From Nitrospirota bacterium (GTDB lineage: Bacteria; Nitrospirota; Thermodesulfovibrionia; Thermodesulfovibrionales; Dissulfurispiraceae): a stretch of DNA of 64,000 nucleotides. The DNA lies in NCBI GenBank assembly GCA_963710375.1, contig CAVPZX010000007.1, positions 22,826 through 86,825 on the forward strand, given 5' to 3'. Under the pieces are notes generated by a model, which searched no databases, was not told the DNA's origin, and saw only the letters and a list, made by a program, of their open reading frames with translations. The translations under genes and the position numbers were made by a program. Below are positions 1-64,000 of this stretch, one piece after another. Position 1 is the stretch's first letter. Every line of letters starts with the position of its first letter.

Positions 1-1300
1 AACCGTTACGCTTCAATTCTCTAACGAAGTCTTTCCTGTCTTCAGAATGCTGCCATACGTCTTTCACCTGTACTTTCAATAATTCCACTACAGAATCAGA
101 ACCGTGCATATTTGCCAAAGCCGGGTTTACCTGAATGTAACGGTCCCCGCTGGCAGTGGCCCTAAAGATGCCGATATTTATGTTGTTAACAAGTGAACGG
201 TATTGCTCTTCGCTCTCCCGCAGGTCCTCATCCCTTTTCCTTATTTGTGTTGTCATATTGTTAAAGGCGTATGCAAGAGCTCCGATCTCATCACTTGAAT
301 CGGTTTCAGCCTCTACGGTTAGGTCTCCGTCAGCCACTTTTCCGGCAGCAGCGGTCAGCTTCAAAATGGGTTTAGAGAGCAAACCTGCCAGGACGAATGC
401 GACAAAAACATCGAAGAGCACGGCACAGGTCATGATTATAGTGTTGTATTTCTCTATTCTGGTAACGCCGGCCATAGCCTCGTCCAGAGGCTGCTCGGCA
501 ATAATCCCCCATTGGGTGACCGGGGCATAGCTGTAGCCGGCCAATTTCTTCCGGCCGTCAAGCTCATAGCGCACCCACCCAGTCTGCCCAGTGATGACGG
601 CTTTAACGGGGGCCAGAGAAGAGAAGTCTGTCATCTTCTGAACCAAACTGCGGTCCTTGTGTATAAGGATTTTGCCATTTTTATTGACTGCATATGCGTA
701 TCCTGTGTCGCCTATTTTAGTCTGAGCTATCAAGTCGTCCAGCCTCTGCAAGTCGACAACGCCTATCAGCACGCCGCGCACGGTACGGTCTTTGCCATTA
801 ATCGGTTCGGCAATGATAATGGACAACCTACCTGTGCTCTTGGCATTGATGACATCCGATATTGCAGTAGTTCCTGTTGTGATCACCTTCCTAAAATAGT
901 CTCTGTCATCATTCCTGATACCGAGATCCCTGCCGTCAGAGCGCGCTACTTGCTTGCCGCTTGCAGCATCGCATACGATTATCAGCGGCATTCCCTGAGG
1001 GTACTGGGTGGCAATGTCACTTAGCGCCGGCACTTCCCTGACAGGGTTCATAGACCTAATATCCGCGCTGTTGGCAGCTATTTTCAGCACCCGCATTTTT
1101 TCCCTGATCGACTGATCGACTTTGCCGGCTATGGTTTCTGCCAGAATCCTGTTCTTTTCGAATACGGTGTTCTCCATACCCTGCTTAGCTATGGCTGCAG
1201 CTATAATCGTCATTAAAACCATAGGCAATGCAGTTACCGCAAATGCTATGAGCATTTTTCTCCGCTGGGTAAGTCCCATTAATGCTTTGATTGATTTCAT
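1..1300 (-). CDS. Sensor protein, N-terminal part: TM, dCache-like periplasmic domain, TM, HAMP, PAS. The C-terminus lies beyond the window start.
   Basis: My own reverse translation starts at the ATG (complement of 1298-1300): MKSIKALMGLTQRRKMLIAFAVTALPMVLMTIIAAAIAKQ... The frame stays open to position 2. There is a HAMP-like stretch SKPILKLTAAAGKVADGDLTVEAETDSSDEIGALAYAFNNM, followed by a PAS-like stretch EEQYRSLVNNINIGIFRATASGDRYIQVNPALANMHG. It is missing from the ORF track because it runs off the edge. Confidence 0.8.
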   Translation of the reverse strand, partial: MKSIKALMGLTQRRKMLIAFAVTALPMVLMTIIAAAIAKQGMENTVFEKNRILAETIAGKVDQSIREKMRVLKIAANSADIRSMNPVREVPALSDIATQYPQGMPLIIVCDAASGKQVARSDGRDLGIRNDDRDYFRKVITTGTTAISDVINAKSTGRLSIIIAEPINGKDRTVRGVLIGVVDLQRLDDLIAQTKIGDTGYAYAVNKNGKILIHKDRSLVQKMTDFSSLAPVKAVITGQTGWVRYELDGRKKLAGYSYAPVTQWGIIAEQPLDEAMAGVTRIEKYNTIIMTCAVLFDVFVAFVLAGLLSKPILKLTAAAGKVADGDLTVEAETDSSDEIGALAYAFNNMTTQIRKRDEDLRESEEQYRSLVNNINIGIFRATASGDRYIQVNPALANMHGSDSVVELLKVQVKDVWQHSEDRKDFVRELKRNG

Positions 1301-1647
1301 AGGGAAGACCGGAAAATACGGTTCTGCCGATCGGCAAAGAATCCCAGCGCACTCTGCTGGAATGGTCTGTCTACCTGCGTGTGTCGTAACATAACCTTTA
1401 TAAAACTGGCAATAATAATCTTTATGATAACATAATCCAATGTTACAGTTTTATTACGTGAATGTTAATTATTTGTTACACAATTGCAGCAGTATGTGCG
1501 ACACTCAATAGCCTCTGTAAAGTTGTTATAGTTTGTTTAAACTCAGAAAATGTTGAAGTTTTGCTACAATACGTGTAGTGACTTAATTTATCACTATTGG
1601 AAAAATACAAGGGAGATGCTCATGCCTGAGAATGAACGCATGATGGC

Positions 1648-1863
1648 ATGGATAATTATATGGCAAAGTACACTGCACCGATTGACGAAGATACGCGTCA
1701 GAGGATTCTTGCATTACCTGGTAGAGTAAAATTCTCTGCCTTTATGCGAAAGGCCATAACTGTATTTGTTGAGGAGATCGAGAAAAATCCTGACCTGAAA
1801 CCCGAGAATTTTGTTATCACCGTCACATCACGGAACGATGCCTCAGATAAAAAAAGAAAATGA
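1648..1863 (+). CDS. Small hypothetical protein, possibly ribbon-helix-helix-like
   Basis: 71-aa ORF (alternative start at 1660, MAKYT). Its stop lies 4 nt before the ATG of the next gene, suggesting co-transcription. No diagnostic motif. Confidence 0.35.
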   Translation: MDNYMAKYTAPIDEDTRQRILALPGRVKFSAFMRKAITVFVEEIEKNPDLKPENFVITVTSRNDASDKKRK

Positions 1864-1867
1864 CGGC

Positions 1868-3067
1868 ATGAAAAAAAACAAGATTCTTATTACCTGTGCA
1901 AAGGGGATACCGCCGTATTTGATGGCAGAACTTCTTGCACTGGGTTTCCCTGTGCTCGACGAACTTATTGCAGGCATAGCGACGGAGGGGACTATCGACG
2001 ACACTATCCGTCTCAATCTTATGCTTCGCACTGCTCATCGTGTGCTCTTTCTCATCAGGGAGTTTGTCGCACCTGATCCCGATGCTCTTTATCGGGCAGT
2101 ATCGGAAATTGCATGGGAGGAATATATAGCACCGGACGGGTATGTCTGCGTTACTTCCAGCGTGGACAACCCGACCATCAGGGATTCACGCTTTGCAAAT
2201 GTAAAGTGCAAGGATGCTATTGTCGACAGGATTAAGGAAAAGTGCGGACAGCGTCCTGACTCAGGTCCTGATCAGGACAGGGCAGTGGTAAATCTTTACT
2301 GGAAGGACGACCGATGTTCCCTGTATATAGATACCTCGGGAGAACCCCTATCCAGGCGCGGGTATAGAAAGATCCCCTTGACTGCGCCCATGCAGGAGAC
2401 CCTTGCGGCTGCTGTTATACAGGCAACAGGCTGGACGTCTGTGCAGGCGTCCGGCCAAAACAGCAGCGGCCACTTCATCAATCCCATGTGTGGCAGCGGC
2501 ACTCTTGCTATCGAGGCTGCGCTGATAGGACTGAACAGAGCTCCCGGGCTGTTACGGGACAATTTCGGGTTCATGCACATCAGGGGCTTTAATGAAGCTC
2601 TATGGGATGATCTGCGTTTTCAAGCGAAAAAAGCAGCAAAAAAGACGCTGGATTGCAGGATTATTGCGACCGATATCAGGCAAGAGGCTGTTGAGGCGGC
2701 AAAGAAAAATGCCGCTACAGCCGGCGTGGGGCATCTGGTTGAATTCGGTGTATGTGATTATTCCGAGACCCCAATCCCTGATGTAGGGTCCGGCGGAAGG
2801 GGTAGTGTAATACTTAACCCGGAATATGGAGAAAGAATGGGAAAGATCAAAGAGCTTGAGAGTGTTTATAAGGGGATCGGTGATTTCTTTAAGCAGAAGT
2901 GCAGGGGATATACCGGTTATCTTTTTACAGGAAACCTTGACCTGGCAAAGCAGGTTGGACTGCGAGCAAAGCGAAGGGTTCCATTTTTTAACGGTGGCAT
3001 AGAATGCAGGCTACTTGAGTATGAATTGTACGAGGGTAGCAGGAAGAATAAAAACTCAGGGATATAG
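1868..3067 (+). CDS. THUMP-domain class I SAM-dependent RNA methyltransferase (COG0116 / RlmL-like)
   Basis: Starts MKKNKILITCAKGIPPYLMAELLALGF, an N-terminal ferredoxin-like/THUMP pattern. Contains a SAM-binding INPMCGSGTLAIEAAL motif and an NPEYGERMG (NPPYG-type) catalytic motif. I chose the internal ATG at 1868 over the ORF-track start at 1811. Confidence 0.8.
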   Translation: MKKNKILITCAKGIPPYLMAELLALGFPVLDELIAGIATEGTIDDTIRLNLMLRTAHRVLFLIREFVAPDPDALYRAVSEIAWEEYIAPDGYVCVTSSVDNPTIRDSRFANVKCKDAIVDRIKEKCGQRPDSGPDQDRAVVNLYWKDDRCSLYIDTSGEPLSRRGYRKIPLTAPMQETLAAAVIQATGWTSVQASGQNSSGHFINPMCGSGTLAIEAALIGLNRAPGLLRDNFGFMHIRGFNEALWDDLRFQAKKAAKKTLDCRIIATDIRQEAVEAAKKNAATAGVGHLVEFGVCDYSETPIPDVGSGGRGSVILNPEYGERMGKIKELESVYKGIGDFFKQKCRGYTGYLFTGNLDLAKQVGLRAKRRVPFFNGGIECRLLEYELYEGSRKNKNSGI

Positions 3068-3092
3068 CAATGAATAATTTCTTTTGGGGGTT

Positions 3093-3512
3093 ATGGTGAA
3101 AAGCAGCAGTGATGAGGGAAGGGCTGACAGGCCGCTTTATCCAATAGGCGTTGCAGCAGAATTGATAGGCATTACGGAACAGACGTTGAGGCTTTATGAA
3201 AAGCACGGCCTTATTAAACCCGCCAGGCGAAATAAGAGACGGCATTATTCAGACAATGATATCAAATGGCTCACCTGTGTCAGAGATTTGATACATACCA
3301 AAAAAATAAGCATAGAGGGGATAAAGAAACTGCTCGGCTATGCCCCTTGCTGGGAAATCACCGGGTGCCGTGAGGTAACAAAATCCATGTGCACTGCCCA
3401 TGTTAATAAATCCAAGCCATGCTGGGAACTTAATAAAACAATATGTAATGACAAATCGGGCAAACGCTGCAATAAATGCATAATCTATCTTGCGAGGCAT
3501 AAGCAAGCCTAG
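3093..3512 (+). CDS. MerR-family transcriptional regulator with a C-terminal Cys/Trp-rich (two-CW-like) domain
   Basis: MerR HTH: YPIGVAAELIGITEQTLRLYEKHGLIKPARRNKRRHYSDNDI. The C-terminus APCWEITGCREVTKSMCTAHVNKSKPCWELNKTICNDKSGKRCNKC has 7 Cys and two CW dipeptides. Confidence 0.8.
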   Translation: MVKSSSDEGRADRPLYPIGVAAELIGITEQTLRLYEKHGLIKPARRNKRRHYSDNDIKWLTCVRDLIHTKKISIEGIKKLLGYAPCWEITGCREVTKSMCTAHVNKSKPCWELNKTICNDKSGKRCNKCIIYLARHKQA

Positions 3513-3552
3513 CCTGTCATATATATTTGCGAAGTTTTAATCAATAGCTTAT

Positions 3553-3584
3553 TTGATAATTGTAATTTTATCATGTTATATTAT
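3553..3584 (+). promoter_or_regulatory. Candidate MerR-type promoter/operator upstream of the TAT redox gene
   Basis: TTGATA (3553-3558) and TATATT (3577-3582) are separated by 18 nt (up to 20 nt with the alternative -10 TATTAT). A perfect dyad TGATAA-N8-TTATCA (3554-3559 / 3568-3573) sits inside the spacer, as in MerR-regulated promoters. Confidence 0.35.
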
Positions 3585-3640
3585 TCACGCAAACCGAATA
3601 TTAACTTTATTCAAATCAATTCTTAAAAGGAGCCAAAGAT

Positions 3641-4495
3641 ATGGAAGACGAAAGGACGTTTGAAGAACAAATTTCACGAAGGGGACTTATCAAAACAGCA
3701 ATCGGAATGGGCAGTTTAGCTGTAATTACATCAGGAGGGCTGGGTCTTTTATCTAATGCAGAGGCCGCCAAGAATAAATCCCAGAAGTTTCCGTGGCCGT
3801 ACAAGAAATTGAGTGATCAAGAGATTAAACAAGCAGGTGAGACGGCTTATAATAACTGGTTCAAGGGGTTTTGCGCATATGCAGCTTTAAGTGGGATAGT
3901 CCAGACGCTCGCGGCAAAAGTCGGAGGGCCGTACAAGACTTTTCCCATGGAAGCTATCATGTTTGCCCATGGCGGGACAGCCGGCTGGGGCGGAACTTGT
4001 GGAACATTGATTGGGGCCGGCATAGGAGCTTCTCTCGTGGCAGGCCATAAGGATGCTGAGGAAATAATTAACGAGGTCATGTACTACTATTCGGATACCG
4101 CACTGCCGACTTTTGTACCTGCCAACCCGATAGCATATAAAGATCTCAAGGCAACAAGCACGGCGAATTCTACTCTCTGTCACATCTCTGTAGGCAAATG
4201 GATGAAGGCGGAAGGGATTGCGGAAGGCAAAGGTCCCGAGGGCGTTGGGTTCCTGAGCCATCAGCAGATAGACAGGTGCGCCAGGATGGCGGCAAATATG
4301 TCCATGAAAACACTCGAATTCCTGAATCAATGGAAGGACGGCAAATTCGAGGCTAAGAATGAGGCCCCGTCTGTCGCCAACCATATACCGTCTCAGAACA
4401 ACTGTACCGATTGCCATCATGATAATGTCCCAACACCCGGACCATTCGGCACAGGAGTAGGAATACTCAAAGGAAGATATGGTATCGGACTCTGA
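3641..4495 (+). CDS. TAT-exported C_GCAxxG_C_C-family redox protein with a C-terminal CXXCH heme-binding motif (possibly split-Soret cytochrome-like)
   Basis: Twin-arginine signal SRRGLIKTAIGMGSLAV. Family-like Cys motifs: GFCAYAALSG, WGGTCGTLIGAG, LCHIS and DRCARMA. NNCTDCHHDN is a CXXCH motif. A good RBS (AAAGGAG) lies upstream. Confidence 0.75.
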   Translation: MEDERTFEEQISRRGLIKTAIGMGSLAVITSGGLGLLSNAEAAKNKSQKFPWPYKKLSDQEIKQAGETAYNNWFKGFCAYAALSGIVQTLAAKVGGPYKTFPMEAIMFAHGGTAGWGGTCGTLIGAGIGASLVAGHKDAEEIINEVMYYYSDTALPTFVPANPIAYKDLKATSTANSTLCHISVGKWMKAEGIAEGKGPEGVGFLSHQQIDRCARMAANMSMKTLEFLNQWKDGKFEAKNEAPSVANHIPSQNNCTDCHHDNVPTPGPFGTGVGILKGRYGIGL

Positions 4496-4638
4496 AATAA
4501 TAAGTGACAACAAATTATGGCGCTCTCTTAGTACATGAAAAAAGGGGAACTAGCTTAAGAAGAACTAAGGTGCAAGATACATATTAAAATGTTGTAACTT
4601 TTTATAAGGATTTTAGGCTGAAAGGAGGTGAAAAAAGG

Positions 4639-4893
4639 ATGAAGAAATTGCTCGCAATAGTTGTAGCTATAATTTTTATTCTGGGTCTTGCCTCTTTCGG
4701 TTTCGCAGGAACCGAGAAATGCGACAAGTGCCATAAGGGTGAAAAAGCGGTAGAGAAAATGATAGCGAAAAAGAAAATTACTACCGCTGCCGATCTTACA
4801 AAGGCTTTGAGAGAAGGGCCTAAAGCCGGCATGCACAAGAAATTAACCGATGGCGAAATTAAATCAGCTGCGGAAGCACTTAAGTTGAAATAG
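4639..4893 (+). CDS. Small secreted monoheme c-type cytochrome
   Basis: Signal peptide MKKLLAIVVAIIFILGLASFGFAG, followed by a single CDKCH (CXXCH) motif. Strong RBS GAAAGGAGGTG. Confidence 0.7.
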   Translation: MKKLLAIVVAIIFILGLASFGFAGTEKCDKCHKGEKAVEKMIAKKKITTAADLTKALREGPKAGMHKKLTDGEIKSAAEALKLK

Positions 4894-4915
4894 CACTATT
4901 AATAATCGAGTAGGC

Positions 4916-4966
4916 TGAGGGGTCACCCCCTCAAGCCTCTCACATCGCGCGGATGTGAGAGCTTTT
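4916..4966 (+). terminator. Two tandem hairpins downstream of the cytochrome gene; the second is followed by a T-run
   Basis: Hairpin 1: tgagggg (4916-4922) pairs with cccctca (4927-4933). Hairpin 2: ctctcacatc (4937-4946) pairs with gatgtgagag (4952-4961), loop gcgcg, followed by cttttaa. Confidence 0.55.
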
Positions 4967-4985
4967 AACGAAAAAGGGGGCTGAC

Positions 4986-5342
4986 ATGGCGAAATTTCTT
5001 TTTGTTTTGAGTCGGGGAATGGACGATCCAGTTCGGGCTACCAGATGCATCCACCTGGCAAAAGTTGCCAAAGAGGAGGGGCATGAAGTAAATGTATTCC
5101 TTATCGATGATGGCGTAACGATTGCCAAAATAGGTATGGCTGACAACATGAAATCCCCAACCGGCGACGAACTCAAACCCCTGCTGGATTATCTCGCAAA
5201 AGCATCGGTCCCGACCATGGTTTGCACTCCTTGCGCAAATGCACGGCATATGGGGCAAGAGGATCTGATTCAGTCGGCCCGGTTTGAAACGGCAAAAAAG
5301 CTGATTGGTTTAGCTGCAGAATCAAAGGTGTTTACTTTTTAG
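4986..5342 (+). CDS. DsrE/DsrF-family sulfur-relay-like protein
   Basis: 118 aa, MAKFLFVLSRGMDDPVRATRCIHLAKVAKEEGHEVNVFLIDDGV ... MVCTPCANARHM. This is the typical DsrE-fold layout with conserved Cys. Confidence 0.75.
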   Translation: MAKFLFVLSRGMDDPVRATRCIHLAKVAKEEGHEVNVFLIDDGVTIAKIGMADNMKSPTGDELKPLLDYLAKASVPTMVCTPCANARHMGQEDLIQSARFETAKKLIGLAAESKVFTF

Positions 5343-5343
5343 T

Positions 5344-5604
5344 ATGGACTATGATTCATTGAGCCGGGCCGAGCTCGAATCGGTGATGGATCACCTGCAG
5401 AGAAACCTCGAAGACATTGAGGAAATGATAGAGTTTGATTACAATTTTACGTCAGCGCATATCAGCGGACATCGGGTAAAGAAAGATGAAGAAAGAATCG
5501 CAGAGGCTGAAGGACAATATCTCACAGGTTCAGCGTATCTTATATGCCAAGTATGTACAGTAAGTTTTTTTGTTAATCGGATGGTAAAAACAACTTTCCC
5601 ATAA
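5344..5604 (+). CDS. Hypothetical protein
   Basis: 86-aa ORF that starts 2 nt after the DsrE stop. No recognisable motif. Confidence 0.3.
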   Translation: MDYDSLSRAELESVMDHLQRNLEDIEEMIEFDYNFTSAHISGHRVKKDEERIAEAEGQYLTGSAYLICQVCTVSFFVNRMVKTTFP

Positions 5605-5606
5605 CA

Positions 5607-5927
5607 TTAACTTTCAATAGCTATTCCCACATTCGCAAAAAAGAAACGCTCTTTCAGCGCGGCATGCAGCAGCGATGCTTTCATCAGCCCGGTGCAATGT
5701 GAGACACCGAAATGTTCGATACGATATTTGTCAATTACCTTTAACGTTCCTTCGAATTGTTCCTCACTTGAAAAGTTCAAGTGCGTGCCTCCAATGACAG
5801 CGTAAATGGTATCTTGTTTGAGCATCCCAACGATGTGATCGAGTATGTTTATTACTCCGGCATGCGCACAGCCGGGCGATTTCCGCAATACGCGGTTAGT
5901 TGTTAATATCCTCCGGTATGGCGTCAT
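5607..5927 (-). pseudogene. C-terminal remnant of an MBL-fold metallo-hydrolase (COG1237-like)
   Basis: Only about 95 residues of homology remain (GCAHAGVINILDHIV ... GGTHL ... VSHCTG), against about 260-300 aa for full-length members. No upstream continuation exists in any frame. Confidence 0.55.
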
Positions 5928-6037
5928 TTGCCTTGTTTTCTTTCTTTATTGTGGGACGGGATTTCCTATTCCGCCAACAGAGAAAAGCCCCTATGCTGAA
6001 CAGCACTATGGCCGCCAAATCAAATATGCCATTAAGG

Positions 6038-6469
6038 TCAGGTGATATCATGAGACTTGCTCCTCCTTATAGTCAGGATATTATTGAAAGCTGCCATTAG
6101 CCTCTTGCTCAGGAAATCTGCGGCGATCGGCTTCGTTATAAAGTCATTTACACCCATATCCATCGCTTCCGCGAGAACACTCTCTTCGTTATGAGCCGTC
6201 AGCATCAAAAACAGTGTATCCTTTTGCTTATCCTCCTCCTTTATCCAGGCAAGGAGTTCCGTTCCCTTTGCCCCCGGCAAATTCCAGTCACACAACACGA
6301 CGTCGTACGGCTTTACCGACAATTTTGCCATTGCCGCGTCCACGCTGCCCGCCTCATCTAATTCGACCTTTATTCCGGCTTGTCCGGGGAACGACGATTT
6401 GATGCTGGCTTTTATGAAAGCCCTCATGGGAGATTCATCGTCAACTATCAAAACTCTTATATTTTCCAT
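6038..6469 (-). CDS. Stand-alone CheY-like response regulator receiver protein
   Basis: MENIRVLIVDDESPMRAFIK ... DVVLCDWNLPGAKG ... LMLTAHNEE ... GVNDFITKP. I chose the internal start at 6469 over the ORF-track start at 6577. Confidence 0.8.
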   Translation of the reverse strand: MENIRVLIVDDESPMRAFIKASIKSSFPGQAGIKVELDEAGSVDAAMAKLSVKPYDVVLCDWNLPGAKGTELLAWIKEEDKQKDTLFLMLTAHNEESVLAEAMDMGVNDFITKPIAADFLSKRLMAAFNNILTIRRSKSHDIT

Positions 6470-6744
6470 ATTCCCGGATAATAGCTCGTCAGTTCTCCTC
6501 AGGAGCAAGTTGCCATGCAAGAGCCCTGTCTCTGTCTTCGCTATCAGGCATGGGCATAGTTTACGTAATAACGGCATGGGCAGTCAATAAGGCAACGGGT
6601 ATTATAGTACTATCGGGTGTGTCCCTGTTCTTGACTCATACGCATTTCTGTTCTATGATTTTCATGAGAACGGCTGTTGCACAGAACATAATGCGGATGG
6701 GTGCAGCAAGCACTCGCCTTACTTCGTCTTGGAAGGAGCCCCGG

Positions 6745-6906
6745 ATGGGGGAAAGGACGTTTCCATTGTCCCGTGTCTATCAGCTGCTCGAACCCGGTCC
6801 TGTTGTGCTGGTCACAACGGCCAGAGCGGGGCGGGCGAACATCATGACTATGTCGTGGCATACGATGCTGGATTTCGAGCCGCCAATAGCGGCTTGCGTG
6901 AAATGA
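6745..6906 (+). pseudogene. N-terminal remnant (53 aa) of a flavin reductase-like (FMN-binding split barrel) protein
   Basis: RBS GGAAGGAG, then MGERTFPLSRVYQLLEPGPVVLVTTARAGRANIMTMSWHTMLDFEPPIAACVK and a TGA stop. Family members are about 160-200 aa. No continuation before the next gene. Confidence 0.5.
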
Positions 6907-6975
6907 CTATCGGGAGTCGGAGTTTAAGACAGACTAATACCGCAGGCAGAAAATATTGGCAGAGGAGGAATGTTC

Positions 6976-7347
6976 ATGCCGGTCAAGATCAGGATAACAG
7001 TTCGGGACATTACGCTGAATGCAGAACTTTTTGATACTCCATGCGCAAAGAAAATTGCAGGAGCACTGCCTATCGTCGCCAATCCTCAAGAATGGGGTGA
7101 TGAGTTTTACTTTGAAATCCCGGTAAACATGTCACCTGATGAAACGGCAACGACCGTCGTCAAGGCCGGCGATATCGGCTATTGGCCTCCGGGAAGAGCA
7201 CTCGCAATCTTTTTCGGGCCCACGCCAATGAGCAAGTGCAACGACCCTGTTCCTGCAAGCGCAGTGAACCTTGTGGGAAAGATTAATGGAGATTCAACCG
7301 TCCTCAGGCGCGTAAAAGGCGCTGGAGAAATACGTATTGAGCACTAA
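6976..7347 (+). CDS. Cyclophilin-like fold family protein
   Basis: AELFDTPCAKKIAGALP ... EWGDEFYFEIP ... GDIGYWPPGRALAIFFGPTP matches the Cyclophil_like pattern from memory. RBS GAGGAGG lies 7 nt upstream of the ATG at 6976 (alternative ATG at 6970). Confidence 0.7.
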   Translation: MPVKIRITVRDITLNAELFDTPCAKKIAGALPIVANPQEWGDEFYFEIPVNMSPDETATTVVKAGDIGYWPPGRALAIFFGPTPMSKCNDPVPASAVNLVGKINGDSTVLRRVKGAGEIRIEH

Positions 7348-7358
7348 GCGGTGAGCAT

Positions 7359-7697
7359 ATGGATATCGAACACTATTCATTCGGAAAGATTGTCATTAAG
7401 GGCAATAGGTATTCCAAAGATGTTATCATCTTCTCCGACAGGGTTCTTTCACCCTGGTGGAGACAAGAGGGGCATTACCTCAGGATAGAAGACCTCGAGG
7501 AGGCACTCAAAGAAGAACCGGAGGTGCTTGTGATTGGGAAGGGATATTTTGGTATGATGGCAGTACCGGATGAGCTTGTAGCAAAACTCAGCAGTAATGG
7601 TATCCAGATAATCGCACAAAAATCTTCAGAGGCAGTAAAGACTTTTAACAATCTGAGCACTAAAAAAAAGATTGCGGCCCTCCACCTTACCTGCTGA
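7359..7697 (+). CDS. Mth938-like (DUF498) domain protein
   Basis: 112 aa, FGKIVIKGNRYSKDVIIFSDRV ... PEVLVIGKGYFGMMAVPDE ... QKSSEAVKTFNNL. Confidence 0.7.
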   Translation: MDIEHYSFGKIVIKGNRYSKDVIIFSDRVLSPWWRQEGHYLRIEDLEEALKEEPEVLVIGKGYFGMMAVPDELVAKLSSNGIQIIAQKSSEAVKTFNNLSTKKKIAALHLTC

Positions 7698-7703
7698 AAC
7701 ATA

Positions 7704-7729
7704 CCTATTACCTATCACCAATCACCAAT
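7704..7729. repeat. Word-repeat element, single pyrimidine-type arm (complement of GTGATWG words)
   Basis: cctattacctatcaccaatcaccaat lies between convergent genes. Confidence 0.3.
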
Positions 7730-7734
7730 TCGGC

Positions 7735-8271
7735 TCAGCCTCTTGATAGATAAAGAAGCAGGGCCCTTGCTATCGAGAAAAGTCGCAAGTAACGGTCATC
7801 ATAATAGTCCCTGTATGTGTGGGGGAGAGAGACGTAACGCTCTTTGTCTTTGCTGTACGACAGTGTTACCTCGGCAAATATCCCGTCTGTAAGATATATC
7901 CTGTGCGAGTAGTCCTTTGTCGAAGCGAGCACCAGCTTTGCGAAAGTAAGATAGCCGGGGTCCAGGTTTATCGTTCTTTTTCCATTAACCGACAATGAAT
8001 TTTCAATCTCGCAGGTTTTCAACTTGGCTGCAGCAAGGCGGTCTTGTTCTATCAGTTCCTTGAAAAAAATGAATCTCCGGAAGATTGGCTCCCCCAGTTC
8101 CTCTTTATAATGCTCTGAGAAATCCCATTGAATGGCAGGGCTTTCCATAAGCACTTCACCGAAGCAATCTTCAAGATGATGGAGTGATTTGATATAAATG
8201 TCTTCCTTTGAAAACAGCGCTCCGACAAGGAGAAGAGCATTTTCGGGAGGTGTTGGGACTCGTCGCCTCAT
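7735..8271 (-). CDS. DUF4416 family protein
   Basis: 178 aa containing RTINLDPGYLTFAKLVLASTKDYSHRIYL and TYRDYYD, which I recall as DUF4416 signatures. Confidence 0.65.
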   Translation of the reverse strand: MRRRVPTPPENALLLVGALFSKEDIYIKSLHHLEDCFGEVLMESPAIQWDFSEHYKEELGEPIFRRFIFFKELIEQDRLAAAKLKTCEIENSLSVNGKRTINLDPGYLTFAKLVLASTKDYSHRIYLTDGIFAEVTLSYSKDKERYVSLPHTYRDYYDDRYLRLFSIARALLLYLSRG

Positions 8272-8277
8272 TGACGG

Positions 8278-8802
8278 CTATTCGTTTTCGAGGCGTGTCA
8301 GTGTGGCCCTTATGTCAGGCGAGTCCCATTGCAGCGGACCTACTACGTGGTGTTTGAGGGTACCTTTCTTATCTATAATAAAGGTTTCAGGCACGCCGGT
8401 AATGCCGTAAAGCTTGGCTGTGTCGCTGGTATCGATGAGTACGGGAAAAGCAAAACCTTTCGCTTTCAGGTACTCAAGCGCTTTTTCCTGGCCGTCATTG
8501 TAAAGCACAGATATAAAAATCAGCTTGCTATTGCCTTTTTCGATGTCGATCAGGCTCTGAATAGAGGGAAGTTCTTCCTTGCACGTTTCACACCAGGAGG
8601 CCCAAAAATTCAGAAGTACCACTCTTCCCCTGAGATCGGCAAGCCTCCACAGCTTGCCGTCAGTGTCTTTAAGCTCGAAGGCAGGTGCCTCAAGGCCGAC
8701 CGCTGCCTTGCTGACAGGATGTTCCCGGTTTTTTAAAGCTAAGATGATTCCGATAACGCCAAGAACCAGAATAACTGCGAGAATGACCCCTTTCGATTTC
8801 AC
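8278..8802 (-). CDS. TlpA/ResA-like periplasmic thiol:disulfide oxidoreductase (redoxin)
   Basis: N-terminal membrane anchor, FWASWCETCKEELP (CxxC) motif, thioredoxin-fold length. Confidence 0.85.
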   Translation of the reverse strand: MKSKGVILAVILVLGVIGIILALKNREHPVSKAAVGLEAPAFELKDTDGKLWRLADLRGRVVLLNFWASWCETCKEELPSIQSLIDIEKGNSKLIFISVLYNDGQEKALEYLKAKGFAFPVLIDTSDTAKLYGITGVPETFIIDKKGTLKHHVVGPLQWDSPDIRATLTRLENE

Positions 8803-8817
8803 AGACTCAGGGCTCGC

Positions 8818-10872
8818 CTAATTTACCGAAACGAGCATCGAGGTCTCGGCTTCTTTAAAAACCAGCTTGTCCTCCTCTAACACGACTGTCACTAAGGAAG
8901 TATTCTTGAACTTGTTCTTAATGAGGTCTTCTGAAAGAGGGTCCTCAATTTCACGGTAAATCGCCCTGCGCATAGGCCGGGCCCCATATGTAGGCTGATA
9001 ATATTTGTTGAGCAGCCATTCCTTGACCTCTGGAGACACATCGACCGTCAAAGCGTGTTCGGCCAGCTTCTTATTGGTTTCAACAAGCAGCAGATCGATA
9101 ATAGACAGCAGATGTTCCTTCTCCAGTTGGTGGAAGACCACAGTCTCGTCGACACGGTTCAGGAATTCGGGATTAAAGGTCTTCTTGAGTTCGGACAACA
9201 CATTTTCTTTGATCTTATCATACGCACTATCGGAAGTTACGTTGTGAAAGCCTAGCGGTGTTGCCTTTTCGATGATCCGTGCTCCGAGGTTGGAGGTCAT
9301 AATAATAATAGTGTTTCTGAAATCGATCTTCCTCCCGTAACTATCCGTAAGAACACCCTCGTCAAGGATCTGCAACAGCGTATTGAACACATCCTGATGC
9401 GCCTTCTCGATCTCATCAAAAAGTATTACGGAATAGGGCCGCTTCCTGATTTTCTCGGTCAGCTGTCCACCTTCCTCATAGCCCACATAGCCCGGAGGCG
9501 AGCCTGTCAGTCGCGACACGTTGAAACGCTCCATATATTCCGACATATCGACTTTAACAAGAGCGCTTTCATCGTTGAACATGAACTCGGCAAGGGCCTT
9601 TGCAAGCTCTGTTTTGCCGACGCCGGTGGGTCCCAGGAAGAAGAACGAGCCGATAGGCCTGTTTTTGCTCTTCAGTCCGGCACGCGATCTGCGGATAGCC
9701 CGGGCAACAGCCCTTAACCCTTCATCTTGTCCTATAATACGCTGGTGAAGGACTTCTTCCATTTTCAAAAGCTTCTCCGATTCAGTCTCTTCAAGCTTGT
9801 GCAAAGGGATGCCGGTCATTTTTGAAACAGTATAGGAGACATCCTCCTCACTCACAGATGGAATCTCTTTGGACAATGAGTCCTTCCATTTCTTATATTG
9901 AAGCTCGTAGGTCTTTTTCAGCTTGTCTTCCTCTGCCCTGACGGTCTGGGCCTTGTCGATATCGTGCAGACGGACATAGAGGCTTTTTTCTTTCGAAAGC
10001 TGGATCAGCTCGGTCTCCATGTCTCTCAATTCCTGCGGCATGGTTGCCCTTTTGAGCTTGATTCTCGATCCGGTTTCATCTATTACATCGATTGCCTTGT
10101 CAGGGAGAAACCTGTCGGTAATATACCTGTCGGATAACTTAACGGCAGCCACTACCGATTCGTCACTAATCTTGACTTTATGGTGCTCTTCATAACGGGG
10201 CCGTAAACCCTTCAGGATATCTATAGTCGTTTCAGCGGCAGGAGGCTGGATGTATATTGACTGGAACCTGCGTTCCAGCGCCCCGTCCTTCTCGATATAC
10301 TTTCTGTACTCGGAGGGCGTTGTCGCTCCGATGCACTGCATCTCACCCCTTGACAGGGCGGGTTTCAACATATTGGAGGCATCGACCGATCCTTCAGCCG
10401 CACCTGCTCCGATAAGCGTGTGGAACTCATCGATAAAGATAATAATATTTTCGGACTGGAGAATTTCACGCATAACGGCCTTGAGCCTTTCTTCAAACTG
10501 TCCCCGATATTTTGTGCCCGCAATAAGGGCGCCGAGATCCAGCGAAATAATTCTCTTGCCCAATAGGCTGTCAGGCACATCGCCTAAAACGATTTTCTGG
10601 GCGAGACCCTCAACAATTGCGGTCTTGCCGACGCCGGGTTCGCCGATGATGGCAGGATTATTTTTTATCCTCCTGCCCAAGATTTGCAGCACCCTCTCTA
10701 TTTCATCCTCACGGCCTATCACAGGATCAAGTTTCCCTTCTATCGCAAGCAAGGTCAAGTCCCTGCCAAATTCGTCCAGGGCAGGAGTATTGGTTTTCCG
10801 CCGCTCTTTCTGGTTTGGCTGCTGGAACTGCGGTTTAATAGCAAGGTTAATAGTGAGCCTGCCTGGCAGCAA
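8818..10872 (-). CDS. clpC: ClpC-type AAA+ chaperone, D1/M/D2 part. It is separated from its N-domain by a frame change.
   Basis: Contains GEPGVGKTAIVEGLA (D1 Walker A), a short ClpC-type middle domain, GPTGVGKTELAKALA (D2 Walker A) and YGARPMRRAI. The ORF only opens with a TTG at 10872. Confidence 0.85.
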   Translation of the reverse strand: MLPGRLTINLAIKPQFQQPNQKERRKTNTPALDEFGRDLTLLAIEGKLDPVIGREDEIERVLQILGRRIKNNPAIIGEPGVGKTAIVEGLAQKIVLGDVPDSLLGKRIISLDLGALIAGTKYRGQFEERLKAVMREILQSENIIIFIDEFHTLIGAGAAEGSVDASNMLKPALSRGEMQCIGATTPSEYRKYIEKDGALERRFQSIYIQPPAAETTIDILKGLRPRYEEHHKVKISDESVVAAVKLSDRYITDRFLPDKAIDVIDETGSRIKLKRATMPQELRDMETELIQLSKEKSLYVRLHDIDKAQTVRAEEDKLKKTYELQYKKWKDSLSKEIPSVSEEDVSYTVSKMTGIPLHKLEETESEKLLKMEEVLHQRIIGQDEGLRAVARAIRRSRAGLKSKNRPIGSFFFLGPTGVGKTELAKALAEFMFNDESALVKVDMSEYMERFNVSRLTGSPPGYVGYEEGGQLTEKIRKRPYSVILFDEIEKAHQDVFNTLLQILDEGVLTDSYGRKIDFRNTIIIMTSNLGARIIEKATPLGFHNVTSDSAYDKIKENVLSELKKTFNPEFLNRVDETVVFHQLEKEHLLSIIDLLLVETNKKLAEHALTVDVSPEVKEWLLNKYYQPTYGARPMRRAIYREIEDPLSEDLIKNKFKNTSLVTVVLEEDKLVFKEAETSMLVSVN

Positions 10873-11269
10873 GAAGGTTTGCTCCCAGATTTCTTATTAC
10901 TTTTCCGGCAACGCCTTCGTCCTCCCTTACTATACCCAGAAGAAGGTGCTCACTGCCGATATAGTTATGGCCCAGAAGCCTGGCTTCTTCAATAGCTAGC
11001 TCAAGTACCTTCTTTGCGCGGGGAGTAAAGGGGATGTCGCCGAACGTAAGGAGACTGCCTCCAATAGGAAGGTTTTTTTCGACTTCGAACTTTATCTCAT
11101 CAACAGTAAGCCCCATTTTTTTTATGATGGTAATGGGAATACTGTCTTCCTCTCTTAATATCGCCAGCAGAAGATGTTCGGTACCCAGGTAGTCGTTATT
11201 GCGCCTTTCCGCCTCTTCCTTAGCATATATGATGATTTTCCTGCCTCTTTCTGTAAACTTTTCAAACAT
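10847..11269 (-). CDS. clpC: Clp N-terminal repeat domain (Clp_N x2), encoded as a separate 140-aa ORF
   Basis: MFEKFTERGRKIIIYAKEEAERRNNDYLGTEHLLLAILRE ... IGSEHLLLGIVRE is the canonical Clp_N repeat pair. It ends at a TAA that overlaps the downstream ORF by 26 nt in another frame. Confidence 0.8.
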   Translation of the reverse strand: MFEKFTERGRKIIIYAKEEAERRNNDYLGTEHLLLAILREEDSIPITIIKKMGLTVDEIKFEVEKNLPIGGSLLTFGDIPFTPRAKKVLELAIEEARLLGHNYIGSEHLLLGIVREDEGVAGKVIRNLGANLLAARQAHY

Positions 11270-11367
11270 TTTTTCTCTCCTTGCAAATCACGCCTGTTAA
11301 ATATCAACCCTTAAAAAAATTCTACTCTTTGTACAGCGTTAATGTCAACTAAACCGCCAATTCGCTT

Positions 11368-11450
11368 AAAATTTTGAATGCTGAATGCTAAATTTTGAAT
11401 TAATGAAAAAGTCCATAATTTATCATTTAAAATTCAACATTCAACATTTC
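11368..11450. repeat. Word-repeat hairpin element, TGAATGY words
   Basis: ttgaatgctgaatgc..ttttgaatt (11374-11401) faces aaaattcaacattcaacattt (11429-11448). The complementarity is imperfect. Confidence 0.4.
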
Positions 11451-11493
11451 TTTGTTCTTGTATTCTTCTTTACCTATTATATATCTTTAAAGC

Positions 11494-13464
11494 ATGTATG
11501 TAAACGTGGTCTTTCCACTGAAAATACCTCCCCTTACTTATAAGGCCCCTTACGGAGCGCCTGCTGATCTTAGAGGAAGAATAGTACGGGCTCCGCTGAT
11601 GGGGAGAAGCATCCGCGGTCTTGTCATGAGCACCAGCGAAAAGCCGGAAATGCTGATAAAAAAAGATATCAGGGAGATCCAGGAAATTTATCAAAATGTT
11701 ATGTCAACCAGCGGCATTGCATTTCTGCAATGGCTGGCAGACTACTATCTCACTCCCGTGGGCACAGCTCTCAGAAGCAGTTTTTTTGAAGAGATTGCAT
11801 CCATAGTGACGCAAGGGACAGAAGAGCAGGCGGCTGAGGGCGGGCCGGGGGGACATGCTATAATTCCGTGCGAATCTGCAGATAATGCCGCGGTATCAGC
11901 TATCTGCACAAGCATCAGCAAGCATGGATACCGCTCATTCCTTTACCGCGCAGAGTCCTCAGGCGAAGAGAGAGCATTATTAATCTCGGCACTGACGCGT
12001 TTGAAGGACTCTCTTCGTCATGCGGTCATACTCGCGCCTGAAATTGCGCACCTGGAGTACATCGTATCACCCCTCAAAGACCTTTTCGGTGAGCGTGTTT
12101 GTGTGCTACACAGTAAACTTTCGAGAAAAGAGACTGCAGCTGCACTCAAAAGAATCATCACAGATGTATCGGACATTGTTGTCGGGACGCGTTCCGCTAT
12201 CCTTGCGCCTCTCAGGAAGGTTTCATTTATAGCAGTGCTGGCCGAGCACAGCCGTTCATATAAGGCGGAAGAGGGGCTCAGATACAGCGGAAGGGACATA
12301 GCTGTCATGAGGGGGTTTCACGAAAAGGCATGCGTTCTTCTTTCTTCAATCTGTCCGTCGGTGGAATCTGTATATAATGTGAGTGTCGGCAAATATGTGA
12401 TGCTTGAAAATGATAGACATATGTCGAAAGAGGGGCGTGCAGAACGACCTAAAATAAAAATTATCGCTATGGGCGGCGCAAGGGGCGACCGTATGATTTT
12501 GGCCTCTGAACCCATTAAGGAAGCCAAACGCCTTGCCTCGCTGAATGAGCGGTTCCTTTTTCTGTCGAGCAGGAAAGGCTATTCGTTGCTGCGCTGTGAG
12601 GATTGCGGATTTGTGGAGCGGTGCGGGTTATGTGATGTGCCTCTTGTGTTTCATAAGGGAGAGGACGTCCTGAAATGCCAGTACTGTGGGTCCGCAGAGA
12701 AAAGCTCTGTATCGTGCAGTCAGTGCGGAGGAACCGCGATAGGGGCTTATGGCGCCGGCACTGAGAGGGTCAAAGAGCAGGTCGAGAAATTGCTGAAAGC
12801 CGAGGCCCTGCTTGTTGAAAAAGGCAGGTCTGTTGGCCGTGTCATCACTGAGGACGGGGATGACCTTGCTGCACTCGTGGTCGGCACCTCTTATGCAAAG
12901 GGTCTGGCTTACAAAAAAAGTGCCGAGCAAAGGCCATTTGGCGCAGCTGCTTTTCTTAATACGGACGCACTCCTTTTACAGCCGGACTTCCGGCTCTACG
13001 AGAGGGCGTTTCAGGAGATAATTACAGTTGCCCAGCTAGTCAAGAGGGACGGCACTGTATTTCTTCAGACGAAAATGCCTCAGAACAATGTATTGCGTTT
13101 TATCAGGGCCTATGATTTCGACGGCTTTTACCGTTATGAGCTGGAACAGCGGAAAGCTTTTAATAATCCTCCTTATACGAAGCTCGTACTTTTTACTGTA
13201 CCTTTCCAGGACGTTCAGAAAGAGCCGGGACGGGTGCTGGACGAAATGCAACGTGCCGCAGGCGCACTAAGCTCCGGAACTGTGGAAGTCCTTGGTCCTG
13301 TGGAACTCCCGTATCATTCAAAGAAATATCACCGCTGCATACAGTTGCTTTTGAAGTCAAAGGACAGAAATGCGCTGCACGATGCGGCCAGGGCTGTGCT
13401 GAAGGGACTTGGGAAGATAAAAGGCGCAAAAATAGTTGTGGAAGTTGACCCTCTGAAAATCTAA
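11494..13464 (+). CDS. priA: Primosomal protein N' (PriA) homolog with degenerate ATPase motifs
   Basis: N-terminal YVNVVFPLKIPPLTYKAP ... GRIVRAPLMGRSIRGLV (3' DNA-binding domain). Cys-rich region CEDCG..CGLCD..CQYCG..CSQCGG. The Walker A, DExH and motif VI positions are substituted (see findings). Confidence 0.85.
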   Translation: MYVNVVFPLKIPPLTYKAPYGAPADLRGRIVRAPLMGRSIRGLVMSTSEKPEMLIKKDIREIQEIYQNVMSTSGIAFLQWLADYYLTPVGTALRSSFFEEIASIVTQGTEEQAAEGGPGGHAIIPCESADNAAVSAICTSISKHGYRSFLYRAESSGEERALLISALTRLKDSLRHAVILAPEIAHLEYIVSPLKDLFGERVCVLHSKLSRKETAAALKRIITDVSDIVVGTRSAILAPLRKVSFIAVLAEHSRSYKAEEGLRYSGRDIAVMRGFHEKACVLLSSICPSVESVYNVSVGKYVMLENDRHMSKEGRAERPKIKIIAMGGARGDRMILASEPIKEAKRLASLNERFLFLSSRKGYSLLRCEDCGFVERCGLCDVPLVFHKGEDVLKCQYCGSAEKSSVSCSQCGGTAIGAYGAGTERVKEQVEKLLKAEALLVEKGRSVGRVITEDGDDLAALVVGTSYAKGLAYKKSAEQRPFGAAAFLNTDALLLQPDFRLYERAFQEIITVAQLVKRDGTVFLQTKMPQNNVLRFIRAYDFDGFYRYELEQRKAFNNPPYTKLVLFTVPFQDVQKEPGRVLDEMQRAAGALSSGTVEVLGPVELPYHSKKYHRCIQLLLKSKDRNALHDAARAVLKGLGKIKGAKIVVEVDPLKI

Positions 13465-13481
13465 TTTCCCTCAGCATACAT

Positions 13482-13536
13482 CGCGTCGAAAAATATAAGG
13501 AAGGCAGGAGAAGGGTAGCACTTGTTTTTCGACGCG
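13482..13536. repeat. Perfect 12-bp inverted repeat (hairpin) downstream of priA
   Basis: cgcgtcgaaaaa (13482-13493) pairs with tttttcgacgcg (13525-13536), with a 31-nt loop. No T-run follows. Confidence 0.5.
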
Positions 13537-13542
13537 CTGAAA

Positions 13543-13640
13543 GAGTGAATAGTGAAAGGTGAATGGTGAATAGTTAAAAGCTAAAGATTTTTTGTTTTAC
13601 GTTTTTCCTTGAGCCGTTGACGATTCACTATTCACCTCTC
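13543..13640. repeat. Word-repeat hairpin element, GTGAAWR words (7-nt period)
   Basis: gagtgaatagtgaaaggtgaatggtgaatag (13543-13573) faces cgattcactattcacctctc (13621-13640). About 17 of 20 positions are complementary. Confidence 0.6.
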
Positions 13641-13641
13641 T

Positions 13642-14349
13642 TTATTTGTAGAATTTCAGCAACTTCTCAGCTGGGATGCCCATGGAATATAGTGTTATCA
13701 GTGCCCAGTTTCTCAATGTACAGTAAATTACACCTTCTTTTTCCCATCTGCGGGGCGAGGTCCTAACTTTTTCTGAGATAATATAAATTTTGTCCCCCCT
13801 TCTTTTTATCCGCCGCATCAGTTCTACATCTTCCATTAATGGTATCTCCTTAAAATCACCTATCGAATGAAAATAATCCTTACTTATGAATATTGCCTGG
13901 TCGCCGTAAGGTGCGCCTGTAAGGCGGGAACGCAGGGAGGCCGCAATTTCGATTAACCTGAAAATGGGCCTTTTGGATTTTATGCCTAAATCAAAGGCCC
14001 CACCCACGAAGTCTCCTTTCCGCATGACCGAGGAGATTTTATTCAGCGCATTTTTCGGCAGTTCCGTGTCTGCATGCAAAAAAAGCAATATGTCTCCGCG
14101 GGCATTAATCGCACCTTGATTCATCTGATGCGCCCGTCCTTTTTTGCCGAGGATTTTTCGTACTTCACTCTTCTCGATGGCGCTTAGGGTTTCTCCATCA
14201 GGACTGCCATCGACGACTATAACTTCCACCTCTCCATCAAATGGCAGGTCAAAAATGCTGCCGATGGCCTCATTGATCATCGTTTCCTCATGCAGCACAG
14301 GAACAATAATCGAGATTCTATAGTTAGTGTGTGCGCTCTGTGGTTTCAT
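13642..14349 (-). CDS. Family-2 glycosyltransferase (TIGR04283-like)
   Basis: ISIIVPVLHEETMINEAIGSI ... VEVIVVDGSPDGET ... LLFLHADTELP. Confidence 0.8.
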   Translation of the reverse strand: MKPQSAHTNYRISIIVPVLHEETMINEAIGSIFDLPFDGEVEVIVVDGSPDGETLSAIEKSEVRKILGKKGRAHQMNQGAINARGDILLFLHADTELPKNALNKISSVMRKGDFVGGAFDLGIKSKRPIFRLIEIAASLRSRLTGAPYGDQAIFISKDYFHSIGDFKEIPLMEDVELMRRIKRRGDKIYIISEKVRTSPRRWEKEGVIYCTLRNWALITLYSMGIPAEKLLKFYK

Positions 14350-14965
14350 TTTTTCCCTTGCTTTTTAATAGCAACAACAGATCATCAAAGGTATCGACAT
14401 CATTTAATACTCTCAGGACATGAACACTGAGGCCGGATTTCCCCAAAACTTTCATTGTTTGACGAAACACGGAATCAGTGCTCCATTCAATCCCCTGAAA
14501 AATATCAGGCAGAAAGGAGGTCTTGTTAAAGCCTATTAAATAATATCCTCCGTCATGAGCAGGGCCGATTACCGAGTCGCTGGAATCGAGGGCCTTAAAC
14601 GCTTCATTAATTAATGAAATTGACAGATCGGGAATATCACTGCCGACGAGCAAAACTTTTTCAATGCCGTCTGAAAAGGCCTGAACAAAAGCACTCCACA
14701 TTCTTTCGCCGAGATCTCTCCCTTGTTGAGGAGCATAGTAAAACGAATCCCCCAGCCAGCTTTTGATAATTTCGCCGGATTCGGGCGGATAAAAGCAAAG
14801 CCTGAAAAGATAGTTACCGTCCTTCAGGCCTTCCAAAGTGTTGAATGCGAGGCATTTATAGACATCAAGCGCCGCATCTTCACCAATTGCCTTTGCCAGG
14901 CGGGATTTAACTTTTCCCTTTTCAGGTGATTTTATGAATAGCAGGACTGCTGAACGGTCAGACAT
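14324..14965 (-). CDS. DUF2064 (TIGR04282-like) nucleotidyltransferase-fold protein
   Basis: LLFIKSPEKGKVKSRLAKAIGEDAALDVYKCL ... GSDIPDLS ... GPAHDGGYYLIG. I chose the start at 14965 (MSDRSAV) because the longer ORF-track N-terminus (..SVFSVV..) reads through a repeat element. Confidence 0.75.
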   Translation of the reverse strand: MSDRSAVLLFIKSPEKGKVKSRLAKAIGEDAALDVYKCLAFNTLEGLKDGNYLFRLCFYPPESGEIIKSWLGDSFYYAPQQGRDLGERMWSAFVQAFSDGIEKVLLVGSDIPDLSISLINEAFKALDSSDSVIGPAHDGGYYLIGFNKTSFLPDIFQGIEWSTDSVFRQTMKVLGKSGLSVHVLRVLNDVDTFDDLLLLLKSKGKNETTERTH

Positions 14966-14980
14966 ATTTTCCAAAAAATA

Positions 14981-15054
14981 AACCACAGAGAACACAGAGC
15001 TTCTTGGGTTTTTTTTCTGTATCAATAAAGAATCTCTCTGTGAACTCTGCGGTT
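14981..15054. repeat. Word-repeat hairpin element, ACACAGAG words
   Basis: aaccacagagaacacagag (14981-14999) faces ctctctgtgaactctgcggtt (15034-15054). Confidence 0.6.
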
Positions 15055-15073
15055 AAGTTATTTTGAAGCATTT

Positions 15074-15607
15074 TTATTTCTTAAACAGTTTCAGGTACGT
15101 TCCATACCCCTCCTTTTCAAGGGCCTCTTTTGGAATGAAACGAAGTGCTGCCGAGTCCAGGCAGTAACGCTTATGGGTTGGAGGAGGGCCGTCATCAAAA
15201 ACATGCCCTAGATGCGAGTCAGCGTAAAAGCTCCTCACCTCTTTCCTTTTTGTAAAGAAAGTCCAGTCGTCTTTATAAACAATATTTCCAGGTTCCAGAG
15301 GTTTTGTGAAGCTCGGCCATCCGGTGCCTGAATCATACTTGTCAGTTGAAATGAATAGTGGTTCGCCCGAGACAATGTCTACATAGATACCCTCCTTTTT
15401 GTTGTCCCAATATTCGTTGTGGAACGCAGGCTCGGTGTCATTTTTTTGCGTAACATTGTACTGCATCGGCGTCAATATTTTCTTCAGTTCTTCCTGTGAA
15501 GGCTTCACGAAACCCTTGTCATTTCTTTCAGTGTCGGCTGCATGAGCGGACTGCATAAATATCACCCCCAATATAATCATTAGGCACGGTATCATTCTAC
15601 GGAACAT
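15074..15607 (-). CDS. msrB: Peptide-methionine (R)-S-oxide reductase MsrB, secreted form
   Basis: Signal peptide, then [28 protein letters not shown] ... [10 protein letters not shown] ... [11 protein letters not shown]. Confidence 0.9.
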
Positions 15608-15677
15608 AATTGTTCAGCCTCCTTTTTGTGCTTCCTATATATAATGATAGCACGGATCTACAACAAACTAAAGGGCT

Positions 15678-15728
15678 GTGAATAGTGGATAAAGACAGTG
15701 AAAGGTGAATAGTGAATGGTGAAAAAGG
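15678..15728. repeat. Word-repeat element, GTGAAWR words, purine arm only
   Basis: gtgaatagtggataaagacagtgaaaggtgaatagtgaatggtgaaaaagg. It uses the same words as 13543-13573. Confidence 0.5.
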
Positions 15729-15759
15729 AAACGAGCAAAAAAGCAGTGAACTGATTGAT

Positions 15760-15788
15760 TTGACAACACCGGCTTAATCTGCTATACA
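15760..15788 (+). promoter_or_regulatory. Candidate sigma-70 promoter for the 15835 gene
   Basis: TTGACA (15760-15765), 17-nt spacer, TATACA (15783-15788). Confidence 0.4.
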
Positions 15789-15834
15789 TTTGTATAACCA
15801 GCGCTGATGAATTAACAGGAAGCAGACAAAATAC

Positions 15835-16179
15835 ATGGAGGACATGGGCATGAGTTTTAACAAATATACTTATTTATTTTTATTTGCTGTCGTTTTTTTA
15901 TGCGGAGGCTTTATTTATTCTTCAGTATCAGCAGAAGAGCCTAAAGATAAGTCTACTCTTGAGAAAAACAAAACAGAGATACTTAACGATATCGAGCTAT
16001 TTGAGCATAGTGCGCACAGTACCAGGAGTTGTGTATCCGAAGCCAAAACCCCTGAGGAATTGAGGCGTTGTCCTACAGAGGAATCAATACAGAAATATCA
16101 AAGAATTCAGGATGACCTGTTAGAAATAGGGATGACCCCTGATGAAAGAAGAATGTTCGAACTAAGACCACAGAGGTGA
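15835..16179 (+). CDS. Small secreted hypothetical protein
   Basis: 114-aa ORF with an N-terminal hydrophobic signal (YLFLFAVVFLCGGFIYSSVSA). No known motif. Confidence 0.45.
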   Translation: MEDMGMSFNKYTYLFLFAVVFLCGGFIYSSVSAEEPKDKSTLEKNKTEILNDIELFEHSAHSTRSCVSEAKTPEELRRCPTEESIQKYQRIQDDLLEIGMTPDERRMFELRPQR

Positions 16180-16260
16180 ACAAAGCTTTTTTTCACACTC
16201 CTCAGGAAATTGCACGGCGTAACCTTTTGATTGTTTATATCGACTATATAATTAAAAAAT

Positions 16261-16360
16261 AAGGCAAAGGTTAAGGTTAAGGTTAAGAATGTAGGCAAGA
16301 CTTCTTAATATCTTTTTTGCTTTCAGTCCATCTTTCTCAACCTTAACCTTTGCCTCAACC
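16261..16360. repeat. Word-repeat hairpin element, AAGGTT words (6-nt period)
   Basis: aggcaaaggttaaggtt (16262-16278) is perfectly complementary to aaccttaacctttgcct (16339-16355). Confidence 0.7.
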
Positions 16361-16380
16361 TGCTGTTATAAGGAGAAGTT

Positions 16381-16851
16381 ATGAAAACAAGAATATATTT
16401 CACAATATTAGCCCTGGGACTTTTGATGGTCTGTTTTGCGTCAGCCCAGCGGGTCCAGGCCGCGCTTGGCGGTTCTGTCAACTCGATCGAATCGGACAGA
16501 AAAGCAATGTCTGCAGTAAATAGAGGCGTGACAGCCGGCAATGGTTACACGGTCCAGGAGATATACTCGCCATCCAACACAGTGCGGGAATACGTTTCGC
16601 CATCAGGTATTGTATTCGGAATTGCCTGGAACGGGCTGGTCTACCCTGATGTCACTCAGCTTTTGGGCTCCTATACAGACGAATATCAGAAAGCCCTGCA
16701 GCAGACCCCGCGTCAAAAAGGCAGCAGGCACCTGCGGGTGAAGTCGGCCGGTGCTGTTGTCGAGCAGTGGGGACATATGAGGGACCTGAGGGGCAGGGCC
16801 TATGCCCCGGCCTTGATCCCGCCTGGCGTGAGCATTGATGAAATCAAGTAG
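16381..16851 (+). CDS. DUF2844-like secreted protein
   Basis: Signal peptide MKTRIYFTILALGLLMVCFASA. The body resembles what I recall as DUF2844 (..YTVQEI..VREYVSPSGIVFGIAWNG..). It overlaps the next gene by 17 nt. Confidence 0.55.
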   Translation: MKTRIYFTILALGLLMVCFASAQRVQAALGGSVNSIESDRKAMSAVNRGVTAGNGYTVQEIYSPSNTVREYVSPSGIVFGIAWNGLVYPDVTQLLGSYTDEYQKALQQTPRQKGSRHLRVKSAGAVVEQWGHMRDLRGRAYAPALIPPGVSIDEIK

Positions 16852-18058
16852 CATAATGTTTGTCCTTTTTGTTTTTTTTCTTTTGCCTGGTTGCGGAGGG
16901 GGAGGCAGCAGTAGCAGCACCAGCAGTCAAACAGCTAACGTACTTGCTCTCACTGTCAACGGATCGACATGCGACTCGTCCATCGGCCCTTATATGAACG
17001 AACCATGCGTAAGTGTTACGGTTTGCACCCCCAACACCTCAACCTGTGTGACAATCAATGGCATTTTACTGGATACGGGAAGCTACGGACTCAGAATTTT
17101 TAAACAGGCACTGGGCAGCGTTTCTCTTACGCAATTGGCATCAGGTTCAGGTTCTCTTGCAGAGTGCGTTCAATACGCAGACGGCACGGCTGACTGGGGA
17201 CCTGTTCAGACTGCGAGTGTCGTTCTGGGGAACGAGTCCGCTGTGCAGGTTCCAATCCAGGTAATAGACTACAAGTTTCCTACTGTCGCAGTTGCTGACA
17301 GTGTATGCCCGGGTTCAGACCAAACTCCGTCTGACACCGGATTCAACGGAATCCTCGGGGTTGGCCCCTTTGACCAGGACTGTGGTTCGACATGTGTAAA
17401 TTCCAGTGTTGGGCAGTATTACACATGCAGCGGGTCCCAGTGCAGCGGAACTACGGTACTTCTCAGCAATCAGGTTTCGAACCCGGTGGCTGCTCTTCCC
17501 ACTGACAACAATGGGTTGATAGTGGAACTCCCCACTGTTGCTGCCGGCGGTGCTGCTTCGGTGACCGGCTCTCTTGTGCTCGGGATTGGCACAGAATCTA
17601 ATAATTCGTCTGCCGGGGTTACTGTGTATACAGTCGATCAGAATGATGAATTTGCCACAACCTTTAGCGGGGTCACTTATGCCGATGTGCCTCCCAACTA
17701 TAGCGGCAGTTTTATCGACACCGGTTCGAACGGGCTTTATTTCCCTTCTCCTACCTCAGGCACTTACAATGGCGAGCTGCCGGACTGTGGCGGCGTTAAT
17801 TCCGGCTTTTTCTGCCCCTCGTCAACAACGAACTTTTCCGCCACTATTACTGGAGCCTCCGGCTCTCCGACTGGTACTGTCCCGTTCTCGATAGGCAACT
17901 TTAACACCCTCGCAAAGTCGGGCAATAACGTGTTCAGCGATATCGGCGCCAATAGTCCCGGTTTCGACTGGGGGCTTCCGTTCTACTTTGGACGAAACGT
18001 GTTTATCGGGTTTGAGAACCCGTCCAACCCTGGCACAGGTCAATATTTCGCGTATTAA
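16835..18058 (+). CDS. DUF3443-like lipoprotein with two D-T-G-S motifs (possible pepsin-like fold)
   Basis: Lipobox LLPGC followed by a G/S linker. ILLDTGSYG (Asp80, nt 17072-17074) and FIDTGSNG (Asp295, nt 17717-17719). Confidence 0.65.
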   Translation: MMKSSSIMFVLFVFFLLPGCGGGGSSSSTSSQTANVLALTVNGSTCDSSIGPYMNEPCVSVTVCTPNTSTCVTINGILLDTGSYGLRIFKQALGSVSLTQLASGSGSLAECVQYADGTADWGPVQTASVVLGNESAVQVPIQVIDYKFPTVAVADSVCPGSDQTPSDTGFNGILGVGPFDQDCGSTCVNSSVGQYYTCSGSQCSGTTVLLSNQVSNPVAALPTDNNGLIVELPTVAAGGAASVTGSLVLGIGTESNNSSAGVTVYTVDQNDEFATTFSGVTYADVPPNYSGSFIDTGSNGLYFPSPTSGTYNGELPDCGGVNSGFFCPSSTTNFSATITGASGSPTGTVPFSIGNFNTLAKSGNNVFSDIGANSPGFDWGLPFYFGRNVFIGFENPSNPGTGQYFAY

Positions 18059-18406
18059 GCATCTTGGCAGCGATTATTATCGTCAGGAAATGCGCGGTGC
18101 ATATGAGAGTCCTCCTATTTCAAATGCATCCCCTGGATTAAGAAGCCCTGCGGTGCCGGGAAAGAATTACCATGAGCGGAAAAAATATCACTATGCGAAC
18201 ATTTCACCTCGAAAATACAATTGCAAACCGCAAAGTGAAAAGAGAGACTTCCATCAACAAATAAAAACCTGATATTCCAGATAGTTATCTGTGCCATGGC
18301 TCAAAAACCCTACCTTTGGCTGTGGTTAACTATAGTACTTAATATTTGGTATGTTTTTTGCTAGATAAATATAAGGTGACAGCAATTAAATGAAAAGGGG
18401 TCACAT

Positions 18407-19186
18407 ATGGGATTTAACACGATAATAAGAGACCTTGCGAAATACCTGAATCGGATGGTACTCCTGAACATGCTCTTTCTTGGGCTGACCATCTCGGTTG
18501 TCTTTATAGCCCTTGGAGCAGAAAAATTATCAGTAGCGCTGATCACTTCATCAGGAGGATTTATTATCTGCATTGCCAATTTACTCTTTATAAACCGATA
18601 TTTTGTGCGTAAAACCGAATCTTCCCTTACAACGTCTTACGACTCGCTCCAGAATGATTATCTTTATGATGACCTCACAAAGGCTTATAACCGGCGTGCA
18701 GGCCTGGTCCGTCTAAATGAGGAATTCGCGCGCGCAAGGAGAAATTGCTCAACTCTGTCGGTCGCCATGGTCGATGCCGACCATTTCAAAAACATTAACG
18801 ATACTTATGGCCATCTGGTAGGCGACAAGGCTTTGATCCACTTAGCATCCATGTTGAGATCAGGGCTTCGGGAATGCGACATCCTTGTAAGATATGGGGG
18901 AGAAGAGTTCCTGGTCCTTCTTCCTGATACGAGCTGCAGACAGGCTGCCCTGCCTCTTGACCGGCTCCGCTACAGGCTTGCCGAACAGAAGTTTTTTAAT
19001 GACAACGCCGAAATAAGGTTATCCATCAGCATAGGCATTGCCACTTTATCTGCTCTCGATAACAATCCGATGGACGTGATTGAGCGCGCAGATAAAGCCC
19101 TTTATTCAGCCAAGAGATCGGGTCGCAACAGGGTTGTATACGACTGTCAAATGCCTGGATTCAGTCCGGCGTTAAGCAATGCGTAA
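18407..19186 (+). CDS. Membrane-anchored diguanylate cyclase (GGDEF domain)
   Basis: Two N-terminal TM helices. DADHFKNINDTYGHLVGDKAL ... RYGGEEFLVLL ... RADKALYSAKRSGRNR. Confidence 0.85.
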   Translation: MGFNTIIRDLAKYLNRMVLLNMLFLGLTISVVFIALGAEKLSVALITSSGGFIICIANLLFINRYFVRKTESSLTTSYDSLQNDYLYDDLTKAYNRRAGLVRLNEEFARARRNCSTLSVAMVDADHFKNINDTYGHLVGDKALIHLASMLRSGLRECDILVRYGGEEFLVLLPDTSCRQAALPLDRLRYRLAEQKFFNDNAEIRLSISIGIATLSALDNNPMDVIERADKALYSAKRSGRNRVVYDCQMPGFSPALSNA

Positions 19187-19320
19187 TTACTCGATAACTC
19201 CACATCGCTCCTGACATAGATCATTAATTCTTCTTGTCCCAAACAATACAATCAATCCTGTACTGTCTGAATTGAAGATGAATACTTGACAAAATCAGTA
19301 GGCCATTATAGCATATTTAC

Positions 19321-19788
19321 ATGCTGCGATTATCGACAAAAGGACAGTATGGAGTCAGGGCTATGTATGAAATAGCGCGTGGATACCCTGATAAGCCGGT
19401 CACTATAAAAGAGATATCCGATGAACAGGCTGTCTCTGTCCCCTATCTTGAGCAGATATTGAACAAGCTCAGGAAAGCAGGATTGATCAGGAGCGTAAAA
19501 GGGCCGGGCGGAGGTTATCTTTTAAACAAAGGGCCGGAAGAAATAAGCATTGCATCTATCGTGAGCGAGCTTGAAGGACCTGTTGCGATTACATCTTGTC
19601 TTAATCCTGAAGAAGGGTGCATAAGGGTTGACAACTGTGTTACTCACCTGCTGTGGAAGGCGCTTGGTGAACAAATAGAAGCTTTTCTGGAAACAATAAC
19701 ATTACAAAACCTGATGTCAGGTGATGTTTATACTATCAAAAAGAAAATTCGGGTTAATGCAGGCAAGATGCCCAGGGCGACGATATGA
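19321..19788 (+). CDS. Rrf2-family (IscR-like) transcriptional regulator
   Basis: MLRLSTKGQYGVRAMYEIA ... VPYLEQILNKLRKAGLIRSVKGPGGGYLL. A three-Cys cluster, CLNPEEGCIRVDNC, could ligate an Fe-S cluster. Confidence 0.85.
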   Translation: MLRLSTKGQYGVRAMYEIARGYPDKPVTIKEISDEQAVSVPYLEQILNKLRKAGLIRSVKGPGGGYLLNKGPEEISIASIVSELEGPVAITSCLNPEEGCIRVDNCVTHLLWKALGEQIEAFLETITLQNLMSGDVYTIKKKIRVNAGKMPRATI

Positions 19789-20075
19789 AGTTTGTTCACG
19801 GAGTCAAGGCGGATATTACTGCTGATATCGTATACATGATGTGCCCGATGCATCTCCTTAAACTCGAAGAGATGATCAGAGGGCTTGACGAGGGCCAGGT
19901 GCTTGAGATACTTACCGACTATGATGGCGCGCTGGAGGATATCCCTCAATGGTGCGATCGTACAGGAAACGAATTTATCGGACTGGATGAGGATGAGGAC
20001 TATTACAGATTTTATATAAAGAAAAAAAGCAAGGACGCAGGTGATGGGAAAGAAAAAAAGGAGAACATATCATGA
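19785..20075 (+). CDS. TusA/SirA-like sulfurtransferase-family protein
   Basis: Contains MMCPMHLLKLEEMIRGLDEGQVLEILTD (CPx motif plus the typical downstream pattern). Overlaps both neighbours by 4 nt. Confidence 0.7.
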   Translation: MKFVHGVKADITADIVYMMCPMHLLKLEEMIRGLDEGQVLEILTDYDGALEDIPQWCDRTGNEFIGLDEDEDYYRFYIKKKSKDAGDGKEKKENIS

Positions 20076-21271
20076 GAAGGTGTTATTTTGATCATGTTGC
20101 CACAAATCCGTTGCATCCGGAAGTGCTTGATGCAATGATGCCTTATTTCAAAGACGATTTTGGAAACCCTTTGAGTGTTTATGACCTTGGTATGTCTGCT
20201 CGGGACGCCATAGAAAAGGCCCGGCAACAGGTGGCGGGCCTGATAAATGCAAAACCTCCCACAGTGGTCTTTACCTCAAGCGGCGCAGAAGCCAATAATT
20301 TTGCACTCAGGGGAATTGCCTTTGCCAGCCAGAACAAGGGCAAACATGTAATAGTTTCAAAGGTCGAGCACCACTCAATTCTTAATGCGGCGCGCTTTCT
20401 CGAAAAAAACGGTTTTGTCGTTACTTATTTGCCGGTCGATAAACATGGCATTGTCGATCCCGAAACGGTAAAAAAATCACTTAGCAAGGAGACTGTTCTT
20501 ATTTCAGTGACTCACGCGAGCAGCGAGATCGGCAGCATAGAGCCCATTCGTGAGATAGCAAAGGTTGCGAAAGAGAGGGGCATAGTCATGCATGCTGACG
20601 GCGTTGCAACGTCCGGAAATATTCCTGTTGACGTTAAGGAGCTTGGCGTGGATCTTCTCAGCATGGCTGCGCACCAGTTCTACGGTCCTAAAGGCGCCGG
20701 TGCTCTTTATGTAAGGGAGGGTTTGCGAATTGCGCCGCTGATTTACGGCGGAATTCAGGAAGGCGGCAGAAGGGCGGGCACCGAGAATGTGCCTGCGATA
20801 GTGGGTATGGGTAAGGCTGCCGAGATGGCGGTGCAGGAAATGCCTGGCAGAATGGAGCACTGCAGGCAACTGAGGGATGCTTTGATCGGGGGTGTGCTGA
20901 AGTTGCCGAACGTGTATCTTACAGGGCATAACGAAGTCAGGCTTCCGCACCATGCTAGCTTTGTTGTTGAATTTATTGAGGGTGAATCCATGATCCTGAT
21001 GCTGTCGATGAAGGGAATATTGTCTGCAAGCGGCTCTGCATGCTCTTCCAGGGCGTTGAAGTCCTCGCCTGTTTTGCTCTCGCTTGGCATCCCATCAGCG
21101 CTTGCACAAGGGTCTATCGTCTTCAGCCTCGGCATGGACAACTCTATGGAGGATATAAATTACTTCCTTGAGGAATTTCCTCAGGTGGTCAAAAAATTGC
21201 GTGACATGTCTCCTTTCTCAAAAGGATGGGGCTCAGATAGCCAGGGAGAGGCGTGTTACACAGGAGGTTAG
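20072..21271 (+). CDS. nifS: NifS/IscS-like class V aminotransferase-fold protein (cysteine desulfurase family) lacking the PLP lysine
   Basis: Family motifs present: FTSSGAEANNFALRG, HADGVATSGNIPVD, YGPKGAGALYVRE, SASGSACSS. At the SxHK position it reads AAHQ (Gln202, codon cag at 20675-20677). Confidence 0.85.
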   Translation: MRRCYFDHVATNPLHPEVLDAMMPYFKDDFGNPLSVYDLGMSARDAIEKARQQVAGLINAKPPTVVFTSSGAEANNFALRGIAFASQNKGKHVIVSKVEHHSILNAARFLEKNGFVVTYLPVDKHGIVDPETVKKSLSKETVLISVTHASSEIGSIEPIREIAKVAKERGIVMHADGVATSGNIPVDVKELGVDLLSMAAHQFYGPKGAGALYVREGLRIAPLIYGGIQEGGRRAGTENVPAIVGMGKAAEMAVQEMPGRMEHCRQLRDALIGGVLKLPNVYLTGHNEVRLPHHASFVVEFIEGESMILMLSMKGILSASGSACSSRALKSSPVLLSLGIPSALAQGSIVFSLGMDNSMEDINYFLEEFPQVVKKLRDMSPFSKGWGSDSQGEACYTGG

Positions 21272-21274
21272 ACT

Positions 21275-21646
21275 ATGTATTCTCAAAAAGTGATGGACCA
21301 TTTTATGAATCCGAGGAACGTGGGTGAGATTCCGAATGCTGACGGTGTTGGCATGGAGGGGAACCCTGTATGCGGGGACTCCATGCAGATTTTCATAAAA
21401 GTCGAAAATGACCGCATTATTGATGCTAAATTCAGGACATTCGGGTGTGGTTCGGCCATAGCCGTCAGCAGTATGATTACGGAGCTGGTGAAGGGGAAGA
21501 CACTTGACGAGGCGCTGAGCATCTCAAAAGAGACCGTTGCCGAGGAACTGGGAGGACTGCCGCCGCAAAAGATGCATTGCTCAAATCTCGGTGCAGATGC
21601 CTTGAAAAAGGCGATAGAGGACTACAGGAGCAAGAAAAAATCTTGA
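21275..21646 (+). CDS. nifU: Fe-S cluster assembly scaffold (IscU / NifU N-terminal type)
   Basis: YSQKVMDHFMNPRNVG ... GNPVCGDSM ... FRTFGCGSAIA ... KMHCSNLGADAL, with the three ligand Cys. Confidence 0.9.
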   Translation: MYSQKVMDHFMNPRNVGEIPNADGVGMEGNPVCGDSMQIFIKVENDRIIDAKFRTFGCGSAIAVSSMITELVKGKTLDEALSISKETVAEELGGLPPQKMHCSNLGADALKKAIEDYRSKKKS

Positions 21647-21734
21647 CAAAATTACTGTTTACTTCTAAAATCTGTGGACTGTTGCTGCAAGGGTATTACA
21701 GTTGGGTTGACTGCGTTTCTGGAGGAAACAGATC

Positions 21735-22667
21735 ATGATACCATCTAAGCTGCTTTTGGCTGATGACAGCCTTACCATTCAGAAGGTTGTTGAGTTGGTA
21801 CTTGCTGATGAGCATTTTGAAATAAAGACGTGCAACGATGGAGAACAGGCCCTTGCCGCGATTGAATCATTCGGCCCCAATATAGTGCTTGCGGACATTG
21901 AAATGCCCAAATTGAACGGCTATCAACTCTGTGAAAAAATCAAGAAGAATTCTGCGACTGCTCATCTGCCGGTCATCCTTCTTGCAGGCGCGTTTGAACC
22001 CTTTGATGAAAATTATGCAAAATCGGTCGGAGCAGACGATTACATTATAAAACCTTTTGAATCCCAGGAATTAATCAGCAAGGTCAAATCTCTTCTTATC
22101 AACGCCGGACCGGCACTTGCCGGGGCGCCTGAAGCCTTTGCTGTTCAGCAGGAAGTAGCACAACCTTCTTTCGTTGAAGAGCCCACATGGGACGAGGCGA
22201 TGCCGGTTGTGGGAGAGGAAAAAAGCGAAGATAAAGAGATAGCTGATATTGGATATGAGGCAAAGGAGACCTTTGCATCAACGGGTAAGGGTTTTGAAGA
22301 GGAGATGGCGGAGGCATTAAAAGAGGAGACGCCTCAGGCGTCCGGTATCAGCGGGAATATCGATGCACTTGCCTTACCTTCTAAAGAAGAAATCCTCGAG
22401 ATCGTGAGTCGGTCTGTTGAGAAGAGGATCTCGGATATCATTGACAGTGACAGTATCTCGGCGCTTTCTGCTGCAATGAAAGAGGTGGTTTCCGCGACTT
22501 TGGCGCAAGATGCGCCAAAGATCATCGAGGATGTGACAAAAGAACTTGTAATGGAAATGATGCAATCTCTGCGCGGTGAAATTATGGCGGTGATCGAAAG
22601 GGTTGTTCCTGAAGTGGCGGAGACGGTCATAAAAAGAGAGATTGAAAAAATTACTGCAGAGCACTGA
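21735..22667 (+). CDS. Response regulator: receiver domain plus a long acidic C-terminal extension
   Basis: LLLADDSLTIQK ... IVLADIEMPKLNG ... DYIIKPF, followed by about 190 aa of E/D/A-rich sequence with no recognisable output domain. Confidence 0.75.
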   Translation: MIPSKLLLADDSLTIQKVVELVLADEHFEIKTCNDGEQALAAIESFGPNIVLADIEMPKLNGYQLCEKIKKNSATAHLPVILLAGAFEPFDENYAKSVGADDYIIKPFESQELISKVKSLLINAGPALAGAPEAFAVQQEVAQPSFVEEPTWDEAMPVVGEEKSEDKEIADIGYEAKETFASTGKGFEEEMAEALKEETPQASGISGNIDALALPSKEEILEIVSRSVEKRISDIIDSDSISALSAAMKEVVSATLAQDAPKIIEDVTKELVMEMMQSLRGEIMAVIERVVPEVAETVIKREIEKITAEH

Positions 22668-22734
22668 AAAATTGTTTTGTAAAATTCCCTGCGCCCTTAG
22701 CTTGTAGTCAAATAGTATCTATTAACGTGTAACA

Positions 22735-25548
22735 ATGCTTGAGATAAAACAGAACTATAACCCTGACGATATTGAGGACAAATGGTACACTCTCTGGGAG
22801 TCCAGCGGATATTTCAAACCGGACCCCGGCGTTGACAAACCCCCATTCTGTATAGTTATACCTCCGCCTAATGTTACCGGTTCCCTTCACATGGGTCATG
22901 CGCTCAACGCTACGCTGCAGGACATACTTGCCAGGTGGAAAAGGATGTCCGGATATAATGTGCTTTGGGTCCCGGGCACTGACCACGCAGGTATAGCAAC
23001 TCAGAATGTGGTGGAAAGAGAGCTTGCGAGAGAGGGGCTGAACAGATATGAGCTTGGCAGAGACGCCTTTATCGAAAGGATATGGCAATGGAAAGCCGAA
23101 TACGGAGGAAAAATAATTCACCAGCTTAAGAAGCTGGGCGCTTCGTGTGATTGGTCGAGAGAACGCTTCACCCTTGATGAGGGTCTGTCCAGGGCGGTAC
23201 GAGAGGTGTTTGTAAGGCTTTTTGAAGAGGGACTGGTATACCGTGACAACCGGTTAATCAACTGGTGCCCGCGCTGCCATACCGCATTATCTGATCTTGA
23301 AGTGGAATATGAAGAAATTGACGGGGCCCTCTATTATATAAAGTACCCGCTGACCGATGCCGCAGGGTATATAACTGTTGCCACTACAAGACCAGAGACA
23401 ATGCTCGGCGATACGGCGGTAGCAGTGAATCCAGAAGATGAACGATACCTGAGGCTGATAGGCAAGGCTATAGAGCTTCCGTTTACTGGAAGGACCATAC
23501 CCATAATAGCCGATCAATTGGTTGAATCCTCATTCGGGACCGGGGCTGTCAAGGTGACGCCGGCCCATGACTTTAATGATGAGGCAATGGGAAAACGCCA
23601 TGGCCTCCCTTCCATAAGCGTTATTACCGAAGACGGTCATATGAGCGCAGAAGCAGGAGAAGCGTGCAGGGGCCTCGACCGGTACGAATGCAGAAAGAAA
23701 CTGCTTGGCAGCCTGAAAGACATGGGATTGCTTGCAGGAGAAAAAAAGCACCGGCATGCGGTCGGCCACTGCTACCGCTGCAAAACAGTCATCGAGCCGC
23801 TCCTGACTATCCAGTGGTATGTCAAAATAGAATCGCTTGCGTCCAGGGCGGTGAAAGCGGTCGGGGACGGAGAGACAAAACTAATTCCATCTTCATGGGA
23901 CAATAATTACTTTGCATGGATGCGGGACATTAAAGACTGGTGTATTTCGCGGCAGATATGGTGGGGCCACCGTATACCGGTCTGGTACTGTCCTGGTTGC
24001 AGCACTAAAGATGGGCGCACACAGGGTGCGATGATCGAGCATATTTTTTTCAGGACTGTGATACTCTCCGGCAAAACAGTTGCAGGAGGCACTTACGCTG
24101 ATTTGCGGTCACAAGGCATGAGCCATGACGAGATTCTCAGGAACTCTAAAATAATACGTGTAACGAAAGAGGTAATTCCCCATTGCGGGAGAGAAGACAT
24201 AAAGGAATGCCCTTTATGCGGGAGCGGCCATGTTATTCGTGACCCAGACGTTCTCGATACATGGTTTTCATCGGCGCTTTGGCCGTTTTCCACTCTGGGT
24301 TGGCCTGACGCGACCGCTGATTTGAAAACATTTTATCCCACCAGTGTTCTTGTCACCGGTTTCGATATTCTCTTTTTCTGGGTGGCGCGCATGCTCATGA
24401 TGGGGTTGAAATGCATGGGTGAGGTACCGTTCACAGATGTTTACATTCACGCCCTCGTGCGCGATGCCAAGGGGCAGAAAATGAGCAAATCAAAGGGTAA
24501 TGTAGTTGATCCGCTGGTTATGACAGGAAAATACGGCGCCGACGCCTTCAGATTTTCTCTTGCCGCTTTTGCGGCCCAGGGGAGGGATGTAAGATTTTCG
24601 GAAGAGCGGCTGGAGGGCTACAGGCATTTTATAAATAAGCTCTGGAATGCCGCCAAATTTATTGTCAAAAACGAACAGGTATGGGACAGAAAGGAACCAT
24701 ATGCTTATGGTGCAACCCTGGATGTTGCGAGCAGATGGATACTAAGCAGGCTGGCATTTACCGTTAGTGAGGTCAACAGGAATCTAGGGAATTACCGTTT
24801 CAATGACGCTGCCGGCAGCGTCTATCATTTTATATGGCATGAATTCTGCGACTGGTACCTCGAAATAACAAAGCCCACACTTTATCAGGAGGACAGCGAG
24901 GAGAAGACTGCGATTGTTTCGTGCCTGTTTTTTGTACTTGAGCAGAGCCTTAAATTATTGCATCCATTTATCCCTTTTGTCACCGAGGAGTTATGGCGCA
25001 ATTTATTTGACCGCGAATCGTCATTGATGCGCGTGAGCTATCCCGCGGAGCTGCCGCGATTTCCTGACGCGGAGCGGCAGATGGAGATATTGCTCAATGC
25101 CGTAACAGGAATACGAAGCGTAAGGGGGGAGTTGAACATAGCCCCTTCTGTGGAGATCAGGGCGGATATCAAGACACTTTCAAAAGAGGTTGAAGATGTT
25201 CTGGAAAACAATCTGGTGTCAATAAAAAAATTGACGAGATGCGGGGAGCTTAACACCGGACCGGGCATTCAGAGGGTCGAGGGTTCCGCAGTCGCTGTTC
25301 ATGAAGGGATGGAAGTGTATATCCCTCTGAGTGGATTGCTCGATGTCGGTTCTGAGGTCAAAAGGCTCCAGAAGGAAATGGACAAAATCGACGAGGCGTT
25401 GCGGTTTTTGAATAAAAAGCTGCTTAATGAGGATTTCTTAAATAACGCCCCTAAGAATGTCCTCGAAAAAGATAAGACGAAGCATGACGAGCTTTTGACC
25501 AGGAGAGCTAAGCTCGATGAGAACATGAATCTCCTGAAAACTATTTAG
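22735..25548 (+). CDS. valS: Valine--tRNA ligase
   Basis: PPPNVTGSLHMGHAL (HIGH motif), KMSKSKGN (KMSKS motif), DVLDTWFSS, C-terminal coiled coil. Confidence 0.95.
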   Translation: MLEIKQNYNPDDIEDKWYTLWESSGYFKPDPGVDKPPFCIVIPPPNVTGSLHMGHALNATLQDILARWKRMSGYNVLWVPGTDHAGIATQNVVERELAREGLNRYELGRDAFIERIWQWKAEYGGKIIHQLKKLGASCDWSRERFTLDEGLSRAVREVFVRLFEEGLVYRDNRLINWCPRCHTALSDLEVEYEEIDGALYYIKYPLTDAAGYITVATTRPETMLGDTAVAVNPEDERYLRLIGKAIELPFTGRTIPIIADQLVESSFGTGAVKVTPAHDFNDEAMGKRHGLPSISVITEDGHMSAEAGEACRGLDRYECRKKLLGSLKDMGLLAGEKKHRHAVGHCYRCKTVIEPLLTIQWYVKIESLASRAVKAVGDGETKLIPSSWDNNYFAWMRDIKDWCISRQIWWGHRIPVWYCPGCSTKDGRTQGAMIEHIFFRTVILSGKTVAGGTYADLRSQGMSHDEILRNSKIIRVTKEVIPHCGREDIKECPLCGSGHVIRDPDVLDTWFSSALWPFSTLGWPDATADLKTFYPTSVLVTGFDILFFWVARMLMMGLKCMGEVPFTDVYIHALVRDAKGQKMSKSKGNVVDPLVMTGKYGADAFRFSLAAFAAQGRDVRFSEERLEGYRHFINKLWNAAKFIVKNEQVWDRKEPYAYGATLDVASRWILSRLAFTVSEVNRNLGNYRFNDAAGSVYHFIWHEFCDWYLEITKPTLYQEDSEEKTAIVSCLFFVLEQSLKLLHPFIPFVTEELWRNLFDRESSLMRVSYPAELPRFPDAERQMEILLNAVTGIRSVRGELNIAPSVEIRADIKTLSKEVEDVLENNLVSIKKLTRCGELNTGPGIQRVEGSAVAVHEGMEVYIPLSGLLDVGSEVKRLQKEMDKIDEALRFLNKKLLNEDFLNNAPKNVLEKDKTKHDELLTRRAKLDENMNLLKTI

Positions 25549-25560
25549 AAAAACAAAGCG

Positions 25561-25688
25561 AACCACAGAGACACAGAGACACGGAGAAAATAATTTATTA
25601 TTCAAAAAGAAAAATTAAAAATTAATGAAGACCTCATTTTTTCACTTTATTAACTGTGATTTTCTCTGTGTCTCTGTGTCTCTGTGGT
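25561..25688. repeat. Word-repeat hairpin element, ACACAGAG words; the best-preserved copy
   Basis: The 29-nt arms 25562-25590 and 25660-25688 are complementary at 28 of 29 positions (the exception is G:U-compatible). The 69-nt loop is AT-rich. Confidence 0.8.
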
Positions 25689-25713
25689 AAAATTTAAGGG
25701 GGAGGGGGCTGCG

Positions 25714-26196
25714 ATGGAAAAAGAGATGATGGATATAGAAAGCAAAAGCCTGGACCTTGTTGAGGCCGAATTTATCACTATTAAACAAAGTACAGTCAGG
25801 GCCGTAGACGGAGGTAACATTGAGTTGCAGCAGGTAGGTGCGCTGAGCATTGACGGCGAGCGTGTTGAGGTGACCCAGGGGGCCGCATTACTCATGAAGG
25901 GGGAAACACTTACCCTGAACCAGAGCATCGGGGTATTGGCCGCAGGCGGCACGACAAACCTTAACTTCTCATTTACGCCGGTCGCTGTGGCTTCCGGAGA
26001 AATTAATGCGAATAAGAGCGCTGTTGGGATTCTGGCCGGCAATCAGGTCAACGCCAATAACAGCACCGCCATTCTCATGATCGGCAAAGATATAGACGGT
26101 ACGGTGACCACGCTTCTGGATTGGCGCAGCGCGCTTGCCATCGGAGCTGTCGCAGGCGGCATCTTCGGACTTTTTTCTCTATTCAGAGGGCGCTGA
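25714..26196 (+). CDS. Hypothetical repeat-rich (beta-helix-like) protein with a C-terminal TM anchor
   Basis: RBS AAGGGGGAGGGGG upstream of the ATG at 25714. The body is G/V/N/A-rich and periodic. The C-terminus ALAIGAVAGGIFGLFSLF is hydrophobic. Confidence 0.45.
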   Translation: MEKEMMDIESKSLDLVEAEFITIKQSTVRAVDGGNIELQQVGALSIDGERVEVTQGAALLMKGETLTLNQSIGVLAAGGTTNLNFSFTPVAVASGEINANKSAVGILAGNQVNANNSTAILMIGKDIDGTVTTLLDWRSALAIGAVAGGIFGLFSLFRGR

Positions 26197-26201
26197 AAAC
26201 A

Positions 26202-27029
26202 ATGGTTTCCGGTTTGGCAAGGGATACGATACGTCTTGCCCTTCTCGAAGATCTCGGACATGGCGATATAACCTCATTGCTGATCGTGGCGGAAGGCAAG
26301 GTTGCGAAAGCAACCATACGCGCTAAAGAAGACCTCGTCGTGGCCGGAATGCCTTTTGTCAAAGAGGTTTTTTCGGTAGTTGATCCCTGCATAGAAATAA
26401 AATCTTTTTTTAATGAGGGTGACGAGATAGTAAAGGGAGCGGTAATAGCAGAGGTGACGGGAAATGCGCGGGCACTGCTCGCAGGAGAGCGGACTGCGCT
26501 TAACTTACTTCAGCGTGTATCCGGCATCGCAACGCTGACGCATTCGTACAAGAAGCTTGTTTCAGACCTGAGAGTCAAAATTGTTGACACGCGGAAGACC
26601 TCGCCCGGAATGCGTTTTTTTGAAAAGTATGGGGTCCGCACCGGCGGCGGTGATAATCATCGTTACGGGCTTTATGACGGAGTGCTCATAAAAGACAACC
26701 ACATCAGAATTGCCGGAGGGATCAAGGAAGCTGTGAGGCTGGCAAAAAAAACTCACCACTTGTTGAAGATAGAAGTGGAAGTCGGAAATTTTGATGAACT
26801 CCGGGAAGCTCTGGACGCAGGGGCGGATGTAATTATGCTCGATAACATGTCCTCAAGTGATATGACGCAGGCTGTAAAGATTACAAACGGCAGGGCACTT
26901 CTTGAGGCATCAGGCAATATAAATATTGATAATATCAGAACAATTGCAGAAACCGGAGTTGACCTGATATCCATCGGTGCCCTGACTCATTCAGCAAGGG
27001 CTGTGGATATAAGCATGAAAATAGTCTGA
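26202..27029 (+). CDS. nadC: Nicotinate-nucleotide diphosphorylase (carboxylating)
   Basis: LLEDLGHGDITS ... GERTALNLLQRVSGIAT ... DTRKTSPGMR ... MLDNM. I chose the start at 26202 (MVSGLARD). Confidence 0.9.
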   Translation: MVSGLARDTIRLALLEDLGHGDITSLLIVAEGKVAKATIRAKEDLVVAGMPFVKEVFSVVDPCIEIKSFFNEGDEIVKGAVIAEVTGNARALLAGERTALNLLQRVSGIATLTHSYKKLVSDLRVKIVDTRKTSPGMRFFEKYGVRTGGGDNHRYGLYDGVLIKDNHIRIAGGIKEAVRLAKKTHHLLKIEVEVGNFDELREALDAGADVIMLDNMSSSDMTQAVKITNGRALLEASGNINIDNIRTIAETGVDLISIGALTHSARAVDISMKIV

Positions 27030-27032
27030 ATT

Positions 27033-28064
27033 ATGGAAGAAATTACATATAAGAAAGCAGGTGTTGATATTGACGAGGGGGACCGCTTTGTCCGCCTTAT
27101 TTCACCTGTTGTAAGAAAAACGTTCAGGCCTGAAGTCCTCACTGACATCGGTTCCTTCGGCGCCTTATTTAAGCTTGACACCGTACGTTATAAAGATCCG
27201 GTGCTGGTGAGCGGGACCGACGGCGTAGGGACGAAACTCAAAATAGCATTCATGGCGGACAAGCATGATACAGTGGGCATTGACCTTGTGGCAATGTGTG
27301 TTAATGATATTATCACCCTTGGTGCAGAACCGCTTTTTTTTCTCGATTATTTTGCCACTGGTAAGCTCGATGCAGATAAGGCCAAGGATGTGGTCAAGGG
27401 CATTGCCGACGGATGCAGCGAGGCGGGGTGTTCTCTGATCGGAGGAGAGACCGCTGAAATGCCCGGTTTTTACCAGGACAAGGAATATGATCTTGCAGGT
27501 TTTGCTGTAGGAGTCGTCGAAAAAAGCGGTATTGTGAGCGGCGAAAGGATCGAAGCCGGCGATGCGATTATAGGGATAGCATCGAGCGGTCTTCACAGCA
27601 ATGGATATTCCCTGGCCAGGAAGATTTTTTTTGAAGTCGCGCATTTTGAGGTTGATAAATACATGCCTGAGCTGAACGCTTCACTCGGGGAGATACTGCT
27701 TGCCCCGACAAGAATATATGTCAATGCCGTTAATGCGCTTAAAGAACACGCCGACATAAAAGGAATGGCGCATATCACCGGAGGCGGTATTACCGGCAAT
27801 GTGCCCAGGATTTTAAGGGACGGACTTACCGCTGTGATAAAGGAGAACTCGTGGCCTGTCCCGCCGGTTTTTAATGTCCTGAAGGCTCTGGGCAATGTTC
27901 CGGACAGCGATATGAAAAAAACATTTAATTTGGGTATCGGTTATGTTATAGTAGTTCCTGAAGAAGTTTCTGACCTGTCCATTTCAAATTTAAAACATTA
28001 TGGATTTGATGCATATCATATTGGTTTTGTTGAAAAGGGAGGGGGAAAAATTCGGTATGCATAA
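27033..28064 (+). CDS. purM: Phosphoribosylformylglycinamidine cyclo-ligase (AIR synthetase)
   Basis: YKKAGVDIDEGD ... GTDGVGTKLKIA ... DLVAMCVNDI ... GGETAEMPG ... HITGGG. Confidence 0.95.
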   Translation: MEEITYKKAGVDIDEGDRFVRLISPVVRKTFRPEVLTDIGSFGALFKLDTVRYKDPVLVSGTDGVGTKLKIAFMADKHDTVGIDLVAMCVNDIITLGAEPLFFLDYFATGKLDADKAKDVVKGIADGCSEAGCSLIGGETAEMPGFYQDKEYDLAGFAVGVVEKSGIVSGERIEAGDAIIGIASSGLHSNGYSLARKIFFEVAHFEVDKYMPELNASLGEILLAPTRIYVNAVNALKEHADIKGMAHITGGGITGNVPRILRDGLTAVIKENSWPVPPVFNVLKALGNVPDSDMKKTFNLGIGYVIVVPEEVSDLSISNLKHYGFDAYHIGFVEKGGGKIRYA

Positions 28065-28923
28065 AGCAAAAATTCTTCTAAGAAGGCTTTTCACTCCCGT
28101 TTCCATAATGCTCATCCCCCATGACAGCAAGCGCACCATAAATTTTAAATTGCCGTCGATCGGCATTGTTGCTTCGGTAATTCTATGGATTGTGGGCTCA
28201 GTCTACGTTATTTCTATTGCTGTCAGCACTGTCGAATACTACCAAATGAAGAACAAACTGAGTTTTTATACCGCCCAGTTTACTCAACTGCAGTCCACCA
28301 TAACTTCTCTGAAAAAAGCCGAGTTGGAATTTGAAAGGCTGTTGTCATTCGGGACCAAAAATAAAATACTCGAAAATGTCGACACTAAGATGACCGCTCA
28401 TGATACCGGTTCAATCGATATGGACTTGTTGCAGGAGCAGATAAGAAAAACGGTTGAAAGCGTCGGGGCAATAAAAGACTTCTTGAAAGGCCAGAAAGAT
28501 ATTTATGTTGCGACACCGAGAGGGTGGCCCATTGACGGCAGGGTCACATCTGAATTCGGACCCAGAGAAAATCCGAGGGACGGCAGTCCGGAATTCCATT
28601 CAGGCATCGACATATCAGCTCGGGATGGTACCCCGGTACGGGCGACCGCCGATGGCATTGTCAGTTTCGCCGGTTGGAGCAAGGGCAGCGGGAATCTTGT
28701 AGTTCTCGAACACGGGTTCAGTTATTCCACATGTTATGCGCATAATAGTTCAATTATAGTGAGTGTGGGGAAGAAGGTGCGTAGAGGTGATATTATCTCG
28801 TACTCCGGCTCCACTGGCGATTCTACCGGACCTCACCTTCACTATGAGGTACGGCATGATGGCAAAGCGATTAATCCACGCGAATTTATTATGGAGGCAA
28901 GGAATGTTCACAAGGAAAAATAA
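28057..28923 (+). CDS. Membrane-anchored M23-family metallopeptidase
   Basis: N-terminal TM helix, coiled coil, HSGIDISARDGTPVRATADG (HxxxD) and GDSTGPHLHYEV (HxH). I chose the start at 28057. Confidence 0.85.
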   Translation: MHKAKILLRRLFTPVSIMLIPHDSKRTINFKLPSIGIVASVILWIVGSVYVISIAVSTVEYYQMKNKLSFYTAQFTQLQSTITSLKKAELEFERLLSFGTKNKILENVDTKMTAHDTGSIDMDLLQEQIRKTVESVGAIKDFLKGQKDIYVATPRGWPIDGRVTSEFGPRENPRDGSPEFHSGIDISARDGTPVRATADGIVSFAGWSKGSGNLVVLEHGFSYSTCYAHNSSIIVSVGKKVRRGDIISYSGSTGDSTGPHLHYEVRHDGKAINPREFIMEARNVHKEK

Positions 28924-29284
28924 TAAACTGGAAGCCCTGATAGGTCCGAATTCGGAATTCAGGGGAGATATTACGACGCAGGGCACATTTCGAATTGACG
29001 GCGTCTTTTCCGGCAATATCATTGCTGACTGGGTCATTCTCGGCGAAAGCGGCTCTATTAATGGTGATATAACGGCCCGTTCTGTCATCATCGGCGGCAA
29101 AGTGGACGGCAATGTGAGGGCCGAGGAACTTGTGGAGATCAAACATACTGGTCAGCTCACGGGAGACATCAATACAAGAAAGTTGTCTGTTGCCGAAGGC
29201 GGGGTCTTTGAAGGACGTTCCCTGGTACAGAAGGATGAGTCCAAGATAGTCGATTTCCCCGGCAAAGAAGCGCTTACCAAATAA
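28904..29284 (+). CDS. Bactofilin (polymer-forming cytoskeletal protein, DUF583)
   Basis: GPNSEFRGDITTQGTFRIDGVFSGNIIADWVILGESGSINGDITARSVIIGGKVDGNVRAEELVEI is the classic bactofilin beta-helix repeat. It overlaps the M23 gene by 20 nt. Confidence 0.85.
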   Translation: MFTRKNNKLEALIGPNSEFRGDITTQGTFRIDGVFSGNIIADWVILGESGSINGDITARSVIIGGKVDGNVRAEELVEIKHTGQLTGDINTRKLSVAEGGVFEGRSLVQKDESKIVDFPGKEALTK

Positions 29285-29303
29285 AGCGCTAACCTCTTTT
29301 TAG

Positions 29304-31232
29304 ATGAAACAGGTTTTTCTTGAAACCGCATCGCTTGAAAAAGCCCTTGAGCTTCTCTTCAGGCGCCTTGACGAGCTTGGATTGAAGGCCCTTCCTGCCG
29401 AGATTGTCCGTGTTATCGATACTCTAGGGAGGGTTGCTGCAGAGCCGGTTTTTGCAAAGTATTCGTCTCCTTTTTATCATTCCGCTGCGATGGACGGCTA
29501 TGCAGTCAGGTGTGCGGATACGTTTACAGCTGCTGAAACAGCTCCACTTTTGTTGAAGACCGGCAGTCAAGCAATCTATGTTGATACCGGCGATCCAATG
29601 CCGGAAGGATTCAATGCAGTCATCATGATAGAAGATGTGAATCTGTCTGGTGGTCATATCGAGATTTACCAACCAGTGACTCCTTACCAGAATGTGCGGA
29701 CAATCGGTGAAGATATTGTAGCTACGGAGTTGATAATTCCTGAAAATCATATTATAAGACCGATTGACATAGGAGCGATGCTTGCCAGCGGGCATCTCGA
29801 AATAAAGGTCAGGAGAAAGCCCATACTGGCCATTATCCCTACAGGTACCGAAATCATTGAGCCTGAAAAGGTGAAAGAGCGCCCGCCGGTTCCACCGGAA
29901 ATTATCGAATATAATTCTGCAATGCTTCAGGGACTTGCTCTGGACCTCAATACAGAACCCATACGGTTCACTATTGTTAAAGATGATCTTGAAGCCATTA
30001 GAAAGGCTCTCTACGATGCATCCCTGTTGTCAGATATTGTTGTTATTAATGCGGGTGCTGGAAGAGGTTCAGAAGATTACACTCTTGAGGCGATACGATC
30101 TCTTGGAGAGGTGCTCGTCAACGGTGTATCTATTAAGCCCGGGAAGCCTGTTATCATCGGCATTATTAACAACAAACCGGTATTCGGCATCCCCGGGTAT
30201 CCTGTATCAGCCTACATCACTTTCCAACTTTTTGTCAGGCCTGTAGTAGCAAGGTTGTCAGCTGTACCAGCATTAGTCGGTGAGGAGATACAAGCGGTAA
30301 TTTCGAGGCAAATAGCATCATCGCTTGGCATCGATGAATTCATCCGGGTGAAAGTGGGAGTTGTCGGCGATAAGCAGATCGCAACCCCGGTTGGCAGGGG
30401 AGCTGGATTGCTTATGTCACTGGTGAGGGCTGATGGAATAATTAAAATACCAGCAGATTCAGAGGGATTGAGTGCAGGACATAAAGTAACAGTTGAGCTG
30501 CTGAGGAATAAGGACGAGATAAAAAACACTATTGTCTGCATTGGAAGCCATGATAATACACTCGATTTATTGGCCAATAGTATAAAAAAGAATTATCCTG
30601 ACTACTCATTGTCCTCTGCCCATGTAGGGTCTATGGGAGGATTGATGGCTCTCAAACGGGGAGAGGCGCATTGTGCCGGAACACATCTGCTCGATGAAAG
30701 CTCCGGAGAATATAATGTACCCTTCATGAAACAGTTTTTTCCGGATCGGAAAATGGTTCTCGTAAATCTTGTATACCGGCAGCAGGGACTTCTTATAAAG
30801 AAAGATAATCCTAAAAATATAAACGGATTTGAAGACCTCCTGAGGGATGATGTGCTATTTATAAACAGGCAGCCGGGTTCAGGCACGCGATTGCTGCTCG
30901 ATAAATATCTTAAAGAAAAGGGCATCAGTCCGTCTATGATCAAAGGGTATGAAAAGGACGAATACACGCATATGGCTGTTGCATCGGCTGTGCTAACAGG
31001 ACTTGCCGATACAGGGCTTGCCATTTACTCATCCGCAAAGGCACTCGATCTTAATTTTATCCCTGTTGCCAACGAACGCTATGATATTGCAATCCCGTAT
31101 GAGTTCATGGAGACAGAGATGCTTCATATTATGCTTCGGGTAATACGGGAGGATGAAGAATTCAGGAGTACAGTGCGGTCCCTGGGCGGGTATGATACCA
31201 GGGACATGGGGAAGGTGCTTTTTGAGGGTTAG
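29304..31232 (+). CDS. moeA: Molybdopterin molybdenumtransferase MoeA fused to a C-terminal periplasmic-binding-protein-like domain
   Basis: SPFYHSAAMDGYAV ... PIPTGTEI ... INAGAGRGSEDY ... GIPGYPVSAY, followed by about 230 aa of PBP-like sequence (IVCIGSHDNTLDLL ... INRQPGSGTR). Confidence 0.85.
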   Translation: MKQVFLETASLEKALELLFRRLDELGLKALPAEIVRVIDTLGRVAAEPVFAKYSSPFYHSAAMDGYAVRCADTFTAAETAPLLLKTGSQAIYVDTGDPMPEGFNAVIMIEDVNLSGGHIEIYQPVTPYQNVRTIGEDIVATELIIPENHIIRPIDIGAMLASGHLEIKVRRKPILAIIPTGTEIIEPEKVKERPPVPPEIIEYNSAMLQGLALDLNTEPIRFTIVKDDLEAIRKALYDASLLSDIVVINAGAGRGSEDYTLEAIRSLGEVLVNGVSIKPGKPVIIGIINNKPVFGIPGYPVSAYITFQLFVRPVVARLSAVPALVGEEIQAVISRQIASSLGIDEFIRVKVGVVGDKQIATPVGRGAGLLMSLVRADGIIKIPADSEGLSAGHKVTVELLRNKDEIKNTIVCIGSHDNTLDLLANSIKKNYPDYSLSSAHVGSMGGLMALKRGEAHCAGTHLLDESSGEYNVPFMKQFFPDRKMVLVNLVYRQQGLLIKKDNPKNINGFEDLLRDDVLFINRQPGSGTRLLLDKYLKEKGISPSMIKGYEKDEYTHMAVASAVLTGLADTGLAIYSSAKALDLNFIPVANERYDIAIPYEFMETEMLHIMLRVIREDEEFRSTVRSLGGYDTRDMGKVLFEG

Positions 31233-31243
31233 TGCGCGAGCCC

Positions 31244-32404
31244 TCAGTCTGTTTTTATCGGTAACTCGCTGAAACTTATATCTGGGTCGTTATCCGGGAT
31301 AATGCGTTTGGCCCCGATAAAATGCCTGAAATAGTAAGGGGTTTCGAGACTGTCGATCGTTATCTTTTTGGAAAGCGAAGATGCATGAATAAAAAGATTA
31401 TTCCCCAGGTATATCCCTACATGCGAGGGAAACGATGCATATGTTCTGAAAAAGACGAGATCTCCTGTTGCAAGGTCATCTTTGTCAACAGATTCACCGA
31501 TGTTAAACTGCTCACGGGCACTGCGCGGAATATTCTGTCCGATAAAGCTATACACTTTTTGTACATACGCAGAGCAATCCAGTCCGAAAGACCCGTTTCC
31601 GCCGAAACGGTAGGGGAGGTGAAGCATTTTTTTGGCAAAAAGAACCAGGCGTTCTTGTATGCTTAGATCTGCAAGAACATCTTCTGAAGTAGACAGTTCT
31701 TTGACTTCTTCCAGACGGGCTGAAGTAACGGCTGGTGTGGCTTTTTCAGCAGGAATGCCGTAAGCTTTAGTCGTCTCTTCCTTCACCTCGGTGTTTATTT
31801 TTGCAAGGTAAATTTTTTGACCTGCTTTTAGGGCATTGCCTTTCAACCCGTTTATTTCTTTCAGATCATCTCCGCTAAGCCTGAACCGCTTTGCAACTTT
31901 GCGGACAGTATCTCCTTTTCTGGCAACATATGTATTGGGCGTATGACTTCTGCGTTTGATTGAAATGTGCTGACCGACCTTTAATCTGCCTTTCTTAAGG
32001 TTATTGGCATTTCGTAATTCATTTACTGTGATCCCGTACTTTTTTGCAACCGATATTAACGTGTCTCCTTTTTTTACTATATGAACTGTCTCCTTGATTT
32101 CAGTTGATGGTTTATTAGAGACCAAATGTTTTGCCGGATATTTTTTGGAACTATGAGCGGCCTCTTTATTCCTGTGTTTTTTTTCAGAATTCGGAAGGGA
32201 CAGCTTTGTCCCTATACTTAATTTGGAAGACTTCAGCCCGTTGGATTCTTTAATTTCGGAAACGCTGATGCTGTACTTTTTTGAAATCCTCTGTAATGTA
32301 TCGCCCTTCCTTACCGAGTAAGAGATATGTGCTGATGATGTTGAAGCGAAAGAAACAAGAATGATAAAGGATAGTATTGCATATAAACCTTTCAGCTGTT
32401 TCAT
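31244..32404 (-). CDS. Secreted cell-wall hydrolase: 4 LysM repeats plus an NlpC/P60 domain
   Basis: Repeated YxVxKGDTLxxIAKKY..xxxLxxxNxL units. C-terminal GLDCSAYVQKVY ... GDLVFF ... SHVGIYLG (Cys/His catalytic pair). Confidence 0.85.
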   Translation of the reverse strand: MKQLKGLYAILSFIILVSFASTSSAHISYSVRKGDTLQRISKKYSISVSEIKESNGLKSSKLSIGTKLSLPNSEKKHRNKEAAHSSKKYPAKHLVSNKPSTEIKETVHIVKKGDTLISVAKKYGITVNELRNANNLKKGRLKVGQHISIKRRSHTPNTYVARKGDTVRKVAKRFRLSGDDLKEINGLKGNALKAGQKIYLAKINTEVKEETTKAYGIPAEKATPAVTSARLEEVKELSTSEDVLADLSIQERLVLFAKKMLHLPYRFGGNGSFGLDCSAYVQKVYSFIGQNIPRSAREQFNIGESVDKDDLATGDLVFFRTYASFPSHVGIYLGNNLFIHASSLSKKITIDSLETPYYFRHFIGAKRIIPDNDPDISFSELPIKTD

Positions 32405-32426
32405 GCTGCATCCTCCCGTTTAAAGC

Positions 32427-32452
32427 AGGTTAAGGCAAAGGTTAAGGTTGAG
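32427..32452. repeat. Word-repeat element, AAGGTT words, purine arm only
   Basis: aggttaaggcaaaggttaaggttgag. It uses the same words as 16261-16287. Confidence 0.5.
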
Positions 32453-32472
32453 AAAAACCCTTGACCTTTTTT

Positions 32473-33003
32473 TCATGCTGCATCTTCCTTTAAAAAATCA
32501 CTGATAGGCGGCAATTCGCTTAAACTTTTGAGACCAAAATATTGCAAGAACTCCTTTGTCGTACCATAAAGAAAAGGCCTGCCCGGCGTCTCCTTTTTGC
32601 CGACAATTTTAATAAAATGCTTATCCAGCACGCTCTTGATTGGACCATCAGAATTAACACCCCGCAGCTGGTCTACCTCGAGTTTTGTTACAGGCTGCTT
32701 GTATGCAATAATAGCGAGTGTTTCAAGGGCAGGCTGCGAGAGTTTGTTTGACTGGCTGACGTGTTTAAAACGCTTAATCCAGAGGGCATGATCCTGATCG
32801 GTGACCATCTGGTATCCCTCAGCAATACCAATGACAAGGATACCGGAATTCCTAGACTTATAGTTGGATGCCAATTCATCCAGCAGTTTCTTGATTTCCT
32901 GTTCAGGGAGATCCGTAGCCTTTGAAAGGCTGCTGATGGTTACGGGTTCTCCGGCAACAAATAGCAGCGCCTCAAGAACCGCTTTTTTAAGGGAATCCTC
33001 CAT
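32473..33003 (-). CDS. scpB: Segregation and condensation protein B
   Basis: LKKAVLEALLFVAGEPVTI ... ETLAIIAYKQPVTKLEVDQLRGVNSD ... GRPFLYGTTKEFL. Confidence 0.85.
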   Translation of the reverse strand: MEDSLKKAVLEALLFVAGEPVTISSLSKATDLPEQEIKKLLDELASNYKSRNSGILVIGIAEGYQMVTDQDHALWIKRFKHVSQSNKLSQPALETLAIIAYKQPVTKLEVDQLRGVNSDGPIKSVLDKHFIKIVGKKETPGRPFLYGTTKEFLQYFGLKSLSELPPISDFLKEDAA

Positions 33004-33099
33004 TGCTGAACATTATAACAAAGCGTTACTTGAAATTCAAACAAATAATTGGTTAAAGTAAACGAGTAGTGGGTCAAAGCAGCGCCGGAGAGAGCGTTT

Positions 33100-33157
33100 A
33101 CCACAGAGCCACTGAAACACAGAGGATAAAATGCCTGTATCTGTGCCACTGTGGCTG
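33100..33157. repeat. Degenerate word-repeat hairpin element, CACAGAG words
   Basis: accacagagccactgaaacacagagg faces cctgtatctgtgccactgtggctg. The complementarity is only partial. Confidence 0.35.
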
Positions 33158-33194
33158 ATTTTAACAATACAAATTACTTTGCGAGGGGACATAA

Positions 33195-33980
33195 ATGATG
33201 ATTAGATTTGCCGCAGTGCTTGCCGCAGTGATTTTATTTTTTAATGCAGTTCCAGGTCACACTTTCAGTGAGAGCGGATGTGACGGTGATTGCAAAAAAT
33301 GTCATTCACTCACCAATGAGGAAGCTATGGGCATGCTCAAAAAAATGAACTCTGCTGCAAAAGTTGTCGGTATCCAAATGAGTCCTGTTAAGGGACTATG
33401 GGAAGTCACCATTGACAATATGGGCAGGAAAGGCATTTTCTATACGGATTTTTCAAAGAAATTTATGATAGCCGGACCTATCGTAGAGCTTGATAATGGA
33501 TCCAACAGGACGCGGGAAAGCGTTGAAAGATTACAGAACAACAGGAAAGTAGATGTATCGAAGATTCCCCTCGGCAATGCCCTGGTATTAGGCAGTCGCA
33601 GCGCTCATAAAAAAGTGATTGTTTTTACCGATCCGGATTGCCCGTTCTGTGCAAGACTCGACAAGGAGATGAGAAAGGTGGTGGAGGAAAGGAAGGATAT
33701 CGCTTTTTATATAAAATTGTTCCCTCTGCCTGCGCATAAAGATGCATATTGGAAGGCCACGGCTATAGAATGCAAGAGGTCATTGAAAATGATGGAGGAC
33801 AATTTTGAAGGCAGACCTATCAGTAGGGACAACTGTGGCACAAAGGAAATTGACGACAATATAAAACTTGCCCAATCCCTCGGCTTTTTTGGTACTCCAA
33901 CACTGGTGCTCCCTGGTGGGACTGTGCACGAAGGAACGCTGCCGGCAGATAAGCTTATAGAGCTTATCAATGTTAAATAA
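33195..33980 (+). CDS. DsbC/DsbG-like periplasmic disulfide isomerase with an N-terminal Cys cluster that includes CXXCH
   Basis: Signal peptide, GCDGDCKKCH, DsbC N-domain-like (VKGLWEV ... IFYTD), thioredoxin domain with DPDCPFCARL. Confidence 0.8.
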   Translation: MMIRFAAVLAAVILFFNAVPGHTFSESGCDGDCKKCHSLTNEEAMGMLKKMNSAAKVVGIQMSPVKGLWEVTIDNMGRKGIFYTDFSKKFMIAGPIVELDNGSNRTRESVERLQNNRKVDVSKIPLGNALVLGSRSAHKKVIVFTDPDCPFCARLDKEMRKVVEERKDIAFYIKLFPLPAHKDAYWKATAIECKRSLKMMEDNFEGRPISRDNCGTKEIDDNIKLAQSLGFFGTPTLVLPGGTVHEGTLPADKLIELINVK

Positions 33981-34007
33981 GCTTATACAACTTATCAGTG
34001 GTAGAAA

Positions 34008-34856
34008 ATGAGAGCTTACCACGAGACGCTGATTGTTTTATTGGCGGCCTCGCTTATTTTAGTCGTACTTTTTTTTCTCGCCGTTTATTTGCCCCGCCTT
34101 TTCAAGAAAAAGACACAGGAACCAGAACCTATTGAAATTAATACTCTTATGGGTGCTTTCAGTGCGCTTGGCGGTGAAATCAACTCCCTTAAAGAACAGC
34201 TCATATTGAAGGAAAGGCTTGCCGCGCTAGGAGAGGTGGCAGCAGGCATTGCTCACGAGTTCAGGAACCCCATGGGCGTTATTGCCGGGTATGCTAAGCT
34301 GCTCCTTAAAGGGCTGGAGGGTTCTGACGACAAAAAGGAAATTGTCCAGGCAATCCTGAATGAAATTGAAGAGATGAACCGGGTCATGGAAGAACTGCTG
34401 AAGTTTTCAAAATCCGAACCAATAAACAGGATAGACATAGACCTGGTAAGTTTTATTACGGATACTGTAAAGAGCATGGGGCAGACGGCATCCGAAATCA
34501 AATTCTCACCTTGTGGTCCTGTTTCAATCAAGGGAGATAAGACCCTTCTCAGACAGGCCCTTAAAAATCTTCTTCAGAACGCTGTCCATGCAGGCGATAA
34601 GATAAGGATAGATGTCGAACACACTGACCTGTCCGGCAGGCACGGGGTATATATTGCCATTAAGGATAACGGTAAAGGCATACCGGAGAGTGATTTTAAT
34701 AAGATATTCATGCCATTTTATACTACAAAGAGCAGGGGCGCAGGAATCGGGCTGGCTCTTGTGCAGAAGATTGCATTAGCTCATGGGGGCAGCGTGAGTG
34801 TGAACAGTAAAGAAGGGAAGGGCAGCACGTTCCGGCTGTTTTTGCCGGTGAATTAA
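34008..34856 (+). CDS. Minimal membrane-anchored sensor histidine kinase (TM + HisKA + HATPase_c)
   Basis: One TM helix, H-box AAGIAHEFRNPM, N-box LLQNAVHA, G-boxes DNGKGI and GAGIGLAL. Confidence 0.85.
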   Translation: MRAYHETLIVLLAASLILVVLFFLAVYLPRLFKKKTQEPEPIEINTLMGAFSALGGEINSLKEQLILKERLAALGEVAAGIAHEFRNPMGVIAGYAKLLLKGLEGSDDKKEIVQAILNEIEEMNRVMEELLKFSKSEPINRIDIDLVSFITDTVKSMGQTASEIKFSPCGPVSIKGDKTLLRQALKNLLQNAVHAGDKIRIDVEHTDLSGRHGVYIAIKDNGKGIPESDFNKIFMPFYTTKSRGAGIGLALVQKIALAHGGSVSVNSKEGKGSTFRLFLPVN

Positions 34857-34872
34857 TGGACAAACATTAATT

Positions 34873-36225
34873 ATGCAAACTATTCTTATTGTTGAAGATC
34901 AGCAGAGCATGGCGGACATGCTCGCCAAGACGCTTGAGTCTGAAGGTTACACTGTTCGCTTAGCCATGACGTTAAGGGACGGGCTTGACGCGCTTTCCTC
35001 CGAGGACATCAGAGCGGTGATTACCGACCTGAGACTGCCTGACGGGGACGGAATGGAAATGGTGAAGGCAGCAAGGGAAGGGTCCCCTTTTATCCCGACA
35101 ATAGTTATGACCGGGTTTGGCAGTATTGAAATTGCGGTCAATGCAATCAAAAAAGGGGCTTACGACTTTATCACTAAGCCGTTTGACCCCGACCATCTTA
35201 TTTTGCTCCTTAGACGAGCCCTGGAAGAGCAGACTCTGCAGAAGGAGAATCTTGTCCTTAAGCACGAATTCTCAAAATTTCTTAAAATGCCTGAAATTAT
35301 AGGGCTGAGCAGCCAATGGACTAATATAATGGAAAAAATCAAAAAAGTGGCGCCGCTCAAAACTACGGTACTTGTTCTTGGTGAAAGCGGAACTGGAAAG
35401 GAACTCGTTGCCAGGGCCATCCATTATCTAAGCCAGAGGGCCAAATATTCTTTTATTGCAGTTAATTGCGCTGCAATACCTAAAGATTTAATTGAAAATG
35501 AAATATTCGGACACGAAAAGGGAGCTTTTAGCGGGGCTGCTGAGATCAAGCCAGGCAGGTTTGAACTTGCCGACAGGGGCACTATATTCCTTGATGAGAT
35601 CGGTGATATGGAACTCTCATTGCAGTCAAAACTGTTGCGTGTGCTCCAGGAAAATGAGTTTGAACGCGTGGGCGGAACAAAAACCGTACGTGTCGATTTG
35701 CGCGTTATCGCGGCAAGCAACAAGAATCTCGAAAAAGAGGTTTCAGGAGGACACTTCAGGGAGGACCTGTTTTACCGGTTGAATGTTTTCCCTATAATTA
35801 TTCCACCCCTGCGGGAACGGAGGGAAGATATTATTCCGCTCGCAAGGCATTTTATCGGTATGTTTTCATCCGAAATGAACAAAAAGGCTCCGCTGCTTTC
35901 TCCTGAATCCGAAAGGATGCTGCTGGAGAATGAATGGAGGGGAAACGCAAGAGAACTGAAAAACATTATAGAACGGGCGGTTATCCTATGCGACGGTCAG
36001 GTTCTCCAGCCGGAGTATTTCAATTTTGTCAAATGCGTACCAGAAGAACAGATAGGTGCTGAAGCCCCTTTATCTGAAATTGCCCAATTTGCAGTTAAAA
36101 CCGCTGAAAAATCCCGGATAGAAACCGTTCTTACTCAAACAGGCGGCAATAAGAGCAGGGCAGCCGAAATACTTAAAGTAAGTTATAAAACATTGCTTAC
36201 TAAGATCAAGGATTACAGGATATAA
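34873..36225 (+). CDS. Sigma-54-dependent response regulator (NtrC/PilR class: REC + AAA+ + Fis HTH)
   Basis: ILIVEDQ ... DLRLPDGDG; GESGTGKELVARAIH; EKGAFSGA; ELADRGTIFLDEIGDM; C-terminal GNKSRAAEILKVSYKTLLTKIK. Confidence 0.9.
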   Translation: MQTILIVEDQQSMADMLAKTLESEGYTVRLAMTLRDGLDALSSEDIRAVITDLRLPDGDGMEMVKAAREGSPFIPTIVMTGFGSIEIAVNAIKKGAYDFITKPFDPDHLILLLRRALEEQTLQKENLVLKHEFSKFLKMPEIIGLSSQWTNIMEKIKKVAPLKTTVLVLGESGTGKELVARAIHYLSQRAKYSFIAVNCAAIPKDLIENEIFGHEKGAFSGAAEIKPGRFELADRGTIFLDEIGDMELSLQSKLLRVLQENEFERVGGTKTVRVDLRVIAASNKNLEKEVSGGHFREDLFYRLNVFPIIIPPLRERREDIIPLARHFIGMFSSEMNKKAPLLSPESERMLLENEWRGNARELKNIIERAVILCDGQVLQPEYFNFVKCVPEEQIGAEAPLSEIAQFAVKTAEKSRIETVLTQTGGNKSRAAEILKVSYKTLLTKIKDYRI

Positions 36226-36296
36226 TTAAAACATCTAATAGGTTATAGGTTTTTCCAATTACTCATCACCTGTGACCTATTTATATGAATTGTCTT

Positions 36297-36308
36297 ACAT
36301 AATTATGT
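36297..36308 (+). promoter_or_regulatory. Perfect 12-bp palindrome, candidate enhancer (UAS) for the sigma-54 activator
   Basis: ACATAATTATGT lies about 76 nt upstream of the candidate -24 element. Confidence 0.3.
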
Positions 36309-36382
36309 GTAACTAGTTGTATACTGCTATATTTCCAATCCGTAATTCCCTGATTTTAACAGCAAAAACATTTTCCGCTAAC

Positions 36383-36398
36383 CGGCATTGAAATTGCT
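36383..36398 (+). promoter_or_regulatory. Candidate sigma-54 (-24/-12) promoter of the PilY1-like operon
   Basis: cGGCATtgaaaTTGCT compared with the consensus TGGCAC-N5-TTGCW. The GG (36384-36385) and GC (36396-36397) have canonical spacing. It lies directly downstream of a sigma-54 activator gene. Confidence 0.5.
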
Positions 36399-36415
36399 CT
36401 ATAAACTATGAAATC

Positions 36416-39400
36416 ATGAAAAAACGCTATCAAATTCCGGCAATTATTTCGTTGTCTATTGTTGTCGTGCTGTCATTGGGTTTCCTGTCTGATTCTATGT
36501 CGAGTTCATCTATGAATACATATTGTTACACTCCTCCCTTTGTCACCACAGCTGTGCCGCCGCTGGTAATGCTTGTCATGTCAAAGGACCACAAGCTCTT
36601 TTTTAAGGCTTATGACGATGTTGTCGATCTTGACGGAGACGGGATCCCCGATGTCACTTATAAAGACACAATTACCTATTTCGGATATTTCGATTCCGGC
36701 AAGTGCTACTCCTACATTTCTGCCAACAACCGCTTTGAGCCTCAGGTATTGGCTTCGGGCACTAACAATCATTATTGTTCAGGTATGTGGAGCGGCAACT
36801 TTCTTAATTGGGCCACGATGGCAAGGATCGATATCCTGCGTGCGGTGCTGTATGGAGGCAAGCGCGATATAGATCAGAGTGGCGGAATAACTGTTTTAAG
36901 CAGAACGACACTCACTCAGGACGCGCACTCCTGGGCCAAGGTGTACATCGGCGCCGACATTGCGCAACTTACCCCCGCCGGCGGCGCGAGCAATCAAACC
37001 GCTATAACGATATGTAATACAAATACAAGCAACTCAGGAAATCAGGCCAACTGGTCTCTTATGAACTTCTATTGGGGAAACGCTGCAAATGGACCTGCTT
37101 CGCCTATAAATACTGGTGGTCAATACTATCCTTACGCTGCTGCCCTGGATGGCGGCGTGCAGTGTACAAAGAAATACAACACGGGACCTAATGCAGGTCC
37201 CGCCCTGCCAACAATCCCGTCACCCGGATCAGCGGCCAACAGCAATGGTGGTTCTTATTATGTCAATGTCTTAGTGTGCAATCCAACGGTTGGGCTGGAA
37301 TCAAACTGTCTCCAGTACGGCTCGTCCACGCTATCATATAAGCCTGCCGGGGTCATGCAGACATTGGGACTGAATCCCATAACCAATGCGCCGCGAATGT
37401 ATTTTGCTCTCATCACCGGAAGCTATAATAATAATCAGAGCGGAGGAGTGTTAAGAAGTAATTTTACCGATACGACCCAGGAGATCAATACCAGCGACGG
37501 CACAATCAATACAAGTACCTCAAAGATTATAAAGACCATTGATTTGCTTCAATTGATCTATTATGATTTCACGAATCATACATGGGCCAGTTCACCCGGC
37601 AACTGTGGCTTGAGCGCGACCTTTACCCAACCGAACTGCCCGGACTGGGGTAACCCCATGAGTGAGATGTACTATGAAGCGCTCAGGTATTTTGCCGGAA
37701 AAAGCGGTCCCACATCACAGTTTTCAGCTTCACCTCCGGACCCAACGTCAGTGTTTAATACAGATCTATATGCCACAGGTGTAACTTCACTTCCGGTTGC
37801 CTCCTCGTGGGCCAATCCTTTCAGTTCATCAGGAGGCAACTATCCTTCCTGTTCCAAGCCTTTTATTCTTATGCTAAGCGATGTCTACTCCTCGTGGGAC
37901 TCCGACCAACTACCAGGAGTTTATTCCTCCTGGCAAGCCACGATAACCCCCAATAACGATATCGGCGCCCCCGGCGTTTCTACCATGTTCAGCAATAGCT
38001 ATTCCAATATGAATTCTCTTGAAGGAATATCCAGCGCCTTCGTGGGACAATTCGGGGCCACAAATACCGGCAATTGCTCCCAAGAGCCTTCTTCTGGGAC
38101 CGGGTTTGATTTCGGCCAGGCACGCGGACTCTGCTCTGAAGAGCCTACGAAACAGGGCTCATACTATATGGCCGGGCTGGCCTGGTGGGCGCATACGACA
38201 GGCGTTACTAATCCTTCTGTCAGCAATAACCTGCAGGTTAATACCTATGCAGTGGTCACTCCTTCCGACGTACCTAATCTCAGTTTCGCAGTCGGTTCCA
38301 ATACTGTTTTTCTCCAGCCTGACTTTAACGTTATCTCCTATACGGGTCTTACCGGCTCCAAAGGACAGTTTGTCGACTTTAAAATATTGGCGACGCCTAA
38401 TATCAGTTGTCCATCGCTTGACACGGAATGTACCACTGAAACCACTACTAACGGCTATCAGTATGGATACGAAGTTGCCTATGATGATTCCGGACAGGGG
38501 AATGACTACGACCTTGATGTGCGCTGGAGATTGTTTGTCAAGACAAACCCGACGGCAAATACAATAACAATCAAAACCAAGGGCGAGTATTATGCGGCAG
38601 GCGCTAACGATGGGTCCGGGTATTTGATAACCGGTGTTAACAACGGGGGGGGATATATTGAACTCCAGGGAGCAGGAGACGGCGTGAGTTTTACGGGATA
38701 TTGCAACGGAGCGGCATGCCCTTCAACTTGCAATGGAGGCGGAGAATGCTCACATGGCAGTTCATCCTCAACACCCGGTGTTGTATATGTTGAAAGGACT
38801 TTTAGTGTTACCGGGTCGTCGGCAAGCTTTACGCATGACCCCTTCTGGTACGCTGCCAAATACGGAGGGTTTAACAACAATAATCCACTTGCACCATACC
38901 CTGCCCTGACGAGCCAATGGGACACTACCGGAGACGGTATGCCTGATAATTATTTTTATGCCTCCAATCCGCTCCAGTTGCAGCAGCAGCTCGTTAATGC
39001 ATTCAGCGCAATCCTCAACCAGGCCTCATCAGGCACCACTGTTGTGAGCCTGCCCCCATCTCAGACTATATCATCCAATATCGTGGCCCAGGCCTATTTC
39101 TTTCCCGAGCAGCAGGATAACGCTGTAAGGCTTACATGGCTCGGATATCTGAGAACGTTATGGGCCGACGCTGTGTCAAATATCAGGGAGAACACTGCCG
39201 GCACGGATATCCTGGATATCATACAAGACAAAATAGTGGCGTTTCTTTATAACTCGGCGCAGCAGCAGTTTGTGGCAACTGTTTATACTGATACGAACAG
39301 CAGTTCCGGCCTGAACAGCTGCACATCTACTACAAAGGATATTTCTGCCGTGGCGCCGATTTGGGAAGCAGGCTCGATACTTCAAAACACTGACCCAGCC

Positions 39401-41590
39401 AACAGAACCATTTATACTTGGATTGACAGCCAGACGTCAGGCGCAACAGGTGTGGTTGACTCCGGAGAATTTGTACAGTTTAGTTTAAGCGGTACAGGCG
39501 GTTTAAGTTCCTCGCAGCTCACGGCACTGAGCGGTTACTGGACGTATAGCGACATAGGAGCCTGCAACAGCGCTTGTGCGAATTCGGTTGTTCAATATGT
39601 AAGGGGGTATGACCTGCCCAGTCCTTCCGGTTCCCTGTTCAGATTAAGGCAATCGGATTCCACAGGCAGTAATGTTATCACATCATGGAAACTGGGCGAT
39701 ATCATTTTTTCAACTCCGCAAATTGACCCCAATGGTAAGGTCAACGGATATGATACGCGATATGGCGACACAACTTATGGGGCATTTATTAACAGTACTA
39801 TCAAGAATAATCCGCCTGTTGTATTTGTCGGCGCCAATGACGGGATGGTGCATGCATTCATCCTGGGGACGCTTTCCGGCATCAGCCCACCGGTAGGAAA
39901 CGGCACTTCGTCGTTAGAGGTAGCCCAGTTGTCACCTTCACCAGGAAAGACGCTAGGAAGTGAGGCATGGGCATATATTCCATGGAATGTAATACCGTAT
40001 CTCAGGTGGTATTGCCAGAACAATTATTGTCATATCCCTATGGCTGATGCCACATTTACGATTGTTGACGCCTCTACAGGCACCCCAACAAGTCCGGCCA
40101 GTGCTGCAGCTGTGAAGCCCTCTGATGGTTCTACCTGGCGGCGCTTGCTTATAGGCTCCATGGGGTTCGGCGGTACACCGATCACTGTAGGAAGTCCAAG
40201 CGTGACCTTCAGCTCTTCTATTTTTGTTATGGACATTACCAACCCTCTCTCTCCGGTCCTTTGGTGGGAGAAGCAGATGCCTGACAATACACTGACTGAA
40301 GGGATTCCGGGTATCGTAAGACTCGGGGCAGGCAATGCTAACGGCAGCTGGTATCTGGTTATGGGAAGCGGAGCGACGACAATAACCACTGCAAGTCTCA
40401 CTTATCCTGCAAATCCAAAAATTTATGTCTTTAATCTCCTTGATGGCAGTCAGGCAGCGTTTGACGCGAACAATGTACCTGGTTTGCCCATTACAAATGC
40501 CGAGGGCGCTACTAATAATACGGCGGCCAATGTAGCTGTCGGAGATTTAGAGTCTGCTGATCTTGATTATCCGGCTGGCGATTACCAGACTGATGTTGTC
40601 TATTTCGGCACCTATAGTGAAACAGCGGGAGGACTTTACAGGTTAAGGATACGGAACGGATCGACAGGAAACACCCCCAATTACATTGCCGGCCCGTCAA
40701 ACTGGCTGATATCAGCAGTTGTCAACCCCGGACACCCTGTCTTTGCCGCTCCTTCATTAGCCATAGACGCTGCCCAAAACCAATGGCTTTATTTCGGGAC
40801 CGGCCTTTATGTTACTTCAAGCGATACAAGTGTCACTAACGAGCTGTTGTATGGTGTGAAAGAGTCCACTACTTGCTGGCAGAGCGGTGGTTCAGGCTGC
40901 AATTATACAAATTTTATAAACATGACCAATGCTGCTTACACCGGTGCCAGGGCACTGACATACTCCTGTGAATGTACGGGCGGCGCAACCGTCCTTACAG
41001 GAAAGTGCGACGGCCTTGGCAACTGTCCCAATGCCACCAATCCTGGCTGTCCTTCCAATGAAGGCTCCCTGGTGGTAACGTCAGTTGCAGGCGCGACATT
41101 GAGCGGCTCAGGCGCTAGCTGCAATGGCGCAAGCTGCGATGGCTTAAAAGATACGGCAGCAGCCAACTGTCTTGTATGTGCACTGAACAGCTATGCCGGG
41201 TGGACGCAGACTATTACAGGCGCTAAGATTTATGCTTCACCTCTTGCCTACGGCGGCATTGTAAGTGCCACTGAATTTGCTCCTAGCGGGAACATCTGCC
41301 AGGCTGGAGGGACTTCCAGTCTTATATCACTCCAATTTAATACCGGGGCCCCTTATAACCAGCCCACTATTTTGTCAGTAGCAGGGACCAGCGGTTCCAC
41401 CACTAACCTTAGCGTTAATAAGACGGTCCAAATTTCTCCAGGCGCTTCGCCCTTCAAACAGAGCCTTGTTCCGGTCCAGACCGGCAACACCTTCAAAGTG
41501 TTTACCCAGTCAGCAGGAGGCATTGCCTCAGTCTCTGTAAATCCTAGTATTTCGATGAGCAATCAATATATATTATGGATGACAAAATAA
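36416..41590 (+). CDS. pilY1: Very large secreted PilY1-like type IV pilus tip/adhesin protein (1724 aa)
   Basis: Signal peptide. The C-terminal half carries the PilY1/PilC propeller hallmark WKLGDIIFSTPQI ... PPVVFVGANDGMVHAF ... EAWAYIPWNV and later TDVVYFGT..GGLYRL. It is followed by four prepilin-type genes. Confidence 0.75.
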   Translation: MKKRYQIPAIISLSIVVVLSLGFLSDSMSSSSMNTYCYTPPFVTTAVPPLVMLVMSKDHKLFFKAYDDVVDLDGDGIPDVTYKDTITYFGYFDSGKCYSYISANNRFEPQVLASGTNNHYCSGMWSGNFLNWATMARIDILRAVLYGGKRDIDQSGGITVLSRTTLTQDAHSWAKVYIGADIAQLTPAGGASNQTAITICNTNTSNSGNQANWSLMNFYWGNAANGPASPINTGGQYYPYAAALDGGVQCTKKYNTGPNAGPALPTIPSPGSAANSNGGSYYVNVLVCNPTVGLESNCLQYGSSTLSYKPAGVMQTLGLNPITNAPRMYFALITGSYNNNQSGGVLRSNFTDTTQEINTSDGTINTSTSKIIKTIDLLQLIYYDFTNHTWASSPGNCGLSATFTQPNCPDWGNPMSEMYYEALRYFAGKSGPTSQFSASPPDPTSVFNTDLYATGVTSLPVASSWANPFSSSGGNYPSCSKPFILMLSDVYSSWDSDQLPGVYSSWQATITPNNDIGAPGVSTMFSNSYSNMNSLEGISSAFVGQFGATNTGNCSQEPSSGTGFDFGQARGLCSEEPTKQGSYYMAGLAWWAHTTGVTNPSVSNNLQVNTYAVVTPSDVPNLSFAVGSNTVFLQPDFNVISYTGLTGSKGQFVDFKILATPNISCPSLDTECTTETTTNGYQYGYEVAYDDSGQGNDYDLDVRWRLFVKTNPTANTITIKTKGEYYAAGANDGSGYLITGVNNGGGYIELQGAGDGVSFTGYCNGAACPSTCNGGGECSHGSSSSTPGVVYVERTFSVTGSSASFTHDPFWYAAKYGGFNNNNPLAPYPALTSQWDTTGDGMPDNYFYASNPLQLQQQLVNAFSAILNQASSGTTVVSLPPSQTISSNIVAQAYFFPEQQDNAVRLTWLGYLRTLWADAVSNIRENTAGTDILDIIQDKIVAFLYNSAQQQFVATVYTDTNSSSGLNSCTSTTKDISAVAPIWEAGSILQNTDPANRTIYTWIDSQTSGATGVVDSGEFVQFSLSGTGGLSSSQLTALSGYWTYSDIGACNSACANSVVQYVRGYDLPSPSGSLFRLRQSDSTGSNVITSWKLGDIIFSTPQIDPNGKVNGYDTRYGDTTYGAFINSTIKNNPPVVFVGANDGMVHAFILGTLSGISPPVGNGTSSLEVAQLSPSPGKTLGSEAWAYIPWNVIPYLRWYCQNNYCHIPMADATFTIVDASTGTPTSPASAAAVKPSDGSTWRRLLIGSMGFGGTPITVGSPSVTFSSSIFVMDITNPLSPVLWWEKQMPDNTLTEGIPGIVRLGAGNANGSWYLVMGSGATTITTASLTYPANPKIYVFNLLDGSQAAFDANNVPGLPITNAEGATNNTAANVAVGDLESADLDYPAGDYQTDVVYFGTYSETAGGLYRLRIRNGSTGNTPNYIAGPSNWLISAVVNPGHPVFAAPSLAIDAAQNQWLYFGTGLYVTSSDTSVTNELLYGVKESTTCWQSGGSGCNYTNFINMTNAAYTGARALTYSCECTGGATVLTGKCDGLGNCPNATNPGCPSNEGSLVVTSVAGATLSGSGASCNGASCDGLKDTAAANCLVCALNSYAGWTQTITGAKIYASPLAYGGIVSATEFAPSGNICQAGGTSSLISLQFNTGAPYNQPTILSVAGTSGSTTNLSVNKTVQISPGASPFKQSLVPVQTGNTFKVFTQSAGGIASVSVNPSISMSNQYILWMTK

Positions 41591-42183
41591 AAGGGTTTAG
41601 TGTTCTTGAACTCGTTATGGTTCTTGCCATTGCGGCCACACTAATTACAATCGCGGGCATGTGGGCTGTTTCGTTTATAGCAGACGCCACACTGTCCCAG
41701 ATGCGTGATCAATTATTGCAGAATATAGAAGAGGCAAGGTCGCAGTCCATTTCTTCGGTGCCCTACGGGATAGAATTCAATAGCGCAACCGCAGCTACTA
41801 ATTATGCGCTCATCCGGTTCCCGGGCGGGACATGCAGTTCTACAGGAACTCCGTGTGCAACAACTTTGAATAGTCTGGGCGACGGTTGCAATGCGGCGGC
41901 AAACGAATACTGTGTATTCTCTCAGAGCGGGAGCTTTATGGTTACTGGCGGTATAACGCCGACCACAATGAAGACAGTAGCCTTTACTTCGGGCTATATT
42001 GCTACTCTTTCATTTACAGGTTCCCCCACCGGCAATTATATCTGGTTTGACCGCAAAGGCATGCCGCATGATAACAGTTGGAACACGCCCACAGGGGAGA
42101 CAACTATAACAGTTTCAAAAGGCGGCGCTGCAAACAAGTCAATAACTATCGATACGGCAGGCAAAGTCACGTATGAGAGATAA
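41575..42183 (+). CDS. Prepilin-type minor pilin, FimT/GspH-like
   Basis: MDDKIKG/FSVLELVMVLAIAATLITIA is the canonical G-F-x-x-x-E cleavage/methylation motif. Overlaps the pilY1-like stop by 16 nt. Confidence 0.75.
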   Translation: MDDKIKGFSVLELVMVLAIAATLITIAGMWAVSFIADATLSQMRDQLLQNIEEARSQSISSVPYGIEFNSATAATNYALIRFPGGTCSSTGTPCATTLNSLGDGCNAAANEYCVFSQSGSFMVTGGITPTTMKTVAFTSGYIATLSFTGSPTGNYIWFDRKGMPHDNSWNTPTGETTITVSKGGAANKSITIDTAGKVTYER

Positions 42184-42946
42184 GGGCTCGGGAATAAACA
42201 GCTTGTGCATTGGTGCCTCCCAGAGAGGTTTTACACTTATAGAAATACTTATTTCTACCGGCATTTTGCTCATTGCAGTTGCCGGGTTTCTTGCGTGGGC
42301 AGCCAATGTTGTAAATCAGCGCGCAGGACTCTCAAAGCGCAATTTCGCATACAATATTGCCGTTGACGTAAGCGACCGTCTTGCGAAGCTCAGCGGGACC
42401 AATGTTTTTTTATTGCCTAACAGCAGCGGAACCATTAAGTATTTAGGACTGGACAGCAACGGCAATCTGCTGACGTGTTTAGCAGGAGTTCTTACGTCCA
42501 ATGGTTTGACCTTCGATGCAACAGGCATGACTCAATATACCAATCCATGGAACGGGACCATGAATAATCTGTTCCTTTATCACGACAGCCTGGGGACATT
42601 CAGTGCGAGCGCACCATTGACAACAACTGCCAATGCGTTTATAGATCATCCCAATTCGAGTGATGTCGCGAATTTGGGCTTACCTGACGACATCAACAGC
42701 TTAATCAATCCGATACGGCGTTCTGCAAACGGGGTGACCTACTATGTAGCATGGAGTGTGGCCTATATGCCATGCGCAACAGCGCCTACGAATTTGGTGA
42801 AGATTTTCATAACGGTTTACTGGATAGATCCCGAGCCCTCTTTTTCATCAACTATCACTCAGGTCAACAACTACATCCAGTCACACCCACTTAGTGTTAA
42901 AAATGTTTCTATTACACTTGACAAGTCGTTGACGGCCACGCAATGA
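42173..42946 (+). CDS. Prepilin-type minor pilin, PilV-like
   Basis: ..SQRG/FTLIEILISTGILLIAVAGF. The leader is 18 aa from the ATG; an in-frame TTG would give a 9-aa leader. Confidence 0.7.
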   Translation: MRDKGSGINSLCIGASQRGFTLIEILISTGILLIAVAGFLAWAANVVNQRAGLSKRNFAYNIAVDVSDRLAKLSGTNVFLLPNSSGTIKYLGLDSNGNLLTCLAGVLTSNGLTFDATGMTQYTNPWNGTMNNLFLYHDSLGTFSASAPLTTTANAFIDHPNSSDVANLGLPDDINSLINPIRRSANGVTYYVAWSVAYMPCATAPTNLVKIFITVYWIDPEPSFSSTITQVNNYIQSHPLSVKNVSITLDKSLTATQ

Positions 42947-43974
42947 AAGGAATTAAAAATAAGAGAGGCACAAGCCTTGTTGAATTGATGATAGCGATGG
43001 CAATATTCGCTCTTATACTCGGCGTAATGTTTTCTCTTTATGCAACCATGATCAAAACATCCGCATCTACCAGGAAGATCGTAAAAGTGGAGGGAGAGAT
43101 TACCAATACAGTATGGCCACTTTTCAAAGAGATAGAATCTGCAGGTTTTGGAGTGCCGGCTAATAGCTTCGGTGGCAGCTGCACTCCTGAAATCAATTAC
43201 ACAGGCGGTGCAGCTAATGGAGTTCTTACTATTTACAGCACTACTACGGCTACCCAGACGTCTCCAATCCAGACGGCTGCAGGTTCATGGAGTTTTATTC
43301 TTGGGTCGTCATGTACGGTATGCATGGCGGGGACTGGATGTCCGGGAGGCGGGTTTAATCCCGGAGGCGGGTTTAATAATGGAGATATTGTATCAATAAT
43401 AAGTCCTTCCGACAAAAGCAGTTTAATAACCACCGGTCCGTTCACAACAACAGTGGCAGTCGGCGGCACGCTCACAGGGTGCGTGTCAACCACCTGGCCG
43501 GGCAATATCGCTTACTTTATTAGCCCTGGAGGCGGTCCGACAGGCAGTTGTTACAGCACCATATACACTCTCTCTGCAACACCTACAAAGACCTGCGCTT
43601 CCGGAACTCAGCAATTGACGAGAAGCAGCGTTGCAGTAGGAAGCGCTGCAAATCCCCAACCAATGCTCGACTGTGTGCTTGCTTTTTCCAGTATCTTCGG
43701 CTGTATAGATACGAGCGGCAACGTTACCTGGCAGACAGGGAACACATGCACTTTTTTGAACTCTAACGGAAATTTTAATCCGAGATTTATAAGGATCGGA
43801 CTCGTGGTGCAGGACAGTAACCAAAACGAGTATGCCGGGCCGCCGCAAACCAGTATAACACTTTTCGGCGACACTCCACCATCAACACAATATACAGTCT
43901 CATTAAATACTACACAGGGGACATACAGATGGAGAACAATCGAACGTACTATATCTTTAAGGAATCTGGAGTAG
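42943..43974 (+). CDS. Prepilin-type minor pilin, PilW-like
   Basis: MKGIKNKRG/TSLVELMIAMAIFALILGV. Size (343 aa) and position fit PilW. Confidence 0.7.
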   Translation: MKGIKNKRGTSLVELMIAMAIFALILGVMFSLYATMIKTSASTRKIVKVEGEITNTVWPLFKEIESAGFGVPANSFGGSCTPEINYTGGAANGVLTIYSTTTATQTSPIQTAAGSWSFILGSSCTVCMAGTGCPGGGFNPGGGFNNGDIVSIISPSDKSSLITTGPFTTTVAVGGTLTGCVSTTWPGNIAYFISPGGGPTGSCYSTIYTLSATPTKTCASGTQQLTRSSVAVGSAANPQPMLDCVLAFSSIFGCIDTSGNVTWQTGNTCTFLNSNGNFNPRFIRIGLVVQDSNQNEYAGPPQTSITLFGDTPPSTQYTVSLNTTQGTYRWRTIERTISLRNLE

Positions 43975-44504
43975 CGCTTGTAAATACGCTTATTATAGTG
44001 GCAGCGAGCCTGCTGCTCATCGGGGGCATCTATTACCTGACCGGCGGCGGCTTTAAGGTAGCGCTAATAAATAAAAAATTCTCTTCCACCCAGGAGGCTG
44101 CGGCAGGCGGGGTTCAGGAAGCAACAGAGGCCTTAAGGCAGCTCATCAATGATTACAACAACGGCGCCGGCGGCTTTACGCTAAGTAATAACATGGGGTT
44201 TCAAACCAATTATGCAGGCGCAGCGAACGTAATATTTTATTGCCAGAATACTCCACCTACGGCAGCACTTCGCGCAAAAACCGCTGATGGCAGGTACCAG
44301 ATAGATATGACGATCGCATGCCTGGGCCAAAAACCGGTTCCCGGCTCCGGAGGTGCCATGATCTTCCCTCCGCCCCCTTCAGCCAGCGGCGGAGGTGGAA
44401 CAGCGTTTTACTTTTATTCCATAACAGCCCAGGCGCAAGATATACTTGAAACAAAAAACCCCAGTATAGGCCAGGTACAAGCTGTTTACCGGCTGACGAG
44501 ATAA
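43929..44504 (+). CDS. PilX-like minor pilin (PilX_N-type hydrophobic N-terminus, no Glu5)
   Basis: ..KESGVALVNTLIIVAASLLLIGGIYYL. Last position in the minor-pilin set. Confidence 0.6.
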   Translation: MENNRTYYIFKESGVALVNTLIIVAASLLLIGGIYYLTGGGFKVALINKKFSSTQEAAAGGVQEATEALRQLINDYNNGAGGFTLSNNMGFQTNYAGAANVIFYCQNTPPTAALRAKTADGRYQIDMTIACLGQKPVPGSGGAMIFPPPPSASGGGGTAFYFYSITAQAQDILETKNPSIGQVQAVYRLTR

Positions 44505-44511
44505 AAAGATC

Positions 44512-44661
44512 GAAGGTGTGAAGATGAGAAGGTGCGAAGTTGAGAAGAGGCAAATCACAAACGCGAAGACTTCTGTCGCAACTTCACAACTTCGCACCTT
44601 CTCATCTTCATCCTTTGACGTTGGCTCACCTTCACACCTTCACAACTTCGCACCTTCGTCC
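44512..44661. repeat. Word-repeat hairpin element, GAAGGTGY/GAAGTTGR words: one purine arm and two pyrimidine arms
   Basis: 44519-44542 (tgaagatgagaaggtgcgaagttg) is perfectly complementary to 44587-44610. A second pyrimidine arm lies at 44628-44661. Confidence 0.8.
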
Positions 44662-45405
44662 TTTAGGCGCCGCCTGCGGTTAATTGCCTCACTTGGGTTA
44701 GTGGTAATCCTTGCAGTACCGGGGTGTAAAGGGAAGGGCGGTCCTCCTGTGCAATCAACTTCTCCGAATGTTTCTGAACAGGCCACAGGAACATCCGGTG
44801 TTGACGCAAAGGGCGAGACCGGAACAATACAAAAAATTATAGTCTCGGGCGCGCCTGCTGCGAATAACACTGCTCTAATCTCTCACATAGAGATTACCCC
44901 GAAAGCCCCCAAGATCGGAGATACGATTACGATAAACCTTATTCCCCAGGCAGGGGTGTTGCTTTCATCAGTTCCAGTTGCCTTTGAATGGAGGAAAAAC
45001 GGAGAAGGTCTGTCAGAGACATCAAACTCGCTCGCGGTAGACAGCAGGTTTAAAAGGGGTGACAAGGTCGAGGCGACCGTAACTGTCGACAGCGGAAAAG
45101 GCCCCAAGCAGTCTTGGCTCGCCTCGGTAGTAATAGCCAATTCTCCACCCGTGATTACTCCGGCAACTGAATTGGTGAAAGTAAACGGCAGCACATTCTC
45201 TTTCAAGGTGAATGCCAGTGATGCGGATGGAGACCCGTTAACATATACTCTAAAATCAGGTCCGCCTGGTACTACTGTTGACCCTGCAACAGGCAAAGTG
45301 ACTTTTACAGTACCGGCTGACAATAAAACAAGCTCGCAGATAGCGGTGCTGGTTTCGGATGGCCATGGCGGTGAGGCTATCTTCAATTTTGAGATGGGGA
45401 AATAA
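44518..45405 (+). CDS. Lipoprotein with a C-terminal Ig-like (He_PIG/cadherin-like) domain; the start codon is uncertain
   Basis: Lipobox ILAVPGC. C-terminal NSPPVITPA ... NASDADGDPLTYTL ... VSDGHGGE. The ORF-track N-terminus (GTG 44518 / ATG 44524) lies inside a repeat hairpin. Confidence 0.6.
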   Translation: MKMRRCEVEKRQITNAKTSVATSQLRTFSSSSFDVGSPSHLHNFAPSSFRRRLRLIASLGLVVILAVPGCKGKGGPPVQSTSPNVSEQATGTSGVDAKGETGTIQKIIVSGAPAANNTALISHIEITPKAPKIGDTITINLIPQAGVLLSSVPVAFEWRKNGEGLSETSNSLAVDSRFKRGDKVEATVTVDSGKGPKQSWLASVVIANSPPVITPATELVKVNGSTFSFKVNASDADGDPLTYTLKSGPPGTTVDPATGKVTFTVPADNKTSSQIAVLVSDGHGGEAIFNFEMGK

Positions 45406-45471
45406 AAATTACAAACAGGTTTATCTATCCATAAGTTTATAACGGTGATATAATTTCAAACAAGAGGGACC

Positions 45472-46752
45472 ATGAACACTACACTAGAAAAAATGCCTGA
45501 ATCGGTCGAAGCAGTCTATTTTTTTAGTGACATTGTCGGAAGAGAAGTCTTTAATAATAACGAAAAGATCGGAAATCTCCATGATGTCACCATTCGCGAC
45601 CACGAGAAGCTTCCGATAGTGACCCACTTTATAATCAACAGGCCGTTAGGCCAGAAGCCGCTCCTCGTCCCCTGGGCAAAGGTGGTCAGGATCGATCCAA
45701 AGGTTATCACACTCAATCTCGAATCAGCAGCGCAGTACGAAGGAGAGCCCGAAGAATCCCAGGTGCTTTTGAACAACGACATTCTTGACAAAAAAGTGAT
45801 CGATATGGATGATAACGAGATTGACGTAGTCCATGACATCAGGCTGGTTTTGAACAGGGGAACCCTTTATGTTACAGATGTGGATTTCGGCAGGTACGGG
45901 CTAATGAAAAGACTCCATCTCAAACCGCTCATCAAGCTTCTGTTCGGCGATTCATCCAAGTTCCTGAAGAAGGATACACTATCCTGGTCATACGTACAGC
46001 CGTTGCAGGAAAATATTGGCAGATTCAAGGGCCGTGTCAAGCTGAATGTGCTGAAGGAAAAGCTGCTCGAAATACATCCGGTAGATATGGCCGATATCCT
46101 GGAGGAGCTGAATAAAGAGCAGCGGCTTGCCCTCTTCAATGAGCTAGAAACCGGCCACGCATCGGATACCCTCGAAGAGATCGAGCCGAGAGTGCAGAAG
46201 GAATTAATTTTTTCTCTAAAGAAGGAAAAAGCGGCAGAGCTTATTAATGATATGACGCCTGGCCAGGCTGCCGATATCCTTGCCATTTTACCTGCGCCGG
46301 AAGCCGATGAGATTATGAAGCTGATCGATAAGGAAAGCGTTCGCAAGATACAATACATGCTAGACAAGCAGGAGGAGAAGCTTGTCAACCTTTCGACATC
46401 TCATTTCATCAAACTTTCGCCCAATACTCATGTCAGCCAGGTCCTTCTCCATTTTCGCGAGATGGCGAAAGACAAGGATGAGATCATGTACATCTATATT
46501 GTCGGAGAAAAGGATGCCTTATTGGGTGTTGTAGACCTTAAAGAAATACTACAGGCAAAAGAAGAGGACAAACTTGAGGATATTATGACAACGAGTGTTA
46601 TCAGCCTGAAGCCCGAAGACACGCTCCTCGAGGCCGCTGAAATTTTTTCGAGATATGATTTCAGGGCGATCCCGGTTACCGATGATCACGATGTGATTCT
46701 AGGGGTCGTCCGTTACCGCGACATCGTGAAGCTCAAACATAAGTTCGTCTGA
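45472..46752 (+). CDS. Soluble PRC-barrel + MgtE_N + CBS-pair protein (no MgtE membrane domain)
   Basis: FSDIVGREVFNNNEKIGNLHDV (PRC-like). HPVDMADILEELNKEQRLALF ... MTPGQAADILAILP (MgtE_N). Two CBS motifs. No TM segments. Confidence 0.8.
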   Translation: MNTTLEKMPESVEAVYFFSDIVGREVFNNNEKIGNLHDVTIRDHEKLPIVTHFIINRPLGQKPLLVPWAKVVRIDPKVITLNLESAAQYEGEPEESQVLLNNDILDKKVIDMDDNEIDVVHDIRLVLNRGTLYVTDVDFGRYGLMKRLHLKPLIKLLFGDSSKFLKKDTLSWSYVQPLQENIGRFKGRVKLNVLKEKLLEIHPVDMADILEELNKEQRLALFNELETGHASDTLEEIEPRVQKELIFSLKKEKAAELINDMTPGQAADILAILPAPEADEIMKLIDKESVRKIQYMLDKQEEKLVNLSTSHFIKLSPNTHVSQVLLHFREMAKDKDEIMYIYIVGEKDALLGVVDLKEILQAKEEDKLEDIMTTSVISLKPEDTLLEAAEIFSRYDFRAIPVTDDHDVILGVVRYRDIVKLKHKFV

Positions 46753-46759
46753 TCGTTTT

Positions 46760-46794
46760 GTAACATTATTGTAATGTTTTTTTGTTACGATAAT
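46760..46794 (+). promoter_or_regulatory. Candidate response-regulator box plus -10 element upstream of RND operon 1
   Basis: GTAACATT (46760-46767) and GTAATGTT (46771-46778) are 11 bp apart, with GATAAT (46789-46794) 10 nt further downstream. The same architecture occurs upstream of operon 2. Confidence 0.35.
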
Positions 46795-46865
46795 CATCGG
46801 ACTGCACACTGAGAACTATCCGATAGTCGTTTCCGCAGATTTGAATAGAAAAGGAGATTTCGGTA

Positions 46866-48011
46866 ATGGAGAATAATAGAGTTTTCCTCTGCCTCATCGC
46901 AGCAGGCGCGCTTTTACTGCTCACGTGTTCGGGATTCGGTTGCCGGCGCGGTGCAGCAGATGGCGATACACACAATGTAATCGTGAAATCTCCCGATCCC
47001 GGTGTGCTCCAAATGGAACACCCGGAGCAGTTCCCCCTGGTAGAGGCTGAAGCCAGGAAAGTTGCTGATGAAACCCCTGTCAACGGGGTAGTCGCTCCGG
47101 ATGTGAACCGCTCCGTAGCCGTATTGTCGCTGAGCGGCGGCCGTGTAGTGGACATTAAAGCCAGACTTGGAGACGACGTAAAAAAAGGCCAGATCCTGTT
47201 AAGGATACATAGCCCCGACCTCGCCGCTGCATTCTCTGATTTCGAAAAGGCACAGGCCGATGAGATGCTGTCCCGTAAGCAATTAGAGCGTGCCAAGGGC
47301 CTCTTTGCAAATGGGGCCAACGCTGCAAAGGACCTGGAGGCCGCCCAGAATGCTGAGGACAAGGCCAAGGTTGATCTGAAGATCGCGGCTGACCATGTCC
47401 GTGTGCTAGGCGGCGACCCTGATCATTTCTCTCCTGTTCTCGATGTTAGGGCGCCCATTTCCGGTACAATCGTCGAGCAGAATGTTACGGGCGGCACAGG
47501 GGTCCGTTCCCTGGATGCTACCCCAAACCTTTTCACCATCGCTGACCTGTCGCGCGTGTGGGTCTTGTGTGACGTTTACGAAGATGACATCTCACGGGTG
47601 CATTTAGGGGATACAGCCGAGGTCCGTCTTAATGCATTTCAAGACAGATTGTTCCGCGGCATAGTAAGTAACATCAGCCGGGTAATGGACCCAAACATAC
47701 GGTCGGCAAAGGTCCGCATCGAACTGGACAACCCGGGTCTGGTTATGCGTTCGGGTATGTTTGTAACAGCGGTGATTCGTTCTCCAAAAAGTATCGAACG
47801 GCCTGTTCTGCCCGCTTCCGCTATCGTGCGCCTTCATGACAAGTACTGGGTCTTCCAGCCTTTAGGCGGCAATCGATTCCGGAGAACAGAGGTACAGACC
47901 GGGCCTGAGGTGAACGACACACTCCAGCAAATTCTCTCGGGCTTAAAAGTTCATGACAAGGTGGTAGTCAACGCTCTGCAGTTTTCGAGTGCCTCAGAGG
48001 CAGCAAAATAA
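46866..48011 (+). CDS. RND efflux periplasmic adaptor (membrane fusion protein), operon 1
   Basis: Lipoprotein-like N-terminus LLLTCSGFGC. Biotinyl/lipoyl-like GRVVDIKARLGDDVKKGQILLRIHSPDL, a coiled-coil hairpin, and a beta-barrel region. Confidence 0.9.
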   Translation: MENNRVFLCLIAAGALLLLTCSGFGCRRGAADGDTHNVIVKSPDPGVLQMEHPEQFPLVEAEARKVADETPVNGVVAPDVNRSVAVLSLSGGRVVDIKARLGDDVKKGQILLRIHSPDLAAAFSDFEKAQADEMLSRKQLERAKGLFANGANAAKDLEAAQNAEDKAKVDLKIAADHVRVLGGDPDHFSPVLDVRAPISGTIVEQNVTGGTGVRSLDATPNLFTIADLSRVWVLCDVYEDDISRVHLGDTAEVRLNAFQDRLFRGIVSNISRVMDPNIRSAKVRIELDNPGLVMRSGMFVTAVIRSPKSIERPVLPASAIVRLHDKYWVFQPLGGNRFRRTEVQTGPEVNDTLQQILSGLKVHDKVVVNALQFSSASEAAK

Positions 48012-51000
48012 ATGATCGAACGGCTCCTCGATTTTGCTCTCCGAAACAAGATCCTGGTCCTGAGTATAGGCCTTCTGCTTCTTATCTGGGGCATAATTGC
48101 ATTCCATCGTTTGCCTATAGAAGCTTACCCGGACGTGGCAGACAAATATGCCCAAGTGATCACTCAGTGGCCCGGCCGGGCAGCAGAGGAGGTCGAACAG
48201 CAGGTCACGATTCCAATAGAGACACAAATGAACGGAATGGGACATCTCGTACACCTTCGTTCCCTTTCACTCGCCGGTTTGTCTGTCATAACCGTGATTT
48301 TCGATGACGACTCCGACAACCTCCAAAACCGCCAGCAGGTGCTCGAAAAGCTTACACTCGTAAATCTGCCCGCCGGCCTGAGCCCCCAGATAGGCGCTGA
48401 TTTCAGCCCTGTAGGACAGGTATACTGGTATACCCTGGAGGGCAGGAATCCACAGTACGATATCATGGAGCTGAAGCGGCTGCAAGACTGGACAGTATTC
48501 AAATATCTTATGTCGGTCCCGAATATTGCGTCTGTATCCGGCTTCGGCGGCCAGACCCGTGAATACCAGGTCCAGGTCGATCCCAACAAACTGGTTTCGT
48601 ATGGATTGTCCATAGCTCAGGTGGAGCAGGCCCTCGCCGCGAACAATATCAATGCCGGCGGAAGCTTTATCGAAAGGGGTCAACAGGCCTACAACGTCAG
48701 GGTCGTTGGTTTGATGCGCGATACTGATGACATCGGCGCTACTATCCTGAAGACGCAGAATGGGACGCCGGTCAGGATCAGGGATATAGCAATCGTAAGA
48801 CAGGGACCCAAGATACGCCTGGGCCGCATAGGCAAGGCGATCCGGCACGAAGACGGACGTGTTATAGACGATGATGATGTTGTCGAGGGCATTGTCCAGA
48901 TGCGGAAAGGAGCTGAAACAGAGTCAACAATGGCTGCCTTGCACGCCAAAGTCGCATATCTGAATAAACATATCCTGCCGCCCGGAGTTAAAATTATTTC
49001 CTACCTCGACCGCGACGATCTAGTCCACTATACGACGCATACAGTCCTCCGCAACCTTACTGAGGGAATAATTCTGGTCGTAATAGTCCTCTTTATTTTC
49101 CTTGGGAATGTACGCTCTGCGATTATCGTGGCTCTCACAATCCCGTTTGCTTTGTTCTTCGCTTCCATCCTTCTCGACCTTCGTCACATCCCGGCCAATT
49201 TATTGTCTCTGGGCGCTCTTGATTTCGGAATGATCGTTGATGGTTCAGTCGTTATGGTGGAAAATATTTTGCGCAGGCTTGAGGAATCCGAAAAAAAGAT
49301 GGGGAGCTTCAGCCAGACCATTCATCTGGCGGCACATGAAGTGCAGCGCCCCGTTTTTTTCTCGCGTGCGATCATCATTACTACCTTCCTGCCGATCTTT
49401 ACTTTGCAGCGCGTCGAAGGCAGATTGTTTCATCCTATGGCGTGGACCGTGTGTTTCGCCTTGCTGGGAGCTCTGCTCTTTTCGATCCTGCTCGCTCCGG
49501 TGCTCGCGAGCTTCCTTTTCCGCAGGCGGGAGCAGAAATGGAAGAATCCTGTGCTGGTGTGGCTTCTGGACAATTACCCGAAGGCTCTGGACTGGTCGTT
49601 CCGTCACCGCATGCTCGTAATAGGATTAGGCGCAGCCTCACTCTGCCTGACTGTCTACCTAGCTACCAGCAAAGTGATCGGTTCCGAATTTTTGCCGCAC
49701 CTCGACGAAGGCGCTATTTGGGCCAGGGGCACGCTCGATTCGAGCGTCGGGCCTTCAGAAGGCACACGTATCATGAATCAGGCACGGCTTGCATTTGCGG
49801 CTTTCCCTGAAGTGACTCAGGTTGTTTGCCAAATAGGCAGAACTGACGACGGTACAGATCCTACCGGCTTCTTCAACACCGAGTATTTCATCGACCTCAA
49901 GCCGCGGGACAAATGGCGAAAACAGTTTCATAAGAAAAAAGACGAGTTGATCGAAGCCCTGAACAAAGAAGTCGAAAAGATACCGGGCGTTGACTGGGGA
50001 TTTTCGCAGCCCATCGAAGACAACATGGAGGAGGCCCTGAGTGGGGTAAAAGGCGAGTCTGCTGCCAAGCTTTTCGGCGGCGATCTGAAGGACCTTGAGC
50101 AGAAGGCAGGAGAAATAGCAGATGTTATGCGAACGGTCCCCGGAATCGAAGACCTTGGAGTTTTCAGAGTGCTTGGGCAGCCTAACCTGAACCTTATTGT
50201 CAATCGCGCAAAGGCAGACCGCTTCGGAATTAATGTGGTGGACATCCAGGACGCTATTCAAACGGCTGTGGGAGGCAATCCTGTGACAGAGGTGTTGAAA
50301 GGGGAAGAGCGCTTCGACCTGGTAGTGAGATACCAGGAACATTTCCGCAGGACCATCGAGGACATAGCGAACATACGGATTCTGGCGCCGTCCGGCGAAA
50401 GGGTCTCGCTCGGACAGCTATGTGATATTAAGGTTGAAGATGGAGCTTCGATGATCTACAGGGAGGCAAACTCGCGGTATATCGCCATAAAATACAGCGT
50501 ACGCGGCAGGGACCTCGGAAGCACAGTTGAAGAAGCCATGAAGAGGGTCAATGACAAGGTGAAGCTGCCGCAAGGCTATCATCTTGACTGGGCCGGAGAG
50601 TATGAAAGCCAGAAGCGCGCAAATGCGCGACTTTCAATCATTATCCCTGTCGCGCTTCTCATGATACTGCTTCTTCTCTACATGATGTTCAAATCGTTCA
50701 AGTGGGCCATCCTTGTCCTCGGCAACGTGGCCGCGGCCAGCATAGGAGGCTTTCTGTCTCTCCTTGCCACCGGGACTAATTTCAGCGTTTCATCTGGCAT
50801 CGGGTTGCTTGCTCTGACAGGAGTGGCTGTGGAGATCGGCGTTATTATGGTGCAATATATAAATCAGCTCCGTTCCAGAGGCTTGCATATCGAAAGTGCG
50901 GCAATCGGAGGCGCTACCCGCCGGCTGCGCCCTATCATTATGACGATGCTTGTCGCCACGCTGGGCTTATTGCCCGCGGCTTTGTCTCACGATATCGGGT

Positions 51001-51149
51001 CCGATTCCCAGCGTCCCTTTGCGATCGTAATTGTGGGCGGACTGATCACCAACCTGTTGATAAGCGTCTTTCTATTGCCTACACTATACGTATGGATTGC
51101 AAGAGAGGACGATATACTTCCGAAGCCGGAGGAGAACAGTGAACAATAA
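48012..51149 (+). CDS. CusA/CzcA-family heavy-metal-type RND permease, operon 1
   Basis: 1045 aa with 12-TM RND architecture. TM4 motif LGALDFGMIVDGSVVMVEN. Starts directly after the adaptor stop. Confidence 0.95.
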   Translation: MIERLLDFALRNKILVLSIGLLLLIWGIIAFHRLPIEAYPDVADKYAQVITQWPGRAAEEVEQQVTIPIETQMNGMGHLVHLRSLSLAGLSVITVIFDDDSDNLQNRQQVLEKLTLVNLPAGLSPQIGADFSPVGQVYWYTLEGRNPQYDIMELKRLQDWTVFKYLMSVPNIASVSGFGGQTREYQVQVDPNKLVSYGLSIAQVEQALAANNINAGGSFIERGQQAYNVRVVGLMRDTDDIGATILKTQNGTPVRIRDIAIVRQGPKIRLGRIGKAIRHEDGRVIDDDDVVEGIVQMRKGAETESTMAALHAKVAYLNKHILPPGVKIISYLDRDDLVHYTTHTVLRNLTEGIILVVIVLFIFLGNVRSAIIVALTIPFALFFASILLDLRHIPANLLSLGALDFGMIVDGSVVMVENILRRLEESEKKMGSFSQTIHLAAHEVQRPVFFSRAIIITTFLPIFTLQRVEGRLFHPMAWTVCFALLGALLFSILLAPVLASFLFRRREQKWKNPVLVWLLDNYPKALDWSFRHRMLVIGLGAASLCLTVYLATSKVIGSEFLPHLDEGAIWARGTLDSSVGPSEGTRIMNQARLAFAAFPEVTQVVCQIGRTDDGTDPTGFFNTEYFIDLKPRDKWRKQFHKKKDELIEALNKEVEKIPGVDWGFSQPIEDNMEEALSGVKGESAAKLFGGDLKDLEQKAGEIADVMRTVPGIEDLGVFRVLGQPNLNLIVNRAKADRFGINVVDIQDAIQTAVGGNPVTEVLKGEERFDLVVRYQEHFRRTIEDIANIRILAPSGERVSLGQLCDIKVEDGASMIYREANSRYIAIKYSVRGRDLGSTVEEAMKRVNDKVKLPQGYHLDWAGEYESQKRANARLSIIIPVALLMILLLLYMMFKSFKWAILVLGNVAAASIGGFLSLLATGTNFSVSSGIGLLALTGVAVEIGVIMVQYINQLRSRGLHIESAAIGGATRRLRPIIMTMLVATLGLLPAALSHDIGSDSQRPFAIVIVGGLITNLLISVFLLPTLYVWIAREDDILPKPEENSEQ

Positions 51150-51156
51150 AAACACA

Positions 51157-51237
51157 GAAGTTGAGAAGTTGGGAAGTTGGGAAGTTGGGATTTTGGGATT
51201 TTGCTCAGCTTCACATCTTCACATCTTCGCAACTTCA
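51157..51237. repeat. Word-repeat hairpin element, GAAGTTGR words, at czcA-like/OMF junction 1
   Basis: gaagttgagaagttgggaagttgggaagttggga, then ttttgggattttgctcag, then cttcacatcttcacatcttcgcaacttc. Confidence 0.75.
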
Positions 51238-52677
51238 ATTCTGTCCCTTGTGCTAATGACCGGATGCGCGGTTGGGCCAGATTTTCAGCGCCCGTCCGCG
51301 CCTGCTGTCTCCGACTACGCACTGCAGCCCCTTCCCGCGCAAACAGCTTCGGTTGATGTGAAGGGCGGCGAGGCGCAGCGTTTTGTGCGTGACATGGACA
51401 TACCGGGCCAATGGTGGACACTTTTTCATTCCAAACCGCTCAATGACCTGATTGAACAATCGCTCAAGGCCAACCCCGATCTTGAAGCCGCCAAGGCAAC
51501 GCTCCGCGTCGCAAGAGAAAACGTCTATGCGCAGCAAGGCGCGTTCTTTCCAAGTGTGGAAGCCAGTTTCATTCCATCGCGACAAAAGTCTGCGGGAGTG
51601 TTGGCCCCTCCGTTAGCCAATAACAATGATCTCTACAGCCTTTACACTGCGCAGGTTGCTGTTGCATATGCTCCTGATGTGTTCGGAGGCAACCGTAGAC
51701 AGGTGGAATCGCTCAAGGCACAGGCCGAATCGGAGCGCTTCCAGCTCGAAGCTGCTTGCCTGACACTGACATCGAACGTGGTAGCTGCTGCGGTACAGGA
51801 GGCTTCTTTGCGCGGACAAATTGCAGCCACTAAGCGGATTATCGATATCCAGAGTGATACTCTCAAACTGCTGAAACGTCAATACGAGCTGGGCCAGGTT
51901 GCCGGTTTGGATGTGGCGGCACAGGAAGCAGCGCTCGCACAGGCAGAGGCTGCGCTGCCGCCGCTCGAAAAGCAGTTGGCGCAACAGCGCGACCTCCTGG
52001 CACGGCTTGCAGGTTCCTTCCCGAGCGAGAAACTTGCTCAGGAGTTTGAACTCTCTTCGCTGCAACTGCCCCAGGAACTTCCTGTGAGCCTTCCATCCAA
52101 ATTAGTGGAGCAACGGCCTGACGTGAGGTCTGCCGAAGAGCAGCTGCATTCTGCCGGCGCAGAGATCGGCGTCGCAATAGCCAACCGGCTGCCGAATATT
52201 ACGCTTAGCGCCAATTTGGGCAGCAGCGCTACTGCGATCAACAATTTGTTCAGCCCGGGAACTGGATTTTGGGCACTTGCCGGTAATATCACACAGCCGG
52301 TCTTCCAGGGCGGCACATTGCTGCACAGGCAGCGTGCTGCTGAGGCAGCCTATGATCAGGCTGCTGCACAGTATCGCAGCACAGTGCTGACCGCATTCCA
52401 GAATGTGGCCGATAGTCTCCACGCAATACAATCCGATGCCGATGAACTGAAAGCTGCTGCCGCTGCAGAGCATGCCGCAGCCAAGAGCCTCTCCATTGCA
52501 CAACATCAACTCGAATTGGGCGACATCAGTTATTTGGGACTTCTCAATGCCGAACAGACTTATCAGCAGGCGGTGATCAATATGGTGCAGGCCCTTGCAA
52601 ACCGGTATTCTGATACCGCAGCGCTGTTCCAGGCCCTGGGCGGCGGCTGGTGGAACCGCTCTGACGTTAAAGAATAA
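51193..52677 (+). CDS. NodT-family outer membrane factor lipoprotein, operon 1 (start uncertain, possibly TTG 51193)
   Basis: Lipobox LVLMTGC/AVGPDF. OEP repeats. C-terminal ALGGGWW. No ATG lies between the czcA-like stop and the lipobox. Confidence 0.85.
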   Translation: MGFCSASHLHIFATSILSLVLMTGCAVGPDFQRPSAPAVSDYALQPLPAQTASVDVKGGEAQRFVRDMDIPGQWWTLFHSKPLNDLIEQSLKANPDLEAAKATLRVARENVYAQQGAFFPSVEASFIPSRQKSAGVLAPPLANNNDLYSLYTAQVAVAYAPDVFGGNRRQVESLKAQAESERFQLEAACLTLTSNVVAAAVQEASLRGQIAATKRIIDIQSDTLKLLKRQYELGQVAGLDVAAQEAALAQAEAALPPLEKQLAQQRDLLARLAGSFPSEKLAQEFELSSLQLPQELPVSLPSKLVEQRPDVRSAEEQLHSAGAEIGVAIANRLPNITLSANLGSSATAINNLFSPGTGFWALAGNITQPVFQGGTLLHRQRAAEAAYDQAAAQYRSTVLTAFQNVADSLHAIQSDADELKAAAAAEHAAAKSLSIAQHQLELGDISYLGLLNAEQTYQQAVINMVQALANRYSDTAALFQALGGGWWNRSDVKE

Positions 52678-52771
52678 CCATAGCAACCGGTACCGAAAAA
52701 GGGACAAGGAAGAAATATATAAGCTCGTTGCACTGAGATTTAAAAAGTTCCCTACGTCTGAAGGAGATTAC

Positions 52772-53272
52772 ATGAAAAAAACCATAAAGGAAAGCTCAGT
52801 AGTGATGGCTCAAGTTATGCTGCCTCAGGATGCAAATCCGGCCGGTAATGTGCATGGTGGTGTGATAATGAAGCTGATTGATACAGCAGCGGGTGTGGTA
52901 TCTAGTCGTCATGCTCGATCAAACACGGTCACCGCTTCTATAGATATGATGGCCTTCCATAATCCTGTATTCGTCGGTGATCTGCTTTGGCTTAAGGCAT
53001 GCATTAATATGGTTGGCAAGACCTCGATGGAGATTGGTGTCAGGGTAGAGGCTGAAAACTCCATTACGGGCGAGATCAGGCATACATCGTCGGCATATCT
53101 AACATTTGTTGCTCTTGGTCCTGATGGAAAACCTACGCAAGTGCCCGAGCTGATACTGGATACAGATGACGATAGACGGAGGAATCAAGAGGCGATCATG
53201 CGGAGGAAGGCAAGGCTTGAGCTTCGGAGGAAAGAAGAACAATGTAAACAGGATGGTATTTGCCCGATCTAG
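52772..53272 (+). CDS. Hotdog-fold acyl-CoA thioesterase (YciA/BFIT-like)
   Basis: RBS AAGGAG. VMLPQDANPAGNVHGGVIMKLIDTAAGVV ... SSAYLTFVAL. Confidence 0.85.
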   Translation: MKKTIKESSVVMAQVMLPQDANPAGNVHGGVIMKLIDTAAGVVSSRHARSNTVTASIDMMAFHNPVFVGDLLWLKACINMVGKTSMEIGVRVEAENSITGEIRHTSSAYLTFVALGPDGKPTQVPELILDTDDDRRRNQEAIMRRKARLELRRKEEQCKQDGICPI

Positions 53273-53367
53273 GTCTTATAGTGCCTGAAGGACATCCTGG
53301 GTTGTTACACATTGGTCTGTTTTGGTGCAATTAATAAGCGTGGTGCGCCATTAAGTAAGGCAATTTC

Positions 53368-54840
53368 TCATGACTTGTTCCACCAACCCCCGCCTAGCGC
53401 CATAAATAATGCCGCGGTGTCGGCAAAGCGGTTGGCCTTTGCCTGCACGAGATTGATCACTGCCTGCTGATAAGCCTGTTCGGCGGAGAGCAACGATAAG
53501 TAATTAACGTAGCCGAGTTCGAACTGCCGGCGTGCAAGGTCGAGGCTCCGTTTGGAGGCCTGCTCGAAGGCCGCTGCTGCTTTCAGGGTATCGGCATCGG
53601 ATTGGAGCGCATGCAGAGTGTCCGCCACATTTTGGAAAGCTGCGATTACCGTGCTGCGATACTGCGCCTCAGCCTGATCAAGGCCAGCTTCAGCAGCGCG
53701 TTTCCTGTGCAGTAAAGTGCCCCCCTGGAAAATCGGCTGCGTAAGATCACCGGCCAGGGACCAGAAGCCGGTGCCGGGGGTGAATAACTTGCTGATCCCT
53801 ATAGCAGTGGAGCCCAAATCGGCACTGATTGTAATGTTCGGCAGCAAGGCGGCTACCGCTACACCCACCTGGGCGTTGGCAGCATGCAGCTGCTCCTCGG
53901 CGGCACGCACGTCCGGGCGCTGCTCTACAAGTTTGGAGGGGAGGCTTACCGGCAGATCCTGCGGAAGACTGAGCGCCGCAAAATCGAATTTCTCCTCCAG
54001 TTCCTCGTTCGGGAAGCGTCCCGCAAGGGCAGTAAGCAGATCGCGAGTTTGTGCCAGCTGGTTCTGGAGTGGGGGCAAGGTTTGCTGCACCTGGGCAAGG
54101 GCCGCTTCCTGTGCCGCTACATCCAGCCCGGCAACATAACCGAGCTCGAACTGTCTGCGCAGCAGGGCGAGCATCTCGGTCTCGATCTTGACAATGCTGA
54201 GTGTTGCGGAAATCTGAGAGCGCAATGAAGCCTCCTGAATGGCTGCGGCCACCACGTTTGACGTCAGCGCGAGATAAGTCGCCTCAAGCTGGAAACGTTG
54301 AAAATCGGCCTGGGCTGTCAGGGATTCCACCAGTCGCCGGTTGCTGCCGAAAACGTCAGGCGCATAGCCCACACTTACCTGAGCGGTGTGGAGATTATAG
54401 GGTTCTTCCTCGGAACTCAGCACCGGCGAAATGGTGCCTGAGTCCTTTGCGCGGCCGGCTGAATAACCGGCCTGGACAGTGGGATAGTAATAGCCGGCCT
54501 GGGCAGAGACGTTCTCCCGGGCCTGGCGCAAGGCTGCCTTAGCTGCGTCGATAGAGGGGTTAGTCTTAAGCGATTTTTCGATCAGCGCATTTAGCGTAGG
54601 CGACTTGAACAACGTCCACCACTGCTGCGGAATATCCATGCCCATGACAAACCGTTGCTCCTCGCCGCCTGCCACGTTTGCGGCAGATGATATTGAAGTC
54701 AGCGGCTGAACGGTATAGCCGCCATTGGCTGGTGCTGTGGGGCGATGGAAGTCAGGACCCACTGTGCAACCGGCCATTAGCACAAGGGCCAGGAGAGAAG
54801 TTGCGGAGGTGAGAAGTTGAGAAGTTGGGATTTTGCTCAT
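53368..54840 (-). CDS. NodT-family outer membrane factor lipoprotein, operon 2
   Basis: MSKIPTSQLLTSATSLLALVLMAGC/TVGPDF. By eye, roughly 60-65% identical to the operon-1 OMF. I chose the start at 54840. Confidence 0.9.
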   Translation of the reverse strand: MSKIPTSQLLTSATSLLALVLMAGCTVGPDFHRPTAPANGGYTVQPLTSISSAANVAGGEEQRFVMGMDIPQQWWTLFKSPTLNALIEKSLKTNPSIDAAKAALRQARENVSAQAGYYYPTVQAGYSAGRAKDSGTISPVLSSEEEPYNLHTAQVSVGYAPDVFGSNRRLVESLTAQADFQRFQLEATYLALTSNVVAAAIQEASLRSQISATLSIVKIETEMLALLRRQFELGYVAGLDVAAQEAALAQVQQTLPPLQNQLAQTRDLLTALAGRFPNEELEEKFDFAALSLPQDLPVSLPSKLVEQRPDVRAAEEQLHAANAQVGVAVAALLPNITISADLGSTAIGISKLFTPGTGFWSLAGDLTQPIFQGGTLLHRKRAAEAGLDQAEAQYRSTVIAAFQNVADTLHALQSDADTLKAAAAFEQASKRSLDLARRQFELGYVNYLSLLSAEQAYQQAVINLVQAKANRFADTAALFMALGGGWWNKS

Positions 54841-54910
54841 CTTCACATCTTCACATCTTCGCAACTTCGGTTTTTTCTCATCTTCCCAACTTCTCAACTT
54901 CTCAACTTCC
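54795..54910. repeat. Word-repeat hairpin element, GAAGTTGR words, at czcA-like/OMF junction 2
   Basis: 54811-54830 (gagaagttgagaagttggga) is perfectly complementary to 54884-54903. The inner arm 54841-54868 is identical to 51210-51237. Confidence 0.8.
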
Positions 54911-57900
54911 ATTGTGTGCCTCACTCTTTTCACTTTTTATCTGTTTTTCACGCAGGAACAGCATACTGAGCGCCGGCACGACTACAAGCAGCATGAATGG
55001 GCCGATGAACATGCCGCCAACGATCACGGTAGCAAGCGGGCGCTGCACCTGGCTTCCGATGCCGGTCGAAATCGCTGCAGGGAGAAGACCGATACAGGCG
55101 GAGAGACTTGTCATAAGCAATGGACGCATGCGGGTTGATGCGGCGTGGAACATCGCGTCCACGGGCGCGCTTCCGCGGAGCCTTGCCTGGTTGTAATAGG
55201 TAATCATCAGTATGCCGTTCATGACGGATACGCCAAATAGCGAGACAAAGCCGACAGCGGCAGAGATGCTGAAATTGAGACCGGAGATATAGAGGGCCAA
55301 CACGCCGCCGGCAACTGCGAAGGGTATTCCGACAAGCGCCAGCAGGCTGTCACGCAGCGAATTGAACGTGGTATAGAGCAGCCCCAGGATAAGCACGAGG
55401 CTGATCGGCACTATGATTTCGAGGCGCTTTTTGGCTTTCTGCAGGTCGCCAAATTCGCCGGCCCAGATGAGCCGGTACCCGGGCGGCAGCTTCACGTTTT
55501 TCGCGATCTGATTCTGGGCTTCGGCAACAGTGCCACCGAGGTCGCGTTCGCGCACGCTGAACTTGACCGGGATGAAGCGTTGCACACTCTCGTGATAGAT
55601 CCAGGACGCCCCGGTGTCCAGGGTGATCGTCGCCACTTCGCTCAAGGGGATATAAGCGTTGGCGCCGCTGCTCGTTTGATAAGCCACCTTGACGTCGCGG
55701 ATTTTTTCGATGCTGTCGCGGTATTTTGGCGGGAAACGGACAACCAGATCGAACTGGCGATCGCCCTCTAAAACAGATGTTGCCGTTGTTCCGCCAAGCG
55801 CTGCCTGAATAACAGTGTTGACATCGCCGGTATTGAGACCATACCGCGCGGCATTGGCCCTATCCACCTTGATATTCAGGTTCGGCTGTCCCAGGACCGG
55901 AAAGATTCCGAGGTCGGCGACGCCGCGGACCTTACTCATTTGGTCCCGGATTTGCGTGGCCAGCTTTGTCAAGGTTTCGAGATTTGGTCCGACGATCTTG
56001 ACCGAGTTGACGGCTTTGACGCCGGAAATGGCCTCTTCGATGTTGTCCTGGATATATTGAGAGAAGTTGAAGATGACCCCGGGCAACTCGCGCTCAAGTC
56101 CGGCGTTGACCTGCTCGGTCAGTTTCTCCTTGGTCATACCCCTTGGCCATTGGTCGAGAGGCTTGAGCACAGCGAACAGTTCGACATTCGAAAATGGCGA
56201 CGCATCGCTGCCGTCATCGGGCCTGCCATGCTGGGAGGTTACGGTAATGACCTCAGGAAATTTCAGGAGAATCAGGCGCATCTTTCTCGTAGCCGCCTCA
56301 CCGTCTTCCAACGAAAGCGTTGTGGGCATGGAAGCGCGGATCCAAAAATTGCCTTCTTCAAGTTGCGGTAGGAATTCGCTTCCGAGCCACTGGACCAGCA
56401 ATCCGGCCAAGGCTATAAAAATAATTCCGATAACCACTATGATCCTGCGGCGGTCGAGGGCGAAACGAAGCACCGGATCGTAAAGGCGGTGCAGTAAGCG
56501 GACTACTATTGTCTCGGTTTCCTTCAGATGATCGGGGAGCAGAAAGGACGCAAGCACAGGGGTGACTGTGAAAGTTGCTATCAAGGCGCCGGCCAGCGCG
56601 TAACCGTATGTGCGGGCCATTGGGCCGAATATTGCTCCCTCGACTCCTTGCATTGTGAAGAGCGGCACGAAAGCGGCCACGGTGATCAAGGCTGAGAAAA
56701 AAACTGCCTTGTCCACTTGCAGCGCGCTTATCAGAATCAGCCGCAGTCGGTCCGTCCATTTGTGGCTTTGGCCCAGTGCAGCATGCGTCGATATTCTCGT
56801 CGGATCAGCCCCCCAGTGGCCCTCGGCAAGATTTTGGAACAGACCATGTCTTTCTTCCTGGCTTCCCTGGAAGTTTCGGAAGATGTTCTCGACAAGGATC
56901 ACAGCCGAATCCACTATGATGCCGAAATCAACTGCGCCGACCGAGAGCAGGTTCGCGCTTTCGCCCTGGATCACCAGGAGGATGATCGCGAAGAACAGCG
57001 CAAACGGAATATTGAATCCGACGATGATGGCGCTGCGGAGATTACCGAGGAAAATCCATTGAACCAGGAAGACCAGAAGGCATCCAAAGATCAGGTTGTG
57101 CAAAACGGTTTGGGTAGTGACCGAGATCAATGATCCGCGATCATAAAAGGGAACCAGCTTGACACCTGGCGGCAAGCTCCCATCGTGATTCATCTTCTCA
57201 ATTTCGGCTTTGACCTTTGGCAGCATGTCGTGAGCATGCTCTGTACGGCTCATCACCACAATCGATGCCACGGCGTCGTCCTCCATGTCGTGACCCCAAA
57301 TCCCTAGTCTTGGCCTATAGCCCACTAAGACCTTCGCAACATCCTTTACCAGAACGGGGACGCCGTTTGCTTGGGTGAGGACAACGTTCTCGATGTCATC
57401 AACCTTGTAGCCCTGGGTCAAATCATCACTACCGCCATCGTCAATCAGCCCGACTCCGCGGATGTTGATGGATTGCTGGCCGATGCGGATTTCACGTCCT
57501 CCCACGTTGATATTGGCGTTACCCAGAGCTGTCAGGATTTGGGGCACCGTGACATTGTAGGCTTCCAATTTGTGCGGATCGGCTTCGACCTCGAATTCCT
57601 TTGTTGGGCCGCCCCAACTGTTGATGGCAATTATGCCGGGAATGGTCAACAAACGGCGCGCTACGATCCAATCCTGGACCGTTCTGAGATTGGTTATTCC
57701 GAAATGCTTCGGACCGATCACCTGGTAACGGAATATTTCCCCGGTACCGCTGTTTTGTTGAATCGTGGGCACCAGATTGCCCGGAAGACTGACATTTTGT
57801 TGCAATGAGATGGCAGCCTGGCTGTAGGCAAAATGATAGTCCACCCCATACTTGAAAACGACCCGGACGAATGACAGGCCATAAAACGAGGTTGACCGGA

Positions 57901-58144
57901 TGACATCGATGCCTGGAGTTGTGTAGAGCCCGATTTCGATTGGGCGAGTATAGTAACGCTCCATCTCCTCGGCCGAGAGGCCCGGCGACTGCGCGGTAAT
58001 CTCAAGGATGACCGGAGCTGGATTTGGATAGGCATCGATGTTGAGCTTTTGAAAAGAGAGGAACGCGCCACCCGCAAACAGCAGCAACCCTACAACAACA
58101 ATTGCCCGGTGGGTCAGACAAAATGATATGAGCGACTTGAACAT
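54902..58144 (-). CDS. CusA/CzcA-family heavy-metal-type RND permease, operon 2
   Basis: 1080 aa. TM4 motif VGAVDFGIIVDSAVILVEN. By eye only about 30% identical to the operon-1 pump. Confidence 0.95.
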   Translation of the reverse strand: MFKSLISFCLTHRAIVVVGLLLFAGGAFLSFQKLNIDAYPNPAPVILEITAQSPGLSAEEMERYYTRPIEIGLYTTPGIDVIRSTSFYGLSFVRVVFKYGVDYHFAYSQAAISLQQNVSLPGNLVPTIQQNSGTGEIFRYQVIGPKHFGITNLRTVQDWIVARRLLTIPGIIAINSWGGPTKEFEVEADPHKLEAYNVTVPQILTALGNANINVGGREIRIGQQSINIRGVGLIDDGGSDDLTQGYKVDDIENVVLTQANGVPVLVKDVAKVLVGYRPRLGIWGHDMEDDAVASIVVMSRTEHAHDMLPKVKAEIEKMNHDGSLPPGVKLVPFYDRGSLISVTTQTVLHNLIFGCLLVFLVQWIFLGNLRSAIIVGFNIPFALFFAIILLVIQGESANLLSVGAVDFGIIVDSAVILVENIFRNFQGSQEERHGLFQNLAEGHWGADPTRISTHAALGQSHKWTDRLRLILISALQVDKAVFFSALITVAAFVPLFTMQGVEGAIFGPMARTYGYALAGALIATFTVTPVLASFLLPDHLKETETIVVRLLHRLYDPVLRFALDRRRIIVVIGIIFIALAGLLVQWLGSEFLPQLEEGNFWIRASMPTTLSLEDGEAATRKMRLILLKFPEVITVTSQHGRPDDGSDASPFSNVELFAVLKPLDQWPRGMTKEKLTEQVNAGLERELPGVIFNFSQYIQDNIEEAISGVKAVNSVKIVGPNLETLTKLATQIRDQMSKVRGVADLGIFPVLGQPNLNIKVDRANAARYGLNTGDVNTVIQAALGGTTATSVLEGDRQFDLVVRFPPKYRDSIEKIRDVKVAYQTSSGANAYIPLSEVATITLDTGASWIYHESVQRFIPVKFSVRERDLGGTVAEAQNQIAKNVKLPPGYRLIWAGEFGDLQKAKKRLEIIVPISLVLILGLLYTTFNSLRDSLLALVGIPFAVAGGVLALYISGLNFSISAAVGFVSLFGVSVMNGILMITYYNQARLRGSAPVDAMFHAASTRMRPLLMTSLSACIGLLPAAISTGIGSQVQRPLATVIVGGMFIGPFMLLVVVPALSMLFLREKQIKSEKSEAHNGS

Positions 58145-58146
58145 GG

Positions 58147-59340
58147 CTAATCGGTTGGCGGCGCGTCCAGCATGCTGCTCAGGAATACGCCGCCATCGGT
58201 AACTACCAGTTCGCCCGGTTGGAGACCTTCGACAATCTGATCCCAGCCGTCCTTTTGCAGGCCAAGCTTGACCGGCCTTTGCGCGAAGCTATGGCGGTCC
58301 GTGGTGATCCAAACAGTAATCGTGCCGTCGCCTTCGTGGACCACGCTCGTAGACGGGACCGCAATAGAGCGGACCGGGTCACCCATACGAATGGTAAAGG
58401 CGGCGAGCATTCCCGGCCGCAGTTCGTGCTTAGGATCATGAATTTCCGAGCGGACCATGAGCCGATGAGTATTCGGGTCGACGGCTGCGCCGAGGGTCGA
58501 AATTTTTCCCTCGAACAGCCGGCCCGGAAATGCCATGAGCTTGACCTTGACCTCCTGTCCAACATGGAAAAGCGGGCTATCGCTTTCGGTAACATACGCC
58601 AGCATCCAAATGGTCGATATGTCGGCAACCGAGTAAGGGGCGGGCGGGGCGCCGGGTTGCACCAGGAGTCCTGGCGCAGCATTTCGGGCTGTGACGCGTC
58701 CTGTTAACGGGCTGGGCACGACCATCACTGGGTCGATCCGCCGCCTGGCCACGATTTGATCGATCTCGGCTTCAGTTTTGCCGAAGATGCGAACAGCAGG
58801 GCGGGCCGCCTTGAGCGCACCCTCAGCAGTCTGCTGGTCGGAGATTGCCTGTTGCAGATCCTTCTGGGAGATTCCCTGTGTCTCATAGAGCTTCCTGGCC
58901 CGTTCCAGCGCCTGGGTGGTAAGGTCCAGGACACCCGCAGTCGAGATCAAAGTCGATTCTGCCTGTATAAGGTCTGGACTCTCAATTGTGTATAGCGTTT
59001 TCCCTTTGGCCACCTCATCGCCTAGGTTGGCGAACAGCCCGATGATTTTCCCCTGGTTCGGCGGGAAGACCTGAACCGACCTGTCCTGGTTGAAGTCGAG
59101 ACTGCCTACCGCCTCTCGCTCGATCTCGAAAAGATGCTCTCCTACAGGCTCGACCTTGATCGATTTAAGCTGAGCATCTTCCAGTGTCACGGTTTTTGTT
59201 ACGAGAGGGTCGGTTGATTTGATCATATCCTTGCGTGAACCGCCCGGCGTTTCGGAACCTGCAGAATTGCAGCCGGCTCCCGAAGCGACAAACAGGAAAA
59301 GCCAGCACAGATAAAATATTTGCTTAATGTGCCGTCGCAC
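58147..59340 (-). CDS. RND efflux periplasmic adaptor, operon 2
   Basis: I chose GTG 59340, preceded by AAAGAAAGGTGG, which gives the lipoprotein signal MRRHIKQIFYLCWLFLFVASGAGC. The ORF-track start at 59514 would overlap the divergent regulator gene. Confidence 0.85.
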   Translation of the reverse strand: MRRHIKQIFYLCWLFLFVASGAGCNSAGSETPGGSRKDMIKSTDPLVTKTVTLEDAQLKSIKVEPVGEHLFEIEREAVGSLDFNQDRSVQVFPPNQGKIIGLFANLGDEVAKGKTLYTIESPDLIQAESTLISTAGVLDLTTQALERARKLYETQGISQKDLQQAISDQQTAEGALKAARPAVRIFGKTEAEIDQIVARRRIDPVMVVPSPLTGRVTARNAAPGLLVQPGAPPAPYSVADISTIWMLAYVTESDSPLFHVGQEVKVKLMAFPGRLFEGKISTLGAAVDPNTHRLMVRSEIHDPKHELRPGMLAAFTIRMGDPVRSIAVPSTSVVHEGDGTITVWITTDRHSFAQRPVKLGLQKDGWDQIVEGLQPGELVVTDGGVFLSSMLDAPPTD

Positions 59341-59393
59341 AGTGTACCACCTTTCTTTCCGCTCAAATGAAGTATATGCTTTAAACATGGTGC

Positions 59394-59426
59394 TATAATA
59401 AAAAATAAAACTTACACCAAACTTAC
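59394..59426. promoter_or_regulatory. Divergent control region: extended -10 (TGcTATAAT) for the two-component operon, plus two 11-bp-phased direct repeats
   Basis: TGCTATAAT at 59391-59399. AAACTTAC at 59408-59415 and 59419-59426. Read on the minus strand this is GTAAGTTT-N3-GTAAGTTT, followed 7 nt later by TATTAT. Confidence 0.4.
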
Positions 59427-59439
59427 GGGTAGATAGCGA

Positions 59440-60111
59440 ATGAAAATTCTTGTTGTCGAAGATGATAAAGTACTTGCCGATGGGCTGATGACATCGATGA
59501 TGCAGGCTGGACACGCCGCTGACTGGACTGATAACGGCGAGGAAGCCGATATTATTCTTTCATCACAGGTTTATGATCTTGTAATTCTCGATCTGGGTTT
59601 GCCGCATATGGATGGGCTGCAAGTTCTGGAGAGAATGCGCAAACGAGGGATCAAGACACCGGTCCTGATCCTGACTGCAAGGGATGCCGTGGAAGAAAGG
59701 ATCAGCGGGTTGGACGCAGGCGCGGACGACTACATTACGAAGCCTTTCAACCTGGGAGAACTTGAAGCCCGCGTCAGGGTCCTGTTAAGGCGAGGCCAGT
59801 GCGGCGGCACTAATGAGATATGTCTGGGATCGCTGGCAGTTGATACGGTTGGGAAAAAGGTGACTGTCGGAGGGCGTGCACTCGATCTTTCAGCGCGTGA
59901 ACTGTGCATTCTTGAGGTGCTCTTGCGCAACATTGGGCATGTGGTGAGCAAGAGTCAAATATTGGAAAAAATGTACGGTTGGGATGAGGATGTAAGTGAA
60001 AACGCAATTGAAGTATTCATTCACAGGCTCAGAAAAAAAATGGACGGCGCAGACGTTTCTATCCGCAATGTACGAGGTCTTGGATATTCAATAATCGAAT
60101 CAAATGAATAA
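59440..60111 (+). CDS. OmpR/PhoB-family response regulator
   Basis: MKILVVEDD ... LVILDLGLPHMDG ... DDYITKPF. Winged-helix C-terminus: VSKSQILEKMYGWDEDVSENAIEVFIHRLRKK ... VRGLGY. Confidence 0.9.
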   Translation: MKILVVEDDKVLADGLMTSMMQAGHAADWTDNGEEADIILSSQVYDLVILDLGLPHMDGLQVLERMRKRGIKTPVLILTARDAVEERISGLDAGADDYITKPFNLGELEARVRVLLRRGQCGGTNEICLGSLAVDTVGKKVTVGGRALDLSARELCILEVLLRNIGHVVSKSQILEKMYGWDEDVSENAIEVFIHRLRKKMDGADVSIRNVRGLGYSIIESNE

Positions 60112-61489
60112 GAACATTTCCCTTCGCAGAAAGCTTATCGTCCGGCTGCTCCTGCCGATGCTGTTCATTTGGTGTATCGGATCAATAGGCTCATATTACT
60201 TCGCTTACAAATTCGCCAATATAGCATATGACCGCTCCCTGGCTGATTCTGCCAGGGACCTTGCACGACAGGTAACTATTGTCAACGGCCGTGAAACATT
60301 GGACCTGCCTCCGGCAGCGGAAAAAATGTTTCTGACGGATGAATTTGACAAAATATTCTTGAAGGTAACCAATTCAGAAGGAGATCTGCTGGCAGGCGAA
60401 CACAATCTGCCGTCTCCCGCAGTAACTAGCGATAGTGACGCACTCATTATGCATGACGGCATAGTGCAAGGCCGGAAAGTGCGAATAGCCTCGCGCTACT
60501 ATCTGCCTTCGAAAAGTCAGTCGAAACGTCCTGTTTTGGTCCAGGCTGCTGAAACCTTAAATAAGCGCAAGATACTTGCAAACGAAATCCTTACTGCCCT
60601 CGTGCTCCCACAACTCTTGCTCATATTATCTGCATCGTTGGTAGTATGGCTTGGAATAAGCAGAGGTCTCCAGCCCCTGGAGCATTTGCGCAGCGAAATT
60701 ACGGCCCGCTCCCATCGCGACCTGAGTCCTGTTGAGGAGGGCCATGCACCAATGGAAGTTCTCCCGCTCATAGACTCTATTAACGGACTTATGGCCCGTC
60801 TCGACAATGCGATGTCTGCTCAGCAGCGTTTTGTATCCAATGCCGCTCATCAGCTCCGCACCCCGGTAGCGGGTTTAATAACCCAGATAGATTTGGCTTT
60901 AAGACAGAGCGACAGTGAGAGTTTGTTCCGCTCGCTTCAGCAACTGCGGATTAGCTCCGAAAGGATCGCCCGTCTTGTCAGTCAGATGCTGGATCTCGCC
61001 AAGGTCGGACCTGATGCCGATAAGATGCCTGAACTGAAACCCTTGGACCTGACCGAAACAGTTCAGGAAACGACTAAGACATGGTTCTCCCATGCTTTAG
61101 GAAAAAAAATTGATATAGGTTATGAAGGACCCAATGAAGAAATAATTATCAATGGGGACAAATTCCTTATGAAAATCCTGCTCGATAACCTTTTGGACAA
61201 CGCACTGCGCTATTGTCCTCCTGGAAGCAGTGTCACGACAAAATTGGAAAAGAATGGCAACATTATTTTATCAGTAGAAGACAACGGCCCCGGCATACCG
61301 GTGGAAGAAAGAGATTCGGTTTTCCAGAGGTTCTACCGCATCCTGGGCAATAATGCGGAAGGAAGCGGACTTGGGCTGTCCATAGTAAAAGAAATAGCAA
61401 ATTTACACGAAGCAAATGTAGCTATTGATGATCCGGCTGATCATCAGGGCACAGTGGTAAAACTTATTTTTCACCCACACTCCACTTAA
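60104..61489 (+). CDS. Sensor histidine kinase (2 TM, periplasmic domain, HAMP, HisKA, HATPase_c)
   Basis: H-box FVSNAAHQLRTP, N-box LLDNLLDNALRY, DNGPGIP, GSGLGLSIV. Confidence 0.9.
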   Translation: MNKNISLRRKLIVRLLLPMLFIWCIGSIGSYYFAYKFANIAYDRSLADSARDLARQVTIVNGRETLDLPPAAEKMFLTDEFDKIFLKVTNSEGDLLAGEHNLPSPAVTSDSDALIMHDGIVQGRKVRIASRYYLPSKSQSKRPVLVQAAETLNKRKILANEILTALVLPQLLLILSASLVVWLGISRGLQPLEHLRSEITARSHRDLSPVEEGHAPMEVLPLIDSINGLMARLDNAMSAQQRFVSNAAHQLRTPVAGLITQIDLALRQSDSESLFRSLQQLRISSERIARLVSQMLDLAKVGPDADKMPELKPLDLTETVQETTKTWFSHALGKKIDIGYEGPNEEIIINGDKFLMKILLDNLLDNALRYCPPGSSVTTKLEKNGNIILSVEDNGPGIPVEERDSVFQRFYRILGNNAEGSGLGLSIVKEIANLHEANVAIDDPADHQGTVVKLIFHPHST

Positions 61490-62727
61490 ATCTTTCCCTG
61501 TCCCTTTAAAATGCTTATAAGCAGCTTGACCATCTCTGCGTCAAAATCCCCCTTTTCCCTTGTCTCTTTCGTTATTAAATCCAGGACAGCATAAGCGGTC
61601 ATTGCCGGCTTGAACACTTTAGGAGTGACCAAGGCATCGTAACAGTCCACTATCGACATTATCCTGCCAAACGTTGAGACAGCTATGCCTTTGAGCCCGT
61701 AAGGATAGCCGTTTCCTGACAGCCTCTCATGGTGCTGCCGCACGGCATTTAACGTGTCGCCCGACAACCCCTTGCTCTGCAGCATCTGACTTCCATCTAT
61801 GACGTGGCGCTTCCATAAGGAAAACTCTTGATCTGTCAGTCGGTCCTTCTTGTTCAGTATTTCCGGGGGGAGGACCGTCTTGCCGATGTCATGCACCATG
61901 GCTGCCATAGCGAGCCTGTCCACATTCTCCAACCTCATGGCTACGGCCATGGCGGTCGCAAGCACAGCGACGTTGTTGGAGTGGTTATAAATGTGCCAGT
62001 CCCCTTTTGCACGCATAAGCAGGTCGCTTAGCGCAACTTCTTTCCGTTTCAGTACGCCGATGATCTGATTAGCCGAGTTGACCACTCCATCAGTTTTCTG
62101 CTGGCTGCCGGGGTCGGTCAGAAAGTCACGTACGCTCATTTTTACGCTTTCTTTGACTGTTGCTGCTTTGAGTTGGGGAGTTGCTGCTTTAGACGGCGCG
62201 GCAAGGAACGCGCGGTACAGCGGCATATCAGACACCTTTATGTAAATATCCCCGGGCGCCTTTTTTACTGATTCCGTAATAGTGGCGTCTTTGCCATCCA
62301 CGATTGAGACGATGGGGATGAACCGCATATTGTCAACGGTGAATATGCTGAATCCGACCTTGGAGCCCGCGGGAAAAAGTATACGGCTGACGTGGTGGTA
62401 AAGGGATTTGTCGTTGGAATAAGCAAAACTCCCGCCGTCTGCTTTGGCTGGAACCGCCGCCGGCTTTTCCTTATCGAGATACTGCTTGACCTTAGCAGCG
62501 TCCCCCTCTATGTACAGGAACACAGTGCCCTGTTTTTTAAAGTTATCCTTGGTCGTCTGATCGAACTTTGACCATTTTCGCAGCACACATGTGTAGCTTC
62601 CTGTCGGACTCTTGGTATAGACATCAAAGGGAACCATCAGGTCCAGGGGGAAACTGTCGATGCCCACAGGGACTTTCACTTTCTGCGCGGATGCTGCACC
62701 CGAAACAGGTCCGTTTTCTACTGCCAT
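61486..62727 (-). CDS. HD-GYP domain c-di-GMP phosphodiesterase-like protein
   Basis: MVHDIGKTVLP ... KRHVIDG ... HHERLSGNGYPYGL. N-terminal domain of unknown type. Confidence 0.85.
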   Translation of the reverse strand: MAVENGPVSGAASAQKVKVPVGIDSFPLDLMVPFDVYTKSPTGSYTCVLRKWSKFDQTTKDNFKKQGTVFLYIEGDAAKVKQYLDKEKPAAVPAKADGGSFAYSNDKSLYHHVSRILFPAGSKVGFSIFTVDNMRFIPIVSIVDGKDATITESVKKAPGDIYIKVSDMPLYRAFLAAPSKAATPQLKAATVKESVKMSVRDFLTDPGSQQKTDGVVNSANQIIGVLKRKEVALSDLLMRAKGDWHIYNHSNNVAVLATAMAVAMRLENVDRLAMAAMVHDIGKTVLPPEILNKKDRLTDQEFSLWKRHVIDGSQMLQSKGLSGDTLNAVRQHHERLSGNGYPYGLKGIAVSTFGRIMSIVDCYDALVTPKVFKPAMTAYAVLDLITKETREKGDFDAEMVKLLISILKGQGKI

Positions 62728-63131
62728 TAATTCTCCATGTCCTTTTTGCTTTTGCTAATGTGCCACAATTTCATGGCGTTACTATAGCACAATTCGGAGG
62801 CTTTGAAAATTACAAAGCGAAACATCCTGGCAGAACATAAAAAGGCTTATGTCCTAAGATTTGACGTAAAAAGTGCCGGATTCCCTAATTATCACGGGCA
62901 ATATAGACTGGGGCAGGTCCGACAAGAGCTTGGCAAATAGGCTGCTTGTATTGATATGTTCTCTTTTTTCCTGCTATTATAATTGATACTGAAAAACCAA
63001 TTTCAAATCAGCATATCAGTATTAGTCATTAATTGGTCATAAAGAATAAGAAGGTGTTCTAACCTTGAATATCTGGAGAAACCGGTCTGTTCGAATCAAT
63101 TGCGGCCCTATACATTGAAAGGGCATGATTT

Positions 63132-64000
63132 ATGATTTCAATCCCATCTTTCCACAATATCGAAAATATCTACTCAGGCGCCCATACCTCCATCTACCGC
63201 GCGGTGCGTGAAGCGGACAAGCTGCCTGTTATCATCAAGCTTCTGGACAAGGAGCATCCCACATCTGAGGAGCGTTCCCGGTTTCGGCGTGAGTATGAGA
63301 TGACGGTGAAGATGAACGGGGAGGGGGTAATCCAACTTTATGATTTACAAAAATACAAAAACAGTCTGCTGATGGTGGAGGAGGACTTTGGCGGCGAATC
63401 CCTGGCCAAGTTAGTTCCTGCAGTCACTTCTGATATCTCGGGACGCTTGACCCTGGCCGTCAAGATCACAGAATGCCTCGGCAGCATACATAAACAGCGT
63501 ATCATCCACAAGAACCTCAATCCTGCCAATATTATCTGGAACCCTCAGTCCGGCCTGGTGAAGATCATTGATTTCGGCATCGCCACGGAATTTAGCAGCG
63601 TGACTACTGCTGTCCTGAATCCCAGCGCCATGGAGGGGACGTTGGAGTACATCTCTCCTGAGCAGACAGGGAGGATGAACCGTGACCTGGATTACCGGAC
63701 GGATATGTATTCCCTAGGTGCGACCCTCTACGAGATCTTCACCGGGGAAGCGCCGTTCAAAAGCAGGGACCCTCTGGAACTGGTGCACTGTCATATCGCC
63801 ATGAGTCCCGCCGTACCTCACGAGTTGAACCCGCAGATTCCTCCTTTCCTTTCCGGCATCATCATGAAGCTGATGGCGAAAATGGCTGAGGAGCGCTACC
63901 AGAGCATATACGGTCTGAGAGCCGATCTTGAAAGATGCTGGGAATACATTAAGGCAGGAGGAGGAGTTGCAGAGGGATTTCATCTTGGCCGGGAGGATTT
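63132..64000 (+). CDS. N-terminal Ser/Thr-protein-kinase-like domain of a larger protein (continues beyond the window); probable pseudokinase
   Basis: My own translation: MISIPSFHNIENIYSGAHTSIYRAVREADKLPVIIKLL ... RIIHKNLNPANIIW ... IIDFGIAT ... GTLEYISPEQ. Open to the window end. The catalytic loop reads HKN rather than HRD/HKD. Confidence 0.8.
   Translation, partial: MISIPSFHNIENIYSGAHTSIYRAVREADKLPVIIKLLDKEHPTSEERSRFRREYEMTVKMNGEGVIQLYDLQKYKNSLLMVEEDFGGESLAKLVPAVTSDISGRLTLAVKITECLGSIHKQRIIHKNLNPANIIWNPQSGLVKIIDFGIATEFSSVTTAVLNPSAMEGTLEYISPEQTGRMNRDLDYRTDMYSLGATLYEIFTGEAPFKSRDPLELVHCHIAMSPAVPHELNPQIPPFLSGIIMKLMAKMAEERYQSIYGLRADLERCWEYIKAGGGVAEGFHLGRED

Follow-up and report, generated by a model that had tools for sequence, protein, structure and literature searches.

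Background

REP/BIME and REPIN sequences are short imperfect palindromes that lie in spacers after stop codons, are co-transcribed and have proposed roles in mRNA stabilisation or attenuation; REP units measure 20-40 nt, have a single conserved sequence headed by GTAG/CGTC and depend on a RAYT for mobilisation. Rickettsia palindromic elements (RPE), reportedly described by Ogata et al. in 2000, form families of 100-150 nt with a conserved sequence and are tolerated in frame in protein-coding genes. Tandem heptamer repeats were reportedly described in cyanobacteria by Mazel et al. in 1990, and the cyanobacterial heptamer repeats are presumably those named 'STRR'. Calothrix PCC 7601 has three tandem heptanucleotides, and Nostoc also carries heptamer arrays (PMC4692102; bioRxiv 10.1101/2022.06.06.494920).

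In Xanthomonas campestris and X. axonopodis, heptamer SSRs with the word GGGAATC have been analysed (Rehm et al. 2015, PLoS One, PMC4692102). Each genome holds 70-75 convergent inverted array pairs, purine/G-rich first and stem-loop-capable; arrays mostly count about 4 units, are 89-93% intergenic and show a strong bias to the end of the preceding ORF, whose stop codon they adjoin or overlap (PMC4692102). Their lengths vary among close species, they are not associated with insertion sequences and they are mostly transcribed (PMC4692102). In marine Beggiatoaceae, TAACTGA occurs as direct repeats of 2-6 copies, nearly all intergenic and in sense between the upstream stop and the next start (MacGregor 2015, PMC4679880). 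The word contains stops when read forward and none when read backwards; arrays internal to ORFs are reversed, and a binding site for a translational regulator has been proposed (PMC4679880).

Here, we analysed a window of 64,000 nt (the whole stretch of DNA examined) from a Dissulfurispiraceae (Nitrospirota) MAG, whose spacers hold elements best explained as the Nitrospirota version of this long-SSR or heptamer-repeat phenomenon. The initial annotation had not recognised the architecture as a described one; however, the convergent inverted pairs of Xanthomonas (PMC4692102) and the heptamer arrays of cyanobacteria and Beggiatoaceae (PMC4679880) precede it. As in Xanthomonas, tandem heptamer arrays form convergent purine-first pairs near stops, whereas Xanthomonas genomes each use a single G-tract word that could form G-quadruplexes and the present genome combines at least five unrelated families of 6-, 7- and 8-nt words, most without G-quadruplex capacity; moreover, hairpins here outnumber single arrays and coding sequence contains three of the copies. 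Cyanobacteria likewise have several tandem heptamer families per genome, in intergenic positions and close to promoters or start codons, but with other words and with palindromic pairing that is reported as rare in Nostoc and is the rule here. The Beggiatoaceae arrays share the intergenic sense orientation and the stop-carrying word, but are built on a single word and form an inverted repeat in only 1 of 170 sets (PMC4679880). Like REP/BIME/REPIN, the present palindromes fill post-stop spacers and vary in presence among relatives; unlike REP, they lack a conserved head, have microsatellite-like arms and use words that differ from copy to copy, and the window proteins scanned include no RAYT. 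In-frame palindromes in genes recall RPE, here in the signal peptides of outer-membrane-factor (OMF) and other lipoproteins and in the ValRS of one relative (L023), but RPE are neither built of tandem words nor anchored to stops, and the present elements are both. Thus, the heptamer-array architecture is known already, and what differs is the coexistence of 6-8-nt word families, the predominance of hairpins and the coding copies.

Palindromes with arms of tandem words

The pervasive class of hairpins with arms of tandem 6-8-nt words proposed in the initial annotation is confirmed, as are its coordinates and the presence of several word families in one genome. Arrays were called with TRF (period 6-8, at least 2.7 copies, score of at least 30), giving 17 in the window; the dinucleotide-shuffle control suggested at that stage gave far fewer, with a mean of 0.48 and a maximum of 3 over 100 shuffles. 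An inverted partner (score of at least 24, at most 200 nt away) is present for 13 of the 17 arrays, a score reached by about 1% of 400-nt pieces drawn at random from the window. The arrays resolve into 12 elements, 10 hairpins and 2 single arrays (Table 1).

Some details had to be amended. Paired arms are found in 10 of the 12 elements, while the arrays at 7702-7730 and 15678-15728 stand alone; the word of the former is related to GTGAAWR but is a different one (GGTGATT/GGTAATA on the minus strand). The array at 32427-32452 exists, and its short partner at 32456-32469 had been missed. Nine of the 12 sites are intergenic, whereas 44505-44664, 51150-51242 and 54790-54915 lie inside lipoprotein-gene ORFs, at their 5' end. 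The odd peptides noticed among the ORF translations do derive from reading through the elements.

Table 1. The 12 tandem-word elements of the window (z, folding score against dinucleotide shuffles)
Element	Position	Strand	Words and structure	z	Site
Single array	7702..7730	-	+ strand TACCTAT TACCTAT CACCAAT CACCAAT; purine-type ATTGGTG/ATAGGTA on -	~0	Fills 37-nt spacer, convergent DUF498 (+, stop 7697) / DUF4416 (-, stop 7735)
Hairpin	11370..11448	.	TGAATGC / CATTCAA words	-4.3 / -5.2	Divergent Clp_N gene (-, start 11269) / priA (+, start 11494)
Hairpin	13538..13646	.	GTGAAWR, 4 words in 5' arm, 2 in 3' arm	-5.8 / -6.8	Convergent priA (+) / GT2 glycosyltransferase (-); arm, purine-type on - strand, abuts GT2 stop (13642-13644)
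Hairpin	14976..15060	.	CACAGAG family; termini ACCACAGAG...CTCTGCGGT	-5.4 / -4.9	msrB (-, stop 15074) / DUF2064 gene (-)
Single array	15678..15728	+	Purine-type GTGAAWR, ~7 words, no partner		Divergent msrB (-) / ORF 15835 (+)
Hairpin	16255..16366	.	AAGGTT / AACCTT hexamers	-5.9 / -5.6	Ends 15 nt upstream of DUF2844 gene start (16381)
Hairpin	25556..25694	.	CACAGAGA octamers; two 30-nt arms with 97% complementarity around an AT-rich loop of 67 nt	-10	Starts 14 nt past ValRS stop
Short AAGGTT hairpin	32424..32472	.	AAGGTTAAGGTT-GAGAAA-AACCCTTGACCTT	about -2	Abuts scpB stop (32473, -); ends 20 nt before NlpC/P60 gene start (32404, -)
Degenerate CACAGAG-family hairpin	33095..33162	.	ACCACAGAG...CACTGTGG	-2.2 / -3.6	Divergent scpB (-) / DsbC-like gene (+)
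Three-arm element	44505..44664	+	GAAGGTGY/GAAGTTGA octamers; purine arm 44512-44547 can pair with 44579-44610 (29 nt, 97%) or 44625-44664 (40 nt, 83%)	-7.9	8 nt past upstream stop (44504); inside Ig-like lipoprotein ORF (ATG 44524; lipobox Cys codon 44725-44727)
Hairpin E51	51150..51242	+	GAAGTTGG x4 - loop GGGATTTTGGGATTTTGCTCAG - CTTCACAT x3		8 nt past RND pump gene stop (51149); inside outer-membrane-factor lipoprotein OMF-1 ORF (coupled GTG 51139, SD GGAGGAG; lipobox Cys codon 51265-51267)
Three-arm element E54	54790..54915	-	Family and loop of E51, 86% identical in + orientation; internal ATG in loop gives MSKIPTSQLL...		Inside OMF-2 ORF (ATG 54912-54910; lipobox Cys codon 54768-54766); on - strand supplies TGA stop (54902-54904) of second RND pump gene

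A typical array consists of 3-6 imperfect copies of one 6-8-nt word that is purine-rich, C-poor and mostly furnished with a stop triplet, and in most elements an inverted copy follows 5-125 nt away. On the purine strand the words contain 37% A, 33% G, 20% T and 9% C, the CACAGAGA words being an exception that is not C-poor; of 49 words, 35 carry a stop triplet on this strand and 12 on the opposite one. Arm complementarity reaches 95-97% in several copies, and irregular words are mirrored between both arms. Seven hairpins fold with z of -4 to -10 on both strands, and the three short or degenerate ones (32424, 33095 and weaker strand readings) with z of -2 to -3.6. The elements are not intrinsic terminators. 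The three CACAGAG copies have common termini, ACCACAGAG...CTCTGTGGT. Independent assemblies of one species contain identical elements, which rules out assembly artefacts.

Orientation follows gene ends

In all two-armed copies the purine arm comes first on the + strand, and the initial annotation had derived from this a polarity linked to replication or insertion, not transcription. The order is real but automatically holds on the - strand too: because the reverse complement of purine arm-loop-pyrimidine arm is again purine arm-loop-pyrimidine arm, it carries no strand information. The proposal thus fails on logic, and it also fails on data, as in a metagenome sample defined by word and neutral to strand, single purine-type arrays lay 0-40 nt past the stop of a real gene in the same orientation in 20 cases and in the opposite orientation in 2. 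Among Nitrospirota loci, arrays follow a stop in sense orientation 28 times versus 8 in the opposite one, and 23 of 25 hairpins are purine-first. Paired GTGAAWR arrays in metagenomes, on contigs spanning GC 0.37-0.69, are purine-first in 17-19 cases and pyrimidine-first in 0-1. In the window, 8 of the 12 elements have the purine arm 0-18 nt past a sense-strand stop; stop-adjacency is missing in four, three of them between divergent genes and one at 76 nt after a stop. Purine-arm-first order is a matter of gene ends, not of replication. In our model, a purine-type array would mark the sense strand about 0-20 nt from the stop codon, and since a palindrome is alike on both strands, its purine arm would meet genes from either side, hence the apparent polarity.

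The loops of E51 and E54 do have the same + strand orientation despite their opposed operons, as an origin in replication or insertion direction would have it, and GGAGG in one arm fits the accompanying suggestion that the arms mimic Shine-Dalgarno and anti-Shine-Dalgarno sequences. However, GGAGG is found in that arm only, and most words (GTGAATA, CACAGAGA, TGAATGC) have no Shine-Dalgarno core. Moreover, the loop, the sole directional part, is inverted in an orthologue (L210) with flanks 95% identical to those of the window, and GC skew switches sign across the window with no matching change in the elements. This reading is largely refuted and retains hardly any credibility.

Elements inside lipoprotein genes

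The three elements at the 5' end of lipoprotein genes leave the gene frame open. Indeed, none of seven such elements has a stop in the gene frame, and each other frame has 1-8 stops, with a p of about 0.004-0.04 depending on which of the few independent cases count as unbiased. In E51 and in two further loci (L087, L089), a coupled start codon upstream of the hairpin is the sole plausible start. Because the gene frame stays open, translation of these copies within the signal peptide is probable, the purine arm giving predicted Lys/Glu/Arg/Gly-rich residues that resemble a charged signal-peptide start, and the pyrimidine arm Leu/Phe/Ser/Thr-rich residues that would continue into the hydrophobic core.

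Three surface or efflux lipoproteins have 8-nt words within their ORFs, where one word more or less would shift the frame; this also recalls contingency loci, in which slippage of 7-/8-nt words in the 5' coding region toggles genes (phase variation). We consider this highly improbable, as imperfect words suppress slippage and most elements lie outside genes; in addition, copy number does not differ among three same-species assemblies (L001-L003), whose contigs leave out the lipoprotein elements 44505, 51150 and 54790.

Turnover among related genomes

Elements are gained, lost, inverted or replaced among genomes 88-95% identical and are invariant within species. In particular, copy number is equal for the covered elements in L001-L003, which are independent assemblies 99.76-99.98% identical; unplaced indels in L003 may be sequencing errors. 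In a relative with about 89% nucleotide identity to the window (L007), the 14976..15060 element is cleanly missing from an orthologous 10-nt spacer (absent stretch 14971-15069), all 132 nt of the 25556..25694 element (25554-25685) are missing, and other elements occupy sites that are empty in the window. The OMF-1 junction differs among four genomes: one has the hairpin, one a three-arm version in inverted orientation, one a hairpin of different 6-mers, and one no element at all. Loop included, E51 and E54 are 86% identical, against 71% for the paralogous genes that flank them.

A search against Pfam of about 50 of the roughly 58 window ORF products revealed no transposase, and none was seen in the neighbourhoods examined. 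No convincing target-site duplication is seen at two empty sites, one of which has an imperfect CATATTTT/CATTTTT. Two short-read contigs (L002, L004) end inside the 3' arm of the 25556..25694 element. Copies built on the same word have unrelated loops, both in the window and among 19 copies from metagenomes, which is awkward for simple whole-element copying.

Possible roles and origins

We judge it moderately likely that the elements are gene-end-anchored short-tandem-repeat palindromes that act as co-transcribed REP-like hairpin spacers and spread by copying between loci. Their transcription, folding, processing and translation we infer from the sequence: they occupy operon spacers and gene ends and would therefore be co-transcribed, their 15-30-bp stems would fold in mRNA, and these are long enough to be candidate RNase III substrates. 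Such intercistronic or 3' hairpins may act in the manner of REP, by protecting or processing transcripts or by uncoupling neighbouring cistrons; a canonical terminator role is not proposed. Change may proceed by slippage and by copying between loci, through gene conversion between palindromes and core inversion, no element-encoded enzyme having been found, so that gain, loss, flipping and exchange of elements could keep pace with species divergence. Sense-strand RNA is more stable than antisense in only 3 of 7 co-directional cases, thus giving no signature of selection on RNA over the DNA palindrome.

The latter result would also suit neutral mutational debris, in which slippage generates arrays and template switching their inverted copies, functionless in RNA and DNA and kept where harmless, that is, in spacers right behind stops and in cleavable signal peptides. 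Two relatives (L007, L088) lost copies fast with no visible consequence, which makes individual copies dispensable; words and loops vary strongly, and the excess of heptamer SSRs has been ascribed to polymerase slippage (PMC4692102). Nevertheless, slippage alone does not predict the strict purine-first, sense-after-stop orientation, because a pyrimidine-type array behind a stop would be equally harmless, and the limited vocabulary per genome, the common termini and the high arm complementarity are not expected either. Copy number is also constant within species, so that the arrays are not hypermutable, and overall we see debris as a possible but not a likely account. It is unlikely, too, that a transposase from another part of the genome (e.g., of the hairpin-recognising RAYT/IS200 type) moves them in trans as non-autonomous mobile elements of the MITE or REPIN kind, even though clean presence/absence at orthologous sites, the 9-nt inverted termini conserved in the CACAGAG family, the near-identity of E51 and E54 and the RPE-like insertions in the ValRS of L023 would be accounted for, and contig breaks at arrays imply many genomic copies. 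Such elements would not be expected to have unrelated loops within a family, to leave empty sites devoid of convincing duplications and to lack a transposase among the proteins scanned, and one word across contigs of such divergent GC content is unlike a single element family.

A quite improbable role is that of directional transcription insulators, whose arrays would let sense transcription through and kill antisense transcription and read-in: C-poor sense RNA would resist Rho, C-rich and G-poor antisense RNA would load it, and in palindromes pairing would mask the C-rich arm. The proposal is drawn from composition, with 33% C and 9% G in antisense RNA, and the strict sense orientation behind stops agrees with it, as does the finding that the elements are not intrinsic terminators; however, the CACAGAGA words are not C-poor and palindromes look alike in both directions.

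Occurrence in other loci

Arrays of this kind extend beyond the window. Further Nitrospirota loci have them with other words: L008 has 18 arrays in 22.8 kb, and L009, L011 and L023 are also positive, the last with in-frame insertions within ValRS. Loci of Nitrospinota and Desulfobacterota hold such arrays as well.

Anatomy and setting of the elements

The initial annotation had described intergenic elements built of tandem 6-8-nt words across the window, and each of its intervals shows what it described. Indeed, TRF finds 17 arrays of period 6-8 in the window, as against a mean of 0.48 and a maximum of 3 in 100 dinucleotide-preserving shuffles, the control that had been proposed with the annotation. 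The words run head to tail in at least about three copies, more often than chance predicts, and each of the 17 arrays sits in a spacer or at the end of an ORF, in keeping with the long SSR or heptamer-repeat class, that is, tandem 5-11-nt words over-represented between genes. An inverted partner is present within 200 nt of 13 of the 17 arrays, compared to about 1% of random window pieces, and these pieces are the other elements. The arms are complementary at up to 97% over 29-30 nt and are true inverted copies, since irregular words are mirrored at mirrored positions of both. Seven of the ten two-armed elements have fold z-scores of -4 to -10 on both strands, and the three short or degenerate ones of -2 to -3.6. 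At least five unrelated word families without a common head are found in the window; G-tracts are absent from GTGAATA, CACAGAGA, AAGGTT and TGAATGC, and GGG occurs only in GAAGTTGGG. Where independent same-species assemblies cover the elements, their sequences are the same, so that the elements are not assembly artefacts. Within the 3' arm of the CACAGAGA hairpin, two independent same-species contigs built from short reads come to an end (Table), which suggests that its words recur at other places in the genome and interrupt assemblies.

The window carries ordinary housekeeping, regulatory and efflux genes, and the analysis placed it in contig JBKQSK010000042.1 of MAG GCA_052143635.1; NCBI names the proteins of this DNA Dissulfurispiraceae bacterium. 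Judged by ValRS, the closest genomes found are Nitrospirota / Thermodesulfovibrionia MAGs, one (L007) at 94% amino acid identity and others (L008-L011, L015) at around 70-72%. ARAGORN finds no tRNA or tmRNA in the window, and Rfam 15 gives no match there at gathering score. The ClpB gene is apparently split into two overlapping ORFs; the split could be genuine, or it could stem from a frameshift or an error of assembly. An 18-nt tandem duplication is unrelated to the word-hairpin class.

Positions of the elements and of other features, with the pump-to-OMF-1 junction in four genomes
Feature	Position	Strand or flanks	Description
Single arrays	window 7702; 15678		no second arm
Sites filled in window, cleanly empty in L007	window 14971-15069; 25554-25685		
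Element of Ig-like lipoprotein gene	window 44505-44664		
Element of OMF-1 gene	window 51150-51242	+	
Element of OMF-2 gene	window 54790-54915	-	
NCBI annotation, OMF-1	window 51139-52677		starts at MTGC (P0121, 473 aa)
NCBI annotation, Ig-like lipoprotein	window 44524-45405		starts past its lipobox (P0130, 218 aa)
Terminator-like site	window 32444-32468	antisense to its genes	
ClpB, whole	window 8818-11269	-	26-nt overlap of the two ORFs
ClpB, Clp_N domain	window 10847-11269	-	140 aa
ClpB, AAA+ body	window 8818-10872	-	684 aa
Tandem duplication	window 43341-43384		TCCCGGAGGCGGGTTTAA x2.1, within ORF 42943-43974
Remnant of parE 3' end	window 52697-52754		58 nt, 93-95% identity
PhdYeFM/ParE pair	L210:11712-12300; L211:4376-4964		just 3' of OMF-1
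Contig starts in CACAGAGA hairpin	window 25659 (L002); 25670 (L004)		
ValRS ORF, Thermodesulfovibrionia MAG	L023:10001-12874		intact
Giant element, Desulfobacterales bacterium HSG2	L039:5744-6049		~22 CGGTTCA, 21 nt gap, ~16 GTCAACT
GTGAATG-armed palindrome	L165:870-1104		200-nt loop
OMF-1 junction, window			GAAGTTGG hairpin
OMF-1 junction, L210		flanks 95% identical to window	three-arm version; inner hairpin matches that of the window in reverse complement (90%, 72 nt)
OMF-1 junction, L211		flanks 92-93%	hairpin of another family (AGGTAA / CCTTAA hexamers), nearly the same length
OMF-1 junction, L088		flanks 84-88%	no element; ordinary signal peptide MNRNKGVSVFLFACVFFCLSTGC

Polarity and gene ends

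The purine-rich arm had been noted to come first on the + strand irrespective of how the genes are oriented, and this was taken as a polarity linked to replication or insertion. The inference fails because the reverse complement of a purine arm, loop and pyrimidine arm has the same order, and any such palindrome is thus purine-first on both strands. The true asymmetry, which is robust, is that purine-first palindromes exist while pyrimidine-first ones are almost absent. Indeed, in Nitrospirota loci the purine arm leads in 23 of 25 hairpins, and a metagenome sample drawn with a strand-neutral pattern of three GTGAAWR words yielded 17-19 purine-first paired arrays (of about 19) versus 0-1 pyrimidine-first, in contigs with a GC content of 0.37-0.69 and with unrelated loops. 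Single arrays in the same sample, which unlike palindromes have a strand, reveal what the asymmetry goes with: 20 sit 0-40 nt 3' of the stop codon of a same-strand gene and 2 have the opposite orientation, and in the Nitrospirota loci, taking all words, 28 are sense-purine versus 8. In high-GC metagenome contigs the naive ORF context is confounded by long antisense ORFs running through the pyrimidine strand. The confound was resolved by codon-position GC together with recognisable top-strand proteins: the sense ORFs upstream of single arrays have the codon-position GC of real genes and encode, among others, TypA, MurG, a Dus-like enzyme and an AcrB C-terminus, and the ORFs running through the arrays in GC-rich contigs are antisense shadows. 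The polarity therefore goes with gene ends, in other words with transcription and translation, and a palindrome flanked by convergent genes or placed in the spacer of an operon must consequently begin with a purine arm from either side.

Words on the purine strand consist of 37% A, 33% G, 20% T and 9% C. A stop triplet is present in 35 of 49 words on this strand versus 12 of 49 on the other, and 5' arms close a mean of 1.8 frames versus 0.8 for 3' arms. Stop content was nonetheless rejected as the cause of the polarity, because the CACAGAGA and GAATCGGG hairpins lack stops yet are purine-first; the property that holds more generally is purine richness or C-poverty.

Turnover between genomes

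Elements come and go between close genomes. L007, at about 89% nucleotide identity, lacks two of the window elements (Table) and bears its own at sites where the window has 4-30 nt; one of these ends in a word resembling the window's native TAACCTC, and an origin from a local seed was considered on this single case and set aside. In two comparisons of filled and empty sites, one shows no target-site duplication and the other only an imperfect CATATTTT/CATTTTT. The junction between an RND pump gene and the outer-membrane-factor lipoprotein gene OMF-1 was obtained from four close genomes (Table); in remoter OMF-1 orthologues the same codon is the site of octamer hairpins, GAAGTTGT in L087 (77% amino acid identity) and GAATCGGG in L089 (79%). 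Just 3' of OMF-1, close relatives carry a toxin-antitoxin pair of which the window retains only a remnant.

The OMF-1 and OMF-2 elements lie 3.6 kb apart in paralogous operons of opposed orientation. They are 86% identical including the loop and have the same chromosomal orientation, while their genes are 71% identical. This likeness fits gene conversion between palindromes, which could be aligned either way round, and such conversion would account for the only apparent "+ strand" regularity. Elsewhere, three CACAGAG copies have the termini ACCACAGAG...CTCTGTGGT in common around unrelated loops.

Elements inside genes

Each of the three lipoprotein-gene elements is placed after the stop of the preceding gene and ahead of the lipoprotein's lipobox. 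The sole credible start of OMF-1 is the GTG at 51139, which comes with the Shine-Dalgarno sequence GGAGGAG and overlaps the stop of the pump gene in a classic coupled arrangement, and the frame from it stays open across the hairpin up to LMTGC. In all seven lipoprotein-gene elements (three in the window and four in relatives) the gene frame holds 0 stops and both other frames 1-8; the chance of an open frame is about 0.004-0.04, counting only cases not picked for long N-termini. The purine arm encodes K/E/R/G-rich residues and the pyrimidine arm L/F/S/T-rich residues leading into the hydrophobic core, such as VKSKKQVEVKVKVEKKAKNSCFTLVVFSLTLTFTFACLLAGC in L211. We infer that the coding copies are translated and then removed with the signal peptide. 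The NCBI starts (Table) would leave both OMF-1 and the Ig-like lipoprotein without a signal peptide, and the repeat elements evidently mislead start-site calling.

These are palindromic repeats in intact ORFs with the host frame preserved, as in Rickettsia palindromic elements (RPE). The ValRS gene of L023 likewise recalls RPE, with palindromic DNA within an essential gene. Relative to the window and L008, it contains at least four in-frame insertions, including a hairpin of AGAATCGG x4 / CCGTTTCA type encoding the peptide AESENRRIGESENSPFHRVSVPP, a heptamer array (QKMLNAKCKMQ) and two palindromes in which the pyrimidine arm comes first (PLTPPLLRGGEKGG, PSPSRGEGKGG). In many OMF orthologues of other lineages (P0076, P0107, P0109, P0114, P0118, P0005, P0026) the peptide ahead of the lipobox is long and unusual and has the look of being encoded by repeats, as in PPLKKGDRGGF...PPSPPFAKGG and GFFLFTAHCSLLT, and palindromic insertions may have a general hotspot at the junction of pump and OMF genes.

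Proposed function and alternatives

The anatomy, non-randomness, orientation to gene ends, turnover between genomes and frame conservation of the coding copies have been shown. As for function, the reading that we hold to be somewhat probable is that of a co-transcribed, REP-like spacer hairpin. The elements would be transcribed, since they are located in operon spacers and at gene ends, and their long stems would fold in the mRNA, several of them, at 20-30 bp, within the range of RNase III. The hairpin may then influence the stability and processing of the transcript and the coupling of adjacent cistrons, and it would spread by slippage and copying between loci rather than by an enzyme of its own. 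This function remains a proposal because single copies are dispensable and fold energies give no signal as to the strand of selection, the sense RNA having the greater stability in just 3 of the 7 co-directional cases. An intrinsic (Rho-independent) terminator, defined by a short GC-rich stem followed by a U-tract, was considered and rejected: in the stretches scanned (7000-17000 and 25000-34000, eight elements, with the three lipoprotein-gene elements outside) one of the eight fits, on the strand antisense to its genes, and terminator-like and promoter sites show no excess over shuffles.

Among the alternatives, pure mutational debris is a minor but appreciable possibility. Mobility of the MITE or REPIN type driven by an unseen transposase is rather unlikely, as same-word copies have unrelated loops and thus no common internal sequence, the OMF-1/OMF-2 pair excepted, and about 50 of the roughly 58 window ORFs contain no transposase or RAYT (Y1 transposase) when scanned against Pfam. 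The extreme C-poverty of the sense strand would suggest a directional insulation against Rho or antisense transcription, which we nevertheless regard as quite improbable. Phase variation by contingency SSRs is barely credible, since the copy number of elements 25556, 32424 and 33095 does not vary across same-species contigs. Indeed, these three are the same in three independent assemblies of 99.76-99.98% overall identity (L003 with four gap openings), the coding copies at 44505, 51150 and 54790 being outside those contigs; within the species, then, the covered elements do not behave as hypermutable contingency repeats. The reading of the initial annotation, which tied the elements to replication and to Shine-Dalgarno-like words, is extremely improbable, its polarity being a property of any such palindrome. 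A broader conjecture, which we consider unlikely, is that of a cross-phylum, gene-end-anchored system of tandem-word palindromes that strictly obeys the purine-first order and has real functions, both as directional punctuation of transcription and translation and as exchangeable translated cassettes. In the first role, the sense strand would give an RNA poor in C, rich in stops and resistant to Rho, and the antisense strand a C-rich RNA that loads Rho. As a cassette, one hairpin would encode the charged start of the lipoprotein signal peptide (purine arm) and part of its hydrophobic core (pyrimidine arm), and in the mRNA it would allow the outer-membrane factor to be translated only as ribosomes complete the pump gene upstream.

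Relation to known repeats

Tandem heptamers of Calothrix and Nostoc, known as STRR, belong among the relatives of these elements. Heptamer and octamer arrays rank with the most over-represented of the unexplained bacterial repeats, and in no lineage is their function or origin known to have been settled. The observation of the initial annotation, which had not recognised the architecture as a described family, is confirmed and its interpretation partly supported: the repeat is not a new category and is a variant of a known yet unexplained kind. The closest precedent is found in Xanthomonas, where GGGAATC heptamer arrays form 70-75 convergent inverted pairs per genome, near or overlapping the upstream stop codon and mostly transcribed, which differ between close species and have no link to insertion sequences (Rehm et al. 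2015, PMC4692102). The heptamers of Calothrix and Nostoc, which that paper cites, are an older precedent (PMC4692102). In the window, 10 of 12 elements are likewise convergent same-word pairs with the purine/G-rich array first, and in 8 of 12 the purine arm lies 0-18 nt past a sense-strand stop; the window words are, however, unlike the G-quadruplex-capable G-tract word (GGGANTN) of Xanthomonas. The TAACTGA arrays of Beggiatoaceae lie in sense orientation between stop and start, with stops in the forward and open frames in the reverse direction (PMC4679880), and share both features with the window elements. REP/REPIN sequences differ, in that a single conserved palindrome of 20-40 nt, whose head is GTAG or CGTC, recurs in many near-identical copies. 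Distinctive here are the coexistence of several unrelated 6-, 7- and 8-nt word families in one genome, the predominance of palindromes, the lack of G-quadruplex potential, the replacement or inversion of cassettes at a fixed site, and the in-frame, coding nature of some copies. No Nitrospirota-specific description of such repeats was found in the literature searched.

The orientation rule, a purine-type array on the sense strand right after the stop and hence purine-first palindromes, is simple, testable and holds across phyla. Together with the natural allelic series at a single site, which across genomes of 88-95% identity runs from no element through a hairpin and its inverted form to a hairpin from a different word family and which suits tests of effects on expression, it offers a means of testing what such arrays do, and the hairpins apparently translated within a signal peptide provide a third handle. 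On the practical side, the elements mislead gene callers and break short-read assemblies.

Larger and composite forms also occur. The giant element of L039 has arms of 110-160 nt, neither of them clearly purine-rich, and the palindrome of L165 holds in its loop three copies of an unrelated REP-like hairpin, GGACGGGGTTGCAAACCCCGTCC, so that palindromic elements are nested there.

Follow-up and report, generated by a model that had tools for sequence, protein, structure and literature searches.

Gene content of the locus

The locus described here lies within a stretch of 64,000 nucleotides of Nitrospirota DNA (hereafter the window, in which position 1 is the first letter). It comprises a pilY1-type gene followed by four small pilin-like genes and an Ig-domain gene, and is preceded by genes for a regulatory pair and a disulfide isomerase:

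33195..33980, + strand: DsbC-family periplasmic disulfide isomerase (Pfam DsbC_N, Thioredoxin_2)
34008..34856, + strand: membrane-anchored histidine kinase (Pfam HisKA 4.7e-15, HATPase_c 3.6e-27)
34873..36225, + strand: NtrC-family sigma-54 enhancer-binding response regulator (Pfam Sigma54_activat 5.9e-70, Response_reg, HTH_8)
36294..36314, + strand: conserved, partly palindromic block CTTACATAATTATGTGTAACT
36383..36398, + strand: sigma-54-type -24/-12 promoter-like element cGGCATtgaaaTTGCT, whose end lies 17 nt upstream of the pilY1 ATG
36416..41590, + strand: PilY1-family protein, 1724 aa (homologs, family profile, C-terminal model)
41575..42183, + strand: minor pilin 1, FimU/GspH-like (leader MDDKIKG/FSVLE; N_methyl)
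42173..42946, + strand: minor pilin 2, PilV-like (leader ...QRG/FTLIE; N_methyl 5.3e-6)
42943..43974, + strand: minor pilin 3, PilW-like, 343 aa with 10 Cys (leader ...KRG/TSLVE)
43929..44504, + strand: minor pilin 4, PilX/GspK-like (position and absent E5; hydrophobic pilin-type N-terminus SG/VALVN)
44518..45405, + strand: Ig-like (Big_9/He_PIG) lipoprotein, last gene of the operon (Big_9 2.4e-9)

For the five-gene run, as for the Ig-domain, kinase, regulator and DsbC-like genes, ORF calls returned exactly the genes, coordinates and overlaps given in a preliminary description of this DNA. The overlaps from pilY1 through the four small genes, calculated from the coordinates, are 16, 11, 4 and 46 nt, those of 16 and 46 nt also being found in relatives, and these five genes are shown to be translationally coupled.

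Among the other ORFs of at least 112 aa scanned in the 64-kb window (50 of 57 candidates), no pilin and no PilB, PilT, PilC, PilD or PilM-Q protein was found, and the products are housekeeping, regulatory or RND efflux proteins. Furthermore, prepilin motifs with G-1 and E+5 occur just three times in the six frames of the window, each time in a small protein of the operon. On these two scans, the earlier claim that the window holds no major pilin, assembly gene or prepilin peptidase holds.

The PilY1-family protein, the minor pilins and the Ig lipoprotein

The large protein consists of a signal peptide, a Cys-rich N-terminal region of ~1090 aa and, C-terminally, a beta-propeller spanning residues 1090-1700 or so. 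Its 1948 homologs, which their source names place in the PilC/PilY family, bear PF28373 ('PilY1_homolog_dom', the Pfam domain of the N-terminal region in relatives) and the propeller domain PF05567. When searched alone, the protein matched the PilY1 propeller Pfam entry at 20.6 bits, under the cut-off of 28.1, and the assignment therefore needed the family profile, which matched the crystal structure of the P. aeruginosa PilY1 propeller strongly (3HX6, chain residues 31-516; E=2e-42). The C-terminal model has a propeller fold (pLDDT 82, pTM 0.86); Foldseek listed generic seven-bladed propellers for it, with 3HX6 not in the top 50, and no PDB counterpart was found for the N-terminal model. The N-terminal region is homologous to that of PilY1 of Legionella and Pseudomonas, and its motifs WSGNFLNW and WGNPxxEMxY retrieved 598 loci, including pilY1 loci of these genera within fimU-pilVWX-pilY1 operons. 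The "dozens of Cys" noted previously were counted as 35, of which 16 fall at positions that hold Cys in 15 or more of 21 homologs. In the calcium-binding loop the sequence departs from that of the family, with D-L-D-Y-PAG-D-Y-Q-T-D in place of DxDxDxxxD. Judged by its sequence relationships and predicted fold, the large protein is a true PilY1-family member, as had been suspected.

Canonical prepilin leaders (G-1, E+5) are carried by three of the four small proteins; the fourth is without E5. Minor pilin 1 matched NCBIfam GspH at 9.2e-5, under the cut-off, while the profile of its syntenic orthologs matched the alpha1-N helices of PDB pilins at 6e-10. Minor pilin 2 likewise matched NCBIfam PilV under the cut-off (1.1e-4), with a profile match to PDB pilins of 2.7e-4. 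For minor pilin 3, the values were 6.8e-5 against Pfam PilW (23.3 bits, cut-off 26) and 1.1e-6 for the profile against PDB pilins. Across the 53 syntenic pilin orthologs scanned, Pfam matches were obtained to GspH in three, to PilW in seven (best 8.4e-8) and to PilX_N in just one. The sequence of minor pilin 4 itself gave neither a Pfam nor a PDB match; 14 loci keep its position, its size and the GIALV-type N-terminus, and the 46-nt overlap of its gene with the PilW-like gene is conserved. The absence of E5 is a trait of PilX/GspK-type pilins, and the PilX-type assignment of this protein is a positional one, made from its place in the operon together with the missing E5. Together, the leaders, the N_methyl, GspH, PilV and PilW matches (several of them sub-threshold) and the PDB-helix profiles support the identification of the small proteins as minor pilins in the order FimU/GspH, PilV, PilW, PilX.

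The Ig lipoprotein probably starts at ATG 44524 and has a lipobox (LAVPG/C70); eight orthologs all keep the Cys that follows the hydrophobic stretch. Its homologs occupy the end of the operon in most of the Nitrospirota loci examined, with both gene orders, and from this conserved neighbourhood it would be an accessory envelope component.

The regulatory pair, the promoter-like element and the DsbC-like isomerase

Pfam matches confirmed a minimal kinase and a sigma-54 activator immediately upstream of the operon. In the kinase, a single N-terminal transmembrane helix is joined by a short linker to the H-box (AHEFRNP) and ATPase domain, with no sensor domain found by Pfam or in the sequence; a kinase of the same kind (281-285 aa) follows the DsbC gene in related loci L001, L005 and L089. 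In Pseudomonas, PilS and FimS monitor the pilins or PilY1 present in the membrane, and the sensor-less kinase might, speculatively, do the same. The regulator combines REC, an AAA+ domain (Walker A GESGTGKE, GAFSGA loop) and an HTH of the Fis type. It scores under every NCBIfam equivalog cut-off and is therefore assigned to the generic NtrC family; hence, of the earlier "NtrC/PilR-class" label, only the NtrC part can be kept. A regulator occupies the equivalent site upstream of pilY1 in L001, L005, L060 and L071.

The GGCATTGAAATTGCT block of the -24/-12 element is identical in L001, and TGGTATcaaaaTTGCT is found at the equivalent site in L005. Similar elements precede the PilY1-first operons of L015, L057, L063 and L083, and the DsbC gene in L060. 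Sites scoring at least 8/11 within 400 nt upstream were found in 7 of 12 PilY1-first loci, as against ~0.16 expected per locus at a background rate of 0.39 per kb, and L060 has one before its DsbC gene. The element is a two-mismatch match, a class that numbers 37 in the whole window against 37.6 expected (no enrichment), and its use as a promoter would give a leader of just ~5-7 nt. About 70-90 nt further upstream, the CTTACATAATTATGTGTAACT block is nearly identical in L001, though the rest of the intergenic region is ~76% identical, and its core TTACATAATTAT is also present in L005. This block may be the activator binding site, for which we consider it a candidate.

The DsbC-like protein is built from a signal peptide, an extra N-terminal motif (C29-x3-C33-x2-C36-H37), the dimerisation domain DsbC_N and a thioredoxin domain whose active site is C149-P-F-C152. 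Since the match of its family profile to the DsbC structures 4ILF and 1EEJ begins only at profile position ~50, the CxxxCxxCH motif constitutes an N-terminal extension. Across 34 homologs C33, C36 and H37 never vary, C29 is conserved at 90% or more, and the motif is retained in the Geobacterales copies. From the conserved neighbourhood, this isomerase would fold the Cys-rich PilY1 and the PilW-like pilin in the periplasm.

It is nevertheless conceivable, if rather unlikely, that DsbC, kinase and regulator are mere neighbours of the operon, forming a general envelope redox or stress unit instead of serving pilus-specific folding and regulation. L089 keeps the block of NlpC/P60, ScpB, DsbC, kinase and regulator genes and continues with ribD, the pilY1 operon being absent; the regulatory pair, whose kinase had been described as "dedicated", and DsbC are therefore not strictly dedicated to that operon. 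L086, moreover, has DsbC with no pil genes nearby, and the regulator matches no specific equivalog. Against this stand the -24/-12 elements ahead of the operon, the presence of the regulator upstream of DsbC-pilY1 in Geobacterales also, and the distribution of DsbC homologs: they adjoin PilY1-first operons in 12 loci, in varied orientations and in two phyla, and no such homolog is linked to any of the 46 Pseudomonas-order loci (63 typed loci; Fisher p=9e-4). The suspected DsbC-PilY1 link is thereby borne out.

A probable pilus tip module and its relation to known systems

The PilY1-first order is found in at least 17 of 76 related loci, in Nitrospirota, Geobacterales, Syntrophobacterales and Thermocrinis, and it marks a whole PilY1 clade. 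Being annotated in G. sulfurreducens as well (GSU2038-2034), it is neither rare nor unknown, and in that sense not "unusual" as the preliminary description had it. The operon type is ordinary, though little-studied. The order recurs and separate clusters are characterised in Myxococcus, whereas the G. sulfurreducens cluster is just annotated. What is new is modest, namely the link between the CxxxCxxCH-bearing DsbC-like protein and PilY1-first operons, the terminal Ig lipoprotein, and the conserved -24/-12 element close to the pilY1 start.

Orthologous modules occur near pil genes. In L060 (Pelotalea, Geobacterales) the order is RR54, DsbC, PilY1, four pilins and PilMNOPQ; in L003 (Thermodesulfovibrio) pilins and a secretin lie within 10 kb of the module; and in L002 a major-pilin-like gene follows the operon. 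These loci favour the earlier suggestion of a priming or tip complex for a pilus encoded elsewhere, such a pilus being the most likely client. The locus is most probably a two-component-regulated, sigma-54-dependent operon for the priming/tip complex of a type IVa pilus, the partner motor, platform, secretin, major pilin and prepilin peptidase being assumed to be encoded outside the window in the same genome. By inference from the Pseudomonas and Myxococcus systems, a PilD-type peptidase would cleave the prepilins, which would then form an inner-membrane stack of FimU, PilW, PilV and PilX; PilX would hold the PilY1 propeller, with the major pilin polymerising beneath, and the large Cys-rich N-terminal part of PilY1 would therefore sit at the pilus tip as an adhesin.

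Two other arrangements deserve consideration. The absence of machinery genes from the window, and an operon with its own regulators and folding factor, could suggest that export and display of the giant adhesin take nothing beyond the four pilin-like proteins, with no pilus machine involved. Prepilin leaders, however, have to be cut by a peptidase of their own, and polymerisation depends on a platform and ATPase of the PilC/PilB type, none of these being in the window; orthologous modules are embedded in or adjoin complete pil gene sets; and the separate clusters of Myxococcus serve one machine (PMC7541494). The earlier proposal of stand-alone display finds no support, and we regard it as very improbable. 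A cap for a short T2SS-like secretion pseudopilus, as opposed to a retractile, adhesive surface pilus, with PilY1 in the periplasm or at the secretin, seems improbable too, if less so than stand-alone display. A secretion-type pseudopilus role has been proposed for Geobacter PilA-N/C filaments, the PilY1-first clade includes Geobacterales with the module beside pilMNOPQ, the order of the four minor pilins is homologous to that of GspH-I-J-K, and a retraction ATPase is absent from the window. Yet PilY1 proteins go with type IVa pili and are not known from type II secretion systems, and the conserved 1090-aa N-terminal region is easier to explain as an exposed adhesin.

The T2SS tip GspH-GspI-GspJ-GspK shares with the tip complex proposed here four minor (pseudo)pilins in the same order, the last without Glu5, but beyond the N-terminal helix no sequence likeness to the window pilins is detectable. 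The P. aeruginosa fimU-pilVWXY1Y2E operon has the five core components, a homologous C-terminal PilY1 propeller (3HX6) and an adjacent two-component system, FimS-AlgR, which responds to PilY1 and the minor pilins (PMC5979040). There, however, PilY1 comes last and AlgR is of the LytTR type, not a sigma-54 activator; PilE and PilY2 are absent from the window operon, and the window PilY1 is ~560 aa longer, much richer in Cys, and has a 3-residue insertion in its calcium loop.

In Myxococcus xanthus, the pilus is primed and tipped by PilY1 and four minor pilins, whose gene clusters lie apart from the main pil locus (PMC7541494). Clusters 1-3 are separate PilY1, FimU, PilV, PilW and PilX sets, organised as overlapping-gene operons, that serve a machine encoded elsewhere (PMC7541494, PMC8833165), and transcription of the pilY1 clusters is controlled by HsfA (of HsfBA), an NtrC-like response regulator (PMC9109919), whose gene, unlike that in the window, is not adjacent to its cluster. 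One PilY1 is co-encoded with a periplasmic redox-type CxxCH protein, TfcP, a cytochrome c as opposed to a DsbC; a vWA domain is present in PilY1.3, whereas none was detected in the window protein.

The order of pilY1 and the minor-pilin genes is matched exactly in Geobacter sulfurreducens. 'PilL', the product of G. sulfurreducens GSU2039, is presumably a DsbC homolog. GSU2039-GSU2034 are pilL, pilY1-2, fimU, pilV-2, pilW-2 and pilX-2, so that PilY1 comes first and FimU, PilV, PilW and PilX follow, upstream of pilMNOPQ (GSU2032-2028), within a type IV pilus cluster (GSU2029-2039) annotated and 'not investigated more closely' (PMC6964889). The Geobacterales module continues directly into pilMNOPQ, while that of the window is detached from the machinery; the regulator precedes DsbC, as opposed to the window order of DsbC, kinase, regulator; and the Ig-domain lipoprotein is an addition of the window operon relative to Geobacter. 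L060 nonetheless shares RR54, the CxxxCxxCH DsbC, PilY1 and the four pilins, and the PilY1 proteins of L060 and the window fall in one clade.

A PilY1-family protein and its four minor pilins

Very probably, this PilY1-first locus, in which pilY1 lies ahead of the four minor pilin genes, encodes the priming and tip complex of a type IVa pilus, with the pilus machinery assumed to be encoded outside the window. A two-component system with a sigma-54 regulator is linked to the operon, as are a specialised DsbC and a lipoprotein with an Ig domain. The ORF map reproduced exactly the genes, coordinates and overlaps given in the preliminary description (16, 11, 4 and 46 nt, from pilY1 through the fourth small ORF), while Pfam and NCBIfam confirmed the domains.

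Genes of the locus in window coordinates, with the basis of each assignment
33195-33980, + strand, DsbC-like gene (ORF map)
34008-34856, + strand, histidine kinase (ORF map; Pfam/NCBIfam domains)
34873-36225, + strand, sigma-54 response regulator (ORF map; Pfam/NCBIfam domains)
36416-41590, + strand, pilY1, 1724-aa ORF (ORF map)
41575-42183, + strand, minor pilin 1, GspH/FimU-like (single sequence: TIGR01708, E=9.2e-5)
42173-42946, + strand, minor pilin 2, PilV-like (single sequence: TIGR02523, 1e-4)
42943-43974, + strand, minor pilin 3, PilW-like (single sequence: PF16074, E=6.8e-5)
43929-44504, + strand, minor pilin 4, PilX-like by position (single sequence: no match)
44518-45405, + strand, Ig-domain gene (ORF map)

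The other sizeable ORFs of the 64 kb window comprise housekeeping genes, regulators and two RND efflux systems; among them there is neither pilus machinery nor a major pilin or prepilin peptidase. Both efflux systems (46866-52677 and 53368-59514, in opposite orientations) are complete, with a membrane-fusion protein, an AcrB-type pump and an outer-membrane factor, and the second adjoins an OmpR-type two-component system (59440-61489). A DUF2844 and DUF3443 gene pair (16381-18058; DUF3443 E=3.8e-119) lies upstream of a GGDEF diguanylate cyclase gene (18407-19186).

On its own sequence, the large protein scores below threshold for the Pfam propeller PF05567 (20.6 bits versus a cut-off of 28.1), and single-sequence phmmer found no match in the PDB, so that a family profile was needed. 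The profile built from 21 full-length homologs matched the C-terminal crystal structure of P. aeruginosa PilY1 (3HX6) with an E-value of 2e-42 over chain residues 31-516. A total of 1948 homologs were detected, most of those listed aligning near full length and bearing PilC/PilY family names at source; the homologs carry PF28373 ('PilY1_homolog_dom') and PF05567. Within the species collection, the PilY1 of a Nitrospirota MAG comes closest (47%). AlphaFold models residues 1040-1724 with confidence as a beta-propeller (pLDDT 82, pTM 0.86), for which Foldseek returned generic seven-bladed propellers with low TM-scores and 3HX6 was absent from the top 50; this result is therefore taken as evidence of fold class only. 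The N-terminal 1090 residues gave a moderate model (pLDDT 76), without a solved structural counterpart: since Foldseek found nothing below E=0.1 among solved structures, there is no vWA or lectin assignment, and the idea of a vWA domain like those in Pseudomonas or Legionella was abandoned. A search with two N-terminal family motifs yields 598 genomic loci, including the pilY1 genes of Legionella, Marinobacter, Endozoicomonas and Pseudomonas, which argues that the entire protein, beyond the propeller alone, is a PilY1 homolog. The profile match, the propeller model and these motifs agree with the initial impression of a PilY1-like protein, and on sequence grounds it is assigned to the PilY1/PilC family.

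Of its 35 cysteines, 16 occupy positions where Cys is present in at least 15 of the 21 homologs. The calcium-binding loop of PilY1 has the pattern DxDxDxxxD (DNNSDGVAD in P. aeruginosa). The family consensus here is DxD/NLDYxxD, and the window protein and its closest relatives carry D-L-D-Y-PAG-D-Y-Q-T-D, with a three-residue insertion; the acidic ligands are present in this altered, putative calcium loop.

Four prepilin-type genes lie directly 3' of pilY1 with overlapping reading frames, an arrangement shared by no fewer than 17 related loci. Over all its frames, the window contains just three G-1/E+5 prepilin motifs, which belong to the genes starting at 41575, 42173 and 42943, whose products possess a class III signal peptide (leader, Gly-1, hydrophobic +1, Glu+5 and hydrophobic helix). 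The expectation of such signal peptides thus holds for three of the small proteins, the fourth (43929) reading SG/VALVN, with Gly-1 and the hydrophobic helix present and Asn at +5. A missing Glu5 is a known trait of PilX/GspK-type pilins.

Profiles of syntenic orthologs matched the alpha1-N helices of PDB pilins for the same three genes (41575, 6e-10; 42173, 2.7e-4; 42943, 1.1e-6), and the fourth-pilin profile found no match in the PDB. In a Pfam scan of 53 syntenic pilin orthologs, N_methyl was present in 39, PilW in seven, GspH (PF12019; best 1.5e-8) in three and PilX_N (PF14341; E=0.0018) in one. The 41575 product reaches 22.5 bits against TIGR01708 (cut-off 80), and FimU (4IPU) matches the 41575 profile with an E-value of only 0.94. 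PilW membership of the 42943 product is borderline for the single sequence (PF16074, 23.3 bits, cut-off 26, profile positions 6-124 of 124) and holds at family level (best ortholog 8.4e-8). The window's fourth pilin gave no match to PilX_N and is designated PilX by its position and missing E5. The Pfam/NCBIfam and profile matches give good support to the order FimU, PilV, PilW, PilX for three of the genes, while the fourth is placed by position. The 46-nt overlap of the PilW-like and PilX-like genes (43929-43974) is exact in seven loci of different orders (the window, L001, L002, L003, L015, L084 and L085), implying a conserved out-of-frame dual-coding stretch.

Gene order and pilus context of related loci

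The gene order had been considered unusual, a view that the census of relatives does not support. Among 76 non-redundant related loci, 17 are PilY1-first, 38 show the Pseudomonas order with pilY1 after the four pilins, eight carry pilins on both sides and 13 are truncated or unclear. PilY1-first loci occur in Nitrospirota (Thermodesulfovibrio, Ca. Magnetominusculus and other MAGs), Geobacterales (Pelotalea), Syntrophobacterales, Syntrophorhabdaceae and Thermocrinis, and their PilY1 proteins group as one large and one small clade in a neighbour-joining tree that is rough and has no support values. The same order as that of the window operon is annotated in G. sulfurreducens (GSU2038-2034), where, in descending tags, PilL (GSU2039) is followed by PilY1-2 (GSU2038), FimU (GSU2037), PilV-2 (GSU2036), PilW-2 (GSU2035) and PilX-2 (GSU2034), and then by PilMNOP (GSU2032-2029) (PMC6964889). 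Pelotalea chapellei (L060) has a sigma-54 regulator, DsbC, PilY1, four pilins, PilM, PilN, PilO, PilP and secretin, in that order; a Thermodesulfovibrio locus (L003) has pilins and a secretin within 10 kb, and in L002 the operon is followed by a major-pilin-like gene. Far from being an oddity, PilY1-first is an alternative operon layout found across a clade and shared with Geobacterales; annotated genomes already contain it, and the loci to which it belongs are bona fide type IVa pilus loci.

This pilus context bears on the two roles previously envisaged for the locus. The alternative of a stand-alone display system is not borne out, as the relatives sit in type IVa pilus loci and detached clusters have a precedent in Myxococcus. 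The main interpretation, that of a priming/tip complex for a pilus encoded elsewhere, was right, as indicated by the PilY1 profile match, the minor pilins and the pilus context of the relatives. The locus adds a Nitrospirota-type organism to the builders of type IVa pili with a PilY1/minor-pilin tip complex. By its best hits, this organism is Nitrospirota/Thermodesulfovibrionia-like.

Relatives differ in what flanks pilY1. Immediately upstream of it, L002 (9582-9974) and L003 (9678-10004) encode a small secreted protein of 108-130 aa ending in EEY[KR]K, overlapping pilY1 by 4 nt in L003; this ORF has no counterpart in the window. A 108-aa ORF called at this place in L001 looks spurious, since an internal Met was taken as the start of the L001 pilY1. 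Between pilY1 and the first minor pilin, L085 (14031-14411) and L088 (17400-17780) carry an inserted 126-aa 23S_rRNA_IVP/bAvd-like gene, and L084 (14567-15135) carries DUF5647 and DUF7718. Proteins of the bAvd family are linked to diversity-generating retroelements, but no reverse transcriptase was detected near these bAvd-like inserts.

The Ig-domain gene closes the operon in most of the Nitrospirota loci compared, in both gene orders, and its product is a lipoprotein with a lipobox Cys that is invariant among the orthologs compared. Its N-terminal region is unusually long in the window, with about 50 residues ahead of the lipoprotein signal peptide (relatives are much shorter), and contains a direct DNA repeat, CACAACTTCGCACCTTC, at 44586-44602 and 44636-44652.

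The two-component system and the region upstream of pilY1

The regulator is an NtrC-family sigma-54 enhancer-binding response regulator (REC, AAA+ and Fis-type HTH), with Pfam matches to Response_reg (2.6e-25), Sigma54_activat (5.9e-70) and HTH_8 (3.2e-10), a GAFSGA loop and Walker A/B motifs. The kinase has one transmembrane helix, and neither a sensor domain nor a PilS-type membrane domain. PilS has multiple transmembrane segments, and the PilS-PilR pair adjoins the pilin gene. Assignment to PilS-PilR is not supported, given the single helix, best NCBIfam matches of the regulator (AtoC and NtrC) below their cut-offs, and no adjoining pilin gene; the pair may nonetheless work like PilSR.

The 190-nt gap ahead of pilY1 holds cGGCATtgaaaTTGCT (36383-36398), a -24/-12-like element with correct GG-N10-GC spacing. 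L001, which is 82% related, carries this block unchanged, and the 47%-related L005 has TGGTATcaaaaTTGCT at the equivalent place. Elements scoring 8-10/11 (background 0.39 per kb) lie upstream of the operon in L015, L057, L063 and L083, and before the DsbC gene in L060; none was found in L003 or L071. Matches to TGGCAC-N5-TTGCW are not enriched across the window (37 found versus 37.6 expected), so the promoter call rests on position and conservation. A strong match at 35609 was rejected as a promoter, as it lies inside the regulator gene; having the same in-gene position in L001 and L005, it is read as conserved coding sequence (ELSLQ of the regulator). A further block conserved in the comparison of window, L001 and L005, CTTACATAATTATGTGTAACT (36294-36314), lies ~70-90 nt upstream of the -24/-12 element and is a candidate activator site.

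In four loci, only 12-17 nt lie between the element and the start codon: 17 nt separate it from the pilY1 ATG in the window (36399-36415, with no evident Shine-Dalgarno sequence), and the spacing is equally tight in L001, L005 and L060 (there before DsbC). This implies a leader of only a few nucleotides, and suggests either that the transcript is nearly leaderless or that the element has another function.

The DsbC-like protein and parallels with Myxococcus

The DsbC-like protein, whose closest named source among the best matches is Dissulfurispiraceae (78% identity), has the features expected of a DsbC disulfide isomerase (dimerisation domain, thioredoxin CxxC and structural disulfide). Pfam detects PF10411 (1.5e-10) and PF13098 (2.5e-16), the family profile covers both domains of the DsbC structure 4ILF (9.7e-20), and CPFC and the C193/C214 pair are invariant among homologs. 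Directly after the signal peptide lies a CxxxCxxCH motif (GC-DGD-C-KK-CH; 33279-33305, residues 29-37), an N-terminal extension that falls outside the part alignable to solved DsbC structures. Across 34 homologs the motif varies little or not at all, with C33-K-K-C36-H37 invariant, and it is present in the Geobacterales copies. In exported proteins, CxxCH is a motif of the haem-c attachment type; haem attachment, metal binding or a redox role are candidate functions of C33-K-K-C36-H37.

The gene lies upstream of PilY1-first operons, on the same strand, in the window and in L001, L005, L015, L058, L060, L070 and L071, and is convergent and downstream of them in L084, L085, L087 and L088; it was found beside a Pseudomonas-order operon in 0 of 46 loci (Fisher p=9e-4). 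In L086 it stands alone, with no pil genes nearby. Locus L089 (5005-10505) has NlpC/P60, ScpB, DsbC, a 285-aa kinase and the sigma-54 regulator in synteny with window 31244-36225, followed by ribD where the window has the pilY1 operon. The DsbC-kinase-regulator triad is thus a unit in its own right, and the pilus operon was inserted or lost at exactly this junction. Beside pilY1, L015 (5427-6185) and L058 (5035-5844) encode a second DsbC paralog without the CxxxCxxCH extension, with an in-frame stop in its active site (DPD*PYC), probably a selenocysteine UxxC enzyme.

The partnership of CxxxCxxCH-DsbC and PilY1 is the most interesting remaining aspect of the locus, and a limited search of the searchable literature found no description of it. 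This partnership, the terminal Ig-domain lipoprotein and the sigma-54 control are potentially useful leads, since pilus biology is actively concerned with PilY1 folding, with dependence on calcium and redox state, and with feedback regulation; to our knowledge, there is next to no such work on anaerobic lineages.

A precedent is found in M. xanthus, where three clusters, each encoding PilY1 with FimU, PilV, PilW and PilX, lie apart from the main pil locus, and their products prime the pilus and are located at its tip (PMC7541494; PMC13190605). From this system we infer a similar role in priming, and a tip location, for the window PilY1 (PMC7541494). TfcP, a CxxCH protein co-encoded with PilY1.1, promotes calcium binding by PilY1.1 (PMC8833165). 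A speculative and rather unlikely scenario is that CxxxCxxCH-DsbC would be an isomerase loaded with haem or metal and dedicated, in anaerobes, to the maturation of Cys-rich PilY1-first tip complexes, in functional parallel to the cytochrome TfcP, and would form with the sensor-less kinase and the sigma-54 activator a feedback circuit that links the redox state of the periplasm, or the pool of pilins in the membrane, to pilus tip production. The NtrC-like HsfA binds the promoters of two of the M. xanthus clusters, pilY1.1 and pilY1.3 (PMC9109919), so that the design of a detached tip-complex operon controlled by an activator of the sigma-54 type is already known.
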